Assembly: GCA_965208105.1 (NCBI GenBank) | Contig: OZ242318.1 | Span: 1,792,001 to 1,856,000, forward strand | DNA from: Candidatus Latescibacterota bacterium | GTDB lineage: Bacteria > Latescibacterota > UBA2968 > UBA8231 | Direction: 5' to 3' | DNA: 64,000 nucleotides | Shown here: in pieces, positions 1 through 64,000 of the stretch | Layout: each line of letters opens with the position of its first letter | Position numbering within the stretch: the first letter of the stretch is position 1 | Notes under the pieces: generated by a model | Told to the model about the DNA's origin: nothing | Database searches by the model: none | The model's input: the letters and a program-made list of their open reading frames with translations, nothing else | Position numbers and translations under genes: made by a program

Positions 1-646
1 CCTGGGGAAGGTTCCGGACGACAGTACCGCCCAAAATGAATTTGAAGAAGCGGAACGCATTCTGCTGAACGATGGCGAAGTCGCAGCCGCTCAGCACTGC
101 AACAACGGTAGTGGTCCGCTGAATTACATCTTTGCCGCACTGATCAAACGCTTTGACACGCTTATGGTCGAACTTCGGGAATTCAAGCAGACCAATGAGA
201 GGCTCGGGCAATTGGCGGAACAGGCTGGGGCTGGAAGCCTCGGAAATTTTCTAATCCAGCAAAAGGAGCTGTCGGACCTCAAGGAGGAATTGATTCTGGA
301 GACCGAGGAAGCCGGGAAAAACTACCTGGGGAAATCCCTTGTATTGCTGAACACGATAGGAAATATTTCGCCGCTGCTGGGCCTTCTGGGTACCATTCTG
401 GGTATGATCACCGCCTTCGAGGCCATTGCGGTTGCAGGAACTGGCGATCCCAAGGTGGTTGCCGGCGGTATCTCACAGGCTCTCGTCACCACCGCGACCG
501 GGTTGTCCATTGCCATCCCTTCCATTGTGGCCTATCGCTACTTTGCCCGCAGGGCCGACAGTCTCCGATCCAAACTCAATGTCTACGGCCATGCCTTTGC
601 CAATACCCTGCTTGTGGCTGGCCAGACCCAGATGGAGAAAGAATAA
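1..646 (+). CDS. exbB: MotA/TolQ/ExbB proton channel protein (5'-truncated by window edge)
   Basis: Frame is open from position 2. Motifs 'ISPLLGLLGTILGMITAF' and 'GGISQALVTTATGLSIAIP' are typical of ExbB/TolQ. Followed by two ExbD genes. Confidence 0.9.
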   Translation, partial: LGKVPDDSTAQNEFEEAERILLNDGEVAAAQHCNNGSGPLNYIFAALIKRFDTLMVELREFKQTNERLGQLAEQAGAGSLGNFLIQQKELSDLKEELILETEEAGKNYLGKSLVLLNTIGNISPLLGLLGTILGMITAFEAIAVAGTGDPKVVAGGISQALVTTATGLSIAIPSIVAYRYFARRADSLRSKLNVYGHAFANTLLVAGQTQMEKE

Positions 647-655
647 GGGCAGCCC

Positions 656-1081
656 ATGGCCATTGTTCATCGACGCACACGAGAAAGTTTATCAGGGGAA
701 GAAGACACAGACCTGACTCCTTTGATTGACTGTGTCTTCCTTTTGCTGATCTTCTTCATGGTTACAACTGTCTTTCTTCACGCAAAAGGGCTTGATGTGG
801 ATTTGCCCGCCAAGAGCGAAGCGACCGAGCAGGAGAAGAAAAAGGATATCAACATTTATATCGATCCTGAAGGCAGGATTCAGCTCGGAGGCGAAGATGT
901 TGCTCCGGAAGGGTTAGTGAATCGAATCAAGGAGGCCATGGTAGAAGCCAACAACGAGAACATTATTGTCCAGGCCCATTTTGACTGCCCCCAGAAACAT
1001 GTGATTCTGGTAGTCGATGCAGCCAAAGCAGCGGATGTAGTCGGCATTGCTTTTGCCAAGGAAGAAGGAGGTAGTCTCTAG
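656..1081 (+). CDS. exbD: ExbD/TolR biopolymer transport protein
   Basis: 'DLTPLIDCVFLLLIFFMVTT' transmembrane signature with the conserved Asp. Confidence 0.92.
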   Translation: MAIVHRRTRESLSGEEDTDLTPLIDCVFLLLIFFMVTTVFLHAKGLDVDLPAKSEATEQEKKKDINIYIDPEGRIQLGGEDVAPEGLVNRIKEAMVEANNENIIVQAHFDCPQKHVILVVDAAKAADVVGIAFAKEEGGSL

Positions 1082-1082
1082 A

Positions 1083-1496
1083 ATGCCCAGGCGGCGATCT
1101 TCCATGCAACCGGAGAGTACCGAACTCAATCTGACCCCGATGATCGATTGCGTATTCTTGCTGATTATCTTCTTCATGGTCACAACGGTCTTCAAGGAAC
1201 CTCACAGCCTTAAGGTTGAACTTCCTGAGGCACGCCAATCCAATATCGTGGAAGAGAAAAAGCTTGTGGCCAGCATCGATAAATCAGGGCAGATGGAGAT
1301 CAACCGCCATTTGGTGAGCTTGGCGGAGCTTCCCAGTTTGCTTGCCCAGGAAAAGCAGAATACCCGCAGCATAACCCTGATTATCCGCACGGATAAAGAC
1401 ACCCGACATGGCCCTGTACTGGAAACAATGGAAATCGCCAAGAGACTTCAAATTGAAAAAGTCGTATTGGCGACAGAGGAACTCAAGGACAATTAG
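1083..1496 (+). CDS. exbD: ExbD/TolR biopolymer transport protein (second copy)
   Basis: 'NLTPMIDCVFLLIIFFMVTT'. Start reassigned to the ATG at 1083, directly after the previous stop, with GGAGG upstream. Confidence 0.92.
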   Translation: MPRRRSSMQPESTELNLTPMIDCVFLLIIFFMVTTVFKEPHSLKVELPEARQSNIVEEKKLVASIDKSGQMEINRHLVSLAELPSLLAQEKQNTRSITLIIRTDKDTRHGPVLETMEIAKRLQIEKVVLATEELKDN

Positions 1497-1798
1497 GAAC
1501 ACCACCCAACCTCCTGCCACATCTTCAGGTTAATCTTTCCCGCGCCTGTAACCTGGTCTTCAACATGGATCCCGCTGCCTCATCCCGGGATCCATTGCCA
1601 TGTACCCCGCAACCTGCCTTGCCCTGTTGACCATCCTGACCTGAATCCTTCCCTGCCTGGTCGCATTATCGACACGACTGGACCGGTTCCTCCTCGGATC
1701 GGTTGATGCCGGTCCTCAGGCGCTAGATATCACCTCCGTCTGCTCCACCTCTGCCATCCCCGTAATCTCGAGCCAGGCAGATCCAACCCTGCACCTCG

Positions 1799-2956
1799 TT
1801 ACCAGTTTGTATACGATCCGTCAGTTCGCGAAAGGTGGGGAGCCTCCCAAAACTGGAATTTCTGTTCCTTTGCGGCTTCTTCGTTGAAGGAAACCCCAAG
1901 CCCTGGACTATCTGGAACGAGTATCCGGTCTCCATGCAACTTCAATTGGCAGGGGAAAATTGTTTTGTCGTAGAACTGGGGGTCTTCGGTCGGGGACTCG
2001 CGGATTTCCATCCAGGAGAAATTGGGGATTGCGGCCGCGAGATGGACAGTTGCTGCAGTGCAGATCGGGCCCAGGGGATTGTGCGGCATCAGGTCGATGT
2101 AGTGTGCCTCCGCCATTGCAGCGACTTTCATTGATTCGGTGAAACCACCCACGTTGCAAATGTCCAGGCGGGCAAAATTAGCAATCCCTTTCTCAATGTA
2201 GGGCAGAAACTGCCACTTGCTTGAAAACTCCTCGCCAATCGCAAAAGGAATTTCGGTCATGGTCCGAAGCGACTGGTAGGCCGCTGGAGATTCGTCGCGA
2301 ATCGGCTCTTCCAGGAAGTCGATGGTCCCCCTCGGCATTCGCTGGCAGAATGACGCCGCCTCAGCGACAGACAGGCGATGGTGATAGTCGATGCCGATTG
2401 TCGGCCCGGAGCCCAGTTCCCTGCGCAGCTCCTTCAGCCAATCCGCCGTCAATCCGATTGACTCGCGAGGCTCGAATATACCTTCTTCTTCCTTCCTCGG
2501 GCTGGCCATTGCGGTACGAATCACCTTCCACCCTTTGTGGACCAAGAGCCTCCCATCTTCGATCAGTTGCTCCAGTGAGGACATTCCGCAAGAGGGGAAG
2601 CACTGCACAGCATCTCGCTGCTTCCCCCCCAGCAGCTGGTGTACGGGAATATCCAGCGACTTTGCGACAATGTCGTGAAGGGCTATATCGATCGCCGATA
2701 TGGCCGCTGTCAGGACGCGGCCGCCCTCGAAGTACTGGCTTCGGTACATCTCCTGCCACAAGGCACCCCTGGGCTTTGGATCACGACCGATCAGAAACTC
2801 GCGAAAGTGTTCGATCGCCCCCATCACCGCCAACTCTCTTCCGGAAAGACCAGATTCTCCGAGGCCGTCAATCCCTTCGTCCGTTTCAATCTTCACGACG
2901 AGCTGATTTCGGCGGCCAACCCAAACGGGGTATGCCCTTATATCCGTAATTTTCAA
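1799..2956 (-). CDS. Mandelate racemase/muconate lactonizing family enolase, D-galactonate dehydratase (DgoD)-like
   Basis: N-terminal 'AISAIDIALHDI', metal ligands 'DYHH..EEP..GEE', 'PHNPLGP', C-terminal 'PGLGV...RTDGSYTNW'. Confidence 0.85.
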   Translation of the reverse strand: MKITDIRAYPVWVGRRNQLVVKIETDEGIDGLGESGLSGRELAVMGAIEHFREFLIGRDPKPRGALWQEMYRSQYFEGGRVLTAAISAIDIALHDIVAKSLDIPVHQLLGGKQRDAVQCFPSCGMSSLEQLIEDGRLLVHKGWKVIRTAMASPRKEEEGIFEPRESIGLTADWLKELRRELGSGPTIGIDYHHRLSVAEAASFCQRMPRGTIDFLEEPIRDESPAAYQSLRTMTEIPFAIGEEFSSKWQFLPYIEKGIANFARLDICNVGGFTESMKVAAMAEAHYIDLMPHNPLGPICTAATVHLAAAIPNFSWMEIRESPTEDPQFYDKTIFPCQLKLHGDRILVPDSPGLGVSFNEEAAKEQKFQFWEAPHLSRTDGSYTNW

Positions 2957-3169
2957 ACGTTCCCCCCTTTCCTCATGAGTGGTAATTCTCGCCTATGCCC
3001 CGGCGGATACTTTTTTTCTCGCACCATCACTCTGGCTTGAGAAGAATTGCCTGTCGTCCAAGGGCGGCGCATTGTTTGGTCCTGGCCATAGGGCTATATT
3101 CGTTCTCATTGGTGCCCAGCTGCATGGAATCAATGAAATCCAAGGCTTGACATTCGGCAAGGAACACTG

Positions 3170-4675
3170 GTGGAATCCTTGAAAGGAGACCTGAAAAGTA
3201 TATTCCCGGGCGATGTATTGGCCGGAGTTACCGTCGCCCTTGTCGTGATTCCCCAATCAATCGCCTACGCTGATCTTGCCGGCATGCCCCCTTACACCGG
3301 ATTGCTGGCAGCCGCCTTGCCAGCCATTGCCGCTTCCTTCTTCTCCTCCTCGCCTTATTTGCAAACAGGTCCTGTCGCTCTCACTTCCATTCTGTCGTTT
3401 GGAGTGCTGAGTCAGCTGGCCCCACCTTCCAGCGCAAACTACATCTCATTGGCCGCCTCCCTCGCCCTCCTCGTCGGTGTTTTCAGAGTCCTTATCGGAG
3501 TATTCCACTTCGGCCAGATCGCCTATCTGATTTCTCGGCCGGTCCTTCTCGGATTCACAACCGCCGCCGCCCTGCTGATAATCCTGTCGCAACTCCCCAA
3601 ATCTCTTGGCATCGACATCGGGGACCGGAGCGTGGTCAATGGCGCAATTTTCTGCATCAGGCAACCTCAAAACTGGTTCATGCCCGCTGTTCTTGTCGCT
3701 GCCTTATCAATTGCAATCATTGCGGTTGGACGATGCATTCACAAGCTCTTCCCAGGGATTGCGCTGGCCGTTGTGCTCGGCCTCGTCGCCTCGGCATCAC
3801 TTTCCTACGGGGGGACCACTGTGGGAGACATCCCCAGCATTCTACCGCGGCTCTCGCTCCACATCCCCTGGCCCAGCCTTCCGAGCATTGCCTTGAGCGC
3901 CTTCGTCATTGCCCTGGTCGGGTTTGCCGAACCCGCATCCATTGCACGAAGTTATTCCACGCTCGATAAGATCCCCTGGAATGCCAACCGGGAATTCATC
4001 AGCCAGGGGATCGCCAATATCACCGCCGGTGCGGTGGGTGGGTTCCCCGTCGGTGGTTCCTTTTCACGCACCTCGATTAACCGCCTTGCCGGCGCCCGAA
4101 GCCGGTTCAGTGGTCTCATTACCGGTTGCACTGTCCTCGCATTTGCGCCATTCAGCCATATCCTGTCGAATCTGCCCACGGCGGTACTCGGGGGCATCGT
4201 CATCGCCGCGGTCCTGAACCTGATCTCCTTCAAGGAACTTTGGCACCTGAAATCCTACTCGACGCCACAGGCCTGTATCGGGTGGGTTACATTTTTCGCC
4301 TGTTTCCTCCTCGCCCCCCGGATCGATATCGCGATTCTTGCGGGCATTGGAATCGCGGTTGCCCATCATCTCAGAAGGGAACAAAGGCTCGTTATTGAAA
4401 GTTGGTTCTACGACAACTCGGTCCACATCAAGCCGAAGGGCGTATTGTGGTTCGGGTCGATCGCCAATTTTGAAACCGAACTCCAGCACCTTCTCAACCG
4501 CCACCGTGAAGCAGAAAAGGTCATCCTTCACCTCGAGGGTCTGGGCCGGATCGATCTAAGCGCAGCGGTCAGCCTTTGGGACATTGTGAACACGGCCAAG
4601 GAAAGTGGAATCGAGGTGAGAATCGAGAACGTGCCGCCCATGGCAAAGGCCTGGTCAAAGCGCCTCTGGCGGTAA
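3170..4675 (+). CDS. SulP/SLC26 anion transporter with C-terminal STAS domain
   Basis: 'GDVLAGVTVALVVIPQSIAYA.LAG.PP..GL', 'GGSFSRT', STAS-like 'LWFGS...RIDLSA'. Confidence 0.92.
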   Translation: MESLKGDLKSIFPGDVLAGVTVALVVIPQSIAYADLAGMPPYTGLLAAALPAIAASFFSSSPYLQTGPVALTSILSFGVLSQLAPPSSANYISLAASLALLVGVFRVLIGVFHFGQIAYLISRPVLLGFTTAAALLIILSQLPKSLGIDIGDRSVVNGAIFCIRQPQNWFMPAVLVAALSIAIIAVGRCIHKLFPGIALAVVLGLVASASLSYGGTTVGDIPSILPRLSLHIPWPSLPSIALSAFVIALVGFAEPASIARSYSTLDKIPWNANREFISQGIANITAGAVGGFPVGGSFSRTSINRLAGARSRFSGLITGCTVLAFAPFSHILSNLPTAVLGGIVIAAVLNLISFKELWHLKSYSTPQACIGWVTFFACFLLAPRIDIAILAGIGIAVAHHLRREQRLVIESWFYDNSVHIKPKGVLWFGSIANFETELQHLLNRHREAEKVILHLEGLGRIDLSAAVSLWDIVNTAKESGIEVRIENVPPMAKAWSKRLWR

Positions 4676-4720
4676 CTCCGCCGTTCATGGAATGACACCG
4701 GGACCGAGAAAGGGCTTGAA

Positions 4721-6028
4721 ATGATTTCATCACCACAACGATCCAACGAACAACTGAATCGCCGCGACATCCCACTGGCTGTGGCCGAAGAAACATCTCC
4801 CGAACGCCTGATCGTAGATGACTGGCACACCCACCTTCTAGGTCCGAGGGCAGGCTCGAGACTATCGCTCTACGGCATTGACCACCAACTCACATACCAC
4901 TATGTGAGGAGGAAGCTCTTTGGCGGCGGCTACGTAGACCCGGACACCTTCTATAGCTGGGATATTGAGAAGCAGGGAGATTTTACGTGGCAAACTCTAT
5001 TTGTCGATGCACCCTCGGACTGCTTCGACGAAGGCTGCCGCGGGGTAGTGGTCGCAATGGAAGCGCTGGGTCTCAATCCCAACAGTGCCACATTGGACCA
5101 GGCGAGACAGTTCTACGCCGACACCGATCCCGAAGAGATTCAAAGGCGATGTATGTCACTGTCTGGAGTACGCCGCATGGTCGGGACCCAGGACGTCTTC
5201 AACGACGAGGAACGCGATTACTATGAGCAAGGCGAATGGGACGAGAGCTATTTGTCGGGTTTTCGCCTGGACGAGCTGGTCCTCCATTACCCCCGCGCGA
5301 TGGACAAGTTATCGGCCTGGGGATATAACGTCGAATCCGACCCGACGCGGCCCGGCACCACCGGCGAGATTCGCCGTTTCCTGTATGATTGGCACGCCAA
5401 ACTTCCAAATGTAGTCTACGGTGCATGCTCCTTCCCACCCCACTGTCAAGTCCACGACATCAGCACCATGGAAGGCTCTATTCTCCACCATGCGGTTCTA
5501 CCCGTCCTCAAGGACCTGGAATCTCCGTTTTTCATGATGCCGGGCCCCATTCGGCAACTTCAGTCGCAATGGCGAGAGGCAGGGGATGGAGCGGGATTGT
5601 CGGACATGCGCCCGTACCAGGAACTGGTGCGGCGACACCAGGAGAACGCCTTTTTCATCACCCCCCTTCACAACGCCAACCAGTACGACGCGAGCGTCAT
5701 GACCTGCCACAACCACAACGTCATGGCAATTGGCCACTGGTGGTTCAACTACCACCCCGGCCTGGTGGAGACCGACCTGCGCATGCGTCTGGAAATGACG
5801 GGCGATCGGTTTGTCCCATTCAACTCGGATGCCCGCGTCCTCGAAAATCTCATTCCCAAGTGGCGCCGGTTTCGACAAATCCTGGCAAAGGTACTGACCG
5901 AAAAATATCTCGACCTGCACGACGCCGGACGCCGCATAACCCGGGCGGACATGGCCAGGACTCTTGACACCCTGTTCGACCCCAACCGCTTTTTCAATGG
6001 TCCTATCCGCACTTTCCAAGCCAAATGA
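4721..6028 (+). CDS. uxaC: Uronate (glucuronate) isomerase, amidohydrolase superfamily, BH0493-like subtype
   Basis: HxH 'DWHTHL', 'GID..LTYHY', 'WWFN', 'SDARVLE.LI.KW'. Confidence 0.8.
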   Translation: MISSPQRSNEQLNRRDIPLAVAEETSPERLIVDDWHTHLLGPRAGSRLSLYGIDHQLTYHYVRRKLFGGGYVDPDTFYSWDIEKQGDFTWQTLFVDAPSDCFDEGCRGVVVAMEALGLNPNSATLDQARQFYADTDPEEIQRRCMSLSGVRRMVGTQDVFNDEERDYYEQGEWDESYLSGFRLDELVLHYPRAMDKLSAWGYNVESDPTRPGTTGEIRRFLYDWHAKLPNVVYGACSFPPHCQVHDISTMEGSILHHAVLPVLKDLESPFFMMPGPIRQLQSQWREAGDGAGLSDMRPYQELVRRHQENAFFITPLHNANQYDASVMTCHNHNVMAIGHWWFNYHPGLVETDLRMRLEMTGDRFVPFNSDARVLENLIPKWRRFRQILAKVLTEKYLDLHDAGRRITRADMARTLDTLFDPNRFFNGPIRTFQAK

Positions 6029-6465
6029 AGGTTCTGCTACAGCGAGTCCGCCGAGCTCAAGTCCTGGTTGATTCCGAGGTCAAAGGCTGCATCGGTCCTG
6101 GTCTGGTTCTTTTCGTGGGATTCAGTCACGGAGACGATGAAAAGGCCCTGCGTTTCTGCGCTGAAAAATGCGCCAACCTCCGGGTCTTTGCCGACGATAC
6201 CGGCAAGATGAACCGCTCGGTCCTGGATGAAAAGGGCTCGGTCCTGGCTGTCTCCCAGTTCACCCTATATGGAGACTGCCGCAAGGGGCGCCGGCCCAGC
6301 TTTGTTCAGGCAGCACCTCCCGAGCAAGCAGGACTGCTCTACGAGCGCTTTATCGCCTTGTTGCAAGAGTTGGGCTTGAAAGTAGCCCAAGGGGTATTCG
6401 GCGCCCATATGTCCGTCGAGGTATTCAACGATGGCCCCGTGACTTTGCTGTTGGAGAGTCCCTGA
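6025..6465 (+). CDS. dtd: D-aminoacyl-tRNA deacylase
   Basis: 'QRV', 'SQFTL', 'KGRRPSF', 'FGA.M.V...NDGPVT'. Confidence 0.97.
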   Translation: MKVLLQRVRRAQVLVDSEVKGCIGPGLVLFVGFSHGDDEKALRFCAEKCANLRVFADDTGKMNRSVLDEKGSVLAVSQFTLYGDCRKGRRPSFVQAAPPEQAGLLYERFIALLQELGLKVAQGVFGAHMSVEVFNDGPVTLLLESP

Positions 6466-7100
6466 TGCGAACCCACGCAAACCCTCACCTCGTCCTGGGC
6501 TCCGGGTCTCCGAGGCGGGTTGCCCTGATGCAACAGCTGGACCTGCCCTTCGAGCAGCTGCCCAGCCCGGAGCCGGAACCTGCCCTGCGCAACGGACCGC
6601 CCGAGGAGCAGGTGGTTGAAGCTGCCTTGACCAAAGCTCTGGCGGTCCAACGGGTTTTGCGCGACCGGTCCGACGATGGCCGAGTTACCATTGTCATAGG
6701 CGCCGATACCACGGTCTATTTCGAGAATAAAATCCTGGGCAAACCCGCCGACGAAAGCGATGCCGCCGCCATGCTGAGGACCCTCTCGGGCCGAATCCAC
6801 CGTGTTTATACCGGGTTGGCCCTTGTATCCTCCGACCACCGCCAGCTGCGCGACTTCGCCATGACCCGGGTTTGTATGCGCCCACTCTCTGGGGCGGAAA
6901 TCAGCGCTTATATTCGCACTGGTGAACCGCTGGACAAAGCAGGGGCCTACGGGATTCAAGGAAGGGGCGCGCGTTTCATTGAGTACATAGAAGGTTGTTA
7001 TTATAATGTAGTCGGCATGCCTTTGGCACGGCTTTGTACCTTGCTCGAAGAGGCGGGGTACGATTTTGTCGAGGGGACCGGCGAGGTCGGGAAGCAATGA
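6465..7100 (+). CDS. maf: Maf family nucleoside triphosphate pyrophosphatase
   Basis: 'LGSGSPRR', 'IGADT.V', 'ILGKP', 'DKAGAYGIQG', 'GCYYNVVGMPL'. Confidence 0.96.
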   Translation: MRTHANPHLVLGSGSPRRVALMQQLDLPFEQLPSPEPEPALRNGPPEEQVVEAALTKALAVQRVLRDRSDDGRVTIVIGADTTVYFENKILGKPADESDAAAMLRTLSGRIHRVYTGLALVSSDHRQLRDFAMTRVCMRPLSGAEISAYIRTGEPLDKAGAYGIQGRGARFIEYIEGCYYNVVGMPLARLCTLLEEAGYDFVEGTGEVGKQ

Positions 7101-8101
7101 ATGAGAGAATGAGCCTATCGCAACAATTGCGCCGGGCGCGCGAAGAGCGCGGGGAAAGCCTGGAGGAGGTCCACAAGCAAACCAGCATAAGCCTGGAGGT
7201 CCTCAGAGGCCTGGAAGCAGACCGGTTCGATATCATCGAACCGGTGTTTACCCGGATGGTTCTAGCCGAATACGCGGGTCGATACGGGATGGACGTAGAG
7301 TCCGTTCTGCGCCAATTCGACAGGACCATCGCTCCAGCCCTGAAGGTTGCCCAGCCCCAGGTACCCGGATCCGCTGCACAAGCTGCTTCGAGATCCCTGC
7401 GACCAGGAGTTCTTTCGACTTGGCTATTGAGTGGCGGGCTCTCTCTCCTGATTCTCCTGGTGGTCGTAATTTTAATTTTCCGAAACGGCGATCCTCCCCC
7501 GGATTACAGCGAAATTTCTCCCCTGGGAGCGCCCGCGGACACCCTGGCGGAAAAGAGCAACCGCAGTCGGACAGGAGCCGTAGTTGTCCCTGGCGCGGTG
7601 CAACCACCTTCCTCCCTGGAAACCTCGAACCAGGCATCGGTCGCAGAACTACAACCGTCGGGATCCGGGCCAGCGCCCCAGTTGCCGGCATCTGTCGAAA
7701 TTGACTCCACCTCAACTGAGCTTGCCCCGGTTGATACGGTGTCCGAAATATCTCTGCAAGGCCCAGGCTCCCAGCCTTCCCCTGCCGACAATGATTCGGT
7801 CCTTGTCCTTGAGATAGAAGCCGTGGATTCCACATGGGTCCGGATCAGATGGGACAATGGAGGCGATTTCGAGGCCACGGTCCCTCCTGGATTCAAGCGA
7901 CGCTGGGAAACTCGAAACCACTTCTTCGTCCATTCGGGCCGCCCCCACGGCATCCGCTATTGGTTCCAGGGCGAGCTTCTGGGCGGCGGATACCTGGGAA
8001 ATCCCTCCAGGGTATTGCGTTTCAAGGCCTCCAAGGAAGGTGTGACCCTGCTTGGCGCGGATCCTGAACTTCCGGCCCCGGCGGCAGACAGCAGTCCATG
8101 A
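7097..8101 (+). CDS. rodZ: RodZ-like membrane protein (HTH, TM, low-complexity linker, DUF4115-like C-terminus)
   Basis: N-terminal HTH 'LRRAREERG.SLEEV...T.IS...L..LE', single TM segment, C-terminal 'LEIEAVDSTWVRI'. Start at 7097 overlaps the maf stop (ATGA). Confidence 0.72.
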   Translation: MNERMSLSQQLRRAREERGESLEEVHKQTSISLEVLRGLEADRFDIIEPVFTRMVLAEYAGRYGMDVESVLRQFDRTIAPALKVAQPQVPGSAAQAASRSLRPGVLSTWLLSGGLSLLILLVVVILIFRNGDPPPDYSEISPLGAPADTLAEKSNRSRTGAVVVPGAVQPPSSLETSNQASVAELQPSGSGPAPQLPASVEIDSTSTELAPVDTVSEISLQGPGSQPSPADNDSVLVLEIEAVDSTWVRIRWDNGGDFEATVPPGFKRRWETRNHFFVHSGRPHGIRYWFQGELLGGGYLGNPSRVLRFKASKEGVTLLGADPELPAPAADSSP

Positions 8102-10560
8102 GGCGGCTCTACGCAGAGGTCGCCCTACCACCTCCACTGAACCGGCAACTTTTATACGGCCTGCCTTCTGCATTGGAAGGGGACGTGCAGACCGGCAGTA
8201 TTGTGCTGGTTCCCGTAGTTCAGCGTCTGATGAGCGGGGTAGTGACCGGCTTCGTCGATCCCCCGCTTCCCGAAGCCAAGCTCGGCCCGGAGGATATTCG
8301 CGATGTCTCCCAGGTGTTTGGCCGTGATTCATATCTCGATCAGGACCTGATCGAGATATGCCGCTGGATGGCGGGGTACTACTTTGCACCTCTAGGCACT
8401 GCCCTGAGCATTGCCCTTCCACCCGGTCTTCAACTCGCCTCCAAACGCCTGGTGCGGCTCAGTTCGAAGGCCACGCTTCCCCGGCCTTCCCATTCCATGG
8501 ATGGACAACTGCTCGACCTGTTGAGATCTCACGGTCCCCTGAAGGTCACTACCCTGCGGCGGCGCCTCGGAACTCAAGGGCTCGAAGGTGCGTTGCGTCG
8601 CCTCGTGCGCCACGGACAGGTGGAATTGGTTCCCGTCTTCGAGTCCCCTCCCGTCCGCCGCCAGGTGCACATGCGCCTGGTCGATAGAGGCAGGGCCGAG
8701 TCTGCCCTTGCCCAACTGCGCAGGAGAGCCCGCCGCCAGGCTGCCTGCCTCAGCTTCCTGCTGGGCTGCGGGTCCGCCTCGAGAAAAACCATGACGCAAC
8801 GAGGATTCAGCGCTTCCGTGCTGGATTCCTTGTGTGCACGCGGCCTGATCGAGCGCTTTGACGGCGAAGTTATGCGCGATCCCCTTGCCCACATTAAATC
8901 CGACCCGCCGGCTCACCACGACCTTACTCCAGCCCAGCAGACAGCAATGGAGACGATCGAGGCCGCACTCGATCAGGAGGAATTCTTTCCGGTTCTCCTC
9001 CAGGGCGTCACGGGCAGCGGCAAGACCCAGGTCTACATTTGCGCAGTTGCCAAGGCCCTGGAACAAGGCAAGGGGGCCATTGTCCTGGTCCCCGAAATCG
9101 CTCTTGCCTGGCAAGTGGTGAGGCAATTCAAGGCCCGGTTCGGGGAGCAGGTGGCCGTGCTGCACAGCCAGTTGTCCGCGGGAGAGCGCTACGACACCTG
9201 GCGCCGACTACGCCGCGGGGAGCAGCGCGTCGTCATCGGCGCGCGGTCCGCCGTCCTGGCTCCTATTCAGCGGCCCGGCCTCATCGTTGTGGACGAAGAG
9301 CACGACGGCTCCTATAAACAGGAAGATCCCGAGGGCCGCCATTCCCTCTCCTACAGCGCCCGGGATCTTGCCTTGATGCGGGGGAAGAAGCATGGGGCCG
9401 TTGTGATCCTTGGATCTGCGACCCCGAGCCTTGAGTCCTACTGGAATGCGCGCTCCGGCAAGTACCACCAGCTCACCTTGCCACATCGCATTGACGCCCG
9501 CCCCTTGCCCAAGGTGGAGATCGTCGACATGCGGCAGGAGCCATTTCAAAAAAAGCAGCGGGCCATCTTTTCGCGCACCCTGCGGCTCAAAATCCAGGAA
9601 CGTTTGTTGCAGGGAGAGAAAATCGTCCTCCTTCAAAACCGCCGGGGCTTCTCCCCTTTCCTCCTTTGCTCCTCCTGCGGCTCGGCGATACAGTGCAATA
9701 GCTGCCGTGTCTCCCTGACTTACCACCGCAGCCGCAACCCGGAAATGCGCTGCCACTACTGCAACGCCCGGGCTCCCATTCCCGAATCCTGTTCCCATTG
9801 CGGCAGCGTCGAACTGCGTTTCCAGGGAGTTGGCACCCAACGGGTGGAAGAGGCCCTGCTGGAACAGTTTCCCGGCGTGCGCGTCATTCGCATGGACCTG
9901 GATACTACCGGCGGCAAAAATTCCCACGACGAACTGGTCGAGCGCTTCCGCCGCGGAGAGGCCGACCTGCTCCTGGGAACCCAGATGGTAGCCAAAGGGC
10001 TTGACTTCCCCGAGGTAACCCTGGTCGGGGTCATCTCCGCCGACACAGGCATGCATCTGCCCGAGTTCCGCGCCGCCGAGCGCAGTTTTCAACTTCTCAC
10101 ACAGGTGGCCGGACGCTCGGGGAGAGGACCTGTTCCGGGCGAGGTCGTGATTCAGACCCTTTTGCCCGAGGCCCCCGTACTGCGGGCGGCGGCCAGGCAG
10201 GACTTTGCCGCCTTTGTCGAGCAGGAGTTGGAGGAACGCCGGGCCGCAGGTTACCCCCCGTTTGGCCGCTTGATCGTCTTCTTGTGGAGCGGCCTCGACG
10301 AAGAAGCCCTTGTAGAGGTTGCCCGGGAGAGCACCTCCCGCCTGCGCCGGACCATCGGTGGCGATGCCTGGCTTCTGGGGCCCGCTCCGGCTCCCCTGGC
10401 TCGACTCCGGGACCGCTACCGCTGGCAGGCTCTGCTGCGCGGCTCTTCGGTCCGGCAACTCCACGCTCTGGCAGACCGGGCATTGCCGGACATGCGCAAG
10501 GCAGCTGAAAAAAGAAAGGTCCGCTTGACCGTCAACGTCGATCCGCTCACCATGATGTGA
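8098..10560 (+). CDS. priA: Primosomal protein N' (replication restart helicase)
   Basis: 'GVTGSGKT', 'VDEEH', four CxxC pairs, 'GTQMVAKGLDFP', 'QVAGRSGR'. Confidence 0.98.
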   Translation: MRRLYAEVALPPPLNRQLLYGLPSALEGDVQTGSIVLVPVVQRLMSGVVTGFVDPPLPEAKLGPEDIRDVSQVFGRDSYLDQDLIEICRWMAGYYFAPLGTALSIALPPGLQLASKRLVRLSSKATLPRPSHSMDGQLLDLLRSHGPLKVTTLRRRLGTQGLEGALRRLVRHGQVELVPVFESPPVRRQVHMRLVDRGRAESALAQLRRRARRQAACLSFLLGCGSASRKTMTQRGFSASVLDSLCARGLIERFDGEVMRDPLAHIKSDPPAHHDLTPAQQTAMETIEAALDQEEFFPVLLQGVTGSGKTQVYICAVAKALEQGKGAIVLVPEIALAWQVVRQFKARFGEQVAVLHSQLSAGERYDTWRRLRRGEQRVVIGARSAVLAPIQRPGLIVVDEEHDGSYKQEDPEGRHSLSYSARDLALMRGKKHGAVVILGSATPSLESYWNARSGKYHQLTLPHRIDARPLPKVEIVDMRQEPFQKKQRAIFSRTLRLKIQERLLQGEKIVLLQNRRGFSPFLLCSSCGSAIQCNSCRVSLTYHRSRNPEMRCHYCNARAPIPESCSHCGSVELRFQGVGTQRVEEALLEQFPGVRVIRMDLDTTGGKNSHDELVERFRRGEADLLLGTQMVAKGLDFPEVTLVGVISADTGMHLPEFRAAERSFQLLTQVAGRSGRGPVPGEVVIQTLLPEAPVLRAAARQDFAAFVEQELEERRAAGYPPFGRLIVFLWSGLDEEALVEVARESTSRLRRTIGGDAWLLGPAPAPLARLRDRYRWQALLRGSSVRQLHALADRALPDMRKAAEKRKVRLTVNVDPLTMM

Positions 10561-10576
10561 CCTTTCAGGTCCAACC

Positions 10577-12802
10577 ATGACCATTTCCCTGATCATCATA
10601 ATCGCAGTCTTCGCGTGGAACCCCCTGCGGGTGCAAGGCCAATGCGAGGATTGGAAAGCCTACACCAGCATGCGGGAAATCAATCACCTGCTGGTCCACG
10701 GCGACGCCGTCTGGTCCGCTACCTCCGGGGGCGTGTTGCGCTTCGACCAGAGCAGCCAGTCCTACACCCGCTACACCGTGCTGGACGGTCTGGCGGGCAA
10801 CAAGGTCCTGAGCGTGGCCGACGACGACCGCGGCCATCTGTGGTTTGGGACCCACCTGCAGGGGTTGAGCCGGTTCAGGACCAGCCCGGAAGGCTTCGAC
10901 CCTCCCTTCCTGGATTTCAAGGACCTTGATATATATGCCCTGAAAACCATGGGAGACCGCATCTTCGTTGGCACCGGGCGCGGGGTAAGCGTTTTTCTGA
11001 TCGACAAGGAAGAAGTGAAGGAAACCTATCGCCAGCTGGGCACTCTTCCCAAGGACACACCCGTAAACACGCTCGAAGTTGTTGATGGCAGACTGGTGGC
11101 AGGTACCGTCGCAGGCCTTGCCTGGGCAGATCTGAGCCTTCCCAACCTGCAGGATCCGGAGAGTTGGAAGAACTTTACGGCGGCTGGGACGGCGGAGGAT
11201 CTGATGATAGTATCCGATACCCTCTACACTGTCACACCCCAGGGCGTGTGGCGCTTTGATCCCGACTCGGACCGCTTCGTTCACGACAGCCCCAATTCCT
11301 CCGCCAACGACGCCGAACTTTCCAGCCTGGGCATCTTCAGGGGGAAGGTGATCGCCTCCAATAAAGAAGGATATTTCTACCAGCGCCATGGTGCTGGTCA
11401 CTGGTCCTTGAGCCCCACGCGAGCCATACCCAAGGTCCGCGCTCTGTCACGGGTCGACACGGTCCTGTGGATCGCCACTTCCCAAGGGCTCCGGGTCGTC
11501 GGCACCGTGCCGCCACCACCGCCGCGGGAGCCTACAGCCAACCGCTTTTACGAAATGGAATTGCTCGACTCAGGTGAGCTTTGGGTGGCGAGTGTTCCCA
11601 GCGACTTTATTCCCCCCCACGGCCTCTATCACTTCGACGGAACAGGCTGGACCGTATACGGCCTGCTCAGCGGCCTACCGACCGAAGTTGTGGTCAGCGT
11701 CGAGGTCAATGCAGAAGGCCGCCTCTGGGTTGGCACCTGGGGCAAAGGGGTGGCAATGCTCGACAAAAATGAAGAATGGATGCTGATCAACCAGAACAAT
11801 TCCGTCCTCCAGGGCCTGGGTCCGGAGAGGTCCTTCGTGGCCGTGAGCGACATCGAGCGTGACGAAGATGGCCTGATGTGGATTAACAACGTACAGATCG
11901 GTCTGGCCGTGATGGACGGCCTCGACCCTGCCCGGGCCACGCTCTACGACCAGAAGACCCTGGGTATTTCCGGTGACATCAGCAAATTGACCATCGCCCC
12001 CGACGGCATCAAGTGGATATCCACCTATCAGCAGGGCTTCCTGCTCTTCGACGACGGGGGGACGCCCTTCACAATAGGAGACGAGCATTCCATCCACATA
12101 AGCACCGGTAGCGAGAGCCGCCTGAGCAGCGACCGGGTCGCCGACATTGCCGTGGACTCCGGCGGCCGGGTGTGGGTGGCCACCAACAACGGATTGAACG
12201 TCCTCAGCGGCACCTATTCCAGGGAGAACCGCGAGCTCGAGATAGACGATTGGCGCATCTACACCACCGAGGACGGATTGCCCTCCAATGAAATCAAGGC
12301 GGTCGAGGAAGGCCGCGGCGGCAGCATCTGGGTGGGCACCGAGGGAGGGCTGGCGCAGATCGAGCCGGACGGGACCGTGGCCTTCTCCTTCACCACGGGG
12401 AACAGCTGCCTGGTGGACAACCGCATCAACTCCCTCCTCTTCGACGACGCCAATGGCGAGTTGTGGATTGGTACCCTGGACGGCCTCAGCCGCCTGAAGG
12501 CAGCGCGGGGAAGGGACGAGGACTCTGCGGTCCTGGGCATCTATCCCAACCCCTTCGTTCTGGGCTCTCCCGGTGCGGAGATGGTCTTTGCCGGCCTTCC
12601 CCTTGGAGCTTCGCTGCGAATATTCTCCCTCGGCGGAGAGATGGTATGGCATGGCGCTGGAACCCCGGGCAGCAGCGCCATCGCCTGGAACGGCCAGAAT
12701 GCCTCCGGATTCCTGGTCGGCTCGGGCATCTACTTCTTCGTAGCGCGGGACGAATCCGGCGCCGGCGCCAAGGGGAAGTTCGCCGTTATCAACGCGCGTT
12801 AG
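10577..12802 (+). CDS. Secreted beta-propeller (two-component regulator propeller/PorZ-like) with C-terminal FlgD/T9SS type-A-like domain
   Basis: Signal peptide. Repeated 'D..G.LW.GT..GL' blades. C-terminal 'IYPNPF...LRIFSL.GE.V...WNGQNASG..V.SGIYF...KFAVI'. Confidence 0.75.
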   Translation: MTISLIIIIAVFAWNPLRVQGQCEDWKAYTSMREINHLLVHGDAVWSATSGGVLRFDQSSQSYTRYTVLDGLAGNKVLSVADDDRGHLWFGTHLQGLSRFRTSPEGFDPPFLDFKDLDIYALKTMGDRIFVGTGRGVSVFLIDKEEVKETYRQLGTLPKDTPVNTLEVVDGRLVAGTVAGLAWADLSLPNLQDPESWKNFTAAGTAEDLMIVSDTLYTVTPQGVWRFDPDSDRFVHDSPNSSANDAELSSLGIFRGKVIASNKEGYFYQRHGAGHWSLSPTRAIPKVRALSRVDTVLWIATSQGLRVVGTVPPPPPREPTANRFYEMELLDSGELWVASVPSDFIPPHGLYHFDGTGWTVYGLLSGLPTEVVVSVEVNAEGRLWVGTWGKGVAMLDKNEEWMLINQNNSVLQGLGPERSFVAVSDIERDEDGLMWINNVQIGLAVMDGLDPARATLYDQKTLGISGDISKLTIAPDGIKWISTYQQGFLLFDDGGTPFTIGDEHSIHISTGSESRLSSDRVADIAVDSGGRVWVATNNGLNVLSGTYSRENRELEIDDWRIYTTEDGLPSNEIKAVEEGRGGSIWVGTEGGLAQIEPDGTVAFSFTTGNSCLVDNRINSLLFDDANGELWIGTLDGLSRLKAARGRDEDSAVLGIYPNPFVLGSPGAEMVFAGLPLGASLRIFSLGGEMVWHGAGTPGSSAIAWNGQNASGFLVGSGIYFFVARDESGAGAKGKFAVINAR

Positions 12803-12810
12803 ATACTGAA

Positions 12811-13482
12811 ATGATTCGACCAGCCCTCAAATCCCTGGCCCTTCTTTCAATTCCAATCCTGATGGCTCCAGGCCCTGCCGGTGCGGACTTGCTATTTACC
12901 ATTGCCCGCCTGCACTACGACGGTGGAGGGGACTGGTACAGCGATCCTTCCTCCCTTCCAAACCTGCTGCGATTCGTCGAGGAACACACCGGCATCGAGT
13001 CATCCAGCGCAGAAGCGCGGGTGCAGGTCATGGACGAGGACTTCTTCCTCTACCCCTATATCTTCATGACCGGCCACGGCAACGTATCCTTCTCCTCGGA
13101 AGAGACTCTTCGCCTGCGCCATTATCTCGAAAGCGGCGGATTTCTGCACGCCGACGACAACTATGGCATGGATGAGTCCTTTCGCCGAGAAATCAAGAAG
13201 GTCTTCCCCAGGAAAGACCTGGTAGAGCTGCCCCCCGACCACGGAATCTTCCACTGCCATTTCGATTTTCCCAATGGTCTTCCCAAGATCCACAAGCACG
13301 ACGGCAAGCGGCCCCAGGCCCTGGGCCTGTTCGACGGCGACCGCCTCATCCTGCTCTATACCTACGAATGCGATTTGGGCGACGGTTGGGAAGACGAGCA
13401 AGTGCACCAGGTACCCCCCGGAAAGCGCATGGAAGCGCTCCGCATGGGCGCAAACATTATCGTATGGGCCCTGACCCACTGA
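12811..13482 (+). CDS. DUF4159 domain protein
   Basis: 'Y.GGGDWY.DP.SL.NL', 'YP.IFMTGHG', 'GGFLHADDNYG', 'DLGDGWED', 'AL.MG.NI'. Start moved to the ATG at 12811, which gives a signal peptide. Confidence 0.85.
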   Translation: MIRPALKSLALLSIPILMAPGPAGADLLFTIARLHYDGGGDWYSDPSSLPNLLRFVEEHTGIESSSAEARVQVMDEDFFLYPYIFMTGHGNVSFSSEETLRLRHYLESGGFLHADDNYGMDESFRREIKKVFPRKDLVELPPDHGIFHCHFDFPNGLPKIHKHDGKRPQALGLFDGDRLILLYTYECDLGDGWEDEQVHQVPPGKRMEALRMGANIIVWALTH

Positions 13483-13492
13483 GCCTCGATCC

Positions 13493-16400
13493 ATGCAGGA
13501 CAGCAATAATTCCTATCACTCGGTAATTTTTCATCTGCGCAGGCTGCGGCGGCGCGCCCTGCTTTTGGATGTGGGCGCATCCCTCCTCCTCGGCCTTGCC
13601 CTCGAAGCGACCCTCCTCCTGGCATGGGTTTCCCTTGAAGCCCTGTTCTACCTTGCACCGCCCTGGCGCTCCGCATTTGGGCTCGCCGCCGGCCTGGGTT
13701 TCTTTGCAGCCGTTTCGCTTTACCTGGCCCGGAAGCTGCCCGGCCACCTGTCCTTCAAAAGACTCGGCTTGCATCTTGAGTCCTGCAGCCCCGAACTGCA
13801 ACAGCGCCTGATAAGCACCCTGGAACTCTGGCAAAACCGGCGGGCGCACCAGCTCTACTCCGAGGATCTGCTCCGGTCCACGGTCGACGATGCCTGCGCT
13901 ACTCTCGCCTCCCTGGACCCCAGGCGGATTTTCACCGCCCGGGATCTCGTGGTCCATGGCCGCTGGCTGGGACTGGTGGTTTTGTTCGCCCTCGGGTGGG
14001 GGGTCCTCTTCACCGAATCGTTCACTCAGGCACTGCACCGCTGTTCCAACCCTCTCACGGTTTTCGCCCGGCCTCCTGCCACCCTTGTTGACGTAGTACC
14101 CGGGGACATGGAAATTGTAAAAGGAGAAGACGCGGTCCTGACCATTCATTTCAGCGGCAAAAATCCGCGCACGGCCACAGTGTCGAGGCGGGAAGGGGAA
14201 GCTGCTCCCTGGCAGGAGGAAGAGATCATCGTCGATGGCGTCGACTCCCTTGCCTACACTTTCAAGGAGGTCAAGCGCACCCTTTCCTACCAGGTTCGCG
14301 CCGGAGACGGCTACACTCGGCCCCACTGGATAAGGGTCATTGATCCACCAGCCATCAGGCGCCTGCGACTCAAATACCGGTACCCGGCCTACAGCGGACT
14401 GTCCCCCCGCATAGATGAGGAGAACGGCGATATCGCCGCCCTTCCCGGCACTACGGTCGATATTGAGATCGCGGCCAGCAAGCCTCTCTCCAGGGCCGCC
14501 CTGGTCCTCGACGACTCACTCTCCATGCCGGCGCGAATCGAAGACCAGAGGGCCTACGCCCACCTCGTCCTGGACCGCAACGGCCACTACCACCTCGAAT
14601 TGACCGACCTCGATGGCGCAGTCAATCCCCATCCCATCCGCTATTCCATCCGGGCGATCGACGACCTGCCTCCCAGGGTATCCATCACCGAACCGGGACG
14701 CGACATGGACCTGACCGAATCCATGCAGGTGGTCATGGCTCTCGAGGCCACAGACGATTACGGCATCTCCAGGCTCGCCCTCGTCTATCGCGTCAACGAA
14801 GGCCCGGAGGAGCAGCGGCATCTGGCTGTGCCGTCCTCCGCGAAGATTCATTCAATTCACCGCTGGGACCTTGGGTCGATCGACCTTCTTCCCGACGACC
14901 TCATCCACTACCGCGTGGAAGCCTTTGACAACGACCAGGTCTCGGGGCCGAAGATGGGTTCCAGCCGGGAGTACGTCCTGCGCTATCCCTCCCTCCACCA
15001 ACTTGTTTCCGAAGCAGGCAGCGACCAGGATGAACAACTGGGAGGTCTGGAAGAACTGGCCGCCGACAGCCCGGAGTCGAGAGCCTATCTGGAAGAGGTT
15101 CGACGCCGGCTCCTCAACGAGGAAAAGTTGAGTTGGGGGCAGAAGAAAGAGTTGGAAGCCATCCTGGATCACGAGGAGCAACGCGCCCGGTCCGTCGCCG
15201 AGCTTGCACGGGAAATGGAAGAGACGATGGGACGACTCGAGGACGACGGTCTGGCATCCGAAAAACTGCTCGACAAGCTGGAGGAGGTGCGGCAGCTTCT
15301 GGCGGAGGTGACCACTCCCGAACTCCAGGAGGCGCTGATGGCCGTACAGCAGGCCATGGACAGGTTCGCGCCACCCGAACTTGCCGAAGCCCTGAAGGAG
15401 TTCAGGAAAGACCAGGAAGCCTTCGAGGAACGGCTTGACCGCGCGATCGACCTGCTCAAGCAGGTGCGGGCGGAACAGCGCCTCGAGGCCGCAGTGCAGC
15501 TGGCGGTCCACCTGGAAAGGCGCCAGGCCCAGATCAACACCAGGTTCGACCTCGGCGCCGACAGGGAAAACCTGCAAAGACAGGAGAACAGCTTGCGGGG
15601 GGACACCGAGCTCCTGCAGGGAGAGTTGCAGGAACTGGGCAGGGACATGGAGAAGTTCGGTCCAGGCACCTCCCGCAAACTGCAGAGGCAGGCGGAGGCC
15701 ATGGAGGAGCAGGACTTGAGCGGCCGCATGGAGGAGATGGCCGAGCGCATGCAGGACCTTCAGGAACAGGATGCCCGCCGCCTGGGCAGCGGGCTCGAGG
15801 AGGATCTCGGCGTCCTCAGCGCCAACCTGCAACAGTTGCGGGACGAGTACGGCGCCATGCAGAAAGACCGGCTTACCCGGCAGATCCGTCAGGCCATCCA
15901 CGAACTTCTGCGCCTGTCTCATGACCAGGAGAATCTGCGCGCCAGGACCGGTGCGCCCCTGGAACAAGCCTCCACTGCACTTGCCCATGATCAATTTGCC
16001 CTAATGCAGGGAACAGGCCAGGTAGTTGAAGGTCTTGCCAAGGTAGGCAGGGAGACAATGAGCCTGAGCCGGGGGCTGAACGTGACTTTGGGCTACGTGC
16101 TGCGCACGATGCGGCAAGCTGCCGACCAACTTGGCCAGCGCGACTGGTCGGCGGCTTCCACGGCTCAGCGGGAGTCCATGGGTTACTTGAACGAGTCGAT
16201 CCTCCTCCTCAGGGAAAGCCTGGAAAACCTGGCTCGATCCCGGATGCCCTCAACCTTCGGCGAGGCCATGCAGAAGATGTTGGACCTGGCCGAGAAGCAG
16301 GGCAATGTCAACCAGTCAACCCTCAAGGTCCTCGGGGCACAGGGGCGGCAAACGAGCATGGGTGGGCATCCGGAAGAGAGCCTTTCCGAGGAGATTGCCC

Positions 16401-16840
16401 GCCTGGCTGCCGAGCAGCGACGGATCTACCAGGCTCTCGCGCAATTGGAGCGCGATATGCGCGGCCACCGCGGAGCCCAGAAGAGAATACAGGCCATCGA
16501 GGAGGAAATGGATTCCGTGCTCCGGGACCTGGAGCGAAGCCCGGACCGGCGCACCCTGGACAAGCAGAACCGCATACTTCAGCGCATGCTCGATGCCAGC
16601 CGTTCCATCCATACCCGGGGATTTGACGACAAGCGCCGCGCCACCAGGGCGGGAGAGCATGCCTACACCGGACCCAACTGGCTGCCCGTCGATCTGGGAC
16701 AGTCATTCGACTTCCTGCGCCAGGCCATGAAGCACGCCCTCGATGGTCCCTACCCGGAGGAGTACCAAGCCCGCATCCAGGACTACTACGAACGTGTATA
16801 CCAGGATGCGATCGGGCGGGAAAGCGGGACCGTCCCTTGA
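13493..16840 (+). CDS. Large membrane protein with Ig-like domains and long Gln/Glu coiled coil (DUF4175-like)
   Basis: Three N-terminal TM segments, 'P.YSGL', 'D.PP.V.I..P', 'DDYGI', long helical C-terminus ending 'YPEEYQ..IQ.YY'. Confidence 0.7.
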   Translation: MQDSNNSYHSVIFHLRRLRRRALLLDVGASLLLGLALEATLLLAWVSLEALFYLAPPWRSAFGLAAGLGFFAAVSLYLARKLPGHLSFKRLGLHLESCSPELQQRLISTLELWQNRRAHQLYSEDLLRSTVDDACATLASLDPRRIFTARDLVVHGRWLGLVVLFALGWGVLFTESFTQALHRCSNPLTVFARPPATLVDVVPGDMEIVKGEDAVLTIHFSGKNPRTATVSRREGEAAPWQEEEIIVDGVDSLAYTFKEVKRTLSYQVRAGDGYTRPHWIRVIDPPAIRRLRLKYRYPAYSGLSPRIDEENGDIAALPGTTVDIEIAASKPLSRAALVLDDSLSMPARIEDQRAYAHLVLDRNGHYHLELTDLDGAVNPHPIRYSIRAIDDLPPRVSITEPGRDMDLTESMQVVMALEATDDYGISRLALVYRVNEGPEEQRHLAVPSSAKIHSIHRWDLGSIDLLPDDLIHYRVEAFDNDQVSGPKMGSSREYVLRYPSLHQLVSEAGSDQDEQLGGLEELAADSPESRAYLEEVRRRLLNEEKLSWGQKKELEAILDHEEQRARSVAELAREMEETMGRLEDDGLASEKLLDKLEEVRQLLAEVTTPELQEALMAVQQAMDRFAPPELAEALKEFRKDQEAFEERLDRAIDLLKQVRAEQRLEAAVQLAVHLERRQAQINTRFDLGADRENLQRQENSLRGDTELLQGELQELGRDMEKFGPGTSRKLQRQAEAMEEQDLSGRMEEMAERMQDLQEQDARRLGSGLEEDLGVLSANLQQLRDEYGAMQKDRLTRQIRQAIHELLRLSHDQENLRARTGAPLEQASTALAHDQFALMQGTGQVVEGLAKVGRETMSLSRGLNVTLGYVLRTMRQAADQLGQRDWSAASTAQRESMGYLNESILLLRESLENLARSRMPSTFGEAMQKMLDLAEKQGNVNQSTLKVLGAQGRQTSMGGHPEESLSEEIARLAAEQRRIYQALAQLERDMRGHRGAQKRIQAIEEEMDSVLRDLERSPDRRTLDKQNRILQRMLDASRSIHTRGFDDKRRATRAGEHAYTGPNWLPVDLGQSFDFLRQAMKHALDGPYPEEYQARIQDYYERVYQDAIGRESGTVP

Positions 16841-18312
16841 AAACCTTCTTCGCCGCCATCGCTCCGGCCATCCTCATCGGATCCTCCATCGCCGCCGCCG
16901 GGAACGAGGAATCCACCCTGCGCCGCCAGGTGGAACGCCTGCAGCGGGAGGGAGAATACCAGGCAGCGATCGCCACCATCCAGAAAGGCCGGCGGGACCT
17001 GGGCATGGACCGGTTACTGGACTGGAAGCTGGCCGAACTGCATTTGCTCGACGAAGACTACCCGAAAGCGGTCGAGGCCTATCTTCTCAACCTGCGCCAC
17101 GAACCCCGGCGGTATGCCCAGGTGGAGGGAATTCTTCAGTCCCTGGCGCGGAAAGGCCGGGCCGACCAGGTCATTCAGCTCCTCAAGTCAGCCGCGGAGA
17201 AGTCCGAGGACCCTCTTCCCGCCGCCTTGCTCGCCTCATCCTGTGCACTGGAGGCGGGAAATCCACAAACGGGCTTTGAAGTCCTTGGGCGAATCGCCTC
17301 GCGCCCCGAAGCGCCTGATCTGCTTTTTCAGTTCGCCTCGCGTTGCGAGGTCAAAGGCCACGATCTCATCGCCTCCCGCGCCTATTCCATTTTCGCTGAC
17401 CACAGTCCCCATTCGCCATACATCCACCAGGCTCTGTTGCGCCGCGCCCGTATCGAGGCTCGGCTCGGGAACATCGACCAGGCCATCGCGGCCTGCCGGA
17501 GGCTTGCGGGGGACTTCCCAGAACGCCCCGAAGCCATGGAAGCCCTGCTGGAGTTGGGGGGACTGCAACTGGAGGTCGTGAAGGACATGGATGCTGCGGA
17601 GACCACGCTCCGAACCCTGCTCGAATCGGCGCCTCAGCGGCACTTGCGCGCCGAGGCCCTCTCCCTTCTGAGCGAGTGTGCGCTGCGCCGGGACGATTTC
17701 GAAGGAGCCGCCGCCCGCCTTGAACAACTGCGCCGCACGGATCCCGCCTTTGCCTACGAGGCCGGCTACAAACTGGCCGAGCTATCCTATTTCAAGCACG
17801 ACTTCGATGCCGCCGTCGAAATTCTCGATCCCCTCCTGCAGGAGGACCACAGAGAGGACCTGGCCAACGACGCCCTGCAGTTGCTGCTGCGCATCGAACA
17901 GCACAAGGGTCAGGAGGAAGCACTTGGAATGCTTGCCCGGGCACAGTTGCACGAGCGCCAGAAACGGCCCGCCGAGGCCGCCGAGGCGTGGGCCTGGCTG
18001 GAAACCAGCGCCCCCAAGGTCCTGCGGCAACTGAGTATGCTGGTCCATGCCCGGATTCGCGCTGCCCGGCAGCAACCCGAGGTCGCGCTGGACCTCTACG
18101 CCCGCATGATCAGTACCTATCCGCAGAGCCCTTACATCCTGGACGCCCAGATTGATCGAGCCCGAATCTACCTGGAGCAAAACCAGGTCGGCCATGCCCT
18201 CGAGATTTTCGAGACGGCGCTGATGAGCTTTCCGGAGAATGCCCGCATCCCCGAAATCCGCCTCCAGGTCCAGCGCCTCCGGCGTTTGCAGGAAGAGAGA
18301 AAAACGGGATGA
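16837..18312 (+). CDS. Tetratricopeptide repeat protein, secreted
   Basis: Signal peptide, repeated TPR-like helices ('A...Y..A...Y', 'FP..P.A..AL'), overlaps neighbours. Confidence 0.75.
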   Translation: MKTFFAAIAPAILIGSSIAAAGNEESTLRRQVERLQREGEYQAAIATIQKGRRDLGMDRLLDWKLAELHLLDEDYPKAVEAYLLNLRHEPRRYAQVEGILQSLARKGRADQVIQLLKSAAEKSEDPLPAALLASSCALEAGNPQTGFEVLGRIASRPEAPDLLFQFASRCEVKGHDLIASRAYSIFADHSPHSPYIHQALLRRARIEARLGNIDQAIAACRRLAGDFPERPEAMEALLELGGLQLEVVKDMDAAETTLRTLLESAPQRHLRAEALSLLSECALRRDDFEGAAARLEQLRRTDPAFAYEAGYKLAELSYFKHDFDAAVEILDPLLQEDHREDLANDALQLLLRIEQHKGQEEALGMLARAQLHERQKRPAEAAEAWAWLETSAPKVLRQLSMLVHARIRAARQQPEVALDLYARMISTYPQSPYILDAQIDRARIYLEQNQVGHALEIFETALMSFPENARIPEIRLQVQRLRRLQEERKTG

Positions 18313-19571
18313 TGAAACTGCTCGGATTCTTCATGGTCTTGCTGTGCTGCTGCCAACCGCTCTATGCCGAGCGCCTGATGGTTCCCATGGACCTGACCCA
18401 GAAGGACCACCTCAAAGCCTACGGCCTGGCATTCTGGTCTCTGGAACGCGGGGTCAGCGTCGAGTGGCTGCTCAACTACCGGGGCGGCTCCTTCCTGCTT
18501 GACTATCGCGGCCCGATCGCTGCCGAGGCGCACATTCGCGGAGTCTCCTTCGTCCCGGTCTCCGCCTCTCAGGCCGCCGCCATCTACGCCGAGATCGATG
18601 CCTCCAACATGGAAGTAGTGCTCCTGGAAAAGGCCCCCAGGATCGCCATCTACACACCCCCGAACTCCCAACCCTGGGATGACGCGGTTACCATGGCCCT
18701 GGAATACGCCCAGATCAAATACCACAAAGTCTGGGACCCGGAGGTGCTCAATGGCGCCCTCGACGAATACGACTGGCTGCATCTGCACCACGAGGACTTC
18801 ACCGGCCAATACGGCAAGTTCTATCAGGGGGAAGGCCACAAGCCATGGTACCGGGAACAACAGCGCCTCTACGAAGCCCAGGCCCGCCACCTCGGATTCG
18901 ACAAGGTTTCCGAAGAGAAAAAGGCCGTTGCCCGGGCCATCTTCGACTACGTCGGAAAAGGTGGATTCCTCTTTGCCATGTGCTCGGCGACCGATACCAT
19001 CGATATCGCCCTGGCCGCAGCGGGGGTCGACATCGTCCACCAGATCTACGACGGAGACCCCGCCGATCCGCTCGCCCGGCACAAGATCGACTTCAGCCGG
19101 ACCTTCGCCTTCGAAAACTTCACTCTTGTAGAGGATCCCCTTTTCTACGAGTACTCGGACATCGACACCACCCCCACTCCACTGCTCCGGGCGCGTGGAG
19201 CCGAGGCAGAGTACTTCACCCTTTTTGAATTCTCGGCCAAACACGACCCGGTCCCCACCATGCTGACCCAGTGCCACACGAATATCGTCAACGGCTTCAT
19301 AGGCCAGACCACGGATTTCAAGCGCCAGCTCATCAAGGAGTCCGTGGTCATTCTGGGGGAAGTCGAGAAATCCGACGCGGTCAAGTACATCCACGGCCAG
19401 AGCGGCAGGGGAACATTCACTTTCTACGGCGGGCACGACCCGGAGGACTACAAGCATCACCTGGGCGATCCGCCCACCCAACTGGAGCTTCACCCCAACT
19501 CCCCCGGATACCGCCTGATCCTCAACAACGTGCTCTTTCCCGCGGCGAAGAAGAAGAAGCGGAGAACTTGA
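18309..19571 (+). CDS. Conserved secreted hypothetical protein (family often mislabelled 'asparagine synthetase B' in Bacteroidota)
   Basis: 'PMD..Q..HLKAYG', 'WLLNYRGGSF', 'PWDDAVT.AL.YA', 'DWLHLHHEDFTGQYGKFY', 'GGHDPEDY', 'HPNSPGYRLILNNVLFPAA'. Confidence 0.7.
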   Translation: MMKLLGFFMVLLCCCQPLYAERLMVPMDLTQKDHLKAYGLAFWSLERGVSVEWLLNYRGGSFLLDYRGPIAAEAHIRGVSFVPVSASQAAAIYAEIDASNMEVVLLEKAPRIAIYTPPNSQPWDDAVTMALEYAQIKYHKVWDPEVLNGALDEYDWLHLHHEDFTGQYGKFYQGEGHKPWYREQQRLYEAQARHLGFDKVSEEKKAVARAIFDYVGKGGFLFAMCSATDTIDIALAAAGVDIVHQIYDGDPADPLARHKIDFSRTFAFENFTLVEDPLFYEYSDIDTTPTPLLRARGAEAEYFTLFEFSAKHDPVPTMLTQCHTNIVNGFIGQTTDFKRQLIKESVVILGEVEKSDAVKYIHGQSGRGTFTFYGGHDPEDYKHHLGDPPTQLELHPNSPGYRLILNNVLFPAAKKKKRRT

Positions 19572-19691
19572 TGACTGCGGGCCTGTCGATATCTTGGGTC
19601 GGCGGGACACAGCTATCGCAGCCTCCGCCGCAACAACCGGCAAACCATTGAACTCAGGCGCTGAGCCAGGAGAAATCGAAAGGATGTACGA

Positions 19692-20699
<1,008 letters not shown>

Positions 20700-20730
20700 C
20701 CGAGAATCTACTTCCCGGCAAGGTTCCGAG

Positions 20731-21639
20731 GTGAACGCCTCCCGCGCCAACATCTCCTATCTCGATCCCGCCACCATCTCGCGATTGAGCCGCCTCGATC
20801 TGGTAGCCCGGCTCGTCGTGGAAGGTTATATCACCGGCCTCCACCGCAGCCCTTACCACGGATTCTCGGTGGAGTTTTCCGAGCATCGCCCCTACATGCC
20901 CGGCGACCCCCTGCGCCATCTCGACTGGAAGACCCTGGCCAGGTCCGATCGTCTATACATCAAGCAGTACGAGGAAGAGACGAACCTCAAAACCTACCTC
21001 CTCCTCGATACCAGCGGCTCCATGGCCTTCCAAGGGGGCGGTCCAATGGCCAAATTCCGCTACGCCTCCTCCCTGGCGGCGGCTCTGGCCTATCTCATGC
21101 TGCGCCAGCGCGACGCCGTCGGCTTGACGCTCTTCTCCAGCCGCGTTCAATCCTTCGTCCCGGCACGGTCGCTGCAGAGCCACCTGCAGGTGCTCCTGAA
21201 GGAGATCGACCGGGGCATGCCCGGCTCCAACACCCGCATGGCGCCATGCTTCCACGACCTGGCCGAACGCATCTCCCGCCGGGGGCTCGTGGTGGTTCTC
21301 TCGGATCTGCTGGACGATCCGGAAGAGGTGCTTGGAGGCCTCAGGCACTTCCGCCACCGCGGCCACGAGGTCATCGTCTTCCACATCCTCGACCCCCGGG
21401 AACGCGATCTGGAATTCAACCGGGAAACCCGGTTTTTCGACCTGGAAGACCCCGATGCGGTCCTTACAACCCAACCCTGGCACATTCAACAGGAATACCG
21501 CGGCCTCATGGACGACCTCGTCCGCACCTACAGGCATGGCTGCGCCGAGTCCCGGATCGACTACAACTTGCTCGACACAGCCACCTCCTTCGAAGTTGCC
21601 TTGACGCGCTACCTGGCGCGCCGCAGGAAATCAGGCTGA
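20731..21639 (+). CDS. DUF58 domain protein (MoxR partner, VWA-like)
   Basis: 'G.HRSP..GFSVEF.EHR.Y.PGD..R..DWK', MIDAS-like 'LLDTSGSM'. Confidence 0.92.
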   Translation: MNASRANISYLDPATISRLSRLDLVARLVVEGYITGLHRSPYHGFSVEFSEHRPYMPGDPLRHLDWKTLARSDRLYIKQYEEETNLKTYLLLDTSGSMAFQGGGPMAKFRYASSLAAALAYLMLRQRDAVGLTLFSSRVQSFVPARSLQSHLQVLLKEIDRGMPGSNTRMAPCFHDLAERISRRGLVVVLSDLLDDPEEVLGGLRHFRHRGHEVIVFHILDPRERDLEFNRETRFFDLEDPDAVLTTQPWHIQQEYRGLMDDLVRTYRHGCAESRIDYNLLDTATSFEVALTRYLARRRKSG

Positions 21640-21690
21640 CGCCCATGCAGGAAACCCCCGTTGCGCAGCCAGTCCCTGTCCCCTGCGCTG

Positions 21691-21748
21691 AATCTTGACT
21701 TTTTCGTCCAGATTACATACCTTAATCTTGACTTTTTCGTCCAGATTA
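21691..21748 (+). promoter_or_regulatory. suf promoter with two identical 25-bp palindromic operators (putative Rrf2/IscR-type sites)
   Basis: AATCTTGACTTTTTCGTCCAGATTA at 21691-21715 and again at 21724-21748. TTGACT-N17-TACCTT sigma70-like promoter overlaps the first copy. Confidence 0.75.
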
Positions 21749-21784
21749 ACCTTTTCTTCAACTTTTCTTTCCTCGGGAGCTCAC

Positions 21785-23248
21785 ATGAGCGCGACCGCAG
21801 GCATCGAAGAACTCGCCTCGCGCGAATACAAGTACGGTTTCGTCACCGATATCGAGGCAGACTCCGCCCCGCCCGGTTTGAACGAAGAAACCATCCGCTT
21901 TATTTCAGCGAAAAAAAACGAGCCCGAATTCATGCTGGAGTGGCGTCTCAAGGCTTACCGCCAATGGCTGAAGATGGTGGATCCCACCCGCAGGAAATCC
22001 AGTGAGCGATGGGCGAAAGTCGACTACCCGGACATCGATTATCAAAGTATCGTCTACTACTCTGCCCCTGTTCAAAAGAAGGGGCCCGAGAGCCTGGACG
22101 AGGTCGACCCGGAACTCCTTTCCACATACGAAAAACTGGGCATCCCCCTCGAAGAGCAGAAGATGCTGGCAGGCGTCGCCGTGGATGCCGTATTCGACAG
22201 CGTATCCGTGGCAACCACCTTCAAGGATAAGTTGTCCGAACTGGGCATCGTCTTCTGCTCGTTCTCCGAGGCGGTACAGGACCATCCCGACCTGGTGCGG
22301 AAGTACCTGGGCTCGGTCGTCCCCTACAACGACAACTTCTTCGCCGCTCTGAACTCGGCCGTATTCAGCGACGGCTCTTTCGTGTACGTCCCCAGGGGCG
22401 TGCGCTGCCCCATGGAGCTTTCCACCTACTTCCGCATCAATGCCGCCAACACCGGCCAGTTCGAGCGCACTCTGATCATCGCCGAAGAGGGTGCCTATGT
22501 ATCCTACCTGGAAGGTTGCACCGCTCCCATGCGCGACGAGAACCAGCTTCACGCGGCGGTTGTGGAACTGGTCGCCCTGGAAAACGCCCAGATAAAGTAC
22601 TCGACCGTCCAGAACTGGTACCCGGGCGACGAGAACGGAGTCGGAGGGATCTATAATTTCGTCACCAAGCGCGGCGCCTGCCGCGGCCCCCGCGCCAAAA
22701 TTTCCTGGACCCAGGTCGAGACCGGCTCGGCCATCACCTGGAAATACCCCAGCTGCATCCTCCAGGGGGACCACTCGGTCGGCGAGTTCTACTCGGTAGC
22801 CCTCACCTCCGGCCGGCAGCAGGCCGATACCGGCACCAAGATGATCCACATCGGCAAGAACACGAGCAGCACCATCGTGTCCAAAGGGATTTCCGCCGGC
22901 CGTGGCCAGAACACCTATCGCGGCCAGGTGAACGTCCTCGGGAAAGCGGCCAATGCGCGCAACTTCACCCAGTGCGATTCCATGCTCATCGGCGACCGCT
23001 GCGGGGCCCACACGTTTCCCTACATCGACGTGAAGAACAACAGCGCCCAGGTGGAACACGAAGCTTCCACCTCCAAGATCGGCGAGGATCAGATCTTCTA
23101 CTGCAACCAGCGCGGCATTTCGACCGAGGACGCGGTGGCCATGATCGTCAACGGGTTCTGCAAGGAAGTCCTCGCCGAACTGCCCATGGAGTTTGCCGTT
23201 GAGGCCCAGAAGCTCCTGGGCATCAGCCTCGAGGGCAGCGTCGGTTAG
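21785..23248 (+). CDS. sufB: Fe-S cluster assembly protein SufB
   Basis: 'YKYGF', '[10 protein letters not shown]', 'GQFERTLI', '[10 protein letters not shown]', '[10 protein letters not shown]', 'LEGSVG'. Start moved to the ATG at 21785. Confidence 0.98.
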
Positions 23249-23469
23249 GAGATTCCATGGACAACGGCCAAAAGGGGCAATCACCGGAGCCGATTATTCC
23301 CATGCGACTGCATGTGCCAAGCGCAAAGGCCGAAGATGGTGTAATTCGCGCTGGAGAAGGCAGGAGAGGAAGCATGGAAAAAAACAGCCACATCCCGCCC
23401 GCGATTCTCGGCGCCTTGACCCGCAGGGAATCATAGGCAGGCCACCGGGAGAAAGGAATCCCAAGCACC

Positions 23470-24231
23470 ATGTTGCGCATCAAGAACCTGCACGTCCGCG
23501 TCGAAGACACCGATATCCTGCGCGGCATCGACCTCGAGGTCAATCCGGGAGAAATCCACGCCGTCATGGGTCCCAACGGCTCAGGCAAAAGCACCCTCGC
23601 CCAGGTTCTGGCCGGATGCGAGGACTACGAGGTTACCGCCGGCGATGCTCTCTTCGACGGGCGGGACCTGCTGGAAATGGACCCCGAAGAACGGGCCCGC
23701 GAAGGCCTCTTCATGGCCTTCCAGTATCCTGTTGAGATTCCGGGGGTCAACAGTGCCTACTTTCTGCGCACGGGACTCAACGAGATCCGACGGCACCGGG
23801 GCGAGGAAGAGATGGACGCCATGGACTTCCTCGGCCTGATCAAGGAAAAAATGGAACTGGTGGAAATGGACGAAAGCTTTCTCAAGCGTCCGGTCAACGA
23901 GGGATTTTCCGGAGGCGAAAAGAAGCGCCACGAAATCCTCCAGCTGGCCGTGCTCAGCCCCAGGCTGGCCATCCTCGACGAGACCGACTCGGGGCTCGAC
24001 ATCGACGCTCTCAAGGTCGTAGCCAGGGGCGTCAACAGGCTCCATACCGCCGAAAACAGCGTGGTCATCGTGACCCACTACCAGCGCCTGCTGAACTACA
24101 TCGTCCCCGATTACATCCATGTCCTGGTCGACGGACGCATTGTCAGGTCGGGAGGAAAGGACCTGGCCCTCGAGCTCGAAGAGAAAGGCTACGACTGGGT
24201 CAGGCGGGACGCAGAGGTATTGAAAGCATGA
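23470..24231 (+). CDS. sufC: Fe-S cluster assembly ATPase SufC
   Basis: 'GPNGSGKST', 'FQYPVEIPGV', 'GFSGGEKKR', 'LDETDSGLDIDAL'. Confidence 0.98.
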   Translation: MLRIKNLHVRVEDTDILRGIDLEVNPGEIHAVMGPNGSGKSTLAQVLAGCEDYEVTAGDALFDGRDLLEMDPEERAREGLFMAFQYPVEIPGVNSAYFLRTGLNEIRRHRGEEEMDAMDFLGLIKEKMELVEMDESFLKRPVNEGFSGGEKKRHEILQLAVLSPRLAILDETDSGLDIDALKVVARGVNRLHTAENSVVIVTHYQRLLNYIVPDYIHVLVDGRIVRSGGKDLALELEEKGYDWVRRDAEVLKA

Positions 24232-25571
24232 GAGACCTGGCAAAAGCCGAAGATGCCGACAAGAGGGACTGGTACCTTTCGAGGTTTGCGGGATTCGAGA
24301 AGGATCTCAACGGCGGATCTCCGGCACCTGTCCACACCCTTCGCCAGGCGGCCATGCAGTCCTTCGCAGAGTCCGGCTTTCCCACCAGCCGCGACGAGGA
24401 TTGGCGCCACACCAACACCTCCGCGCTCACCCGGATAGACTTCCATCCGGTACTCCACAAGGCTTCCTCCTCCCCGAACACTGCAGACCTCGAACCATTC
24501 ACTTTCGCGGACTTGAAGTGCAACCAAATGGTATTCGTCAACGGCCATTACTCGCCGGTGCTGTCCACTTCCGCCCCTCTTCCGGAAGGAGTGCGAGCCA
24601 CCAGCCTCGCCAAAGCACTCGCGGAGGACCGGGAGCTCGTGTTGACCCACCTGGGCCGGTATACCTCGTTCAGGGAGCAGGGATTTGCTTCCCTCAACAC
24701 CGCTTTCCTGCAGGACGGCGCCTTTCTCTTCGTTCCCGAAAACACCGCGGTAGCCGATCCAATCCATTTGCTGTTTTACTCGACTCCGGGGAGTGACCCC
24801 ACCGTCTCCCACCCGCGCAACCTGATCGTCGTCGGCGCCAACAGCGAGGTGAGGGTAATCGAAAGCTACGCGGGCACGGGAAACCGGCCATACCTGACCA
24901 ATGCGGTGAGCGAGGTCGTAGCTGGAGAAAACGCCTCGGTCGACCATTGCAAAATCGCGAGAGAAAGCGCCTCGGCCTTCCACGTGGCGGCGCTGCACGT
25001 GGTGGAAGAAAGAAGTTGCAGTTTCACCTCTCACAACCTGGTCCTGGGCGGCCGCCTTACCCGCAACGATATCACCACCGTACTCAACGGCGAGGGCGTT
25101 GAGTCCACCCTCAACGGACTCTACCTGGCCGATGGGAAAGGGCACGTGGACAACCATACCCTGATCGAGCATGTCCGTCCCAACTGCAGCAGCCACGAGC
25201 TGTACAAGGGAGTCCTCGACGGCGCCTCCAGGGGGGTCTTTCGCGGCAAGATCCTCGTGCATCAGGAAGCGCAGAAGACCGACGCCTATCAGTCCAATCA
25301 GAACCTGCTGCTCTCCCGGGAAGCCGACGTGACTTCCAAGCCGCAGTTGGAAATCTACGCCGACGACGTCAAGTGCAGCCACGGCTCCACAACTGGCCGG
25401 CTCGACCCGGACGCCATCTTCTACCTCCGCTCTCGAGGTATCGGCCTCCAGGATGCAGCATCCTTATTGACTCGTGCTTTCGCCGCCGAGGTGCTCGCCC
25501 GCATCGATATCGAGCCCGTGCGCGCCCGGCTGGATCGCCTGGTAGAAGCCAAACTCGGATCCGCACGCTGA
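24228..25571 (+). CDS. sufD: Fe-S cluster assembly protein SufD
   Basis: 'FPT.RDEDWRHT', 'F.GKI.V...AQKTD', 'KPQLEIYADDVKCSHG'. Confidence 0.97.
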   Translation: MRDLAKAEDADKRDWYLSRFAGFEKDLNGGSPAPVHTLRQAAMQSFAESGFPTSRDEDWRHTNTSALTRIDFHPVLHKASSSPNTADLEPFTFADLKCNQMVFVNGHYSPVLSTSAPLPEGVRATSLAKALAEDRELVLTHLGRYTSFREQGFASLNTAFLQDGAFLFVPENTAVADPIHLLFYSTPGSDPTVSHPRNLIVVGANSEVRVIESYAGTGNRPYLTNAVSEVVAGENASVDHCKIARESASAFHVAALHVVEERSCSFTSHNLVLGGRLTRNDITTVLNGEGVESTLNGLYLADGKGHVDNHTLIEHVRPNCSSHELYKGVLDGASRGVFRGKILVHQEAQKTDAYQSNQNLLLSREADVTSKPQLEIYADDVKCSHGSTTGRLDPDAIFYLRSRGIGLQDAASLLTRAFAAEVLARIDIEPVRARLDRLVEAKLGSAR

Positions 25572-25585
25572 GCTGGGAGAGAGGA

Positions 25586-26854
25586 ATGCCGGCAAGCCAA
25601 CCCGCACTGACCCCAGCTCCTGAGCAGCCATCGGCTCCACTTGATGTGGAGCTCCTGCGCCAGGATTTTCCAATCCTGCGGCAACCCGTCCGCGGCAAGT
25701 CCCTTGCCTATCTCGACAACGCGGCAACGACCCAGAAACCGCAAGCGGTGATCGATGCCCTTGCCCGCTACTACTCCGAAGAGAACGCCAACATCCACCG
25801 CGGCGTTCACTTTCTGAGCCAGCAGGCGACCTTCGCCTACGAGCGCGCCAGAGGACGGGTATCGCTCTTTCTCAACGCCGCCGAGAGCAGCGAAATCATC
25901 TTCGTGAGGGGCGCCACCGAGGGCATCAACCTCGTTGCCCAGACCCTCGGCAGACAGAGCATAGGAGCCGGAGACGAGATAATTGTCTCGCACCTCGAGC
26001 ACCATTCGAATATCGTGCCCTGGCAGCAGCTTTGCGAGGAGAGGGGCGCCGTTTTGAAGGTAGCACCCATCGATGACAAAGGTGAATTTGCGCTCGACGA
26101 CTACGAGAGGCTCCTCAACGGCCGCACCCGCCTGGTAGCCGTTGCCCATGCCTCCAACGCACTGGGAACCATTGTCCCGGTTGAACGAATCATCGACCTT
26201 GCCCACGCCCGTGGAGTGCCGGTCCTGGTCGATGGTGCTCAGGGAGCGCCGCACCTTCCCGTCGATGTCCGCGCAATGAACTGCGATTTCTACGTCTTCT
26301 CCGGGCACAAGCTCTTCGGCCCAACGGGTATCGGCGTTCTCTACGGCAAGAAGGAACACCTCGAAGCCATGCCCCCATACCAGGGCGGCGGGTCCATGAT
26401 CCAAAGCGTAACCTTTGAAAAGACCACCTTCGCGGAGCTGCCGAACAAATTCGAAGCCGGCACCCCCCACATCGCCGGCGCGATCGGTCTGGAGGCGGCC
26501 ATCGATTACGTCAACAATGTGGGGATGGAAAGGATCGCTGCCTACGAAGCCGACCTGCTTCACTATGCTCACCAAACCCTGGCGCAAATCGAGGGCCTGC
26601 GCCTCGTCGGCACCGCGGCGAAAAAGGTCGGAGTCATTTCCTTTGTCATGAGGGACGCTCACGCCCACGACATCGGCACCATCCTGGACACGGAGGGGGT
26701 GGCAATCCGCAGCGGGCACCACTGTGCCCAACCGCTGATGCGTCGCTATGGCCTGGCCGCCACCGTCCGCGCATCGCTTGCATTCTACAACACCCGCGAA
26801 GAAGTCGACGCCCTTGGCGCGGCTCTCCACAAAGTCTCCGAGGTATTCAACTGA
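25586..26854 (+). CDS. sufS: Cysteine desulfurase SufS
   Basis: 'YLDNAATTQKP', 'EHHSN', PLP Lys 'SGHK', 'RSGHHCAQP'. Start moved to the ATG at 25586 after GAGGA. Confidence 0.97.
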   Translation: MPASQPALTPAPEQPSAPLDVELLRQDFPILRQPVRGKSLAYLDNAATTQKPQAVIDALARYYSEENANIHRGVHFLSQQATFAYERARGRVSLFLNAAESSEIIFVRGATEGINLVAQTLGRQSIGAGDEIIVSHLEHHSNIVPWQQLCEERGAVLKVAPIDDKGEFALDDYERLLNGRTRLVAVAHASNALGTIVPVERIIDLAHARGVPVLVDGAQGAPHLPVDVRAMNCDFYVFSGHKLFGPTGIGVLYGKKEHLEAMPPYQGGGSMIQSVTFEKTTFAELPNKFEAGTPHIAGAIGLEAAIDYVNNVGMERIAAYEADLLHYAHQTLAQIEGLRLVGTAAKKVGVISFVMRDAHAHDIGTILDTEGVAIRSGHHCAQPLMRRYGLAATVRASLAFYNTREEVDALGAALHKVSEVFN

Positions 26855-27309
26855 TGTCAGACCTCCGCGAACTCTACCAGCAAGTCATTCTCGACCACAA
26901 CAAGAACCCGCGCAACTTCGGAAAACTGGAGGGCGCCAACCGCGTCCAGGAAGGACACAATCCACTCTGCGGCGATCACCTCCACGTCTACCTCTACCTG
27001 AGCGACGACCAGATAATCGAGGACATCCGCTTCGAAGGGTCGGGTTGTGCAATATCCAAAGCCTCGGCTTCTCTGATGAGTTCGACCCTGAAGGGGAAGA
27101 GTGCCGATCACGCACATGAAGTCTTCGACCGATTCCATGCTCTGGTCACCGCCGGCGAGGACAAAACTGTAGACCTGGAAAAAATGGGCAAATTGGCCGT
27201 ATTTTCCGGCGTGCGCGATTTTCCCACCCGGGTCAAATGCGCCACTTTGGCCTGGCATACAATGAAGGCCGCCCTCGAAGAAGGAGATTCCACCATTACC
27301 ACGGAATGA
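26854..27309 (+). CDS. sufU: SUF system sulfur-transfer protein SufU
   Basis: 'LYQQVILDH.K.PRN', 'NPLCGD', 'GCAIS.AS', 'P.RVKCATL.W'. Confidence 0.95.
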   Translation: MSDLRELYQQVILDHNKNPRNFGKLEGANRVQEGHNPLCGDHLHVYLYLSDDQIIEDIRFEGSGCAISKASASLMSSTLKGKSADHAHEVFDRFHALVTAGEDKTVDLEKMGKLAVFSGVRDFPTRVKCATLAWHTMKAALEEGDSTITTE

Positions 27310-27322
27310 GAGGAGACAATCT

Positions 27323-27649
27323 GTGCAAGACACCTATCCTCCCGACAGCCTTGAGGCTCAGGTGGTCGATGTTCTGAAGACTTGCTACGATCCGGAAATT
27401 CCCGTCGACATCTACGAGCTGGGCCTGATCTACAAAATCGAAGCCCCCTCGGAGGACCACGTGGATGTCACCATGACCCTTACCTCGCCTGCGTGTCCCG
27501 TGGCCGGATCCTTGCCTCCCGAGGTCCAGCAGAAGATCGAGGAGGCAATCCCCGCCGTTGAGAAGGCAAGTGTAGAGGTTGTCTGGGATCCTCCTTGGAA
27601 TCCCGATATGATGTCCGATGCGGCCAAACTCGAACTAGGTATGATGTAA
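27323..27649 (+). CDS. sufT: DUF59/SufT Fe-S assembly protein
   Basis: 'YDPEIPVDIYELGLIY', 'MTLTSP.CPVA', 'WDPPW..DMMS..AKLELG'. Confidence 0.9.
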   Translation: MQDTYPPDSLEAQVVDVLKTCYDPEIPVDIYELGLIYKIEAPSEDHVDVTMTLTSPACPVAGSLPPEVQQKIEEAIPAVEKASVEVVWDPPWNPDMMSDAAKLELGMM

Positions 27650-27650
27650 T

Positions 27651-28133
27651 ATGAAACTCAGCGCCCAAGAAGAATACGGACTCCGCTGCCTGCTCCAGTT
27701 GGCAAGCTGCGAGCCGAGGCAGAGCCTCACCATTCCGGAAATCGGCCAACTCGAAGGCATCTCCTACCACAATGTCGCCAAACTCCTTCGCATTTTGCGT
27801 CAGGCAGGATTCGTGGAAAGCGTCCGCGGCCAACACGGTGGTTACACCCTGGCCCTTCCCTCCGGCCGAATCGTCATTGGCGAAGTCCTCGCCGTACTGG
27901 GCGGTCGTCTCTATGAACCAGGGTTTTGCGACCACTTCACCGGCAGCGAGGAATGCTGCCAGCATTCGTCTACGGAATGTTCCGTTCGTGCCTTATGGGG
28001 AAGAGTCCAACAGGCAGTAGACCAGGTGCTGCGTCGAACGACTTTGAATGACTTGCTTTACAGCGACGGGGATATTCGAGCAGGTTCGCCTTCGGAGGTT
28101 AGCGGTAACTTGCTGGACATTTCGAACCGGTAA
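27651..28133 (+). CDS. Rrf2 family transcriptional regulator with Cys-rich C-terminal region
   Basis: 'EEYGLRCL..LA', 'V.S.RG..GGY.L', Cys cluster 'FCDHF...ECCQH...ECSV'. Last gene of the suf operon. Confidence 0.92.
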   Translation: MKLSAQEEYGLRCLLQLASCEPRQSLTIPEIGQLEGISYHNVAKLLRILRQAGFVESVRGQHGGYTLALPSGRIVIGEVLAVLGGRLYEPGFCDHFTGSEECCQHSSTECSVRALWGRVQQAVDQVLRRTTLNDLLYSDGDIRAGSPSEVSGNLLDISNR

Positions 28134-28150
28134 GTAATTTCCACGTGGTC

Positions 28151-28186
28151 AAAAGGCCCCGCCGATCTTTTTCGGCGGGGCCTTTT
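28151..28186. terminator. Rho-independent terminator after the suf operon
   Basis: AAAAGGCCCCGCCGA-tcttt-TCGGCGGGGCCTTTT perfect hairpin with T/A tails. Confidence 0.9.
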
Positions 28187-28371
28187 GTATTAAATGGCGT
28201 CAACCCGAATTCACAGGGAAAGGCCACTGATTATACCTGAAAGAAGTTGAATTTTTCTTGCTTGAAAAATTAAGATTGGTTATTTTTGCGGAACGAGATG
28301 ACAGTTCGTTGAGGACCAGGAGGACCAAACGAATTTTCATCCAATTTTCCAAAGGAGAGAGGAGAATTTTC

Positions 28372-28662
28372 ATGGCAAAAAAGAAAAAGGCCGCCGCCAA
28401 GAAGAAGGCCGCTCCGAAGAAGAAGGCCGCCGCCAAGAAGAAGGCCGCTCCAAAGAAGAAAGCCGCCGCTAAGAAGAAGGCCGCTCCAAAGAAGAAGACC
28501 GCCGCTAAGAAGAAAGCCGCTCCAAAGAAGAAAGCCGCCGCCAAGAAGAAGGCCGCTCCAAAGAAGAAGACCGCCGCTAAGAAGAAGGCCGCTCCAAAGA
28601 AGAAAGCCGCCGCCAAGAAGAAGGCCGCTCCAAAGAAAAAGGCCGCCGCCAAGAAAAAATAG
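28372..28662 (+). CDS. Histone H1-like Lys/Ala/Pro repeat basic protein (96 aa)
   Basis: ATG at 28372 after GAGGAG. MAK followed by 15 hexamers KKKAAA/KKKAAP/KKKTAA and KKK. Synonymous codon variation between repeats. Flanked by terminators. Confidence 0.85.
   Translation: MAKKKKAAAKKKAAPKKKAAAKKKAAPKKKAAAKKKAAPKKKTAAKKKAAPKKKAAAKKKAAPKKKTAAKKKAAPKKKAAAKKKAAPKKKAAAKKK
28381..28659 (+). repeat. 18-bp tandem repeat (AAGAAGAAGGCCGCCGCC-like) encoding the H1-like protein
   Basis: About 15 degenerate 18-bp units visible directly. Confidence 0.9.
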
Positions 28663-28723
28663 GGCTTTGGATGAAACAGGCGGAAAGGCAGATTTGAATT
28701 TCCTTCGGCCTGCAATCCCTATC

Positions 28724-28770
28724 AAAGGAAAGAGCGCCAGAATTATCTATTCTGGCGCTCTTTCCTTTTT
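28724..28770. terminator. Bidirectional rho-independent terminator between the H1-like gene and nadE
   Basis: AAAGGAAAGAGCGCCAGAAT-loop-ATTCTGGCGCTCTTTCCTTTTT between convergent genes. Confidence 0.88.
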
Positions 28771-28794
28771 CAATCCAATCCTTCCATTCCCAAC

Positions 28795-30708
28795 CTATAT
28801 TGCCAGGCCGAGCACCTTCTTCTTCAGGCTATTGTAGATCCTGGGAACATATGCCGGCAACTGGGTTTCGCGCAGATCAAAACCAAAAGCGCGTTTGCTC
28901 AACACTATGACAGGAGGAGCCTGAACGCGCTTGAAGTAGTTTATCCGCACCTGTTCATCCACCCACTCCAGGTCTTCGGTCCAGCTCCTTGTGTCGGGGA
29001 AATAGGACCTCCAGCTTTCCCTGTCGTCCCAGCCCAGCCGCTCGAAAAGTTCTCCGGCGACGAACCACCGCAGAAAATCAACGGGATGCCTGCGGTATTC
29101 GATCATTTGTCTCAGCACCGCATCGTGGTACCCGTATTTGATGGGGTCTCCCCATCCCTTGTTGACATCCTGATCAGCGGACAGCTCCGCGCTGGGCACT
29201 GTCGCACCGCTGATCAGATTGGCCGGGATCACCTCGCGGCCGAAGACGCGCTCATTGAGATATTCGGCCAGTTCTATCACCTGGACCTTGTAGAGATCGG
29301 CAATCGGAGCTACGGCGCCGTTTACATCGCCGTAGAGCGTGGCATAGCCCAGGGCCGTCTCGGTTTTGTTCCCGTTGTTGGTGAAGATCAACCCGTACTT
29401 GGCCGCCAGACCAGAAAGAATATCCGAAAACCTGATGCGGTTCTGAATGTTCTCGTCCACCAACCGGGTATAGGTTCCCTGCCCCCGGGAAAATTCAGTC
29501 CCCTTTATTCTTGAAGACACCTGCTCGTAAAGATCCTGAATCGACGAACTGATATAATCTACGCCGAGCTCGGCGCAAACTCTTCTTGCGTTCTCCTGTG
29601 TGATGGTGGCGTTGAAGCGGGTGGGCATATTGACGGCAAATACTCGTTCGGGACCAAAGGCCCGAACCAGCATGCAGACCACTGTGCTCGAATCGATTCC
29701 ACCGCTGACCGCAATGAGAAACTTGTTCTCCCGACCGCGAATGTAGTCCAGGTGGCGCAGGCCGGCCAGGATGGCCTTGTAGACCGACTCGACCTCGCTT
29801 CCTGTGTCCGGGACCGGCTTGGCCCCCCCTGGAAAGATCATCTCCTCCTTCCAGGGCCGGGCTCGTTGAACGATCTCCCCCTTGGCGTCATATGCAGTGG
29901 TATCCCCGTCAAAAACAATGATGTTCTTTCCGTTGTTCTGCGCCCCCACGTGATTGACATAGAACAACGGCAGGGGCGACCTCTGCAAGATCCTGCGCAC
30001 GACTCGATTGCGCTTGTCGTTCTTCTGCCAGGTCCACGGCGACGACGACAGGTTGAACACCGCCTGCGCCCCGCGCTCGCGATAGACCTTCAGAGTATCC
30101 AGAATGTCATGTCCCCAGCGATAGTCCTGGCACCAGATGTCCTCGCATAGCTGCACGCCGAATTTAAATTGGCCGCCGCTGCGGCGTTGTATCTCGAAGG
30201 GAATCATCCAGTCGTACACGGAACGTCCCTGTTCCTGGGCCAGCTTGCGCACGGAGTAGAAATGGCGGTCGTCGTCGAAGAACCGGTAGTTGGGATGCAG
30301 AGTCTTGGGCTGTATGCCCGGAGCCAAATCTCCCGGGATACCCGGCCTGCGCAGGAAACACCGGTCCGAGCACACGTAGACTGCATTGTACTTGCGGAAA
30401 CGTCCGTCCTCGCCAATCTGATTGCGGTCCACCGCAATGTTTCCGAATACCACGGTCAATCCCGCGCTGGCCTTGCGAATAACATCGCTGTAGGCCGCAT
30501 AGTCCTCGACCAGCGCCTCCATTTCCCAGAGATCTCCAAGGATGTAGCCGCTTATGCACAGTTCAGGGAAGACCACGATTTCCGCCGCCTCCCGGCGAGC
30601 GGCGTGGATGAACTCCTCCATCCTGGCAACGTTCAGGTCAGGACGGCCGGGCAGCACATCCATCTGCACCAAGGCAACTCTGGGAAGATCGTCAAACGCC
30701 ATATTCAC
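28795..30708 (-). CDS. nadE: Glutamine-dependent NAD+ synthetase
   Basis: N-terminal nitrilase domain (FPEL, K..HPNY, LCEDIW triad), synthetase 'SGGIDS', 'ENIQNR.R', 'GNKTE...GYATLYGD', 'PSAEL...Q.D'. Confidence 0.95.
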   Translation of the reverse strand: MNMAFDDLPRVALVQMDVLPGRPDLNVARMEEFIHAARREAAEIVVFPELCISGYILGDLWEMEALVEDYAAYSDVIRKASAGLTVVFGNIAVDRNQIGEDGRFRKYNAVYVCSDRCFLRRPGIPGDLAPGIQPKTLHPNYRFFDDDRHFYSVRKLAQEQGRSVYDWMIPFEIQRRSGGQFKFGVQLCEDIWCQDYRWGHDILDTLKVYRERGAQAVFNLSSSPWTWQKNDKRNRVVRRILQRSPLPLFYVNHVGAQNNGKNIIVFDGDTTAYDAKGEIVQRARPWKEEMIFPGGAKPVPDTGSEVESVYKAILAGLRHLDYIRGRENKFLIAVSGGIDSSTVVCMLVRAFGPERVFAVNMPTRFNATITQENARRVCAELGVDYISSSIQDLYEQVSSRIKGTEFSRGQGTYTRLVDENIQNRIRFSDILSGLAAKYGLIFTNNGNKTETALGYATLYGDVNGAVAPIADLYKVQVIELAEYLNERVFGREVIPANLISGATVPSAELSADQDVNKGWGDPIKYGYHDAVLRQMIEYRRHPVDFLRWFVAGELFERLGWDDRESWRSYFPDTRSWTEDLEWVDEQVRINYFKRVQAPPVIVLSKRAFGFDLRETQLPAYVPRIYNSLKKKVLGLAI

Positions 30709-30979
30709 TTCCTTTGTCCCGCGGTCACCCGAAACTCGCTCCCTGCCCGTGGCCGCCGAAGCAGGGCTGAAGAATTTTCAATCGGCCGCGGCATCCTTCC
30801 GAATATAAAAAACCATCATCCTGACCGATGGAAGGAAATTCTATGGATGAAAACCTATTCATATCTTCTGTGGCACTCAATCACCCAGGCATTATCTTAT
30901 TTAGTCGGTAGCGAACACTTCACACCGGCCTGAATTCGCCTATTCCCAGCCCCACCATCCAGTCAAACAAGGAGATGTC

Positions 30980-31558
30980 ATGAAACGGTCCATTCTGTTC
31001 ACGGTGATCCCATGCTTGTTCGCCCTCGCCGGCCCGCTGCACGGCGAGTTGAAACTGGGATACATCAACTCGAATATCCTCAAGGAAAGGTTGCCCGAAT
31101 TCAGGGATGCCCAACGCCAATTCGACCAACTGCGGCAGCAGTACGAGCGCGAAATCGGCGACCGCCAGAGTAAACTTCTCAAAATGCAGGAAGACTTTCA
31201 AAAACAGGAACTGCTGATGAGCGAGTCCAGAAAGGCTGAACTGCGCGCCGAGTTCGAGGAGAAGAGGATGCAGTTGCTGGAGTTCGAGGCGAAGAAAATG
31301 GGTCCGGAGGGAGAGCTGGTGCAGAAAAACATGGAGTTGTCCGCTCCCATCTTCGAGTGGATCAACGAAAGTCTTCAGGATATGGGCAAAGAGGAAGACT
31401 ACGATTTCATCTTCGATGTGGGCGGAACCGGTGCCATAGTCTACGTAGCCGAGGAAAAATACGACCTCACGGAACAACTGCTCGACCGCCTCGACGAATC
31501 CCGCGCCTCCAGGGACCAGGGAGAAGCCGAGGAGACCGAAGACGGTGGAGAAGAATGA
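30980..31558 (+). CDS. skp: OmpH/Skp periplasmic chaperone
   Basis: Signal peptide, 'KLGYINS..L', coiled coil, 'YDFIFD', 'DLT..LL..L'. Confidence 0.88.
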   Translation: MKRSILFTVIPCLFALAGPLHGELKLGYINSNILKERLPEFRDAQRQFDQLRQQYEREIGDRQSKLLKMQEDFQKQELLMSESRKAELRAEFEEKRMQLLEFEAKKMGPEGELVQKNMELSAPIFEWINESLQDMGKEEDYDFIFDVGGTGAIVYVAEEKYDLTEQLLDRLDESRASRDQGEAEETEDGGEE

Positions 31559-31608
31559 AAATCCGTCATTGAGGACAGGCTTCCCTCCAGCCGGGGATCG
31601 AGGATCGG

Positions 31609-32622
31609 TTAATCGGCCATGCCCAGTTCCATCCGCCGCAGGCGCGGGTTCTCAACCGTTCCCGGAATCCTGCCCCGCTTGGCTGCCGGCCTGCCATCCA
31701 CCTCCTTGATATCCGCCGTGAAATCCACCGGGCGCGCCCCACTGATCGCACTGCCCACCCCGAACAGATCCACGGGAGCTCCCGACTCGCGGAAGTAGCC
31801 TATGCGCTCCGCGTCGAATCCTCCCGATACCATGATCTTTACGTGGCCGTACCCCGCCTTGTCCAACCGCGACCGCACCTCCTCGACCAGGGCGGCCGTC
31901 ACTCCGCCCCGTTCGCTCGGTGTATCCAGGCGCACACCCCAAAGCCTCTCCCCCATCGCGGCGGCCACGCGCAAGCTCTCCTCGGCCTCGTCCTTGAAGG
32001 TGTCGACCAGGGCCATGCGCCTTACCGCCGGGTCGATACGCCGGTCGAAGGCATCCATCGCCGCCACCGTATCCCCCATCACCAGGATGAGGGCGTGGGG
32101 CAAGGTCCCGCTCGGGTCAACACCGGCCAGTTCAGCCCCGCCCGGTGTTGCACATCCGCTGCAGCCCCCCACCACGGCTGCGTACTCCATGCAGGCGCTG
32201 ACCCGGGGATGCACGTGGCGGGCCCCGAAACTAACCACCGGTATGTCTCCGGCCGCCTCGGTGCAGCGCGCCGCAGCCGTCGCCCACCCCGTTCCACTGC
32301 TAAAAATACCAAGCAGGGCGGTCTCATAGAGACCGAAGCTCCGATAGGGAGCCCGGACGCGCAAAACCACCTCGCGCGGATCGACCCATTCTCCTTCCTT
32401 CAGAGCCCACACCTCTCCCCTCCCTGCCAGGGCCCGCCGCAGCAGTGAGAGCGCCTCGCGCATGCCGCAGAGCAAAGCCCGCTGGCGGGTGAAAAACTCC
32501 ATGGTCACCACCGGGTCGAGCTTTTCCGCGGCGAGGATTTGCTGGCTGCGGCGGAAGTACAGATCCGCGTTGTGGCCTCTGAGAGTGGTCTGGGTGGGGG
32601 CGAAGAGGCTCTCCTCGTCCAT
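31609..32622 (-). CDS. pncB: Nicotinate phosphoribosyltransferase (short QAPRTase-like type)
   Basis: 'D.YF.R', 'FGARH', 'GT.PHAL', 'LVDT', 'GVRLDTPS', 'SGG', 'FGVGS', 'DF..DI.EV.G...AKRG'. Start 32622 is coupled to the pncA stop. Confidence 0.88.
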   Translation of the reverse strand: MDEESLFAPTQTTLRGHNADLYFRRSQQILAAEKLDPVVTMEFFTRQRALLCGMREALSLLRRALAGRGEVWALKEGEWVDPREVVLRVRAPYRSFGLYETALLGIFSSGTGWATAAARCTEAAGDIPVVSFGARHVHPRVSACMEYAAVVGGCSGCATPGGAELAGVDPSGTLPHALILVMGDTVAAMDAFDRRIDPAVRRMALVDTFKDEAEESLRVAAAMGERLWGVRLDTPSERGGVTAALVEEVRSRLDKAGYGHVKIMVSGGFDAERIGYFRESGAPVDLFGVGSAISGARPVDFTADIKEVDGRPAAKRGRIPGTVENPRLRRMELGMAD

Positions 32623-33161
32623 CAGCCGCACTCCTGCCCGCGGGTGACGGAGGCACCGAGGACCTTCTCCATGTGGCCAAGGGCCCACTCGTGCTGAGCG
32701 GGATCGAAACTGGCCACGCAGTCGGCAGGCACCTCTACCTCGTAGTCCCGGTTGCGCAGTCCGGATACCGTGTGGAGCACGCAGATATCCGTGCAGTCGC
32801 CCATTACCACGACCTTGTCCGGCCTGATCTCTGCCAGTTGCTGCGCCAGGTCGGTCTCGAAAAAGGCGCTGTATCGCCGTTTCTTGACGATCTTCCCTTC
32901 CCTGGCCAGGGGCGCCAATTCATCGATGATTTCTTCCTCCTCGCTGCCTGTTATACAGTGAGGCGGGAACATCTCGAACTCCTTGTCGCCGGGAGGATGG
33001 CTGTCCTGGGTGAAAAAAACAATGGCTCCGGCGGCCTTCTCCTGCCGCACCCTTTCTTCGATCCGCGGAATGATGGAGCGGGCATCGTCGCCGCAGTACA
33101 AGGTCCCCTGGGGAGCCATGAAACCCTTCTGCATATCTACCACGATCACCACATTCGACAT
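32622..33161 (-). CDS. pncA: Nicotinamidase/isochorismatase-family cysteine hydrolase
   Basis: 'VVDMQ.GF', 'D.H', 'FPPHC..GS', 'K.RYSAF', 'G.CTDICV'. Adjacent to pncB. AGGAGG RBS before the ATG at 33161. Confidence 0.85.
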   Translation of the reverse strand: MSNVVIVVDMQKGFMAPQGTLYCGDDARSIIPRIEERVRQEKAAGAIVFFTQDSHPPGDKEFEMFPPHCITGSEEEEIIDELAPLAREGKIVKKRRYSAFFETDLAQQLAEIRPDKVVVMGDCTDICVLHTVSGLRNRDYEVEVPADCVASFDPAQHEWALGHMEKVLGASVTRGQECG

Positions 33162-33303
33162 TGCCTTCCTCCTGTGCCGGCACCAGCAGGCGGCCAGGGA
33201 ACCGCCACCATGCCGCGACCCTCCCGGAAACCAGGCCTCTCCGGGCTCGACGGGTACCGCAGCGGGTGAAAATCGAATCCTCGACAAATCATATTGTAGA
33301 GAT

Positions 33304-36300
33304 TTACCCCGCTCTCACAACCCCCTGGTCGGTTTTCAATGCCGGCAGCAAGGGCTGCCGCAGGGACCAATAAGCTGCCGAGACGCTGGCGGCCAAACCC
33401 GCCCCGAGCACCAGAGACAATGACAGGACGAGGGAGAGCCAGGGGACCTGAGAGCCGGATGAAAGCACGCGTGGGGCGACCGCCACGAGTGCGGCCAGGG
33501 CGCCCATCGACATTCCTGTTCCCAGGAGAAATCCATTCTCTGCCAGCAGCATCAGCGCCAGCCGCGAATTGCTAAAACCACAAGCGCGCAGGGTGGCGAG
33601 CTCTCCGCGGCGTTCGATCGCGTTCCTCAGCAAAAGGACCCCCAACCCCAGGGTTCCCCAGAGCAATCCCAATCCTCCCAGGACCTGGAATGTAGAGAGA
33701 TATGTATTCTCCACGGCTCGATATTCGGCCAGTCTTTCGGCGGTCGGGGTGACGTCAAATCCGAACGCGCCCAGGGAGCCTTCCAGAATCGAGGACAGGT
33801 GGGCGGGCCGCTCCCCGGCAGTCTGAAGCAGGAAGTAGCCGAATCCGGAGCGATTGGGAAAGTAGTGGTTGAAATGGGCCTCCGAAATCAGCAACTCGCC
33901 CTGAAAAATACTGTCCTTCAGGAGCCCAACGAGACGCAGCCGCAGATCTCGACCCATCTCATCCTGAACCAGCAGTTCCTCGCCCAGACCCCGATGCAGA
34001 ATCCACTGGACCGAGTTGTAATCGCCTATAGCCGCAATCACCCCCGGCTCCAGCTCCTCTTCCAGCAGGCTCCATGGATTCTCCACCTCTTCCAGAGTCT
34101 GCTGGAAGAGAAAGCCGCCTCGGTGAATCAGCTCGGCGGGGACCCCCAGCAGCTTAGGCCTCCGGGGCTGGTAGAGGTTGAGGCAGCTGATATCCTCCCC
34201 TGGCAGACTCCGCAGGGAAAAGATCCGGGTTCCCGTCTGGAAGACGGCACCTTCTCCGGTGAACCCAAGCTCTTCACGCCCCCGGGGCGAGTTCAGGTCG
34301 TGGTGAAGAGGGATGTCCGCTTCGGCCAGGAGTGCGAATCCTCCATGACCCGATTCCTTGAGCCCGGAGGCAGCATCTTCGGTTGCAGTCCTGCGGTTGG
34401 CCTCCACCGCCACGATGATGAAACAGGCGCAACCGACCAGGGCGGCGCAGGCCATACTGCGCCCGTGATGGCGACTGCTGTTGCGGATTCCCATGCGGAC
34501 CAGCCTCGCAAAGTCGGACCCGGCTCCTGACCGTCCCCGTCCTCTGTCCCGGCCCAACCACAGGGAAAGGAGAGCCAGCCCTGCCACCAGCAGGAGGGCT
34601 CCGCCGGCGAAGAACAGCCCGGCGGCAACCGCCGAATCGACGAAGGAGGTCAGGGCGACCGATGCCCCGCCGGACCCCAGACTGGCGATGGCAACCACCC
34701 GCGTCCGGCTCCGGGACCCGGCCTTCCTCCGCGTGACCGTGCCGTTGAGCAGCGCGCGAACCGGCTGCCTTCCGCACTGCCTCACCGTCCACCCGATGAA
34801 GACCAGGACCACCGCGACCGAGACCATGTACCCGGAAGCAAGGCTCAGCGGCTGCACGTGCAGATCAAGGAAGGGAGCGCCTGCCGCCGCCGTCCACGAG
34901 GTGCGCAGACCCGCCGTCAGCAGCCAGGCGTAGAGGACGGCGCCTCCGACACCGACAGCACTGCCGAGTGCGGCCAGGACCCCGCCTTCGGCCATGAAGC
35001 GCCAGCGCACGAACGCCAGGGGATATCCCATTGCGAGCAGCACCCCGATTTCCTTCGCCCGCTGCTCCACCCCGAGCCTGAAAATCAATCCCACCATCAG
35101 GGCCGAAGAGAATATGAGGAAGGAGCTGAACCCCATGAAGAGCATGCCGAAGTCGGTGGCTCCGGCGGCTGCTTCCAGGCCCAGGGATTTGACCGGCTGG
35201 AACGACATGCCCTCGACCCCGGGACCTGTCCTGCGCAGCAGTTCCCGCTGAAAATGCAGCCGCGCCTGCGGCTCATCGGCATGGGCTGGGGGTCCGATCC
35301 ACATGCCGGTCAAATCGCCGAAGCGGCTGCGCCATAGACTTCTGCCGGCGCCGGCCGCTATGAAAGCTTTGGGTGCCGCGCCGAACTCATCCCAGTAGGC
35401 CTCGTCCTTGCCGCGGATGGCGCTCAGATCGATGGCAAACGGGGGATCCCAATCGGACATGTCGTCGACGTTCTGAATGCCGGGAAAGGCAGGTGTCAAC
35501 AGGGGGTCGGCGGCCATTCCCCGCAGGGCAACCACTCCGCTCAGGCGGAATCGATCCGTGGCGGTGCGGAGCATCCCCCTCGGTCCGACGACGTGGTAGG
35601 TCACCTCGATCAAGTCCCCCGCCTCGGCGCCCAGATCTCGGGCCGCCCATTCGTTGAGCAGGATCTCGTCGTCAGCCAGGAGAGGCGCAGGCGACCCGTC
35701 GGTCAACTCGAAAGCCCCGAAGGGGCTCCTTTCCCGTTGAACGGCATCCAATGCCGCAATGGCCGAATAGGGGACGCTGCGGTCTTCGAAATCTATCCTG
35801 GTAGCAAGATTGGTCAGAATGGGTTGGAACGGAGCTCCCATTTCCAGCGCCAGCTCCCGGGCCGTTGCAGTGACGTGCCCGGGGAGGATGAAGCTTTCGG
35901 CCTCCAGGGCGAAGAAACCGGATCCCGCACGCAACCTCAGGCCCAGGTCTTCCAGACGCAGCACCCGGTGCAGTGCATCCTGCAGAGTGCGCGTGGTCCC
36001 GGGTGATCCCGGGGATTCTCTGGCGACGGCAAACAGGGCATTCACCTGTCCTTCCCGCTCCAGCGCCTTCTGCAGATCGGCCAGTGCGACGAATGCATTC
36101 AACGGCAGGTTCTGATGAGGATGCAGAGCCAGGCGGCCGAGCCCGCGGTCAGGGACGACTCCCGACAGAGTGAGCCGGAGAGTCTGGGTGACCGCGGCGG
36201 AATTGCGCCTGCCGAAAACGTACTCTCGATGGATCTCGCTGCGCCTTTCAATGGACAGAAGAATGGGATCGCCTATCTCCACCTGCAGCTCTTTCTGCAG

Positions 36301-36738
36301 GGACTGATTGATGACCACCGGCGCGAAATGGCGATCCGGCATTCCGCCCAATCGCTCCAGCACCATGGCCGCCGGCCCCTCGCGCTCTTCCAGGCTTGCA
36401 AAGTCCCGGTCGACCCCGATCACCTGGACGCGCGACGCCCGGTTGCGGGTGTGAGCGCCCAGTGCGCTTCCACTCAATAGAATGGCAGGAACGGCACCTT
36501 CGAAGGAGGCCGCAAAGGAGGGCTCGGCGGCAAGGTCCGCGCTCAGCCCTTCGCGGAAGAAGGGCTGAGCCACCAGGGCGTGGTCGATTCTACCGAGCCT
36601 CTCCAGGGTCAAGTCCCGCAAGCTGCCCCGGACGGAATCTCCCACCAGAAGTGCGCCTGTGAGGACGGCTGTGGCAGCCGCGGAGGACAGCAGCACCGCC
36701 GTATGCAGGCCGCGGAAATGAATCAGACTTCGACGCAA
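33304..36738 (-). CDS. Large FtsX/MacB-like ABC transporter permease (duplicated, about 1140 aa)
   Basis: 'GAL.VGDSVRGSL', two FtsX motifs 'EQR.KEIG.L.A.G' and 'ERR.ELA.LRA.G', two large periplasmic domains. Confidence 0.88.
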   Translation of the reverse strand: MRRSLIHFRGLHTAVLLSSAAATAVLTGALLVGDSVRGSLRDLTLERLGRIDHALVAQPFFREGLSADLAAEPSFAASFEGAVPAILLSGSALGAHTRNRASRVQVIGVDRDFASLEEREGPAAMVLERLGGMPDRHFAPVVINQSLQKELQVEIGDPILLSIERRSEIHREYVFGRRNSAAVTQTLRLTLSGVVPDRGLGRLALHPHQNLPLNAFVALADLQKALEREGQVNALFAVARESPGSPGTTRTLQDALHRVLRLEDLGLRLRAGSGFFALEAESFILPGHVTATARELALEMGAPFQPILTNLATRIDFEDRSVPYSAIAALDAVQRERSPFGAFELTDGSPAPLLADDEILLNEWAARDLGAEAGDLIEVTYHVVGPRGMLRTATDRFRLSGVVALRGMAADPLLTPAFPGIQNVDDMSDWDPPFAIDLSAIRGKDEAYWDEFGAAPKAFIAAGAGRSLWRSRFGDLTGMWIGPPAHADEPQARLHFQRELLRRTGPGVEGMSFQPVKSLGLEAAAGATDFGMLFMGFSSFLIFSSALMVGLIFRLGVEQRAKEIGVLLAMGYPLAFVRWRFMAEGGVLAALGSAVGVGGAVLYAWLLTAGLRTSWTAAAGAPFLDLHVQPLSLASGYMVSVAVVLVFIGWTVRQCGRQPVRALLNGTVTRRKAGSRSRTRVVAIASLGSGGASVALTSFVDSAVAAGLFFAGGALLLVAGLALLSLWLGRDRGRGRSGAGSDFARLVRMGIRNSSRHHGRSMACAALVGCACFIIVAVEANRRTATEDAASGLKESGHGGFALLAEADIPLHHDLNSPRGREELGFTGEGAVFQTGTRIFSLRSLPGEDISCLNLYQPRRPKLLGVPAELIHRGGFLFQQTLEEVENPWSLLEEELEPGVIAAIGDYNSVQWILHRGLGEELLVQDEMGRDLRLRLVGLLKDSIFQGELLISEAHFNHYFPNRSGFGYFLLQTAGERPAHLSSILEGSLGAFGFDVTPTAERLAEYRAVENTYLSTFQVLGGLGLLWGTLGLGVLLLRNAIERRGELATLRACGFSNSRLALMLLAENGFLLGTGMSMGALAALVAVAPRVLSSGSQVPWLSLVLSLSLVLGAGLAASVSAAYWSLRQPLLPALKTDQGVVRAG

Positions 36739-37394
36739 TTACCGCCCTTCAATTCGATGCGGCGGTCAAAGGAGGCCGCCAGGTCGAGATTGTGGGTCAC
36801 GGCTATCAGAATGGTTTGCTCAGACCGGTGCAGCTCCAACAGCAGACCGGCCACCGCAGCCGCGGTGTTGTGGTCGAGATTGCCGGTGGGTTCGTCGCAC
36901 AGCAGCAGACGGGGATTGTTGACCAGGGCGCGGGCTACGGCGACGCGCTGGGATTCGCCTCCGGACAGCTCACCGGGAAAGTGGTGGAGGCGGTGCGAGA
37001 GGCCCACCGCATGGAGCAGCTCAAGCGCCCTTTCCTCCACATCTTCGCCCTTGCGCCTGAAGGCCATGGTTGGAACCAGCACGTTTTCGAGGACGGAATA
37101 TTGGGGCAGGAGGTGGTGATCCTGGAAGACGAAGCCGATGATCTGGTTGCGGAATGCCGCCACTTCGCGTTCGCGGAGAGCGAAGGGGTCCCTGCCGGCT
37201 ATGGTGATCCTTCCCGAGGAAGGGGGATCCAGGGTGCCAATCAGGTGCAGCAGGGTGCTTTTTCCCGAACCCGAAGGCCCGGTGACGGCAAGGGACTGCC
37301 CCTGGGTCAGCTCAAAGGAAACGCCATCGAGGACCTGGACACCTGCAAAGCTTTTGCCGACCTGGGAGACCCTGAGGGTGAAATGGTCATCCAT
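36723..37394 (-). CDS. ABC transporter ATP-binding protein (LolD/MacB-like)
   Basis: 'GPSGSGKSTLL', 'IGFVFQ.HHLL', 'ELSGGE.QRVAVARAL', 'DEPTGNLD'. Confidence 0.95.
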   Translation of the reverse strand: MDDHFTLRVSQVGKSFAGVQVLDGVSFELTQGQSLAVTGPSGSGKSTLLHLIGTLDPPSSGRITIAGRDPFALREREVAAFRNQIIGFVFQDHHLLPQYSVLENVLVPTMAFRRKGEDVEERALELLHAVGLSHRLHHFPGELSGGESQRVAVARALVNNPRLLLCDEPTGNLDHNTAAAVAGLLLELHRSEQTILIAVTHNLDLAASFDRRIELKGGNCVEV

Positions 37395-37815
37395 GGGAAG
37401 ATGGAGCCTCTTCAATCTTTTGGGCGATAAATCCAGGAATGGGAACAGCCCTCATTCTTCCCCCTGGACTGCACATGCAGCAGGCCACCTTCAGCTGCCC
37501 GCGAGCAACCTCCACCTCCCCCCGCGCAAAGGAGAAAGCATAGGTAAGGGACCTGGCGCCCACCTTCAGGACCTTCAGAGAGACATCGAGCACATCCTCG
37601 AATCTGGCCGGATGCAGGTATTCGCACGAGGTCGTCAGCCGGGGCCAGCTGAGGTGGCCTTCATCCCGTTCCATAACAACGCTCAGCCCCAGGGCGCGGA
37701 GGAATTCATGCTCGACAGATTCCATCAGGACGAAGAAGCGGGAGAAGTGGACAATGCCGGCCATGTCCGTGTCGGCGAACTCCATTCTCCGCTGGGTCCG
37801 GTATTCGTATGCCAC
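37387..37815 (-). CDS. Acyl-CoA thioesterase (4HBT/YbgC hot-dog family)
   Basis: 'F.DTD.AGIVHFS.FF..ME..E', 'C.Y..PARF.D'. Confidence 0.9.
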   Translation of the reverse strand: MAYEYRTQRRMEFADTDMAGIVHFSRFFVLMESVEHEFLRALGLSVVMERDEGHLSWPRLTTSCEYLHPARFEDVLDVSLKVLKVGARSLTYAFSFARGEVEVARGQLKVACCMCSPGGRMRAVPIPGFIAQKIEEAPSSHG

Positions 37816-37822
37816 GGCGGTC

Positions 37823-37988
37823 TAGTTTCCCGTCGCAGAGATAGGTTGACGAAATTGGGCCGCCGAGGCGCCAGGCTCACAAGGCGCCTGAGCGAGTTGT
37901 ACCAGTGGTGTACGGCGAGTGATGGCAACGCCGTGAGCCGGGATGGATCGGCGGGATAATGGCGACATATTTCTGCGACGGGAAACTA
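37823..37988. repeat. ERIC-like palindromic element/MITE, copy 1 (166 bp)
   Basis: Terminal inverted repeats TAGTTTCCCGTCGCAGAGATA / TATTTCTGCGACGGGAAACTA (20 of 21 match). Core CAAGGCGCCTGAGCGAG..GTAC..GTACGGCGAG..GGCAACGCCG shared with copy 2. Confidence 0.8.
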
Positions 37989-38456
37989 ATTTCCAGGTCT
38001 GTATAGAGTCACCAGGAAGCCGCCCAGAGCGGCCAGAAGAATTCCCAGCACAAACGGCCAGCGCAGTGCACCCAGCCCGGCGGCGGGAGGATGCACCGCC
38101 AGGGCCAGGAATGCGTTGACCACGGGTGCGCCGGCGAAGACGATGGACATGACCACGCTGGGCGTTCCCCGGGCCCCGAAGGCGAGCAGAACTCCCAGGG
38201 CACCCAGGGCGCCCGCAATGCCAGCCGCTGTTGACCACCCCGCTCCCTTGGCCGAGAAACTCCAGGAGGCCCCCCCAATCCACAGCAGGACTGCCGACCC
38301 TGCCACCGCGGTCAGCATATACGCGACTCCCACGAAGAAGTAGGCCTTGTAACGTCCGAAAACCGGATCTCCCATGGCCAGTTGCCCCGTGTGCAGTAGA
38401 ACCCCGTAGCACCCCCACGCGCCAACCGCAATCAGAGCATAAATCATCCAGGTCAT
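37986..38456 (-). CDS. Small integral membrane protein (5 TM, DMT/EamA-like half domain)
   Basis: Hydrophobic helices, 'WG.YG..LH.G', 'G.P..VM.IVFAGAP.VNA'. Confidence 0.65.
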   Translation of the reverse strand: MTWMIYALIAVGAWGCYGVLLHTGQLAMGDPVFGRYKAYFFVGVAYMLTAVAGSAVLLWIGGASWSFSAKGAGWSTAAGIAGALGALGVLLAFGARGTPSVVMSIVFAGAPVVNAFLALAVHPPAAGLGALRWPFVLGILLAALGGFLVTLYRPGN

Positions 38457-38589
38457 CGCCGGACTCCCTTCGCTGTTTCTATTCCCCGCGACGCGGCCAT
38501 GCGCAGCGAAATTCCCTTGCAGACCGGCCAGTCGGGGGATCAGGGTGAACTTGCACTGCCGATTTCAACCTTCCTCCACGGAGGGATAC

Positions 38590-38754
38590 TAGTGCCTGCT
38601 TGCGTAAGTAAGCGTACGAACGAGGGCGCAGAAGCGCCCGGCTCGCAAGGCGCCTGAGCGAGTCGTACCTGGAGTGTACGGCGAGGGAGGGCAACGCCGC
38701 GAGCCGGGATGCAGCGGCGGCCGAATTCACGCGGAATTGCGCAAGCAGGCACTA
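38590..38754. repeat. ERIC-like palindromic element/MITE, copy 2 (165 bp)
   Basis: Terminal inverted repeats CTAGTGCCTGCTTGCGTAA / TTGCGCAAGCAGGCACTAG (18 of 19 match). Same core as copy 1. Confidence 0.8.
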
Positions 38755-40041
38755 GCCCAGGAACTCCTCGTACAGCGCCAAAGTCGCCGCCGCCATCACC
38801 TCGTCCCCGAACCTTCGATGCACCGCATCCTTTCCCCGTCTTGCCAACCGCTCTCGCAGTTCGGCATCATTCATCAACTCCTCTATGGCCGCGGCGACTG
38901 CCTCAGCGGAGCCCGGCCGCACCAGCAGTCCGCCTCCCGTCGCTTCGATCAACTCGGGGAAGGCCCCGTGGCGCGGCTGCACCACCGGCACTCCGTTGGC
39001 CAGGGCTTCCAGGACGAAGAGCCCCTTGGGCTCCTTGTAAACCGTCGGCACGGACAAAATGTGAAGGCCGTTGAGAAATTCGATCTTGCCCCGGCGGTCG
39101 ACCGCGCCCCAAAATTCAACCTCCCCTCTCAAGCCCCATGCATCAATCCTGCCCATCAGCCTTTCAAAGTACGGGCGGTCCCTCTCGCCGAGATAGCCGG
39201 CGATTTTGAGCTTGAGGGCCCCGGGACCCAGGCGCTTGCTCAGCAGGTTAAATGCCTCAACCAGCAGGTGAAGCCCCTTCTCCGGACAGATGCGGGCAAG
39301 GTAGCCCACGCAAAAAGCGCCTCCACCCAGGTCCTTCCTGCCTTCGCCGTGGCCCTGCAGGTTCAATCCCAGCTCGACCACCCTCATCCTCTCGGGGGCA
39401 ATGCCCAGAAAATCGGCCATGAAATCGGCATAGTACCTGCAGGGAGCCACGAACCCATCCACGTCTTGGCAGCGCCGGCGCAGAATCTCCAAAGCCCGAG
39501 ACCTGTAGGGCTCGACCATCTGCTGCAGGAAGAGATCCTCCCCCTGCAAGGCGCAGAGGACCGGGATCCCCAGCCTTCTCTTGATCTCCCGGGAAAATCC
39601 GGCAAACATGGAATTGGTGAGCTGGACCACGTCGGGTCCGTAGTCGTCCCCGAGCCATCGGACCAGCTTGGCCAACTCCTTGCGCTGTCTTCCCTCCTCT
39701 CCCCTCAGCACGGAGACCGTGAGCGCTCCCAGGTCCTCCGCCCGGGTGGATGGACTGAAACGGGAAAGCCCGTTCAGCAGGGAGGGACGATCGAAGAGGC
39801 GGTCCAGCACCCACGGCGTGTGGCGGAAAAGGGACGCCTTCTGCTGCAGGTAGACGTTGATGCCCCCGTAGAAAATGCGGTCCAGGCTGACGTTGGCGTC
39901 ATCGGTGCGCAGGGGCGTGTAGGTCGGAATGAGAGCGACCTCGGCGCCCAGCCTCTGCAAGGCCGCGGCCAGAGCGTTGTCGCGGATACAGCTTCCGCAG
40001 TACATTCCGGCGGCGCCGGCGGTGATATACGCGACTCTCAT
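38752..40041 (-). CDS. Glycosyltransferase family 4 (GT-B) with N-terminal CxxC motif
   Basis: 'GYLARICPEKG.H.L', 'EPKGL..LEA.A.G.PVV', N-terminal 'GAAGMYCGSC.RDN'. Confidence 0.88.
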   Translation of the reverse strand: MRVAYITAGAAGMYCGSCIRDNALAAALQRLGAEVALIPTYTPLRTDDANVSLDRIFYGGINVYLQQKASLFRHTPWVLDRLFDRPSLLNGLSRFSPSTRAEDLGALTVSVLRGEEGRQRKELAKLVRWLGDDYGPDVVQLTNSMFAGFSREIKRRLGIPVLCALQGEDLFLQQMVEPYRSRALEILRRRCQDVDGFVAPCRYYADFMADFLGIAPERMRVVELGLNLQGHGEGRKDLGGGAFCVGYLARICPEKGLHLLVEAFNLLSKRLGPGALKLKIAGYLGERDRPYFERLMGRIDAWGLRGEVEFWGAVDRRGKIEFLNGLHILSVPTVYKEPKGLFVLEALANGVPVVQPRHGAFPELIEATGGGLLVRPGSAEAVAAAIEELMNDAELRERLARRGKDAVHRRFGDEVMAAATLALYEEFLG

Positions 40042-41507
40042 TCTTCGGCGGCGGAGAAGAACCTTTTCACCACCTGGGAAGGGGGAGGCCTCGACAGCAG
40101 AGACCCGACGATCATGGCAGCGGCCGATGCGGCAAGAATGACAGCCGCCGGCATCACCCCCGCGTCACCCAGGGTATAGCCCGGAGTTCGCCACCCCTGA
40201 AAGAAGAAATAGCACCACAGGATCACCACGCTGACCACCGAGGCCAGAGCGCCGTACTTGGTACTGCGCTTCCAGAAGAGCGCGGCCACCACCACGGGAA
40301 AGAGCGCGGCGAATCCGCTGAAGGACCAGATGGCCAGTTTGAAGATGCTCCGCGCCGATACCAGGGAAAGCAAAAAGGTCAAGGCGAGAATGGCGACCAC
40401 GAAGAGTCTGCCCCAGAGAATCTGCTTCCTTTCGCTCATCCGGTCGTGAAACCCGTAGTGACGCACGATATCCTGGGTGAACATGGTCCCGATGGACAGC
40501 ACCTGCGAATCCAGCGACGACATGATGGCCGCGAAGACCCCCGCGGCGAGGAGGCCTGCCAGGACTTCCGGCGCATGCAGCTCGATCATCCTCACCAGGA
40601 CCGAATTTGCCTGCGCCCCCTTGAGATCGGGAAAATCGACGCTGCCCAGAACGCCGAGCAGCACGCTGGGGATCCAGACGACGGCGATACACAGCGGGTA
40701 GAACATCAGGGGGTAGCGGAAGGTCTGTGCGCTCCTGGCGGTGAGGCAGTGCATGAACATGTGGGGGAACATTCCCACCGAAAGCGGAATGCATGTATAG
40801 GTCAGCAGCTTGAGGGGCTTTATATGCTCGCCGCGAACGAGAAGCTCGGGATGATGTTCGGCGACCGATGACATGGCCTGAGTGAATCCCCCCATGCTGG
40901 AAACAATGGTGAAAAAAGCCACCCCGCCAAGTACCATGAACACCAGGGTCTGAAATGTATTGGCCCACGCCGTTCCGCGCAGACCACCGTAGCAGACGTA
41001 GGTCACGACCACGGCGCAGACCAGGAGTCCGCCCACCCACTCGGGGACCTGCCCGCCGCTGATCTGGTGCAAGGTGATTCCACCTCCCATTACCCCTATC
41101 AGGAGGTAGGGAATCACCAGGGCGATGAGGACGGCGAACAGCAGCAGGCCCAGGGCATCCGAATCCCAGCGCGCCCTGAAGTACTGCACCTGGGTGAGGA
41201 AGCCGTGCTCCTTGCCGAGCGCCCACACCCGCGTACCCACGAAGAAGAAGACGCAGGGAATGATCAGAGCGGAGGCGGAAGCCATCAGCCCGAAGACCCC
41301 GATTCCCTCATGGTAGGCCTCCCCCGAAGCGCCCAAGATAGCGAAGGCGGTCATGTTGGTGCCGAAAAGGGACATCAACAGCAGGAAGGGTCCGATACTG
41401 CGGCTGGCGACGAAGTAGTCTTCCCCGGTGCCGCGGAAGAACCGGTGGCTCAGGTTTCCCACCAGGAGCACGATGGCCAGATAGGCGAAGATTATCGCGA
41501 CAGTCAC
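40038..41507 (-). CDS. Sodium:solute symporter family protein
   Basis: 'EDYFVA.RS.G', 'GG.RG.AW...FQ', 'G.FAA.MSS.DS'. About 13 TM segments. GTG start at 41507 overlaps the upstream stop. Confidence 0.92.
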   Translation of the reverse strand: MTVAIIFAYLAIVLLVGNLSHRFFRGTGEDYFVASRSIGPFLLLMSLFGTNMTAFAILGASGEAYHEGIGVFGLMASASALIIPCVFFFVGTRVWALGKEHGFLTQVQYFRARWDSDALGLLLFAVLIALVIPYLLIGVMGGGITLHQISGGQVPEWVGGLLVCAVVVTYVCYGGLRGTAWANTFQTLVFMVLGGVAFFTIVSSMGGFTQAMSSVAEHHPELLVRGEHIKPLKLLTYTCIPLSVGMFPHMFMHCLTARSAQTFRYPLMFYPLCIAVVWIPSVLLGVLGSVDFPDLKGAQANSVLVRMIELHAPEVLAGLLAAGVFAAIMSSLDSQVLSIGTMFTQDIVRHYGFHDRMSERKQILWGRLFVVAILALTFLLSLVSARSIFKLAIWSFSGFAALFPVVVAALFWKRSTKYGALASVVSVVILWCYFFFQGWRTPGYTLGDAGVMPAAVILAASAAAMIVGSLLSRPPPSQVVKRFFSAAEE

Positions 41508-41728
41508 TGCTTTGCCTCCCCGTCGGAGTCCAGATGGCCGGGCCAGGCACAGGTGACCAGCAGCACCATCAGCAGGGCGGCCACCAGGCAGAAGCCGATG
41601 TGATAGAGCAGGCCGATGGGCAATCCCAGAACGAATCGAGAATCGTGCCAGAACCACAAGTCGTTGTGCAGGAAATAAAGGACGACTAGGGATAGATAAA
41701 GTAGTTTGCGGATAGATGAATTCTTCAA
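41504..41728 (-). CDS. DUF3311-like small 2-TM partner of SSS transporter
   Basis: 'LH.D.W.W......LGLP..L.YH', located directly upstream of the SSS gene. Confidence 0.75.
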   Translation of the reverse strand: MKNSSIRKLLYLSLVVLYFLHNDLWFWHDSRFVLGLPIGLLYHIGFCLVAALLMVLLVTCAWPGHLDSDGEAKQ

Positions 41729-41750
41729 TGCAACTCCTTCCAGTGCCCCT

Positions 41751-42986
41751 TCAAAGGCCCAGCTCCCGACTTGCAGGCAGCCGGCACATCTGTGCCATCG
41801 GAGCGAATATGGAGTTCACGTCATCCTTGAAGATATCGCCGCTGAGGATGTCGATGACCCCCTGCTTGCACTGCGGATACTGTCTCAAGAACCCGGCGAA
41901 GCTGAACTTCCTGGTGTAGAATGCGTAGACCAGCTTGCGCACGGCCTCCATCCCCGCTGCGAACTCGGGGCCGAAGCCGCCCAATTGGGCTGGGCCGAAA
42001 TCCCCCTTTTCAAAGGCGCCGAGAATGGCGTCCGCCGCCCATTCCCCCGACTTGAGGGCCAGGAGAACACCAGAGGAATAAATGGGATCCAGGAATCCGA
42101 AGGCGTCGCCGACAAGGACCCAGCCATGGCCGGCGATGCGGTCGGCTCGATAGGAGAAGTCCCGGGTCACCTTGACCGGAAATACCTGCCGGGCACCGGC
42201 CAGGCGCCGCTTCAGAGCGGGACACCTTTCGACCTCCCGGTCGAAAATTTGCTGTGGTTCCTCCCGGCGGCCCTGCAGCAGATAGTGCAGCGACCCGACC
42301 ACCCCCACGCTCACCCGGTCGTCCGGAAGGGGTATGTACCAGAACCACGAATCCTCGTTCCTGGTGTGGAGGACGAGGGTGGCGCCGGCGTCCATGCCGG
42401 GGTCGCGCAGGCCCCCTTCGAAGTGGGTGTAGATCGACGCCTTCTTCAGCTCGGGCTCCGTGGTCTTGATCTTCAGCTTGCGCGCAATCAAGGCGCTCTG
42501 GCCCGTCGCGTCGACCACCACCTTCGCCCCGAACTCCTCCGAACGGCCCCCTGCGCCCCGGGCTAGCACCCCAACCGCCCGGTCCCCTTCGAATCGCACC
42601 TCCCGGACGTTGACCCCGCGCCGCACCTCCGCGCCCTTCCCGGCGGCGTTGTCGAGCAGAATCTGGTCGAACTCGCTGCGCAGGACCTGCCAGGTCATCG
42701 AGCTTTCGTGGGGATTGGTCTCGAAGAAGTAGAAGGGCCTGGAGCCTCTGCCCGTCCGGGAGAAAAACTGGACGCTGTATTTCTCGGGGAAACGGCCGGC
42801 CTTCAACTTGTCCAGCACACCAAGCCTTTCCAGGGTCCAATACGTTCCCGGCATCAGGGACTCGCCGATCTTGAAACACGGTCCCGGCGCCCTCTCCAGC
42901 AGCATCACCCTGAGTCCCTGCTCGGCCGCGAGGGCCGCCACGGTGCTTCCCGCCGGCCCGCCCCCGACGACGACGACGTCATTCAA
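41751..42986 (-). CDS. FAD-dependent oxidoreductase, flavin-dependent halogenase-like
   Basis: 'GGGPAG', 'KIGESL', 'FPEKY' (halogenase Lys position), 'WFWYIP' (WxWxIP), 'GDAFGFLDPIYSSGV'. Confidence 0.8.
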   Translation of the reverse strand: MNDVVVVGGGPAGSTVAALAAEQGLRVMLLERAPGPCFKIGESLMPGTYWTLERLGVLDKLKAGRFPEKYSVQFFSRTGRGSRPFYFFETNPHESSMTWQVLRSEFDQILLDNAAGKGAEVRRGVNVREVRFEGDRAVGVLARGAGGRSEEFGAKVVVDATGQSALIARKLKIKTTEPELKKASIYTHFEGGLRDPGMDAGATLVLHTRNEDSWFWYIPLPDDRVSVGVVGSLHYLLQGRREEPQQIFDREVERCPALKRRLAGARQVFPVKVTRDFSYRADRIAGHGWVLVGDAFGFLDPIYSSGVLLALKSGEWAADAILGAFEKGDFGPAQLGGFGPEFAAGMEAVRKLVYAFYTRKFSFAGFLRQYPQCKQGVIDILSGDIFKDDVNSIFAPMAQMCRLPASRELGL

Positions 42987-44305
42987 CGACTGTTCCTCCT
43001 CATGGGTGCTCCATCCGGCTCGGCATTCCAGCGGCGGTCCACGACACGCCTGGCCTTGAATTCAAAGCGCGGCAACGACCCTCCTGGAACGATCTCGACC
43101 TCCACCCGCAACCCCAGGACACGGCGAAACTCCCTGGCGATGGCCGGTCCTGTCCCCTCCCCGTTGCCCCCGGCAACCTCCACCTGGATCCTGAGCTCGT
43201 CGAGCTCCCCGCGGCGGTAGGCCTCCACCGCGAACTCACCCACCACTGGAAAGCGCCGCACGATATTCTCGATGGCGCTGGGATAGACCACCGTGCCGCG
43301 GATGACGAGGGCGTCGTCCATGCGGCCGACCACTCCTCCCGCAAGGCGCTGCAACGAGCGGCCACAGGAACAGGGGTGGCTGTGCAGCCGCACCCTGTCA
43401 CCGGTGCGATAGCGAATGGCAGGCATGCCTGCGCGACCCAGGTTGGTGATCACCAGCTCGCCCTCGGCGGCCGCCTCTCCCGTACCGGGGTCCACCACCT
43501 CGAAGATGAACTCGTGCTCGTTGAGATGCATACCTTCTCTCGCCCCGCACTCGAACCCCCACGCCCCCACCTCGGTGGCACCGGCGTGGTCGAAGCACCG
43601 GGCGCCCCAGGCCTCCTCGATGCGCTTCCTCGTCGCCCCCATACCGGCTCCGGGCTCACCAGCGTGAATGGTAGTCCGCACCCTGGAGTCCGCGAGGCTG
43701 ATGCCCGCCCCGGCGGCGATCTCGGCCAGGTGCAGAGCATAGGTGGGGGTGCAGACCACCACCGTGGCTCCTTCCTCCACAATGGCCCTCACCCGCGACT
43801 CGGAGTCCATCCCCCCGCCCGGAATGGCAAGGGCCCCGACCAGCCGCGCGCCCTCATATCCGCTCCAGAAGCCGATGAAGGGGCCGAAGGAGAAGGCGAA
43901 GAAAATGCTGTCGCCCGCCCCCACTCCGGCGCCCGCGTAGACCGCCGCCCAGCAGCGCGCCCACCACCGCCAGCAGTCTTCCGTATCCAGCCAGCGCAGG
44001 GAGGACCCGGAGGTTCCCGATGTCCGGTGAATGCGGACGTAGCGCTGCAGGGAATAGGTGAGGTTGGAGCCGAACGGGGGATGGTCCAACTGGTCAGCAC
44101 TGAATTCATCCCTCGTGGTGAAGGGCAGAGAGCGGTAGGTTTCGAGGCTGTGCACATCTTGCGGTCTTTCGATTCCCGCCCCATTGAGCTTGCGGCGGTA
44201 GAAGGCATTGGTCTCCAGAATGGGGGCGAGCATTTCCTGCAGTCGGCGCAACTGCTCCCGCTCCAGGTGTTCGCGATGGGAAGGCACCACCATAGCGGCG
44301 CTCAT
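42983..44305 (-). CDS. Phenylacetate-CoA ligase (PaaK)-like adenylate-forming enzyme
   Basis: 'LPFT', 'TSGTSG', 'TPTYAL', 'AGEPG', 'HAGATE', 'RYRTGD', 'GR.DD...IRG..V.PS.IE'. Confidence 0.88.
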   Translation of the reverse strand: MSAAMVVPSHREHLEREQLRRLQEMLAPILETNAFYRRKLNGAGIERPQDVHSLETYRSLPFTTRDEFSADQLDHPPFGSNLTYSLQRYVRIHRTSGTSGSSLRWLDTEDCWRWWARCWAAVYAGAGVGAGDSIFFAFSFGPFIGFWSGYEGARLVGALAIPGGGMDSESRVRAIVEEGATVVVCTPTYALHLAEIAAGAGISLADSRVRTTIHAGEPGAGMGATRKRIEEAWGARCFDHAGATEVGAWGFECGAREGMHLNEHEFIFEVVDPGTGEAAAEGELVITNLGRAGMPAIRYRTGDRVRLHSHPCSCGRSLQRLAGGVVGRMDDALVIRGTVVYPSAIENIVRRFPVVGEFAVEAYRRGELDELRIQVEVAGGNGEGTGPAIAREFRRVLGLRVEVEIVPGGSLPRFEFKARRVVDRRWNAEPDGAPMRRNSR

Positions 44306-44363
44306 TCGACCCACATGGCCCTGCCGGATCCATGGGCATCCACCACGCCGGGCGAGGGAACCA

Positions 44364-45638
44364 TCAGCCCGATCCCTTCAAATCCAGGCAGATGATCTGC
44401 TCCTCGTTGCGCAGGTAGAGCCTGCCCCTGGCCAGGGCCGGCATGGTCCAGCATTTTCCGCTCAGCACCTGGGCACTGGCTTTCTCTACAAATCCCTCCG
44501 GGGTCGCCCGGGCGAGGGCCAACCTGCCACTTTCCCCGAGGATAATCAGATGTCCGTCGGCGACTATCAAGGTGCCCTTGCCAAAGCCGCGGTGCCTCCA
44601 CCGCTGGGCGCCGCTGGCGGCATCGATGCACTTCAGAATCGCGTTGTCGAAACCGTACAGGTGATCCTCGTGCAGCACCGAAGAGGAAAACTGGTTCTTC
44701 ATCACCCGGCCGCTCCAGACTTCCTGGACTTCAAGGCCGCCTTCAACCACGTCGACCTTCACCATGGCAGCCCCCTTGTCGTATCCGGAGGAAATGAAGA
44801 TTCTGTCGGGGGGGACGAAAATCGGAGTGGCGGCATTGACATCGTAGCTCGTGTCCCAGGGATAGGTCCAGTAGACGCGGCCTTCCGCCGGCGAGACCGA
44901 AGCCAGTCCCATGGCGGTGAAAAAAACGATCTGGCGAACTCCGCCCGCGCTGACCGAAATCGGCGACGAGTAGGCTGATTTGCCCGCCGCCGCAGTCCAG
45001 ACCAGGTCGCCGGTTTCCTTGTCGAAGGCGGCGATGGTCTGCCCCGCGTCCGACCTGGCCAGAGGGTTCGCCCAGGACCTTCCCTCCGGTCCACCTGTCT
45101 CGACCAGGAGGAGTTCTCCTTCGACCAGTGGAGAGGCGCAATATCCCCACCTGGGAGTTTTGCCGCCGAACCTCTCTTTCAGATCGCACTCCCACAGCAA
45201 CTGGCCGCTTTCGGCGTTCAAGGCGGTGAGCCTGCCGCGGGCGCTGACAGCGAAGACCCGGCCGCCGTCGACGGCCGGGGTGGAACGCGGGCCATGGCCT
45301 CCCTGGTGGTCCTCGAAGATTTCGTCCGACTCGAACTTCCAGATCTCCTTGCCCGTCTCCGCGTCCAGGCCGATGACGTATTCGGCGCCATCCCGGGCGA
45401 ACATGGTAAAAGCGCGTCCCCCGTCAACCGCAATGGCGGAGAAGCCTTCTCCCGCCTGAAACCGCCACAAAGTCTGCGGTCCCCCAGGGGGCCACGTCTT
45501 GAGCAATCCGGTCTCGGGAGATACTCCGTCCCGTTGGGCGCCGCGCCACTGCGGCCATTCATCTCCGGCCTCGGAACGGGACTCGGCCACGGACAAAAGG
45601 ACACCTGTCAATCCAATCAATAAGATCCTTCGCTGCAT
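44364..45638 (-). CDS. Secreted PQQ-binding-like beta-propeller protein (copy 4)
   Basis: Signal peptide, 'WPQWRG..RDG.S', blades 'LDAETGK.IW', 'GPRSTP', 'YSSP', 'P.LA.GRLYLR'. Confidence 0.85.
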   Translation of the reverse strand: MQRRILLIGLTGVLLSVAESRSEAGDEWPQWRGAQRDGVSPETGLLKTWPPGGPQTLWRFQAGEGFSAIAVDGGRAFTMFARDGAEYVIGLDAETGKEIWKFESDEIFEDHQGGHGPRSTPAVDGGRVFAVSARGRLTALNAESGQLLWECDLKERFGGKTPRWGYCASPLVEGELLLVETGGPEGRSWANPLARSDAGQTIAAFDKETGDLVWTAAAGKSAYSSPISVSAGGVRQIVFFTAMGLASVSPAEGRVYWTYPWDTSYDVNAATPIFVPPDRIFISSGYDKGAAMVKVDVVEGGLEVQEVWSGRVMKNQFSSSVLHEDHLYGFDNAILKCIDAASGAQRWRHRGFGKGTLIVADGHLIILGESGRLALARATPEGFVEKASAQVLSGKCWTMPALARGRLYLRNEEQIICLDLKGSG

Positions 45639-45669
45639 TGCGACCTCCCGGATTCTCCTGCACCGCATT

Positions 45670-47019
45670 TCAGGTATAGCGGGCGTTGCGGTAGCGTGGA
45701 TGATAGAACTCAGGCAACAGCTGATCCACCCGGAGCAGCCCCTCGCGCGTCAGCTCGACTTCTTCCGCATCCCAGGCCAGCATCCCTTCGTCATGCAACT
45801 TTGCGAATGCCCTCCGGTAAGCTTCGAGGACATCCACGCCGAACTTATCCCGGAAATAGCTTCTCGCCAGCTTCCCGAGCTTCAACTGCAGGATCATTTC
45901 CCGGGTAAGGCGCTCCTCGGCGCTGGTGGCAAAGGCGCGGTCGAGGGGCAACCGACCTTCCGCCAGGGCGGCGATATAGCCGTCCCAGTCGGCGGCATTC
46001 TGATAGTGCAGCCCTCCAAGGTGAGAGAAGGAAGCCACTCCGGCCCCGATCATGTCGCTGCTCCGCCACAGCGCATCCCGGTATACGAAGGAGCATTTCC
46101 GGCCTTTTTTCACCATGGTATAGGCGCTGGAAACCTCGTATCCGGCCGCCTCGAGACGCTCGAAGGCATGGTCGTGCCACGACCGCTTGGTTTCCCAGTC
46201 AGCAAACCGGCTCTCCTGCCCTCCCCCCGCCAGCGCCGCCCTGGAATAGATCGTGTTGAAGGGCAATTCCATCTGATACACGGTCACGCTGTCCGCATCC
46301 ATCTCGATGGTCTTCTCCACCGTGTCCTTCCAGGTCTCCCAGGTCTCTCCCACCATCCCCGCAATCAGGTCGACGTTCACCTGATCGAATTCGAGGGCCT
46401 TGATCCACGGAGCCACGGCAAAGACTTCGCCGGAGAGATGGGCCCTGCCGTTTTCCCGCAAAATGTCGTCGTTGAAATTCTCCACTCCCAGGCTCAGCCT
46501 GGTGACGCCGATGTCCTTTATGGCTTCCAGCTTTGCCCGGGTCAGGGTCCCGGGCTCGCATTCGAAGGCCACTTCCTCCGCCCCGTCCCAGGGCCGGGCC
46601 GCTTTGATCCGCCGAACGAGGCCCCGCAAATCTCTGCTGCCGATGAAGGAAGGGGTTCCTCCCCCGAAGTAGACGAAGCGCAAGGTCCTCCCCGCAGTCC
46701 GCGGCATGGCTGCGTAGATCTCCACCTCCCTGGCCAGGGCATCGAGGTAGCTGCGGATCTCGGCGCCGGTCTTGTCGACGTAGACGCGGAAATAGCAGAA
46801 CTTGCAGCGCCTGCGGCAAAACGGAATGTGCAGATACAGTCCCAGGTCCGGCGGGGACGGACCGGGAGGAGATCCGAGGACCTCCTTCACACGGGGAAGG
46901 CTTTCCCTGCTCCAGAATGAATAAGGCGGATAGTTGGAGACGAAGACGCTGCCGACATCCGTCTCCACCGCCGCAGTCGGCGTGGTAGCCGGATCCGATT
47001 GCACCTGGGGGTTACTCAT
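45670..47019 (-). CDS. HemN-like radical SAM protein
   Basis: 'LYLHIPFCRRRCKFCYF' (CxxxCxxC), 'YFGGGTPS', 'RLSLGV', 'NVDLI.G', 'G.GV.SF', HemN_C-like C-terminus. Confidence 0.9.
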   Translation of the reverse strand: MSNPQVQSDPATTPTAAVETDVGSVFVSNYPPYSFWSRESLPRVKEVLGSPPGPSPPDLGLYLHIPFCRRRCKFCYFRVYVDKTGAEIRSYLDALAREVEIYAAMPRTAGRTLRFVYFGGGTPSFIGSRDLRGLVRRIKAARPWDGAEEVAFECEPGTLTRAKLEAIKDIGVTRLSLGVENFNDDILRENGRAHLSGEVFAVAPWIKALEFDQVNVDLIAGMVGETWETWKDTVEKTIEMDADSVTVYQMELPFNTIYSRAALAGGGQESRFADWETKRSWHDHAFERLEAAGYEVSSAYTMVKKGRKCSFVYRDALWRSSDMIGAGVASFSHLGGLHYQNAADWDGYIAALAEGRLPLDRAFATSAEERLTREMILQLKLGKLARSYFRDKFGVDVLEAYRRAFAKLHDEGMLAWDAEEVELTREGLLRVDQLLPEFYHPRYRNARYT

Positions 47020-48127
47020 TCTCTGGCTCCAGCTCGCCGAAACAGAAGAGGATTCCCTCCTCCGAGCCCACGACCAGCCTGCCTCCCGCGATACTGGGCG
47101 AGGCGGTTATGGACGATCCCGTCACGAATTCCCATACCTGCTCTCCAGACTCCATGTCGAGGGCGCCGAGCACCCCTCCCGTGGTCGCGAAAAAGACCCG
47201 CTCGCCGGCGATGACAGGAGAGGAATCCAGCCTCGTCTTCGCCGCAAAGGACCACAGAAGCTCACCGCCGGGGGCATTGAAGGCGCGCACCATCCTGTCC
47301 CTGCCCGCGACGACGATTCTCTCCCCGGTTACCGCGGCCGACGCGTAGAAGGGAAAGGACCGCAGGGGATCCTTGAAACGCCAGAATATCCTGCCGCCGG
47401 TCAAGTCGATGCCCAGCACCTCGTCGGAGAAGGTTCCCACGTAGACGCGGCCGCCGGCCACCGCCGGAGAAGCGCCGACGTAAGCTCCCAGGTCGATCCT
47501 CTTCTCCTCGGTGCCGTCTTGCAGGTCGACGAGGTGCAGAAAACCGTCGCAGCCTCCGACGACGACCGTGTTTCCGGACAGCGCCGGCGTTCCATGAATA
47601 TATCCATCCGTCTCCAATTTCCAAATCAGGGTTCCGGCCCCGGCGGACAGACAGTACAGATGGTGGTCATAGGATCCGAATATAATCCGGCCGGCCGAAA
47701 AATTCGCCGAAGAAATTATGCCTGCATCGGTGTGGAAGCTCCACCTGGGCTCGCCGGACCCGGCATCCACCGCGTGGAAGAGCCCGGACTCGTCTCCAAA
47801 GTAGACCGCGCCGGAGTGCACGGCCGGTGAGGACTTTATCTGGTCCGATGCCCGGTATCTCCATTTCAGCTCCCCGCTTTCGAGATCAATGGCATATAGA
47901 TAGCCATCCAGGGAGCCGACGTAGGCCGTCCCTTCCCATAGCGCGGCGGTCGACTCGATGCCCTCTCCCGCCGCGAAGGTCCACAACAGCCCGGGACGGG
48001 AGGTCACGCCTCCTTCCGCCACCCCCGTCAGCTGGGGATTGCCGCGAAAACTGTTCCAGCGGTCCTGGGCGAGGACGATTTGCCCCGGAATGGCGAGAAC
48101 GGCGATCCAGAGGAATTTCCCGACCAT
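47012..48127 (-). CDS. Secreted PQQ-binding-like beta-propeller protein (copy 3, regular 8-bladed BamB-like)
   Basis: Signal peptide from the ATG at 48127, eight regular 'SSP.V..G.VY.GS.DG.LYA.D..SG...W.F' repeats. Confidence 0.88.
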   Translation of the reverse strand: MVGKFLWIAVLAIPGQIVLAQDRWNSFRGNPQLTGVAEGGVTSRPGLLWTFAAGEGIESTAALWEGTAYVGSLDGYLYAIDLESGELKWRYRASDQIKSSPAVHSGAVYFGDESGLFHAVDAGSGEPRWSFHTDAGIISSANFSAGRIIFGSYDHHLYCLSAGAGTLIWKLETDGYIHGTPALSGNTVVVGGCDGFLHLVDLQDGTEEKRIDLGAYVGASPAVAGGRVYVGTFSDEVLGIDLTGGRIFWRFKDPLRSFPFYASAAVTGERIVVAGRDRMVRAFNAPGGELLWSFAAKTRLDSSPVIAGERVFFATTGGVLGALDMESGEQVWEFVTGSSITASPSIAGGRLVVGSEEGILFCFGELEPENE

Positions 48128-48185
48128 ATCGCTCCCTTCCGCCTTTCCCTGAAATGAGGTTCCGGAAGCGGTTTCGACGCGGCCT

Positions 48186-49301
48186 TCAGAACGACGATTC
48201 GAAGAGTTGCAGCCAATCTTCCTCATCCAACGGACGCGGATTGAACTTCCCGGTCCACTGAGAGGCGGCCTCACCGGCCAGGCCCGGCAGGTCGGAGCTG
48301 CCGACCCCGCAATCCCCAAGGCGCCGAGGCAGCGCAGCCGCAAGCTGCAATTCAACGATGCGCTCGACCAATTTCTCCGCGCTGCCTTGCAGGTCCCGGT
48401 ACAATTCCTCCACAACGGCGCTGTTGAAGCGGACCACGGCAGGAAGCATGATCCCGACGGCTTCCCCGTGGGGGATTCCGTACGCGGCCGTCAACGGATT
48501 GGCGCAGGCGTGGGCCGCGCCCAGCATGGAGCTCTCGATGGCGGCGCCGGCCAAGTGCGCCCCCAGCAACATCCGGCCCCATGGCTCCACCTCCCCAGAT
48601 GGGTCCAGGACCGACTCGAAACTTGGTTCCAGCAGGCGCCAGGCCTCCCTGGAGAACATGGCGGAGACCGGGTTCCTCCGGGTGGTCACGAAGCTCTCCA
48701 GGGCGTGAGCGATGGCGTCGATCCCGGCGGCCGCGACCACCCGCGGCGGCGCGCTTTGGACCAGCAGAGGATCGAGAATGACGGCGCCGAACCGCGCCTT
48801 CTCGTCGCCGCAGGCCATTTTCCGATGGGTATCCGCCTGGGCGATCAGCGCGAAGGACTGAGCCTCGCTGCCGCTGCCCGCGGTAGTCGGGATCCCCATG
48901 GACGGCAGCATGGGAAGGTCCGCCCTGCCCGCGCCCCAGTAGTCCTCCATGCGGCCGCCCTGGGTGAGGAGGAAGTTTATTCCCTTGGCGCAGTCCATGG
49001 CACTGCCTCCGCCGAGACCTGCAATGAAGTCGATGCCATCCTGCTGCCTTGCAAAATGGACGCCCGCTTCCACCTCGCGCGTCGTCGGGTTTTCCACCAC
49101 CCCGTCGAACACGAAGTGCTCGATGGATTCGCGCTGCATGGACCGGATGGCCCTGAGGGCAATGCCAGCCCGGGCGACGCCGGGGTCGGTGACGAGCATG
49201 ACCCGGCGCCCCCCCAGCTTCCTGATCAGGCTCCCCAACCCATCCAGGGTATTCGCACCGAAAACCAGGTGCGCGCCAGGATGAAGGACAAATGGACCCA
49301 A
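48186..49301 (-). CDS. Iron-containing alcohol dehydrogenase
   Basis: 'GGGSAMD.AK', 'PTTAGSGSE', metal ligands 'DA..HA.E', 'H..A', 'HG'. Confidence 0.93.
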   Translation of the reverse strand: MGPFVLHPGAHLVFGANTLDGLGSLIRKLGGRRVMLVTDPGVARAGIALRAIRSMQRESIEHFVFDGVVENPTTREVEAGVHFARQQDGIDFIAGLGGGSAMDCAKGINFLLTQGGRMEDYWGAGRADLPMLPSMGIPTTAGSGSEAQSFALIAQADTHRKMACGDEKARFGAVILDPLLVQSAPPRVVAAAGIDAIAHALESFVTTRRNPVSAMFSREAWRLLEPSFESVLDPSGEVEPWGRMLLGAHLAGAAIESSMLGAAHACANPLTAAYGIPHGEAVGIMLPAVVRFNSAVVEELYRDLQGSAEKLVERIVELQLAAALPRRLGDCGVGSSDLPGLAGEAASQWTGKFNPRPLDEEDWLQLFESSF

Positions 49302-49308
49302 GGGGGAA

Positions 49309-50733
49309 TCAGCTCCCTAGAGCCTGGAGAGCTCTCTGGCGGTAGAGAAATTCGAAGAGGTTGCCCTCGTGGGGCTGGTCCCATGAAACCCGGTTGGTGC
49401 CGATGGGACCCAGGTTCAGGCGCTCGATCTGGGCGCAACTCAGCAGCTCCACGATCAACTCCCGGTTCCCGGTGATCGCCGTGGCGACCAGGGTCGGACC
49501 GATGCGCTTGAGGATCTGCTCCTGGGGGACCTGTACCACGCTGACGAAGGGGAAGAGAAATTCCGCGTTGGCCAGCGGGTGCTCGCCATCCTCGCACCAG
49601 AGGACGGTGGGCAGCAGAAAGGTGCAGCCCTCCCTTTCGACTATCCGGTCCCCACTCCTGAACCGGGCGGTAAGGTCCTCCGCGCCCCCCATCTCGAGCC
49701 GGGCGTCGATCAGCTCCGTCAGTCTCTGCGCCACCTCCGGCCGAGCGAAGGCCGCGACCCGCGCCTGCGGATGGTCCAAAGGCAGAGCTTCAATCCGCGC
49801 CAGGCGCTGCGCCAGGGCGGTGGCGATCTCCAGCCCGTGGCGCGGCACCCAGATGCCGGAAGCGTTGATGCACGACCTGCCCCCGTTCTCGGCCACCGAG
49901 GCCACCATGAGATCCAGATGGTCTTCCCAGCTCTCGGCCTCGTCCGTACCGAAAATGATCTTGCTGCGCCCCGGCCCATGGATCTGCACCCGGGGATCCC
50001 CGGCCCAGGACTCCACCGTGGCGTCGCCTCCGAACAGCATGGAACGGCCGCAGCGCAGGAGAATTTCCGAGGCTCCGGCATAATCGGTGGGGTAGTATCC
50101 GAATGCCTCGGGAGGACAGCCCGCGGCCATGAAAGCCCGGGCAAGACGCAACGGCGTCCAGGGTTCCTCCCTGCCGGGTTTGAGCATCACCGGGACCTTC
50201 AGCGCTAACGAGGGGGCCCAGAGAGAGTGCACCCCGGGAGAATTGCTGGGGAGCACCACCCCCAGGGCGCGGGTCTGGCAGATGTAGCTCAGGGGGCGCC
50301 CGTGATCGAGGTCCCATCCTCCGTCGAGGACCCCGAGGTGGAGCCCGCGCGTCAGACCGTCCAGCACCGCATCCATCTGCGAGAGAACCTGGTGAATCTT
50401 CTCCATGTTGCCGCGGCAGAGGGTCTCGGGGAGACCCGTGGTGGCCGAGGTCTGGCGCACGTAATCCTCCGGCCCCTGGGCATCCTCGTCCACGGGAAGG
50501 TCCGCCTCCATGAACAGGCGGGCGGCTTCCCCGCAGATTCCCAGCAGCTGCGCCGCCGAGAGGTCGGCGAGGGCGCGCTGGTTCTCCGCCGCGGAGGCCA
50601 GGTCCCTCGCCACCAGTCCCCTGTTGGCCTGGCTGACCAGGGCGACGGGCTCACCCGAGCCCAGGTGGCACAACCTGGCCGTATCCAGGCTCCTGTAGGG
50701 GGTCCCCGCGCGCAGTATGGGGATGTGCAACAT
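49309..50733 (-). CDS. Aldehyde dehydrogenase-fold protein, GriD/EhpG-like reductase subunit
   Basis: 'VLPSNSP', 'KP...EP.T', catalytic 'NGGRSC.NAS', 'E.LFPF'. 'HGPGRSK' replaces the usual 'ELGGK'. Confidence 0.82.
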   Translation of the reverse strand: MLHIPILRAGTPYRSLDTARLCHLGSGEPVALVSQANRGLVARDLASAAENQRALADLSAAQLLGICGEAARLFMEADLPVDEDAQGPEDYVRQTSATTGLPETLCRGNMEKIHQVLSQMDAVLDGLTRGLHLGVLDGGWDLDHGRPLSYICQTRALGVVLPSNSPGVHSLWAPSLALKVPVMLKPGREEPWTPLRLARAFMAAGCPPEAFGYYPTDYAGASEILLRCGRSMLFGGDATVESWAGDPRVQIHGPGRSKIIFGTDEAESWEDHLDLMVASVAENGGRSCINASGIWVPRHGLEIATALAQRLARIEALPLDHPQARVAAFARPEVAQRLTELIDARLEMGGAEDLTARFRSGDRIVEREGCTFLLPTVLWCEDGEHPLANAEFLFPFVSVVQVPQEQILKRIGPTLVATAITGNRELIVELLSCAQIERLNLGPIGTNRVSWDQPHEGNLFEFLYRQRALQALGS

Positions 50734-50734
50734 T

Positions 50735-51823
50735 CTAATATACCCCCACCACCACCGACTCCTGCAGCTCCGACAGCAGGCGCAGATTCCTCACCCCGTC
50801 CCAGGGATAGGGAGCGATGGGCGCCACCCGCTCCGCCTCGTCGCGCTCGAGAAAGCGGGGCATGAAGAATTCCTTCGTCAGGGTGGTCAGCATGACCCGG
50901 CCCCTCTCGCCGTAGCCCACCGCATGGTGCGGAGGAGCGGTGGAGACCAGCTCGATGACCGCCCGCGGCTGGGGGGGATAGTAGGTGATGGCGTATCCGT
51001 CAGCCGGGTCGAAGGGCCTGGAGCAGGCCAGCCCCATCAGGGTGTTGCCATACGCGGGCACGAAGTCCACACCCGGGGCGAGCTCCTCGCGGGCGAAGCG
51101 ATGGAACTGGGCGTCCATCTCGGTGCCGCCGCAGAAAATCCCGGTGATCCCTGCCCTGGACAAGGAAATCTTCCCGCCCAGGGACTCCAGAAGCCTCGGT
51201 GTGGTGAACAGGCAGCGCACATTCTCGTGGGAGCGGAGGACCTGCAGGGCCTGGTCGACGACGTGGGTTTTGTACTCCTCCAGCTCGCGGTGCTTGCCGT
51301 GCTTTATCAGCTTGTTCACCCAGCGCGGGTCCAGGTCCACCATGAAGCAGATCCCTCCCCTGAGCTGGGCGAGATACTCGACGGCCAGGCGCAGGCGCCG
51401 CGGCCCGCTCGGTCCCAGCATCAGCCAGTCTGCCCCGCGCGGAAAGGCCTCCTCGGAGAGAGTCGCGCTGAACAACTCGTAATCGATGCGGAAATCGCGG
51501 ACGTTGAGGCGGTACTTGGGTACGCCGGTGGACCCCCCGGTTTCGAAAACGGAGACAGGCTCGCCGGCCAACCCCCGGGGCAGCCAGCGCCGCACCGGCC
51601 CCCCGCGCAGCCACTCGTCCTGGAAATGGCCCAGGAGCTTCAGGTCGCGGTAGCCGCCGATCTCGCGGACAGGGTCGAAGTCCAGTCCCGCGGCGAACTC
51701 TAGCCAGAAGGGACAGCCGGTCCGCTCTCCGAAGTGCCAGCCGACCATCTCGCGAACGTGGGCGTCCAGGCTTCGCCTCGCCGCCTCGATCTCCTCCGCC
51801 GAAGGGCCCTTCGCCCCGTTCAT
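50735..51823 (-). CDS. GriC/EhpF-like atypical adenylate-forming enzyme
   Basis: 'WHF..TG.PFWL', 'FDP', 'ETGGSTGVPK', 'D.DPRWV', 'TTP', 'GGTE', 'YG.T', 'V.YGERG.V', 'ERD.A.R', C-terminal 'GVY'. This motif series matches, from recall, EhpF (Pantoea phenazine cluster) and GriC (grixazone cluster). Confidence 0.82.
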   Translation of the reverse strand: MNGAKGPSAEEIEAARRSLDAHVREMVGWHFGERTGCPFWLEFAAGLDFDPVREIGGYRDLKLLGHFQDEWLRGGPVRRWLPRGLAGEPVSVFETGGSTGVPKYRLNVRDFRIDYELFSATLSEEAFPRGADWLMLGPSGPRRLRLAVEYLAQLRGGICFMVDLDPRWVNKLIKHGKHRELEEYKTHVVDQALQVLRSHENVRCLFTTPRLLESLGGKISLSRAGITGIFCGGTEMDAQFHRFAREELAPGVDFVPAYGNTLMGLACSRPFDPADGYAITYYPPQPRAVIELVSTAPPHHAVGYGERGRVMLTTLTKEFFMPRFLERDEAERVAPIAPYPWDGVRNLRLLSELQESVVVGVY

Positions 51824-51835
51824 GGCCCGATCCCC

Positions 51836-53263
51836 CTATTCCCCCTCGATAGCAAATAGCATGTTGCGGCTGGCGATGTAGAGCACCCCGTCGCGGGCCG
51901 TCGGCGTGGTGTATACCGCACTGCCCATATTGACCTCGTAGAGCAGCTCCAGCTTCCTGCCCGCCCTCAGCACGGCCACGTCGCCGTCCTCGTCGCCGAT
52001 GTAGACCTTGCCGTCGGCCACGAGGGTCGATCCCCAGACCGCCGCGAAGGTATCGTAGGTCCAGTATTTCTCCCCGCTGCGGGCGTCGAGGCAATAGACG
52101 AATCCGCTGAGGTCCGCGGTGTAGAGCAGCCCGTCGCTGATGGCCGCGGTGGACAGGGTGCGGTTGTAGTCCCGGTCCCCCAGATGCCAGACCACCCCGC
52201 TGGCACTGACGTCCCCTCTCCCCTTCGCGTCGATGGCCCACAGGTGGCCTACCCCTTCCCCGTGCTCCGGATCCTGCCCCACCCCGACGTAGACCTTGTC
52301 ATCATAGAACACGGGGGTCGAGATAATGGCGTTCCGCGTTCCCCTTCCCCCCAGTTCCCACACGGAATCCTTGGGATTGCAATCGAACTTCCAGATGAGC
52401 TCCCCGGTTTCCGGCTCCATGGCGTAGATCCAGCCGTCGCCTCCCGGAAAGATCACCTGGCCCTTGCCCTCGACCACACCGTAGGCAGGATTGGACCACT
52501 GCCCGTGAAGGATGCGGTCCGCCGGGGAGTTGTCTTCCCACACCACCCTGCCGCTCTCCTTGTCCACCGCGACAAAGCTGGGGGCAAACGGAGTGGGAAT
52601 GTGGACATGCCCCTCGTCCACCCCGTTTCCGGTGACGACGAAGATCAGATTGCCGACGCCCAGAGGCGAACAGGTGGCCAGGTTGTGGGGAAAGACATCC
52701 AGCTCCGCGATCATGTCCAGCTTCCATATCACGTCGCCGTCGATGGCGCTTGTGTCCTTTTCCGAGACGAAGGGACCATCGTTTTCGCCGTCCAGGAAGC
52801 CTTCCGTATCGACGCACACCAGCTCGCAGCGGTTGGAGACATAGTAAAGGCGGTCGCCTTCGATGAAGGGGGTGGAGCAGACGCCCTGCCTGGGCCAGTC
52901 GTTGACTCTCCCCGCGGGGAGCTTGGTGTGGGTGGACTGCCACAGAAAGCGGCCGTCCGCCGCCCCGAAGGCCATGATCACTCCGCGGTCGCCCTTCAGC
53001 CCCGGGTTGCGCATACCCTGGTTGTTGGTGCCGACGAAGACCTTGTCCCCGATGATCACGGGACCGGCGTAGGTTTGCGACCCCAGGGGCGCCGTCCACT
53101 TGATATTCAACCCGGTGGCCGGGTCCCATCTCTCGGGCAAACCTCTCGCCTCCAGCGCCAGGTTGCGCGCCGGTGTGAACCCCCACATCGCGGTTTCCTC
53201 GGCGGCGGCGCCCATGGCCGCGGCGCAGACCGCGCCGATCGCCGCCCTCGCAAATCGTCCCAT
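51836..53263 (-). CDS. Secreted PQQ-binding-like beta-propeller protein (copy 2) with acidic insertions
   Basis: Signal peptide, 'NIKW.A.LGSQTY', 'G.CSTP', 'VTGNGVDE.H', 'HGQWS.P', 'GQDPEHGEG.G'. Confidence 0.82.
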   Translation of the reverse strand: MGRFARAAIGAVCAAAMGAAAEETAMWGFTPARNLALEARGLPERWDPATGLNIKWTAPLGSQTYAGPVIIGDKVFVGTNNQGMRNPGLKGDRGVIMAFGAADGRFLWQSTHTKLPAGRVNDWPRQGVCSTPFIEGDRLYYVSNRCELVCVDTEGFLDGENDGPFVSEKDTSAIDGDVIWKLDMIAELDVFPHNLATCSPLGVGNLIFVVTGNGVDEGHVHIPTPFAPSFVAVDKESGRVVWEDNSPADRILHGQWSNPAYGVVEGKGQVIFPGGDGWIYAMEPETGELIWKFDCNPKDSVWELGGRGTRNAIISTPVFYDDKVYVGVGQDPEHGEGVGHLWAIDAKGRGDVSASGVVWHLGDRDYNRTLSTAAISDGLLYTADLSGFVYCLDARSGEKYWTYDTFAAVWGSTLVADGKVYIGDEDGDVAVLRAGRKLELLYEVNMGSAVYTTPTARDGVLYIASRNMLFAIEGE

Positions 53264-53265
53264 GG

Positions 53266-55464
53266 TCAATCTCCCGCCCATACCTTGACGTTGTCGTAGT
53301 GGATTTCAGCGGGTGAGTATCCGTACAACCCCGGACTCCCCTCCCGGTTCGGCAGGGGGTCCCGGGCGGTGATCGTCCACTCCCCGGGCTCCTCTTCGTT
53401 CCGCCGCCAGACCTTGCCCCTGACGATGGCCACTTCATCCCCCACCTCCACCTCCATCTTCATGGTGTACCAGACGCCGGGCTCCCAGTCGAAGGGGGAG
53501 GTAACGGCCATCCTCAGGTCCGAAGCCCAGGACCGGATCTGCAACTGCTGGTGGTTCCCCATCATATCCAGGGTGTAGCGGTTGGCGATCAATCCCATGT
53601 CAGGGCGCCTGCGCTTGTCCCAGGTTCCCATCAAATCGGCCTGAACGGTATACCCTCTCATGCCGGGAGGACCGAGGTAGACATTTGAACGGTGCAGCCC
53701 CACCCTGGCCGGCGGCTTGACCAGCACCTTGTTGCCGTGCAGGTCGCGCACCTTGAACTTGGTTCCCGCGCCGACCCAATGCGCCGGATTCCCACCTTCC
53801 TCCACCTCCTCGAAATCCTCGCTCCAGGGCAGCCCGGGGACGACCCGCACCCGCGCCCTGCCGCCTGCTCCCTCGGCCGCGGCCCGGACTATCCCCGCCT
53901 GGGCGCCAGCGCTACCGTTCAGAATCAGCCTCCCACCCGCGCCCATACTTCCCTCCAGACCCTCGAGGGTCCACTCGACCGCCGGCGCCTCCACGGAACG
54001 CCCTTCGTGGTCGAAGGCGAGCACTTCGAAGCGGACCGTATCCCGAGGCTGCGCCACCACCTCCGCCGGAACCACGAGCAGGGAGGCGGCCGGCCTCTCT
54101 TCGCCTGCGGCCTCCACTGGGAATTCCGGCACCACGGCCGGCCCGGCCACCGGCCCGGCCTCCCTATCCCCCAGGCAGTACAGCCCCTCTTCGGTGGCAA
54201 AGTAGATGCGGCCATTGGCCAGAGCCGGAGAACCGAAGATTTCGGCGGGGCGTCCTTCCCTGGTCCTTATCTCATCCCTGTCCAGTTTCAGGGGATGGCC
54301 TCCCCGGACTTCGAGAATGTGGAAGGATCCGTTGACCTCGGTGGCGTACAGCTTGCCGTCGGCCCAGACGGGGGATCCCCTGCCTACGGTTCCCAGGCCA
54401 TACTGCCAGAGGTCCCTCCCCGTATCCGGGTCGAGGCAGTGCAGGTTGGCGCCGTTGTCCACCAGGTAGAGGCCGCCGCCGCCCATGGCCGGAGAGGAGT
54501 AGCCCACCGCGAACTCGTCATAGCGCCAGATTTCATGGGTGGCGGTGACGTCTCCCCTGCCGCCGCCGTCGATGCATACCACCCTGCCCATGGCGGTGTT
54601 GTCCACGTTTTCCTCGCTGTGGGCGGCATAGACGCGGCTGCCCTCCACCAGCACCGATGAATTGATGCCGCGCCTGCTCAGCCGGAAACCCCACACCTTC
54701 TCCCCCGTTCGCGCCGCCATGGCGTAGATGGCGCCGTCGGCGTTGCCGCCGATCAGCAGCCGCCGCCCCCCGATGGCGGCCGCCACCGGAGTGGAGTAGG
54801 TGGTGTCCAGCGGGCGTCCCCCCGGCGCCGCAACCCACACCACCGCGCCGCTGCGCTTGTCGAAGGCAAAGTACCGATGCCTGGGCACGGCCTGGTCTCC
54901 CCAGCCGAGATTGAGAAAACTGATTATTACCTGGTCTTCGTGTACCACGGGAGTATGGACCCGCCCGCCGTAGCCGGAGATGCGGCCGAACTCCTCGGTG
55001 AGGGAACGGGACCACAGGACCTCCCCCTCGGGGTCGAGGCACAAAAGGAGGCCGCCGACCCCGTGGACGTAGATGTTCCCGGTCTCCGGATCACCGGCGG
55101 GGCTGGCCCACCCCACCCTGTTGAACGGAATGGTCGTGTGAAAGACGTTGAAGCGGTGTTCCCAGAGCAGCTTCCCGCTCGCCGCGTCGAAACAGGCCAC
55201 CAGCTCCTGCTCGGTGATGCCCTCTCCCCCGCGGCCGGTGACGCATACCCTGCCGTCGAGGACGACCGGGGTTGAGCGGCCGCAGAAATCCGCCTTCCAT
55301 ATCAGGTTTTCACCCTCGGCAGACCAGCGCGAAATAAGGCCCGTTTCCATGGACGCGCCATTCTGCCAGGGACCCCTCCAGCCGGGCCAGTCGGCAGCGC
55401 CGGCGGCCGGGGGACTCGCCGCCGCGGAGAGGAAGAATACCAGAGAAACTGCCTTGATTCGCAT
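53266..55464 (-). CDS. Secreted PQQ-binding-like beta-propeller protein (copy 1) with C-terminal Ig-like and jelly-roll-like domains
   Basis: Signal peptide, 'DWPGWRGP', propeller blades, Ig-like 'LVVPAEV....G', C-terminal 'WYTMKM.V...RGKVW.R...EP..W...GSPGLYG...YDNVKV'. Confidence 0.8.
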   Translation of the reverse strand: MRIKAVSLVFFLSAAASPPAAGAADWPGWRGPWQNGASMETGLISRWSAEGENLIWKADFCGRSTPVVLDGRVCVTGRGGEGITEQELVACFDAASGKLLWEHRFNVFHTTIPFNRVGWASPAGDPETGNIYVHGVGGLLLCLDPEGEVLWSRSLTEEFGRISGYGGRVHTPVVHEDQVIISFLNLGWGDQAVPRHRYFAFDKRSGAVVWVAAPGGRPLDTTYSTPVAAAIGGRRLLIGGNADGAIYAMAARTGEKVWGFRLSRRGINSSVLVEGSRVYAAHSEENVDNTAMGRVVCIDGGGRGDVTATHEIWRYDEFAVGYSSPAMGGGGLYLVDNGANLHCLDPDTGRDLWQYGLGTVGRGSPVWADGKLYATEVNGSFHILEVRGGHPLKLDRDEIRTREGRPAEIFGSPALANGRIYFATEEGLYCLGDREAGPVAGPAVVPEFPVEAAGEERPAASLLVVPAEVVAQPRDTVRFEVLAFDHEGRSVEAPAVEWTLEGLEGSMGAGGRLILNGSAGAQAGIVRAAAEGAGGRARVRVVPGLPWSEDFEEVEEGGNPAHWVGAGTKFKVRDLHGNKVLVKPPARVGLHRSNVYLGPPGMRGYTVQADLMGTWDKRRRPDMGLIANRYTLDMMGNHQQLQIRSWASDLRMAVTSPFDWEPGVWYTMKMEVEVGDEVAIVRGKVWRRNEEEPGEWTITARDPLPNREGSPGLYGYSPAEIHYDNVKVWAGD

Positions 55465-55644
55465 GACCCGCTTCCCTACAGGCTCAGCCTGGTTTGACAT
55501 GGATTTGGGGACTGGATATACTCGGGGTCCCAGCCCCCCGGGTTGGGGCAGGCAGACGGAGGGCATGGTCCAGGCCTGCCCTCTGCCGCCATCTGGATTT
55601 GCCTCAGGTTCAAGTGCCTTACCTGGAAATCGGGGAGAGAAATC

Positions 55645-56064
55645 ATGTCGCCTTCATCCGCTCCAACCTGCAAGGTAGTTCGATCTCGGGAGCTATACAC
55701 CGGCAAGCAGGCCCTCACCTATCGCACCGGGGTCGCCGCGGAAAACACCGGATCCCGGGGAATCTGCATGCACCTCCTGGCCATGCCTCCGGGCCAGCGA
55801 GCCAGGGCTCACCTTCACGAAAATCACGAGACCGCCGTCTACGTAATCGACGGCAGGTCCGGGATGTGGTACGGCGACGAGCTGGAGGAGCACCTGTGCG
55901 TCGAAAGCGGCGACTTCGTCTACATCCCCGCGGGAGTGCCGCATCTTCCCTACAACCCCAGCGAGACCGAAACCTGCACCGTGGTCATCGCCCGCACCGA
56001 CCCCAACGAACAGGAGAGCGTCAGACTCCTGCCCGAGCTGGACGCCATCCGCACCACCACCTGA
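55645..56064 (+). CDS. Cupin domain protein (RmlC-like)
   Basis: 'AHLHENHETAVY..DG', 'GDFVYIPAGVPH.P.N'. Confidence 0.88.
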   Translation: MSPSSAPTCKVVRSRELYTGKQALTYRTGVAAENTGSRGICMHLLAMPPGQRARAHLHENHETAVYVIDGRSGMWYGDELEEHLCVESGDFVYIPAGVPHLPYNPSETETCTVVIARTDPNEQESVRLLPELDAIRTTT

Positions 56065-56098
56065 ATTGCAGCAGTTCGGCACGCCGCGCAACCTCCGC

Positions 56099-56977
56099 CT
56101 ACCCGCCGAACTGGAACTGCTCGACCCCGCGGCAACCTGGCCTGGCCGCGAACAACCCGCCGGCGTGAGGCTCCCTTGCCCTCTCCTCGTCCGTCAACCC
56201 CAGGGAACCACTGGTTACATAGAGGGTATCGAGGTCCCTGCCTCCGAAGGCGCAGGAGGTCACCTTGGAAACCGGCAGCTCGATGGCCTGCAGAATTTCT
56301 CCTCTGCCGGGATGCCAGCGGCACACCTTGCCCCCATCGTAGTGCGCTATCCACAGCATGCCTTCGGCATCTATGGCCATCCCATCGGGCAACCCGACTT
56401 CCCGGGGGACCCGGAAAGCAACCCGCTCGTTGGCGATGTCTCCCGTTTCCACATCGTAGTCGTAAGCCCTGACATCGTACCTGAGCGAGTCGATATAGTA
56501 CATTCTTGCACAGTCCAGGCTCCAGACGATGCCGTTGGAGATGCCCACATCTCCCAGCATCCTGCGCACCGCGAAATCGGTGTCCATGCAATACAGGGAG
56601 CCTGCTCCCGCCACCGGATCCATGGCCATGGTGCCGGCCCAGAAGCGGCCGGCCGGATCGCACTTGCCGTCGTTGAAGCGGTTTTCCGGCAGGTCGGCCT
56701 CCGGATCGTGAATCAGGGTAAGCTCTTCCCTGTCCAGGTCGAAGGCCCCGAATCCCCGGTCCACGGCGACCATGAGGCCTCCGGCGGCCCGCACCACAAC
56801 CGTTCCCACCTGCAGTCCTACGTCCATTGCCCGGTCAGGGGCCCCGGCGGGATCGTGGACGTGCACCTTGCACCCCATGATATCGACCCAGTAGAGCAAC
56901 TGTTCGGCGCCGTTCCAGAAGGCGCCTTCCCCTAGCGCGGCGCGGGCGTCCACCATCAGTTCGACTTTCGCACTCAT
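56099..56977 (-). CDS. SMP-30/gluconolactonase/LRE family protein
   Basis: 'LGEG.FW', 'LYWVDI', 'RFNDG.CD..GRFWAGTM', 'SNG..WS', 'PDG..ID.EG.LW', 'TSCAFGG'. Confidence 0.95.
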   Translation of the reverse strand: MSAKVELMVDARAALGEGAFWNGAEQLLYWVDIMGCKVHVHDPAGAPDRAMDVGLQVGTVVVRAAGGLMVAVDRGFGAFDLDREELTLIHDPEADLPENRFNDGKCDPAGRFWAGTMAMDPVAGAGSLYCMDTDFAVRRMLGDVGISNGIVWSLDCARMYYIDSLRYDVRAYDYDVETGDIANERVAFRVPREVGLPDGMAIDAEGMLWIAHYDGGKVCRWHPGRGEILQAIELPVSKVTSCAFGGRDLDTLYVTSGSLGLTDEERAREPHAGGLFAARPGCRGVEQFQFGG

Positions 56978-57099
56978 TCCCTTCCTCCTGCGAACAAAGT
57001 GCCTGCCCCACCCCCGGGGGGACGGCCGTCGCAGCGGCGCTGTCCCGCGGCTCCCCACTCCCGCCGGTTCGCGTCCGGGAGGACCCCCGCCCGGCGGGT

Positions 57100-60015
57100 C
57101 TACAGCAGCCTGACCACCTTCAGTCCGCCTCCGATCTGCCCGGATGCGCTATCCAGGGTCTCCTGCGCTCCCATGGCCACAACCTCCCCCTTATTTTCCA
57201 CCCATCTCAGCACCTCGGCGAACTTTCTGAAATCTTCAGCGGTCGTGCCGAGGATCTCATCCCGCATCTGCTGGCGGAACTCGTCCCCGATGCCGGCGAG
57301 ATAGCGCAGCAGGGAAGTGTAACCCTTGGCATCGGGCAACTGGCAGAGGTCCAGGTCGCCGATGGCGCCGATGATGGCCTTGGTGAGCTCGTCCTCGCTC
57401 AGGTCGAGCTCGGCGAGGAACCTGCTGCTGCCGTCATAGACCTCGAGAGTGCCCAGAAGATCGGGATCGCGGTAGGACAGATAGGATAAAACGCCGGAAA
57501 AATGGTCGAAGGAGCAGAAAGCGCCGTAGGCGCCTCCCTGCACCCTCACCCGGTCCCACAGCCAGGTCGTGCCCAGGTAACGGGAGATGACCCCCACCGA
57601 ACCGTGGAGTTCGTAGCCCGCGTCGTAGAGGTTGGCGGCCTTTCCCACGTAGTTGACCTGGGCGGGAACGGCCAGCCCTTCACCGCCGCGGACATGGGCG
57701 GGCGGCTTCCAGACAGCGTGGCGCGCCGCCGCCGCGGGAATGGCCGTGAGGAAATCGGCGACAGGACGCTGGAAAGCTGCCCTGTCCGCCCCATCCAGGG
57801 TGATGTTCACCAGCATGGAGCTGCGATTCACCAGGAGACGCCTGATCTCCCCGAGCCTGGAAGCCACCGCGGGCCAGTCTTCCTCCACCTCCTGCACCAG
57901 CCGGCGCAGAAAAAACAGGTAGCTCACCCCCCTCAGCTGCTCCGCGACCCAGCCGGTCTCGTCAAAGCGGGAGCGCAGGCGCACGTTGACCAGGCGGTGT
58001 CCCCCGGGCACCAGACCGGCTTCCTTGGCGGCCTTCTCCTCGAGGGCCATCTGCTGAAAGCGTTCCTTGTTGTCGAGCTCGACGTCCAGCAGGACATCGC
58101 GCAGGATATCCAGCATATCGGCGGCCCGGGCCGACATGGCCTTTGCCCGCAGCAAAAGGCGGCCGACCGGTGTCGCCTTCCCATGCTGCGCACTGACCAG
58201 CACCTCGACTCCGATTCCCCCGGTGCGGGAGCCGATGCGCTGGGCCAATTTTACAAAGTCCTCCCTGCTTGTGCCCATCTCCAGCAGGGCGCGGCCGAAG
58301 AGGGGAAGGTATGGGAGATATTCCTGGGGAAGGACGCGCAGGTCGAAGCCCACGTCCAGGTAGACGATGCCGTTGGTGAAGATATCGTGGTAGAGTGTGC
58401 GGACACCCTGCTGCTCAACGACTTCCAGGGGCAGGGTGCTGATATTGCGCTCCAGGTCGCCGAGCTGAAGACGGGGCAGGGTGGCCAGAGCCTGGGGCGA
58501 ATCGGGGGTCTCCTGCAGCCGCCTCAGTTCGCGGCTGGCCGCTGCAACCGCCTCCAGGCCCTTTGGGTCCATGGCTGACCGGGCGCGTTCCAGCCGGGTG
58601 CGCTCGTCCGCCTCCTCGCGGCCCCCGAGGTGGGCATCGGGCTCCAGGACCAGGGCGGTGCGATGGGGGTTGTCCAGCAAGTACTCCCGGATCAGGTCGG
58701 GGAATCCCAACCCCCCGTCTCTCAGGCGGGAAGCGATGCTGTTGAGGGGGCGTTCGAACCCCAGGTGCGCGAAGGGATCGCGGTCATAGATCCAGGTGGA
58801 AAGGGAGCGCAGCATGAGCGCCAGCCCGCGGGGAAAGCTGCCGGTGTTGTTCTCGCGCAGGCGGAACTCCGCCGTGTTCATGGCCGCCGCGACCAGGTCG
58901 CCATCGATGCCTTCCCGGGCGAGTTTCCCCAGGGTATTCAGAATGAGCTCCTCCACCTCGTCGGCGCGCTGGCGCCGCACTCCCCTGAGGCCGACGGAGA
59001 AGTAGACCTGGCGCAGCTCGCTCTCCATGCCGGCGCCTACCACCTCCTCTCCGAGCCCCGAATCGATCAGGGCCTTGTGCAAGGGAGAGGCGGGGGTGCC
59101 GATGAGAATGTGATCCAGGATGTGGAGGGCCATGGTGGTCTCGGCGTCGAGGCCGTCCTCCAGCAGCCAGTTCACCGCCACCATGCTCTGGTTGTCGCTG
59201 TCGCCCTCCTGGCTGACCGCGTACGGATGCACCAGGCGCCGGGGCGCGGCGAATGGCCTCTGGGGGGCGATGGCGGAATCCACCAGGCGCGGCTCGAATT
59301 CCTTGAAATATTCCTCGAGGAGGAGGAGGCGGTGCTCGGGGTCGTCGTCGCCGTAAAAATAGACGCGGGCATTGGCCGGATGGTAGAATTTGCGGTGGAA
59401 CCCCTCGAACTGTTCGTAGGTCAGATCGGGGATGTGGCTCGGGTGCCCGCCCGACTCCACCCCGTAGGTATTGTCCGGAAAGATGGAATGCTGGGCGTAT
59501 TCCAGCAGGAGGTGCTCGGGATCGGAATAGGCCCCCTTCATCTCGTTGAAGACGACCCCTTTGTATGCGAGGGGATCTCCGGCGTCTTCGAGTTCGTAAT
59601 GCCAGCCCTCCTGCTGCAGGACCTGGGGGGTCAGGCGGGGATGGAAGACGGCGTCGAGGTAGACGTCGACCAGGTTGTAGAAATCTCTCAGGTTCTGGCT
59701 GGCCACCGGGTAGCAGGTCCTGTCGGGGTAGGTAAAGGCGTTGAGAAAGGTATTCAGCGATCCCTTGAGCAACTCGACGAAGGGCTCCTTCACCGGGTAC
59801 TTGCGCGAGCCGCACAAGACCGCGTGCTCGAGGATGTGGGCGACTCCGGTGGAGTCCGTCGGAGGGGTGCGGAGGTTGATGCCGAAAACCTTGTTCTCGT
59901 CCCCGTTGACCAGGGAAAGCAGCTCGGCCCCGGTCCGGTGTTTGTAGAGAATCCCCCGGGTATCGAGCTCGGGGATCGTCTCCTCCCGAACCAGTTCGAA
60001 GCCATGATCCTGCAT
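57100..60015 (-). CDS. M16C zinc metallopeptidase (presequence protease PreP/Cym1-like)
   Basis: Inverted zincin 'HILEH', 'SLNTFLNAFTYPD.T.YP', 'KGVVFNEMKG', 'RVQGGAYG', 'SYRDP'. Confidence 0.94.
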   Translation of the reverse strand: MQDHGFELVREETIPELDTRGILYKHRTGAELLSLVNGDENKVFGINLRTPPTDSTGVAHILEHAVLCGSRKYPVKEPFVELLKGSLNTFLNAFTYPDRTCYPVASQNLRDFYNLVDVYLDAVFHPRLTPQVLQQEGWHYELEDAGDPLAYKGVVFNEMKGAYSDPEHLLLEYAQHSIFPDNTYGVESGGHPSHIPDLTYEQFEGFHRKFYHPANARVYFYGDDDPEHRLLLLEEYFKEFEPRLVDSAIAPQRPFAAPRRLVHPYAVSQEGDSDNQSMVAVNWLLEDGLDAETTMALHILDHILIGTPASPLHKALIDSGLGEEVVGAGMESELRQVYFSVGLRGVRRQRADEVEELILNTLGKLAREGIDGDLVAAAMNTAEFRLRENNTGSFPRGLALMLRSLSTWIYDRDPFAHLGFERPLNSIASRLRDGGLGFPDLIREYLLDNPHRTALVLEPDAHLGGREEADERTRLERARSAMDPKGLEAVAAASRELRRLQETPDSPQALATLPRLQLGDLERNISTLPLEVVEQQGVRTLYHDIFTNGIVYLDVGFDLRVLPQEYLPYLPLFGRALLEMGTSREDFVKLAQRIGSRTGGIGVEVLVSAQHGKATPVGRLLLRAKAMSARAADMLDILRDVLLDVELDNKERFQQMALEEKAAKEAGLVPGGHRLVNVRLRSRFDETGWVAEQLRGVSYLFFLRRLVQEVEEDWPAVASRLGEIRRLLVNRSSMLVNITLDGADRAAFQRPVADFLTAIPAAAARHAVWKPPAHVRGGEGLAVPAQVNYVGKAANLYDAGYELHGSVGVISRYLGTTWLWDRVRVQGGAYGAFCSFDHFSGVLSYLSYRDPDLLGTLEVYDGSSRFLAELDLSEDELTKAIIGAIGDLDLCQLPDAKGYTSLLRYLAGIGDEFRQQMRDEILGTTAEDFRKFAEVLRWVENKGEVVAMGAQETLDSASGQIGGGLKVVRLL

Positions 60016-60122
60016 GGAGGTCCTCTTTCTGGGGATCTGCTGTCTGTTCTCCAGGCCGGGGCCCGGGCGGCCCCCGGCTCCGGCGTTTGGAGTATTGATC
60101 CTAACCAACTAGGATGCCCTGA

Positions 60123-61301
60123 TCAAGTTGCGCCGCCTGCCGGGACGATTTTGCCGAGGACCACCGGCCGCCCCGCCCCGGTTGCCGCCGGCAGGTTGCC
60201 GCAGCGACCCATCAGGGTCTCGTTCGCAAGCACTGCAAAAGCCAGGGCTTCGCGGCCGTCGGCCGGAATTCCCAGCCCCTCGATGGATGCCACGCGCAAC
60301 TCCGGCAAACCCGTTCTCAGCTGCTCCATCAGCACCGGGTTGTGGACTCCGCCGCCGCCGACCCAGAGCTCTTCCATTGCCGCCTCGGGGACGAAGGCGC
60401 GAATTCCGGCGATGATGGCGCCGGAGGTGAAGGCGGTCAAGGTGGCCGCCAGATCGTCTGCCGCCAGATCCACCTGCGCCATAATCGCGCCCAGGAAGGT
60501 TGCCCCGAACTCCTCGCGCCCGGTGGACTTGGGCGGAGGCTTGTGAAGGAATCCGTGCCCGAGAAGGCGGCCCAGGAGCTCCTGGTCCACCTTTCCCGCG
60601 GCCGCCCTGCGCCCGTCGCGGTCGCAGCGCTCGGCACCTCCGCTGAAATGGGATACCGCCCCGTCCACGAGCATGTTGCCCGGGCCGATGTCGAAGGCCA
60701 TGACCTGGTCAGGGGAGGCGGCGGCCGGCAGCACCGTCAGGTTGGCGATGCCGCCGATGTTCAGCAGCAGGCGGCCGCGCTCGGCGTCGCCGCACAGCAG
60801 GTAATCGGCCAGGGGAACGAGGGGAGCGCCCTGGCCGCCAACGGCCATGTCCGCCGGGCGGAAATCGGCAATGGTGGTGATCCCGGTGCGCTGGGCGATA
60901 ACCGCCGGTTCTCCGATCTGCAGCGTAGCCGCCGGGCTCGCCCGGGGCAGGTGGCGAACCGTCTGACCGTGGGAGCCGATCAGGTCCACCGCGGCCGGCT
61001 CAAGTCCCGCCGCGGCGATAACCTCCAGTGCGGCCTCCGCAAAAGCCTCCCCCAGGGCGAAATTCAGGCGGCAAAGCTCGTCGAGACCGGCGTCCGCCTC
61101 GAAGAGAGAGAAGACCCGGGCCCTCAGGTCCTCCTTCAGCTCCACGGTCTCGAATGCCAGAATCTCGCAGCGGGTATCCCTGCCGCACCCCTCGACATCC
61201 ACCAAAAGAGCATCGATGCCATCGGCGGAAGTGCCCGAGATCAATCCGACGATGCGGCGCCTTTCCCTGGCGATCAGTTCTTCCATCCGTGCGGCCATCA
61301 T
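60123..61301 (-). CDS. anmK: Anhydro-N-acetylmuramic acid kinase
   Basis: 'GLISGTSADGID', 'GSHGQT', 'DFR.AD.A.GGQGAPLVP', 'NIGGIAN.T', 'PPKSTGRE.F', 'GGG..N'. Confidence 0.96.
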   Translation of the reverse strand: MMAARMEELIARERRRIVGLISGTSADGIDALLVDVEGCGRDTRCEILAFETVELKEDLRARVFSLFEADAGLDELCRLNFALGEAFAEAALEVIAAAGLEPAAVDLIGSHGQTVRHLPRASPAATLQIGEPAVIAQRTGITTIADFRPADMAVGGQGAPLVPLADYLLCGDAERGRLLLNIGGIANLTVLPAAASPDQVMAFDIGPGNMLVDGAVSHFSGGAERCDRDGRRAAAGKVDQELLGRLLGHGFLHKPPPKSTGREEFGATFLGAIMAQVDLAADDLAATLTAFTSGAIIAGIRAFVPEAAMEELWVGGGGVHNPVLMEQLRTGLPELRVASIEGLGIPADGREALAFAVLANETLMGRCGNLPAATGAGRPVVLGKIVPAGGAT

Positions 61302-62770
61302 GTCTCCCGGGGCATCGATGGAGGGGGAAGCGGGGGGCGGCCTCCCCCCGAAATGGCGGGAACCCTGCGGCCGACCACTGCGACGAAGCCGAAGATCATG
61401 GCGAAAACCAGGGCGAAACGTCCGTTCACCATGGCGGCGTCACTTGCTCCCAGTACCGCCATGGCCAGCAGCACGGACACCGCGCCGGCCGCGAAAGCTC
61501 TGGCCTGGGCATCCCCGCTGGACCGGAAAACGGCAAGGGCAAGCCGCAGCACCTTCAGGTACAACCATCCAAAGGCCAACAGGCCGGCAATCCCCATCTT
61601 CAGAAGCAAGGTCAAATACAGGCTGTCCACCGTCCAGGTTGTGGTGCGCTCGAATCCCATGAATTCCTCGTTGAAGGTCAACACCCCGATGGTCTTGCCC
61701 TGTCCGCTGCCGAGAATGGGGCGCCGTTCGATCTCTTCGAGTGCGACCATGTAGGAGGAGATGCGGCCCAGCACGTGCACGTCCCGCTGGATATCCACAA
61801 AGGTGCGCGACCGCTCCAGGGCATGGGCGCTTATGGCCGTTCCGGTGAAACGCTGAAAAAGCAGGGCCGTGGCCCCGACGAACGCCAGGATGGCCACCAG
61901 CAGAGCGACTGTGCTCCAGACCCTGGGGCGCGGACCCCGGCGGGCGAGGTGCCTCAGGCACACCGCGGCGACGAGGCCCGCAGCAAAAGCGACCCACATG
62001 CCCCGTCCAACCGTGAGGACGAGGGCGAGACCCATGGGTACCGAAAGACAGGCCAGAACCAGACGGCCATAGCGCCGTGGATCGTGGATGAATTGGTTGG
62101 CGACGAACAACAAAGCCACGGGCAGGACCAGGCCCTGAAGGCGGGCGACCCGCGCAAACCGGCTTCCCATCGAGAGGTCGACAGCGCCGAGGAACTCGAG
62201 GACGTACTCTATCCCGACCACCAGGCCGGACGCCAGAAGCAGCGGCAGAAAGAGCCTCAGGACCGCCCTCTCATCGACAAAGTGGGTGACCAGGAAGAAC
62301 GCCGAGTAGTAGAGAAGGAAGCGCCCGTCGCGCAGAATCACCGAGGTTGAATTCTGGTAGATCAACCCGACCGCCATTGACACCAGGGTCAGCGCCAGGA
62401 AGGCGAGAACGGCGCGGTCCAGGGCGCTGCTGCGCAGCCGCAGGCCGCGCAGGTAGAAGACATCAATGAAGGCGAAGCCGAAGGCGGCCAGCATCAGGCC
62501 CTCCTGGATGCGAAGCCCACCGGGCAGCACCAGCATCATCAGCACCGTGCCCGGCAGCACGATGGTCCCCACCAGGAGAATAGCGAGGGTGCGGCGCACC
62601 GAAAAGAGGGCCAAGGCGAATCCCAGCAGCAGGGCGCTAGACATCCAGACAAAGTGCGGCGCGACAAACGCGGGAACGGCCACCAGGAGCACCAGCCCCG
62701 AACCAACCGCCAGGATCAGCCGGCCGTTGCCCGGGTCCAGCCAGTCGAAAGGAGGACGAGCCGGGGTCAT
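61298..62770 (-). CDS. O-antigen ligase/Wzy_C family membrane protein
   Basis: About 12 TM segments, 'LT.GRG.W', 'R...Y..A...I..RPILG.G.G', 'L..LL.MGI.G'. True start at the ATG at 62770, overlapping the upstream stop. Confidence 0.82.
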   Translation of the reverse strand: MTPARPPFDWLDPGNGRLILAVGSGLVLLVAVPAFVAPHFVWMSSALLLGFALALFSVRRTLAILLVGTIVLPGTVLMMLVLPGGLRIQEGLMLAAFGFAFIDVFYLRGLRLRSSALDRAVLAFLALTLVSMAVGLIYQNSTSVILRDGRFLLYYSAFFLVTHFVDERAVLRLFLPLLLASGLVVGIEYVLEFLGAVDLSMGSRFARVARLQGLVLPVALLFVANQFIHDPRRYGRLVLACLSVPMGLALVLTVGRGMWVAFAAGLVAAVCLRHLARRGPRPRVWSTVALLVAILAFVGATALLFQRFTGTAISAHALERSRTFVDIQRDVHVLGRISSYMVALEEIERRPILGSGQGKTIGVLTFNEEFMGFERTTTWTVDSLYLTLLLKMGIAGLLAFGWLYLKVLRLALAVFRSSGDAQARAFAAGAVSVLLAMAVLGASDAAMVNGRFALVFAMIFGFVAVVGRRVPAISGGGRPPLPPPSMPRET

Positions 62771-63975
62771 CTGTTCCCTCCTCCATCCCGGCGCTGCCGC
62801 CACCGGGACAGCTGGCCATCCAGGATCAGGGCCGCCGGCCCCATCAGGGCCGCGTCCACCGGAAGGCGAAACCTGGTGTGAGCGAAGAAGACGACGTGGA
62901 CCAGCGACAACGACAGCAGCAGGGTGCCCGCGACCCAGGCCTCCGGACGGCCCCGGAGCCGCCAGAGACCCCAGCCCCCCAACATCAGCAGGGGACCGCT
63001 GGAGAGCAGTGCGATCAGGTTGCGCTGCATGGACTCGCCCAGGGCCAGCGGGCTCCAGAGATAGATGAGCTTGCGCAGGGCCAACCGGGCGAAGCGCAGG
63101 GGCGACTCCGCAATTTGTTCCACCACGCTCCCGGCGAGGGCGCGGTCCCGCGCCACGGCAGGCTCTATTCCTCCCACCAGTTCCCGGGCCATGCCCAGGT
63201 AGTCCGTTCCCCGGCGGTAGACTCCCGTGGCCTGCGGTTCGTTGCCGATCATCAGATTCATTCCCAGGTTCGAGGAGAAGGGAACGAAATAGCCGGTGAC
63301 CGCCGCGTTGCGCGCGGTCCATGGCGCGAGGGTCAGGGCGGAGACGCCGAGCACCAGCGCGACCCGGGCAGCCCGCCGGACATCCCCCTGCGGGCGTCGC
63401 CGCCACCAGCCCCACAGCAGCAGGGGCAGCCATGGGAGGACAACGGGCTTGCACAGCAACGCCAGCCCGAAGACGAATCCCGTCAACGCGGCGTTCCTCC
63501 AGGTAGGAAGGGACTCCATGCGCAGCGCCAGCAGGACGACGGCGGTGGTCAACAAGACGAGTAGAGTCTCTGCCATGAGCGCCGAGCAGAAGAACACCAT
63601 CAGCGGATAGAGTGCGCCCAGAACGGCGGCGATCAGGCCGCATCTCTCCCCTCCGAGATACCTGCCGATTCCGAAGAGCAGGGCGCAGGTAACGGTCCCC
63701 AGAAACGCCTGCCACAGCCGCACCGCCAGGAGATCTTGGCCGCAAACATTGTAGATGGCCGCCAGCATCAGGGGATAGAGCGGCGGACGGTAGGTGCCGG
63801 AGTCGGGATGGAGCAGTCCGTGGTGCAGGTATATCTTCGCCTGGGCGTCCCAGTTGGCTTCGTCGGTGGAGGCGGTCAGGCCCTCGCGGGTCAATCCGAA
63901 TCCGGCGCGCAGGGCCAGCGCCGCGGCGAGCACCAGCCACAGCATCCGCCGCCCTCCCGCACGGGACGCGCTCAT
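62767..63975 (-). CDS. GT-C fold membrane glycosyltransferase (ArnT/PMT_2-like)
   Basis: 'DE' after TM1, 'RPPLYP', 'LMAETL', 'L.KP', 'PW..RN', 'RFRLP'. Confidence 0.78.
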   Translation of the reverse strand: MSASRAGGRRMLWLVLAAALALRAGFGLTREGLTASTDEANWDAQAKIYLHHGLLHPDSGTYRPPLYPLMLAAIYNVCGQDLLAVRLWQAFLGTVTCALLFGIGRYLGGERCGLIAAVLGALYPLMVFFCSALMAETLLVLLTTAVVLLALRMESLPTWRNAALTGFVFGLALLCKPVVLPWLPLLLWGWWRRRPQGDVRRAARVALVLGVSALTLAPWTARNAAVTGYFVPFSSNLGMNLMIGNEPQATGVYRRGTDYLGMARELVGGIEPAVARDRALAGSVVEQIAESPLRFARLALRKLIYLWSPLALGESMQRNLIALLSSGPLLMLGGWGLWRLRGRPEAWVAGTLLLSLSLVHVVFFAHTRFRLPVDAALMGPAALILDGQLSRWRQRRDGGGNR

Positions 63976-64000
63976 TTCTCGGCCCCCGGCTTGCGCGCCA

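Follow-up and report, generated by a model that had tools for sequence, protein, structure and literature searches.

The 17-gene block

The window, that is, the whole 64,000-nucleotide stretch of DNA that was analysed, which comes from a sponge-associated bacterium, contains 17 genes between positions 33304 and 55464, all of which were found to exist and to be co-oriented on the minus strand. The spacing between neighbouring genes ranges from -29 to +58 bp, with overlapping gene ends at eight junctions, and only two wide gaps depart from this pattern: 295 bp between the genes for a GT4 glycosyltransferase and a membrane protein, and 170 bp between those for the membrane protein and a thioesterase. 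The earlier note had described 17 co-oriented genes separated by 60 bp or less except at two gaps with inserted palindromic elements, and the measured spacing agrees with that description. Each wide gap carries one copy of a 166-nt MITE-like repeat with terminal inverted repeats of 24-27 nt, located at 38589..38755 in the first gap (27-nt arms) and at 37823..37988 in the second (24-nt arms). A 97-nt core is 86% identical between the two copies, and at least 40 copies of the element are present in the genome at 94-96% identity. The cluster of a same-genus genome is free of the repeat, and the corresponding gaps there measure 91 and 9 bases. The intergenic sequence at 55465..55644, which lies between the block and a divergent cupin gene on the plus strand, is presumed to be the promoter region of the operon.

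Searches of the 17 products against Pfam and NCBIfam returned no PKS, NRPS, carrier-protein, terpene or Phz domain, as expected from the earlier claim that the block has no megasynthase core, and the family names given to the genes all hold (EhpF-like by the match to solved EhpF). The description of the pathway as self-contained does not fully hold, as the flavin reductase needed by the halogenase is encoded outside the block and the block contains no precursor-making gene.

Family matches and fold comparisons show four of the products to be predicted exported beta-propellers of the BamB-like type. Propeller 1 (53266..55464; 732 aa; PQQ_2, 155 bits) has a signal-peptide-like N-terminus and an extra C-terminal part of ~190 aa that matches no Pfam family, and for which a language model gave a lead to clusters of 3-keto-disaccharide-hydrolase/GH16-like jelly-roll proteins (0.96, 151 shared features). 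Propeller 2 (51836..53281; PQQ_2, 86.7 bits), an 8-bladed protein, is unusually conserved, with a mean column identity of 74% and many invariant His, Asp and Glu residues in an alignment of 20 sequences, and with 60-77% identity across phyla. Its AF2 model (pLDDT 82.5) most closely resembles BamB (TM 0.77-0.79 at 17% identity); tetrathionate hydrolase and PQQ alcohol dehydrogenases come next. Propeller 3 (47012..48127) matches Beta-prop_ACSF4 (206 bits, cut-off 133) and PQQ_2 (136.8 bits). A start at 48415 was rejected in favour of 48127, where a purine-rich stretch precedes the ATG and a signal-peptide-like sequence follows it; the latter is most likely the true start, which places a 58-bp gap rather than an overlap after the iron-type alcohol dehydrogenase gene. 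Propeller 4 (44364..45668; PQQ_2, 140 bits) is the least fixed member.

Reductase pair, tailoring enzymes and transport genes

The gene at 50735..51823 encodes an EhpF/GriC-like adenylating enzyme of 362 aa without the ANL C-terminal domain (mean identity in its alignment A1, 78%). It has no Pfam match and no LuxE or LuxC family match, and over residues 20-362 it matches the solved EhpF structures 3l2k/3hgu (E 8.6e-44, 153 bits), resembling EhpF rather than LuxE or FadD. Its partner, encoded at 49309..50733, is a GriD/EhpG-type reductase of the ALDH superfamily (Aldedh, a weak 45.5 bits) in which the catalytic Cys288 is invariant. While hydrolytic ALDHs have a water-activating Glu, the partner has a His at that site: His252, which is invariant, lines up with the LEAGGKS-motif Glu of the ALDH KauB. 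A complex of the two proteins was predicted with an ipSAE of 0.76, compared to 0.00 for the best of three controls; as a rough guide obtained with own alignments, 58 of 80 solved complexes and 2 of 110 mismatched pairs score this high. The prediction runs shared at least 86% of contacts, the pLDDT of the partner was at least 91, and interface residues in invariant columns include 239, 240, 242, 243, 247 and 248 of the adenylating enzyme and 15, 37, 39 and 40 of the partner. The active site and the predicted complex show the composition of a carboxylate reductase split over two proteins. GriC/GriD form an acyl-AMP that is then reduced to an aldehyde, as summarised in PMC10179220, citing Suzuki 2007. 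For known relatives of the pair, the substrates are phenazine and aminohydroxybenzoate acids; at 153 bits to EhpF, these are little guide to the substrate here, which was counted against the aromatic reading given below. The adjacent iron-type alcohol dehydrogenase (48186..49301; Fe-ADH, 144.5 bits; ADH_Fe_C, 104 bits) is nearest in NCBIfam to ErcA (239 bits) and lactaldehyde reductase (195 bits), all below cut-offs.

The flavoprotein encoded at 41751..42986 belongs to the Trp_halogenase family and is the sole strong match to that family in the genome. Among solved halogenases, it scores between 198 and 155 bits, highest with 8zop (198 bits) and then with 5buk, 3e1t, 7fco (ChlB4), 5dbj (PltA), 5bul and 3i3l (CmlS). 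Because of these matches, and because Lys69 and the W-x-W-x-I-P motif are each found in 17 of 17 homologues, the protein is, judged by sequence, a true flavin-dependent halogenase. The neighbouring PaaK-type aryl/acyl-CoA ligase (42983..44314) matches phenylacetate-CoA ligases in the PDB over its full length (185 bits) and scores below the cut-offs of the NCBIfam models for PaaK (241/209 bits), FlxY (157 bits) and BagE/FevW (114 bits). The HemN-like radical SAM enzyme (45670..47019; Radical_SAM and HemN_C), with its CxxxCxxC motif in 36 of 36 homologues, is nearest to ChuW/HutW (175 bits), STM4012 (173 bits) and HemN (163 bits) in NCBIfam, all below cut-offs, and in the PDB it scores 108 bits with both HemN and the methyltransferase NocN. 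The hot-dog thioesterase of the 4HBT/YbgC type (37387..37815; 4HBT_2, 39.6 bits; YbgC, 64 bits) has Asp15 and Asp17 in 13 of 13 homologues.

The GT4 glycosyltransferase (38752..40041; Glycos_transf_1, 99 bits) matches solved GT4 enzymes only in its donor-binding half. A presumed importer is encoded by the sodium:solute symporter (SSS) gene (40038..41510; SSF, 151 bits), the start of which is overlapped by 7 bases by the gene for a small DUF3311 membrane protein (41504..41728; PF11755, 33.7 bits, cut-off 30). The nearest models to the symporter are PanF (133 bits) and PutP (123 bits), below cut-offs; it is 58-90% identical in relatives and is missing from all three clusters that were sampled in one family of the phylum. 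The gene at 37986..38456, which was preferred over a rejected 198-aa frame at 37822-38418, encodes a membrane protein of 156 aa with about five hydrophobic spans. It matches no Pfam family, is 64-87% identical in relatives, and may be an EamA-like half-size transporter, as suggested by a language-model lead to Atlas clusters labelled "putative EamA domain-containing protein" (0.98). The last two genes encode an ABC ATPase of the LolD/MacB/DevA kind (36723..37415; ABC_tran, 120 bits; LolD, 249 bits against a cut-off of 308; YbbA, 192; DevA, 158) and a permease of 1144 aa with two fused FtsX domains (33304..36738). Hydrophobic spans place the outside domains of the permease at residues 33-533, which is 500 aa, and 781-1018; the AF2 model of the first (pLDDT 85.4) has its best fold matches with the periplasmic domains of LolE/LolC, MacB and YbbP over ~230-250 of 501 columns. 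The family and fold matches show the pair to be a predicted Lol/MacB-type (type VII) machine. A separate, better LolC/E-like gene (308.7 bits) lies elsewhere in the genome, and the machine in the block is therefore an extra one.

Conservation of the block

Colinearity with the gene order of the window was found at 79 of 80 related loci, counting matches on the same strand with at least 40% identity and at least half coverage. In the phylum of the window, the block from propeller 1 or the adenylating enzyme to the FtsX permease was found in 8 of 10 genomes (10 genera, 3 families). Of 5 further genomes, 4 carry it too. The order is kept across several little-studied phyla in spite of insertions between members (restriction-modification genes, OLD-like ATPases, transposases, sulfatases and a 25-kb block). 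The flanks are common only to the same-genus genome and in part to one same-family genome, so the conserved unit ends at the boundaries of the 17 genes. Because the order is kept despite insertions and the flanks are not conserved, these comparisons show that the block is, as far as gene order can tell, an old, co-inherited unit and no mosaic. This is a positive outcome for the co-conservation that the earlier note proposed to look for. Its term "orphan", in the sense of rare, does not stand: the adenylating enzyme has more than 8000 homologues, the best 120 of which are 73-97% identical, and 98 of 168 genomes from the phylum encode it.

Soil Acidobacteriota carry only a compact core that consists of the reductase pair, the GT4 (at 11 of 12 loci) and the ABC/FtsX machine, and this core occurs in both soil and marine lineages. 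Among the relatives, one cluster has the halogenase with no detectable ligase (G005) and another is without the thioesterase (G047). The ligase-halogenase-thioesterase chain is thus not strictly kept, which was counted against the aromatic reading presented below. In 6 of 14 extended clusters, a gene for a TonB-dependent receptor separates the radical SAM gene from the PaaK-like gene; a propeller 4 homologue stands next to it in some of these clusters and is missing from others.

Candidate product and its proposed path to the envelope

We consider it about an even chance that the 17 genes form a single operon whose product is a small aromatic metabolite, made in the cytoplasm and handed to the envelope. 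The best reading, held with the same balanced confidence, is a line for the tailoring, reduction, glycosylation and export of a hydroxybenzoate-type acid, each chemical step of which we infer from sequence and structure models. An aromatic acid of the 4-hydroxybenzoate kind would enter via the SSS/DUF3311 symporter, and the PaaK-type ligase would make its CoA thioester. The ring would then be modified by the halogenase, which would draw reduced flavin from a reductase elsewhere, and by the HemN-like enzyme; CoA may hold the acid during these steps, taking the role of a carrier protein. The thioesterase would free the decorated acid. The adenylating enzyme would then activate the acid with ATP, the partner would take it on Cys288 and reduce it to the aldehyde with NAD(P)H, and the iron-type dehydrogenase would convert the aldehyde to a benzyl-type alcohol. 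After addition of a sugar by the GT4, the glycoside would leave the inner membrane through the EamA-like protein and the ABC/FtsX machine and reach the four propellers in the periplasm, and these may bind or process it. Because this line contains two acid-activating enzymes, it has to assume that the acid passes first through a thioester and then through a free form, a point counted against it.

The genome has no PF01947 or PF04345 match and so no recognisable chorismate lyase, and the acid is therefore probably imported. Among the 14 extended clusters, only one (G004) has a chorismate lyase: the gene for an Rv2949c-like chorismate pyruvate-lyase immediately precedes the ligase gene there. A 2019 preprint (bioRxiv 10.1101/723874) describes a planctomycete making 3,5-dibromo-p-anisic acid, in which a chorismate-lyase-like gene adjoins the best halogenase candidate, and proposes that pair for the dibrominated benzoate. 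A 2026 preprint reports clusters with PQQ-like, rSAM, GT, TE and TonB genes in the same phyla, recovered by a custom rule that pairs a halogenase with an adenylase. With these two preprints touching parts of it, the cluster has not gone entirely unremarked; a literature search found no paper that characterises it. The order of steps proposed earlier (import, activation, reduction, tailoring, glycosylation, export to propellers) agrees with the testable parts, namely a reductase-type active site with predicted pair binding, a bona fide halogenase and a Lol/MacB-type exporter. Among the three product classes that the earlier note named, an aromatic small molecule is preferred to a fatty glycolipid on the basis of the nearest characterised relatives.

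An envelope glycolipid is an unlikely product. A fatty or lipid acid would be converted to an aldehyde or alcohol, glycosylated by the GT4, extracted in a Lol-like manner and carried by the propellers to the outer membrane, comparable to heterocyst glycolipid export by DevBCA or lipoprotein release by LolCDE. The resemblance of the first FtsX outside domain to LolE/LolC and of the ATPase to LolD and DevA, the YbgC-like thioesterase, the composition of the acidobacterial core and the role of BamB-like proteins in outer-membrane biogenesis all point this way, as does the housekeeping-like spread of the cluster in many diderm phyla. However, none of the 36 genomes of families f5-f14 carries the cluster, and since entire families and genera of the phylum do without it, it is not essential. 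In addition, the adenylating enzyme matches EhpF, Pfam and NCBIfam searches of the block found no fatty-acid synthase, acyltransferase or carrier-protein genes, and the ligase, halogenase and HemN-like enzyme all have relatives with aromatic substrates.

It is likewise improbable that the cytoplasmic enzymes supply the propellers with a small glycosylated aromatic ligand, which would be exported to serve them as a prosthetic group or to carry metal back into the cell via a TonB-dependent receptor, following the logic of PQQ with quinoproteins or of siderophore cycles. The invariant residues and high identity of propeller 2 suggest a catalytic or ligand site, and its fold matches include PQQ alcohol dehydrogenases and tetrathionate hydrolase, but the best match is the non-enzymatic BamB. 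The halogenase scores on QhpG (137 bits) and LodB (96 bits), which act in the maturation of protein-derived quinone cofactors, and the GT4 on the thiol-cofactor enzymes BshA (54 bits) and MshA (47 bits); these scores are far below cut-offs, and true halogenases score higher. The receptor, at one fixed place in its six clusters, fits uptake of a large or scarce compound better than a simple secreted metabolite and was counted against the aromatic reading, but the cluster in the window is without it, and the block encodes neither a precursor peptide nor a chelating-group enzyme nor a periplasmic binding protein.

Uptake followed by detoxification or salvage is very unlikely. A (halo)aromatic acid from sponge tissue or soil, perhaps acted on by the propellers in the periplasm before uptake, would be made into a less harmful alcohol glycoside and expelled, which is consistent with importers inside the operon, with the receptor of the six clusters, with a genome that has no recognisable route to 4-hydroxybenzoate and with representation of the stretch in sponge metagenomes. 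A halogenase with all signatures intact adds halogen and does not remove it, however; detoxification does not usually involve radical SAM tailoring or a dedicated type VII machine, and soil and marine lineages share the core in very different chemical surroundings. Chance juxtaposition of the propellers, reductase trio and transport block as unrelated small operons with no common product is highly improbable and, by synteny, largely refuted: relatives tolerate unrelated genes between members and some lineages carry sub-blocks alone, but the order is kept across phyla, gene ends overlap, and the block is conserved while its flanks are not.

For the aromatic line, we infer an old core, made up of the reductase pair, the GT4, the ABC/FtsX machine, a propeller and the EamA-like protein, to which the ligase, halogenase, radical SAM enzyme, thioesterase, iron-type alcohol dehydrogenase and importers may have been joined as a tailoring add-on.

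Make-up and conservation of the operon

Seventeen minus-strand genes lie between 33304 and 55464, and Pfam and NCBIfam searches of their products bore out every gene family that the earlier note had listed. The first gene encodes propeller 1 (PQQ_2, 732 aa), one of four exported BamB-like beta-propellers, and is followed by the genes for propeller 2, the EhpF/GriC-like adenylase (50735-51823, minus strand; 362 aa, without a Pfam family), its ALDH-superfamily partner (49309-50733, minus strand; Aldedh, 45.5 bits), an iron-type alcohol dehydrogenase, propeller 3 (probable start at 48127; Beta-prop_ACSF4, 206 bits), a HemN-like radical SAM enzyme (Pfam Radical_SAM and HemN_C) and propeller 4. Genes nine and ten encode a PaaK-like ligase and a Trp_halogenase-family flavoprotein, genes eleven and twelve a DUF3311 protein and a sodium:solute symporter, gene thirteen a GT4 glycosyltransferase, gene fourteen a small membrane protein (37986-38456, a 156-aa frame), and genes fifteen to seventeen a 4HBT thioesterase, an ABC ATPase and a 1144-aa FtsX permease. 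A 198-aa frame at 37822-38418 was also considered as the membrane protein; it is arginine-rich and belongs to no family, and the overlapping 156-aa frame was preferred.

The intergenic spacing ranges from -29 to +58 bases, with eight overlaps, and the exceptions flank the membrane-protein gene, where the gaps are 295 and 170 bases. Each of these wide gaps holds one copy of a 166-nt element (37823-37988 and 38589-38755) with inverted ends of 24-27 nt, which corresponds to the two palindromic elements that the earlier note had placed between genes. The element is present in at least 40 copies, 94-96% identical, scattered through the 4.85-Mb genome (153 candidates at first look, 40 of them scored), and a same-genus genome has neither insertion, the corresponding gaps being 91 and 9 bases. 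For these two reasons, the elements are recent MITE-like insertions into a tight operon. In sponge DNA and RNA runs the read depth at both repeat copies was far above that of the rest of the stretch, as expected of a repeat.

Between 32500 and 39000, 2 promoter-like sites were counted versus 1.0 ± 1.1 in shuffled sequences, and 7 terminator-like sites versus 5.2 ± 2.6; Rfam and tRNA scans of the window returned no match. Metatranscriptome contigs from two libraries (107 and 48 records, at least 90% likeness) touched 27 and 26 of the 30 operon bins, at low depth, with DNA carry-over possible and no silent control stretch for comparison. The contigs listed are short (188-464 letters), cover of this kind need not mean expression or co-transcription, and uncovered bins are uninformative.

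The stretch is represented in sponge and marine metagenomes. Homologues of the adenylase number more than 8000, with identities of 73-97% among the best 120, and a relative is encoded in 593 of 601 candidate stretches from species-representative genomes. Within the phylum of the window it was found in 98 of 168 genomes, being common in three families (48/75, 20/22 and 28/31) and absent from ten others (0/36). The cluster is therefore widespread and not the orphan it had been called.

Gene order was scored with the 17 proteins of the window in 80 loci, taking 10 kb on each side, and the matches were colinear with the window in 79 of them. This order recurs in uncultured Latescibacterota-type, Poribacteria and Acidobacteriota genomes, so that the co-conservation proposed earlier as a check on the cluster extends over several phyla. 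The ALDH gene lies downstream of the adenylase gene in 67 of the 80 loci, and propeller 2 precedes the adenylase in 63 of the 68 non-compact loci. Longer stretches were examined in 15 genomes: all 17 genes are present in order in two, 16 of the 17 in four more, and the remaining genomes are missing propellers 1 and 2, the symporter pair, the thioesterase, or the ligase gene. In one genome no more than three members lie within 40 kb, another carries a 25-kb insertion after the Fe-ADH gene, and in a third the cluster is divided among contigs. A compact form occurs in 12 soil Acidobacteriota loci and consists of the adenylase with ALDH (11 of 12), GT4 (11), ABC (10) and FtsX (6, a count limited by the locus ends); in some of them a propeller and the small membrane protein are nearby. 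In many relatives foreign genes (restriction-modification, OLD-like ATPases, toxin-antitoxin, transposases, sulfatases) are wedged between the members, and the order of the members survives. The block is a genuine unit. The flanking genes (cupin, SMP-30-like and M16 peptidase; nicotinamidase-like, NaPRTase-like and NAD synthase) recur only in the same-genus genome and, for some of them, in one same-family genome, which sets the borders of the operon at 55464 and 33304.

In the adenylase tree (81 rows, unrooted), the compact clade of soil Acidobacteriota separates cleanly (100/100), and the Poribacteria rows mostly cluster together. As the tree lacks a true root, and as the phylum labels of NCBI conflict with the genome taxonomy of some MAGs, it is not used to name a donor or to orient a transfer. 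MAGs titled Gemmatimonadota (for example, the one carrying locus L046) share a phylum-level, and even a genus, group with MAGs titled Candidatus Latescibacterota, and the NCBI labels are treated with care for this reason.

Several observations concern the surroundings and the gaps of the operon. It seems to attract insertions of foreign genes in nine related loci (L005, L013, L036, L038, L043, L089, L104, L107 and L111), where the inserted genes are OLD-like AAA_21/DUF4276 or DUF3226 pairs, BsoBI-type and Mrr-type restriction genes, DUF4143 ATPases, and IS1595- or IS4-type transposases. Two tandem DUF3857/transglutaminase-like genes separate the adenylase from its ALDH partner in L036 (11007-14966) and L043 (11166-15002), and in some Poribacteria-labelled loci the same gaps hold a TPP-dependent enzyme, a PhyH-like dioxygenase, a kinase-like protein and a creatininase-family protein. 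In the window, a minus-strand group at 28795-33287 begins 16 bases after the FtsX gene with an isochorismatase-family (nicotinamidase-like) gene, continues with a nicotinate/quinolinate phosphoribosyltransferase-like gene and, 900 bases further on, includes a glutamine-dependent NAD synthase. Together these genes resemble a set for NAD salvage; apart from the window, they lie next to the cluster only in the same-genus genome. A promoter-like site is at 33320-33293. On the other side are genes for a Wzy_C-domain (O-antigen ligase-like) protein of 880 aa (61298-63940, minus strand), then an anhydro-N-acetylmuramic acid kinase (60123-61301) and a PreP-like M16C peptidase (57100-60108). These neighbours are envelope-related, and their conservation with the cluster stops at the genus level.

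The predicted carboxylate reductase, the halogenase and the probable substrate acid

A PDB search aligned residues 20-362 of the adenylase with residues 21-366 of EhpF (E = 8.6e-44, 153 bits). The protein lacks the ANL C-terminal domain and is, by sequence, a stand-alone adenylase of the EhpF/GriC type. A LuxE/LuxC fatty-acid reductase was considered as well; no Pfam match to it was found even at E values up to 10, and EhpF/GriC was preferred. EhpF/EhpG of the D-alanylgriseoluteic acid pathway in Pantoea agglomerans and GriC/GriD of the grixazone pathway in Streptomyces griseus are two-protein carboxylic acid reductases, in which an adenylase of about 360 aa is likewise paired with an ALDH-superfamily partner. 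According to PMC10179220, GriC makes the acyl-AMP, which GriD then reduces to the aldehyde. The match to EhpF amounts to no more than 153 bits. In contrast to both known pairs, the pair in the window sits with exported propellers, a GT4 enzyme and a type VII ABC machine, outside a phenazine or phenoxazinone cluster, and Pfam and NCBIfam searches of the operon products found no Phz or GriH/GriI genes.

In a 25-sequence alignment, Cys288 of the ALDH catalytic motif is kept in the partner, and an invariant His252 aligns with the water-activating Glu of ordinary ALDHs (KauB motif). This active site, compared here with ordinary ALDHs, fits an enzyme that would reduce rather than hydrolyse its thioester. 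By the kept cysteine, the lost glutamate and its pairing with the adenylase, the protein ranks as an ALDH-like reductase of the GriD/EhpG type. The adenylase and partner genes are adjacent with a 1-base gap, and the predicted complex of the two proteins scored 0.76 versus 0.00 for the best of three controls. Of 80 solved complexes 58 attain the mark for this score, as do 2 of 110 mismatched pairs, counts that are rough because custom alignments were used. The prediction runs agreed in at least 86% of contacts, the pLDDT of the partner was at least 91, and several predicted interface residues are invariant columns on both chains. The modelling thus supports binding between the adenylase and its partner. 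The PDB search gave EhpF only as single-protein entries, and we know of no solved heterocomplex from which the predictor could have remembered the interface.

The flavoprotein matched solved flavin-dependent halogenases at 198-155 bits (8zop, 5buk, 3e1t, ChlB4, PltA, 5bul and CmlS), compared to 63 bits for geranylgeranyl reductases. Entry 5buk is Mpy16, 3e1t is CndH, and 5bul and 5bva are Bmp2. The closest solved enzymes (PltA, CmlS, ChlB4, Mpy16, CndH and Bmp2) act on substrates bound to carrier proteins, and the window halogenase resembles them in that its catalytic Lys and WxWxIP motif are aligned and invariant. Lys69 and W-x-W-x-I-P were each found in 17 of 17 homologues, and GGGPAG (GxGxxG) in all 14 homologues that cover that region, the motif definition being the one quoted from PMC6644159. 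The genome has no other strong match to the halogenase family. No flavin reductase is encoded within the operon, and two Flavin_Reduct genes are located elsewhere in the genome, so the pathway is not as fully self-contained as had been supposed.

In contrast to carrier-dependent halogenase systems, the operon encodes no carrier protein and has a CoA ligase and a thioesterase in its place. The gene for the full-length PaaK-type ligase overlaps the halogenase gene by 4 bases. Its product scored 241 and 209 bits versus the PaaK equivalog cut-offs of 700 and 646 and, judged by these scores, is PaaK-like and not PaaK itself. The hot-dog thioesterase is encoded downstream of the halogenase, and both of its aspartates are kept in 13 of 13 homologues. 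The overlapping ligase gene, the downstream thioesterase gene and the lack of an encoded carrier suggest that CoA may stand in for the carrier protein and that halogenation may take place on CoA. Against this, one related cluster has no detectable ligase and one has no thioesterase. The radical SAM protein has the CxxxCxxC motif in 36 of 36 homologues and a HemN_C domain, which makes it HemN-like (class C); it resembles HemN and the methyltransferase NocN equally, and it does not reach the cut-off of any named NCBIfam subfamily.

To our knowledge, every relative of the adenylase, of the ligase and of the halogenase that has been characterised acts on aromatic substrates. In one of the 14 extended clusters (longer stretches from related genomes), a gene for an Rv2949c-like chorismate pyruvate-lyase lies directly before those for the ligase and the halogenase. 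A comparable arrangement is the baaA/baaB locus of Planctomycetales strain 10988, in which a flavin halogenase adjoins a chorismate-lyase-like gene; a halogenated 4-hydroxybenzoate-type product was isolated from this strain (Panter et al., bioRxiv 10.1101/723874). The locus is proposed for the 3,5-dibromo-p-anisic acid that this cultured planctomycete makes, its chorismate-lyase-like gene standing beside the best halogenase candidate, an assignment made without a genetic test. The Baa model differs in having no reduction, glycosylation or export steps, and the genome of the window differs in having no detected lyase. The aromatic relatives, the chorismate lyase of the one cluster and the planctomycete locus are hints that point to a hydroxybenzoate-type acid as the substrate. 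An aromatic product is more likely than the lipid that had been listed earlier among the possible product classes.

Neither chorismate-lyase family had a match in the genome of the window, whose completeness by marker count is 93.9%. This organism therefore probably takes the acid up from outside, which would give a role to the symporter in the operon as the protein that brings it in. Six of the 14 extended clusters have a TonB-dependent receptor gene between the radical SAM and PaaK-like genes (L089, 13125-15218; L093, 12427-14604; L095, 16800-18932; L104, 1084-4032; L112, 3782-5902; L115, 15069-17186), where the window has only propeller 4.

The Lol/MacB-type machine and the exported propellers

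The ABC ATPase is nearest to LolD, at 249 bits versus a cut-off of 308, and then to YbbA and DevA; it thus falls short of a LolD assignment. In the permease two FtsX halves are fused, and residues 33-533 and 781-1018 form the outside domains. Pfam searches of both outside domains, in the window and ten relatives, gave nothing significant. An AF2 model of the first domain (pLDDT 85.4) matched the periplasmic domains of LolE, LolC, MacB and YbbP in Foldseek (E values down to 3.5e-10, over approximately 230-250 of 501 columns); the other columns make up an addition that has no assignment. The FtsX transmembrane regions and the Porter/Sabre-type periplasmic domain place the machine in the type VII (MacB-like) ABC superfamily. 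It shares the LolD-nearest ATPase, the FtsX domains and the periplasmic-domain fold with LolCDE, MacB and YbbAP, but its permease halves are fused in one chain and its outside domain, at 501 aa, has roughly double the usual length. No adaptor of the MacA/DevB type and no LolA gene was found in the operon. In a genome search the permease did not match the LolC/E model TIGR02212, and another gene in the genome scored 308.7 bits on it. Because this separate and better LolC/E-like gene exists elsewhere, the operon machine is an extra, specialised one. The small membrane protein resembles half-size EamA transporters, which is a lead only.

The four propellers scored 47-146 bits on the NCBIfam BamB model (cut-off 285) and 26-79 bits on models of PQQ-dependent dehydrogenases (cut-offs 480-833), and so belong to neither group by these models. 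Propeller 2 is 60-77% identical across phyla, with many invariant His, Asp and Glu residues. Its AF2 model (pLDDT 82.5) is eight-bladed and nearest to BamB (TM 0.77-0.79, 17% identity), with tetrathionate hydrolase and PQQ alcohol dehydrogenases lower in the list. The conservation pattern suggests a functional site; the fold alone cannot separate an enzyme from a scaffold. BamB, the outer-membrane beta-barrel assembly lipoprotein, has the same eight-bladed fold and Pfam PQQ_2 in common with the propellers, but here four distinct paralogues are fixed in an enzyme operon. On inspection of the sequences, a lipobox cysteine was not evident in propellers 1, 3 and 4. The C-terminal part of propeller 1 had no significant Pfam match in the window or in ten relatives, and a language-model lead alone suggests that this tail may be DUF1080-like.

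The score of propeller 3 exceeds the gathering threshold set for the propeller domain (PF13570) of animal ACSF4/AASDH, a protein that fuses an adenylation and a carrier domain to PQQ-like repeats. This match could be a Rosetta-stone hint that the propeller family works with acyl-adenylate chemistry; the window propeller is, however, exported.

Relation to known pathways and significance

A sponge-metagenome study defined a "Halo_AMP" pseudoclass that requires a flavin halogenase and an AMP-binding enzyme, and counted 840 such clusters, none of which matches MIBiG (Loureiro et al., 2026, bioRxiv 10.64898/2026.08.03.742642). The clusters come partly from Latescibacterota, Poribacteria and Acidobacteriota MAGs, and PQQ-like domains occur in them "at high frequency" beside rSAM, GT, TE, TonB, ABC and toxin-antitoxin genes. 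The study goes on to pursue a different family, which bears P450s, and its text does not name an architecture of the window type; the Halo_AMP set probably includes this cluster without describing it. In the literature on Poribacteria halogenases, grixazone carboxylic acid reductases, and dibromo-p-anisic acid and planctomycetes, no paper characterising the cluster was found. We know of no rule in the standard cluster finders for a two-protein carboxylate reductase with a halogenase, a Lol/MacB-type machine and four propellers. The parts are of known kinds; what sets the system apart is its breadth and the unexplained link between aromatic chemistry in the cytoplasm and a Lol-like machine with four propellers in the periplasm.

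As a functional analogy only, the plant monolignol route (4CL, CCR, CAD, UGT, an ABCG exporter and wall polymerisation) also leads from an aromatic acid through a CoA ligase to an aldehyde, an alcohol, glycosylation, ABC export and extracytoplasmic processing. The families are, however, mostly unrelated, and the reduction in the window would proceed via an acyl-adenylate and not a CoA ester. Also unlike the plant route, the operon has no oxidase or peroxidase, and no polymer is known in these bacteria. It is a speculative and rather improbable proposal that the operon forms a complete "inside-to-outside" chemistry system without a characterised counterpart. A halogenated hydroxybenzyl-type glycoside would be made in the cytoplasm and delivered by the Lol-like machine, and the four propellers, which are ancient and each conserved in its own right, would be enzymes that use it, perhaps as a new prosthetic group in phyla lacking PQQ or as a monolignol-like building block to be unmasked and joined into the envelope.

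As far as sequence analysis reaches, the earlier interpretation of the operon as a whole holds, with the exception of its orphan status and full self-containment, and with an aromatic product ranked above a lipid one. The operon unites a rare, predicted two-protein carboxylate reductase and a genuine halogenase with a Lol/MacB-type machine and four secreted propellers. If its product were found, thousands of "hypothetical" genes would gain a function, part of the unassigned halogenated aromatics of sponges and sediments might be explained, and the very large PQQ_2/BamB-like propeller families of these phyla would have a first role.

Follow-up and report, generated by a model that had tools for sequence, protein, structure and literature searches.

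A gene pair for a putative adenylating protein and an ALDH-fold protein

The window, by which we mean the whole 64,000-nucleotide stretch analysed here, carries two adjacent genes at the centre of this study:

50735..51823, minus strand: P0001, EhpF/GriC-type putative adenylating subunit (362 aa; assigned by its EhpF match and motifs)
49309..50733, minus strand: P0002, EhpG/GriD-type ALDH-fold putative reductase subunit (474 aa; assigned by PF00171 and its EhpG match)

No Pfam or NCBIfam model matches P0001 at its cut-off. An AlphaFold model of P0001 alone, built from a 25-row alignment, reached a pLDDT of only 57.6, too low for a fold search with Foldseek, and the comparison with EhpF was therefore made by searching the PDB with the sequence and with a profile. 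The same chain gave a pLDDT of 88 when predicted in complex. Searched against 177,635 PDB sequences, P0001 aligns with EhpF (3l2k/3hgu) at E 8.6e-44, over residues 20-362 and 21-366, respectively, and a profile of 25 P0001 orthologues returned EhpF as its sole match in the PDB (E 1.2e-50). The first-pass annotation had listed a motif series for this gene, and all seven motifs were found on translation: WHFGERTGCPFW at residues 29-40, ETGGSTGVPK at 94-103, DLDPRWV at 163-169, GGTE at 232-235, YGERG at 304-308, ERD at 326-328 and a C-terminal GVY. The aligned EhpF chain has all seven as well (WHFSKETGSPFW, ESGGTTGAPK, DIDPRWV, GGTE, YGERG, ERD and EGVY), and because they recur in a protein matched this strongly we regard them as family signatures and not as chance.

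The alignment extends to the last residue of EhpF, and P0001 consists of the ANL N-terminal domain only, without the C-terminal subdomain; its orthologues are 357-378 aa long. Possession of the N-terminal domain alone is reportedly the defining trait of EhpF, an observation said to come from Bera et al. 2010. In other ANL enzymes the C-terminal subdomain supplies a lysine used for adenylation and is normally the part that forms the thioester with CoA or phosphopantetheine; P0001 has neither this subdomain nor its lysine. The ANL P-loop, (T/S)GG(S/T)TGxPK, is present, with T95-G100, P102 and K103 invariant in 25/25 sequences.

P0002 begins with an ATG one base pair after the P0001 stop codon, the DNA reading ...GTA TAT TAG A ATG TTG..., and it matches Pfam Aldedh (PF00171) with 45.5 bits against a cut-off of 23. 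Its AlphaFold model (pLDDT 91.3) superposes on solved ALDHs with TM values of 0.69-0.77. It shares 26% identity with Pantoea EhpG (E 2e-35) and also matches the partner ALDH of a Halalkalicoccus pair (E 2e-31). Together with the full-length EhpF match, these results bear out the earlier proposal of a GriC/GriD (EhpF/EhpG)-type pair in which an ALDH-fold gene follows after 1 bp. With the active-site register taken from an alignment to KauB, the catalytic Cys288 and the oxyanion Asn164 are kept in 38/38 orthologues and in both outgroups. The general-base Glu (Glu268-equivalent) is replaced by His252 in all 38, by Gln in EhpG and by Tyr in the haloarchaeal protein. Retention of Cys and Asn with loss of this Glu is the pattern of non-hydrolysing ALDHs. 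We also see that K185 and E391, which align with the cofactor-binding Lys and Glu, are invariant in 27/27 P0002-type sequences.

Pairing of the two subunits across loci

The predicted P0001-P0002 complex scored 0.74, and the best of three controls scored 0.00. A score of 0.74 was reached by 116/157 solved complexes and 2/215 mismatched pairs, a calibration that is rough, as our own alignments were used. Separate runs agree in at least 82% of contacts, with a partner pLDDT of at least 91, and the predicted interface lies on invariant residues of both proteins (A238, Q239, F240, R242 and F243 of P0001; S34-N37, G39, L40 and D44 of P0002). The PDB relatives of P0001 are structures of free EhpF alone. 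The model supports an association of P0001 with P0002.

Gene order was compared in 68 related loci, each with at least 1.7 kb of downstream sequence. The ALDH gene lies within 300 nt of the EhpF-like gene in 37/68, elsewhere in the locus in 17/68, and is absent, within the flanks fetched, from 14/68. Several Bryobacterales loci have the EhpF-like gene followed directly by an iron-type alcohol dehydrogenase (Fe-ADH) gene, with no ALDH gene between them. The ALDH-less loci show no substitute reductase beside the EhpF-like gene, where the only genes found were unrelated ones, encoding a kinase, a transposase, a PIN protein and a MauG-like peroxidase. The order of AMP-binding gene then ALDH gene also occurs in Pantoea, Streptomyces goshikiensis, Burkholderia ubonensis and Halalkalicoccus.

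It could be argued that the two genes are chance neighbours, with P0002 oxidising aldehydes like any common dehydrogenase and P0001 acting on its own as an acyl-adenylate or CoA ligase, given that an ALDH fold and its Pfam match are generic and that 14 of the 68 loci have no ALDH gene nearby. We consider this very improbable: His occupies the general-base position in every orthologue aligned, the spacing is 1 bp here and short in 37 of the loci, the same pairing is found in four distant lineages, and P0001 is without the subdomain needed to form a CoA thioester. The predicted complex, with the rough calibration described, argues in the same direction.

Some distant family members are fused to aldehyde-consuming enzymes, namely P0230 to a Zn-ADH domain and P0201 to a class-III aminotransferase, which indicates an aldehyde product. 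A search for longer proteins containing the domain gave 14 matches, several of them EhpF-like/ALDH fusions and one of these carrying an Fe-ADH as well. However, 13 of the 14 were single-sequence clusters, including every ALDH fusion. As genes 1 bp apart may be joined by read-through or by gene calls with the wrong code, the ALDH fusions were left out as evidence.

Gene neighbourhood and conserved gene set

The pair lies within a minus-strand run that extends from 55566 to 33304, in which neighbouring genes overlap a little or have only small gaps between them. Its other members are listed here, with counts where available from 47 well-flanked related loci:

53266..55566, minus strand: PQQd, exported PQQ_2 beta-propeller (PF13360, 155 bits; signal peptide; 24/47 loci)
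51836..53281, minus strand: PQQc, exported PQQ_2/BamB-like beta-propeller (PF13360, 86.7 bits; signal-peptide-like N-terminus)
48186..49301, minus strand: iron-type (group III) alcohol dehydrogenase (PF00465, 144.5 bits; PF25137, 104 bits)
47012..48415, minus strand: PQQb, exported beta-propeller (PF13570, 206 bits, cut-off 133; 14/47 loci)
45670..47019, minus strand: HemN-like (class C) radical-SAM enzyme (PF04055, HemN_C; CRRRCKFC; 12/47 loci)
44364..45668, minus strand: PQQa, exported PQQ_2 beta-propeller (PF13360, 140.3 bits; signal peptide)
42983..44314, minus strand: PaaK-type aryl/acyl-CoA ligase (phenylacetate-CoA ligase in the PDB, E 1.9e-53; AMP-binding_C_2)
41751..42986, minus strand: flavin-dependent halogenase (PDB 8zop, E 2.1e-57; also 5buk, CndH (3e1t) and PltA)
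40038..41657, minus strand: sodium:solute symporter (PF00474, 151 bits)
38752..40041, minus strand: GT4 glycosyltransferase (PF00534, 99 bits; 19/47 loci)
37986..38456, minus strand: small polytopic membrane protein, 156 aa (no Pfam/NCBIfam match)
37387..37815, minus strand: 4HBT-type hotdog thioesterase (PF13279, 39.6 bits; PF03061, 34.4 bits)
36723..37415, minus strand: ABC ATPase of LolD/MacB/DevA type (TIGR02211, 249 bits, below its cut-off of 307.75; DevA family, 158.5 bits; 17/47 loci)
33304..36738, minus strand: large FtsX/MacB-type permease, 1144 aa (PF02687 in two stretches; 13/47 loci)

Neighbours were counted by tblastn with the window proteins, since greedy longest-ORF calling in GC-rich loci can favour the antisense strand, as it does at the radical-SAM gene. 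PQQc occurs in 25/47 loci, always directly upstream of the EhpF-like gene. PQQd has a C-terminal extension of about 200 aa, and its last 211 aa have no Pfam match. PQQb probably starts at the ATG at 48127 (MVGKFLW...); its orthologues have a median length of 395 aa. The Fe-ADH gene, 7 bp downstream of the ALDH gene, encodes intact GGGSAMD and His motifs and is found in 16/47 loci. The PDB relatives of the radical-SAM enzyme are HemN and the methyltransferase NocN, at E about 1e-30, and the ligase matches the NCBIfam PaaK models below their cut-offs. The halogenase has GGGPAGS and WFWYIP motifs, the latter fitting WxWxIP, which we take to be a halogenase signature. In the GT4 enzyme, EPKGLFVLE contains an E-x7-E motif. 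The small membrane protein recurs in nine related loci of both the long architecture seen here and a short one, and the thioesterase in only two related loci; the permease orthologue of one locus (L037) also has a MacB_PCD domain. Between 32.5 and 52.4 kb, consensus scans for promoters (4, versus 2.3 in shuffles) and terminators (15 versus 13.8) did no better than chance. The window has no Rfam match, and no tRNA genes were found in it.

The first-pass annotation had placed the pair outside any phenazine or grixazone cluster and had proposed that it works without a carrier protein. Both statements are supported. Pfam and NCBIfam scans of the large ORFs in the window gave no PhzA/B, PhzE or PhzF-type gene, nor any other gene of the chorismate-derived aromatic pathways (phenazine, 3,4-AHBA) that accompany the known examples. 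Such an embedding is a matter of context and not a catalytic requirement. A PhzD-like isochorismatase role was considered for the one isochorismatase-family gene, at 32622-33287, and rejected, as this gene adjoins NAD-salvage genes and is present in 0/47 related loci. Neither a phosphopantetheine carrier (PP-binding) domain nor an SDR-type reductase domain was detected in any cluster protein, and the intergenic gaps are too small to hold a carrier protein gene.

The pair falls in a clade that has no name, with members in at least 600 species genomes, in line with the earlier suggestion of a broader, uncharacterised role for this family. In our tree the clade of the window protein has an SH-aLRT support of 98% and stands apart from the EhpF clade (SH-aLRT 100%). 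The adenylating subunit is 64-76% identical across Acidobacteriota, Poribacteria, Latescibacterota, Gemmatimonadota and Planctomycetota. Judged by these sequences, the clade is separate and slowly evolving. Literature searches on two-component, EhpF-like or GriC-like reductases returned nothing on the P0001 clade, and those on EhpF/EhpG returned papers in a phenazine context only. The pair is the core of a conserved set that includes a GT4 glycosyltransferase, a MacB-type ABC exporter and exported beta-propellers; ALDH, GT4, ABC and FtsX genes occur together in 12/47 loci. The short architecture has the order EhpF-ALDH-GT4-ABC, with the GT4 gene directly after the ALDH gene, and is without the halogenase, PaaK-type ligase and Fe-ADH genes. 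A TonB-dependent siderophore-type receptor (NCBIfam 275.8, cut-off 223.5) was found in about six loci by ORF clustering.

Proposed reaction and pathway

Our preferred explanation, which we consider probable, is a two-component carboxylate reductase of the EhpF/EhpG (GriC/GriD) type, made up of P0001 and P0002 and working without a carrier protein. The homology, the motif and active-site pattern, the gene order, the conservation and the predicted interface are direct observations, and from them we infer the chemical steps, the substrate and the product. P0001 would use ATP to form an acyl-adenylate, with its P-loop (T95-K103), and P0002 would dock on it. Cys288 would then attack the acyl-AMP to give an enzyme thioester, with Asn164 stabilising the oxyanion. 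The thioester would escape hydrolysis because His252 replaces the water-activating Glu, and NAD(P)H would reduce it to the aldehyde, an ALDH reaction in reverse.

The loss of the general-base Glu would fit any non-hydrolysing thioester chemistry, and P0002 could instead be an acyl acceptor or acyltransferase whose Cys288 passes the acyl group to a sugar, an amine or a protein, with no hydride transfer. The commonest further neighbour is the GT4 enzyme, hence sugar acceptors come to mind. In the examples we inspected, the gene that comes after a Streptomyces-plasmid ‘arylcarboxylate reductase’ gene encodes a type I PKS and not an ALDH, which shows that family members can pass the acyl group to other acceptors. 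We nevertheless find this alternative quite unlikely for P0002, in which the two residues that contact the nicotinamide cofactor by alignment are invariant. Among distant members of the EhpF/GriC family, fusions to an alcohol dehydrogenase or an aminotransferase occur, an Fe-ADH gene lies directly downstream, and GriD is described as the reducing subunit (PMC10179220).

If the pair is a reductase, the Fe-ADH would convert the aldehyde to an alcohol, which the GT4 enzyme would probably glycosylate, and the MacB-type ABC system would export the product toward the exported beta-propellers. The alcohol, glycoside and export steps are suggested by gene neighbourhood. The PaaK-type ligase, thioesterase, halogenase and radical-SAM enzyme may tailor a probably aromatic acid, which may enter through the symporter.

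The symporter also allows for a different direction of flow, in which the reductase would serve catabolism, salvage or detoxification of an imported acid and not biosynthesis: the acid would enter via the TonB-dependent receptor and the sodium:solute symporter and be converted to the aldehyde and then the alcohol. A symporter gene is found in the window cluster and in three further loci (L023, L030 and L047). In a Halalkalicoccus plasmid, a symporter gene precedes the EhpF-like and ALDH genes, and its product shares 31% identity with the window symporter (E 3e-58); the receptor, for its part, scores above its NCBIfam cut-off. We judge this alternative to be unlikely, however, because the best-conserved partners are the GT4 glycosyltransferase and the MacB-type exporter, because biosynthesis is the typical setting of halogenases and class C radical-SAM enzymes, and because ATP-dependent reduction is costly as a catabolic route.

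For the biosynthetic reading we tentatively suggest an undescribed cross-phylum pathway, built around the EhpF-type reductase, whose product, formed by reduction of a probably aromatic acid, would be exported as a glycoside. Its possible parts are the acid reductase, the GT4 enzyme, the MacB-type exporter, the PQQ_2 beta-propellers and often the TonB-dependent receptor. If this is true, the five phyla would secrete small molecules of a new class, possibly metallophore-like or signalling, and a common substrate that does not vary, together with contacts to several proteins, would account for the high identity of the adenylating subunit between phyla.

Comparison with known systems

To our knowledge, only two antibiotic pathways have so far yielded two-protein carboxylate reductases that do without a carrier, and we know of no case where the activity was reconstituted from purified subunits. 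The main home of the EhpF/GriC family is not in actinomycete or enterobacterial aromatic antibiotics, but in a conserved gene set of abundant, mostly uncultured phyla associated with soil, sediment and sponges. The short form in cultivable Acidobacteriota offers a tractable way to the product of a widespread orphan cluster. The pair itself may be a compact ATP/NAD(P)H-dependent acid-to-aldehyde biocatalyst with no need for phosphopantetheinylation, and the predicted interface together with Cys288, Asn164 and His252 gives a concrete handle on how an ALDH fold might be reversed on an acyl-adenylate.

The closest system is EhpF/EhpG of Pantoea agglomerans, from D-alanylgriseoluteic acid biosynthesis (3HGU, 3HGV, 3L2K), where both subunits are homologous to ours and the seven motifs are common. 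EhpF and P0001 are both single-domain ANL proteins ending in GVY with an ALDH gene directly next, and EhpG and P0002 both keep the Cys and Asn and lack the general-base Glu. Identity is only about 30% to P0001 and 26% to P0002, however; the clades are separate, and BLAST leaves the N-terminal 90 residues of P0002, which hold its predicted interface, unaligned with EhpG. The neighbours of EhpF/EhpG are phzA-G-type genes, whereas those of the window pair encode a GT4 enzyme, a MacB-type exporter and exported beta-propellers.

In luminous bacteria, the fatty-acid reductase LuxE/LuxC passes an acyl group from a carrier-free acyl-adenylating protein to an ALDH-superfamily reductase, which yields the aldehyde with NADPH. 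This is how we propose that P0001/P0002 would work, but the pair is not a member of that family: a Pfam search at E values up to 10 gave no match to PF04443 or PF05893 (which we take to be LuxE and LuxC), and no LuxD-type transferase was found. The NRPS-like CARs (A-T-R; Nocardia CAR, Lys2) catalyse the same net reaction, from acid to aldehyde with ATP and NADPH. They combine a phosphopantetheinyl carrier and an SDR-type reductase in one polypeptide, however, whereas the window pair is carrier-free and its putative reductase has an ALDH fold.

GriC/GriD of Streptomyces griseus, which converts 3-amino-4-hydroxybenzoate to the aldehyde in grixazone biosynthesis, is likened to our pair by description, having AMP-forming and ALDH-like subunits; GriC is said to adenylate 3,4-AHBA and GriD to reduce it (PMC10179220, with reference to Suzuki et al. 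2007). GriC is represented here by RefSeq proteins with the name ‘arylcarboxylate reductase’, which share 33-36% identity with P0001; the examples inspected belong to a different clade.

Finally, ‘Halo_AMP’ clusters of sponge symbionts have been described in Acidobacteriota, Latescibacterota and Poribacteria (bioRxiv 10.64898/2026.08.03.742642). The available part of the main text makes no mention of an aldehyde dehydrogenase and does not name an EhpF-type pair. As described there, the clusters combine a halogenase, a PaaK/BagE-like AMP-binding enzyme and frequent PQQ-like domains with radical-SAM enzymes, glycosyltransferases, and ABC and TonB transporters, and both this gene mix and the taxon range are those of the long architecture.

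The EhpF-type protein and its ALDH-fold partner

A gene at 50735-51823 of the minus strand encodes the 362-aa protein P0001, and the first-pass annotation had read it, together with the ALDH-fold gene that follows, as a two-component carboxylate reductase of the EhpF/EhpG (GriC/GriD) type. The evidence consists of homology, residue patterns, conservation, gene order and an interface prediction; it supports that interpretation, and from it we infer all chemistry of the pair and its pathway. We consider it probable that P0001 and its partner P0002 form such a reductase. The motifs claimed for P0001 are all present in the translation, namely WHFGERTGCPFW, ETGGSTGVPK, DLDPRWV, GGTE, YGERG, ERD and a C-terminal GVY. 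EhpF (PDB 3L2K, 3HGU, 3HGV) aligns with P0001 end to end (E 8.6e-44) and has 7/7 of these motifs in the PDB sequence alignment, while a profile of 25 P0001 orthologues matches EhpF alone in the PDB (E 1.2e-50), in agreement with the EhpF/GriC-type assignment. The ANL P-loop is kept, being invariant in 25/25 sequences, and the protein ends at the point where the ANL C-terminal subdomain would start. In Pfam and NCBIfam, P0001 falls below every curated cut-off, with a single sub-threshold AMP-binding match (17 bits). Its AlphaFold model is too poor for a fold search, which we list against the reductase model. A tblastn search of plasmids gave 29 records at 30-39% identity, including Pantoea ehpF, one Burkholderia gene, two haloarchaeal genes and, from Streptomyces, genes that carry the annotation 'arylcarboxylate reductase' or 'phenazine biosynthesis protein'.

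P0002 is a 474-aa ORF (49309-50733, minus strand) whose ATG lies one base past the TAG stop of P0001, so the claimed 1-bp spacing holds, as does the fold (Pfam Aldedh, 45.5 bits; cut-off 23). An 'aldehyde dehydrogenase family protein' is likewise the next gene after the EhpF-like gene in Pantoea, S. goshikiensis, B. ubonensis and Halalkalicoccus; Pantoea EhpG is 26% identical to P0002 (E 2e-35) and the haloarchaeal Halalkalicoccus partner 28% (E 2e-31). For P0002, AlphaFold gives a confident model (pLDDT 91.3), which superposes on many solved ALDHs with TM 0.69-0.77 at 14-19% identity.

Active-site residues were compared in 38 ALDH orthologues (P0002 and 37 from related loci, after exclusion of 5/43 cluster members with lengths outside 440-520 aa), with EhpG and the Halalkalicoccus ALDH as outgroups. 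Cys288 and Asn164 are invariant in 38/38 orthologues and both outgroups, and in a HMMER alignment with KauB they take the places of the classical ALDH nucleophile (catalytic Cys) and oxyanion Asn. The general-base Glu position (ELGGKSP motif) is occupied by His in 38/38, by Gln in EhpG and by Tyr in the haloarchaeal ALDH. K185 and E391 align with cofactor-contacting residues of KauB and are invariant in 27/27 sequences. Retention of nucleophile, oxyanion hole and cofactor site together with loss of the water-activating base is the pattern expected where a thioester is reduced and not hydrolysed. With the cofactor site conserved, we regard it as quite unlikely that P0002 transfers the acyl group instead of reducing it.

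Prediction of the P0001-P0002 complex, using both alignments, gave a score of 0.74 (three runs: 0.74, 0.74, 0.77), and the best of 3 control predictions scored 0.00. The score mark used is met by 116/157 solved complexes and 2/215 mismatched pairs, a calibration that holds only roughly here because own alignments were used for the two proteins. Contact agreement between runs was at least 82%, with partner pLDDT of at least 91. The predicted interface is made up of P0001 residues 176-182, 210-217, 237-248 and 276-277 and P0002 residues 15-17, 35-46, 222-226 and 242-246. Its contacts include A238, Q239, F240, R242 and F243 of P0001 and S34, Q35, A36, N37, G39, L40 and D44 of P0002, all invariant within the clade. 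As free EhpF is the sole P0001 relative in the PDB, recall of a solved complex is unlikely. As a prediction, the modelling supports binding of P0001 to P0002. That the two are unrelated neighbours is very improbable given this predicted interface, even with the loci described below that have no ALDH gene nearby.

The array in the window

The pair belongs to a single minus-strand array running from 55566 to 33304 with small gaps and overlaps, which is a full example of the long form described below. Its coding features include four paralogous beta-propellers in operon-like arrangement and a halogenase:

44364-45668, minus strand: exported PQQ_2/BamB-like beta-propeller protein, PQQa
47012-48415, minus strand: exported PQQ_2/BamB-like beta-propeller protein, PQQb
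51836-53281, minus strand: exported PQQ_2/BamB-like beta-propeller protein, PQQc
53266-55566, minus strand: exported PQQ_2/BamB-like beta-propeller protein, PQQd
41751-42986, minus strand: flavin-dependent halogenase; WFWYIP motif; PDB halogenases matched at E 2e-57 to 1e-44

All four beta-propeller proteins (4/4) have signal-peptide-like N-termini. PQQc approaches the EhpF-like gene in conservation, with 42-76% and mostly 58-76% identity from locus to locus, and PQQb exceeds the cut-off of PF13570, 'beta-alanine-activating enzyme beta-propeller' (206 vs 133). The C-terminal domain of PQQd (about 200 aa) had no family match. The FAD enzyme is a genuine relative of flavin-dependent halogenases, closest to phenol- and pyrrole-type enzymes (8zop, 5buk, CndH, PltA), and its presence in the long form implies a halogenated product. 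Further members are a PaaK-type ligase (E 1.9e-53), a radical-SAM protein with a CxxxCxxC motif that resembles HemN and the methyltransferase NocN, an Fe-ADH with intact cofactor and metal motifs, a GT4 with an E-x7-E motif, a 4HBT thioesterase and a conserved 156-aa membrane protein.

A palindromic intergenic element, about 166 nt long, occurs twice, at 37823-37988 and 38589-38755, starting at the stop codons of the minus-strand genes for the small membrane protein and GT4. Over a 97-nt core the two copies share 86% identity, and their terminal inverted arms, 24-27 nt long, show 85-92% complementarity. Folding of the minus-strand RNA gave -76 kcal/mol (z = -6.6), a stability that 0/200 shuffles equalled. 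No further copy was found in the window or in 80 related loci, nor any Rfam match. A MITE- or REP-like insert is one possible reading of the element, an RNA stabiliser or a terminator another.

A populous clade and its gene neighbourhoods

In a word-indexed search with P0001, all 8000 candidates scored passed. The best 120 of these 8000 are 73-97% identical to P0001 and are either unnamed or called 'hypothetical protein' or 'PaaK-like adenylate-forming protein'. Against 1.84 billion representatives clustered at 50% identity we obtained 1440 matches at E <=0.001 and 251 at E <=1e-30, the top ones mostly fragments. The wider EhpF family is small and the clade of P0001 very populous. Across 185,579 species genomes, scanning gave at least 601 stretches, at least 600 of them confirmed. 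An orthologous pair is carried by a cultured isolate, 'Acidobacteria bacterium Mor1' (CP011806.1, L029). The best 80 loci, with EhpF-like proteins 64-76% identical to P0001, are by record title Acidobacteriota-affiliated (46), Poribacteria (16), Latescibacterota (5), Planctomycetota (3), Multivoradales (2), Gemmatimonadetes (1) and others or unclassified (7). A quick maximum-likelihood tree of 54 rows, with SH-aLRT support only, recovers the P0001 clade at 98%, apart from both the EhpF clade (13 rows, 100%) and an 'arylcarboxylate reductase' branch, and with much shorter terminal branches (0.12-0.27 vs a median of 0.62). Two Blastocatellia loci (L043, 1023-6177; L070, 1200-6415) have tandem EhpF-like paralogues in the order copy 1, GT4, copy 2, ALDH, and copy 2 groups with more divergent representatives in the tree.

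Neighbours were counted by tblastn with the window proteins against the best 80 loci. Where at least 1.7 kb was available downstream, the ALDH gene lies within 300 nt in 37/68 loci and elsewhere in the locus in 17/68; it is absent from 14/68, which we count against the reductase model, and a search next to the EhpF-like gene in such loci found no substitute reductase. One ALDH-less Bryobacterales locus (L068, 11615-12757) has a MauG-like di-haem cytochrome c peroxidase directly after its PQQd, PQQc and EhpF-like genes; MauG acts in maturation of a protein-derived quinone cofactor.

In the 47 loci flanked by 9 kb or more on each side, with hits required to reach 38% identity and 40% coverage, the numbers of loci are ALDH 35, PQQc 25, PQQd 24, GT4 19, ABC ATPase 17, Fe-ADH 16, PQQb 14, FtsX permease 13, radical SAM 12, small membrane protein 6, halogenase 4, PaaK-like ligase 4, symporter 3 and PQQa 3. 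There are two dominant architectures. The short form, carried mostly by Acidobacteriota, comprises EhpF-like, ALDH, GT4, ABC ATPase and a 1115-aa FtsX/MacB permease; all four partners occur in 12 loci, and another 4 have every partner except the permease within reach. The long form comprises PQQd, PQQc, EhpF-like, ALDH, Fe-ADH, PQQb, radical SAM and PQQa, optionally with a TonB-dependent siderophore-type receptor (275.8 bits vs a cut-off of 223.5), PaaK-like ligase, halogenase, symporter and GT4, and is found in Poribacteria, Latescibacterota, Gemmatimonadetes and some Acidobacteriota and Planctomycetota. Because its GT4 and ABC genes are over 10 kb away from the EhpF-like gene, they are undercounted with 10-kb flanks.

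Genes flanking the window array show no conserved linkage to it: tblastn found the gluconolactonase-like, M16 peptidase and AnmK genes in 0/80 loci, and the isochorismatase-family and NAPRTase-like genes in 0/47. The latter two belong to an NAD-salvage group at 28795-33287 (minus strand) with a glutamine-dependent NAD synthase. The isochorismatase-family protein is likely a nicotinamidase; it might be confused with PhzD, a role we rejected on its NAD-salvage neighbours and its absence from the 47 loci, and has no relation to the cluster. Elsewhere, a Bat/MoxR-type array at 13493-21639 (plus strand) holds a MoxR AAA_3 ATPase, a DUF58/VWA protein, a DUF4175 protein (1115 aa), a TPR protein and an unknown 420-aa ORF, and a SUF iron-sulfur assembly operon (SufB, SufC-like ABC ATPase, SufD, SufS) follows at 21695-26854 (plus strand). 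This SufB shares 84-88% identity with proteins labelled Gemmatimonadetes or Latescibacterota, which places the host close to these phyla. No ORF of 200 aa or more occurs at 26854-28795. GC is 0.52-0.58 in 1-4000 and 26001-30000 vs 0.60-0.67 elsewhere.

Proposed pathway and comparison with known systems

P0001 would adenylate a carboxylate, upon which P0002 would dock on P0001, capture the acyl group at Cys288 and convert the thioester to an aldehyde with NAD(P)H. An aldehyde product is indicated by the Fe-ADH gene 7 bp downstream and by fusions to aldehyde-consuming enzymes in two distant EhpF-family members in the 35-37% identity range: P0230 (725 aa) has an N-terminal Zn-dependent alcohol dehydrogenase and P0201 (824 aa) a class-III aminotransferase. 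Judged by their domain make-up, these are natural acid-to-alcohol and acid-to-amine modules, respectively. EhpF-like/ALDH fusions in the close clade are single-sequence gene calls that may be artefacts, and were not counted.

The Fe-ADH would then reduce the aldehyde to an alcohol, probably glycosylated by GT4 and exported by the MacB-type system into a periplasm containing the beta-propeller proteins; this alcohol-glycoside-export reading is tentative. The substrate would probably be an aromatic acid, which may enter through the symporter and would be tailored by the halogenase, radical-SAM enzyme, ligase and thioesterase. A symporter and a TonB-dependent receptor among the optional members would fit a catabolic or uptake role for the pair; with tailoring and export genes in the same arrays, such a role is in our view unlikely. 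The reductase model also has against it EhpF-family members that precede a PKS instead of an ALDH: on two Streptomyces plasmids (L001, L084), 'arylcarboxylate reductase' genes are followed by a type I PKS, which suggests that some family members load PKS.

The window pair is a member of the EhpF/EhpG (GriC/GriD) family and would work in the same way, but its clade is distinct and its genomic context differs. On plasmid 2 of Halalkalicoccus jeotgali (L003, 8511-12569), a sodium:solute symporter, an EhpF-like gene (product 38% identical to P0001) and an ALDH form a three-gene unit, and on a Halomarina plasmid an EhpF-like match reaches 39% identity. The pair would also work like LuxE/LuxC but is not a member of that system. 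It would bring about the same net reaction as NRPS-like CARs, whose carrier and SDR domains it lacks. Halo_AMP clusters of sponge symbionts, as far as the consulted part of the preprint describes them, have the gene mix and taxa of the long form (bioRxiv 10.64898/2026.08.03.742642); that part of the text mentions neither the ALDH nor the EhpF-type pair. Our literature search found no description of the clade's breadth, conservation or gene partners. The enzyme type is already known, and it is these three aspects of the clade that are new, as far as that search shows.
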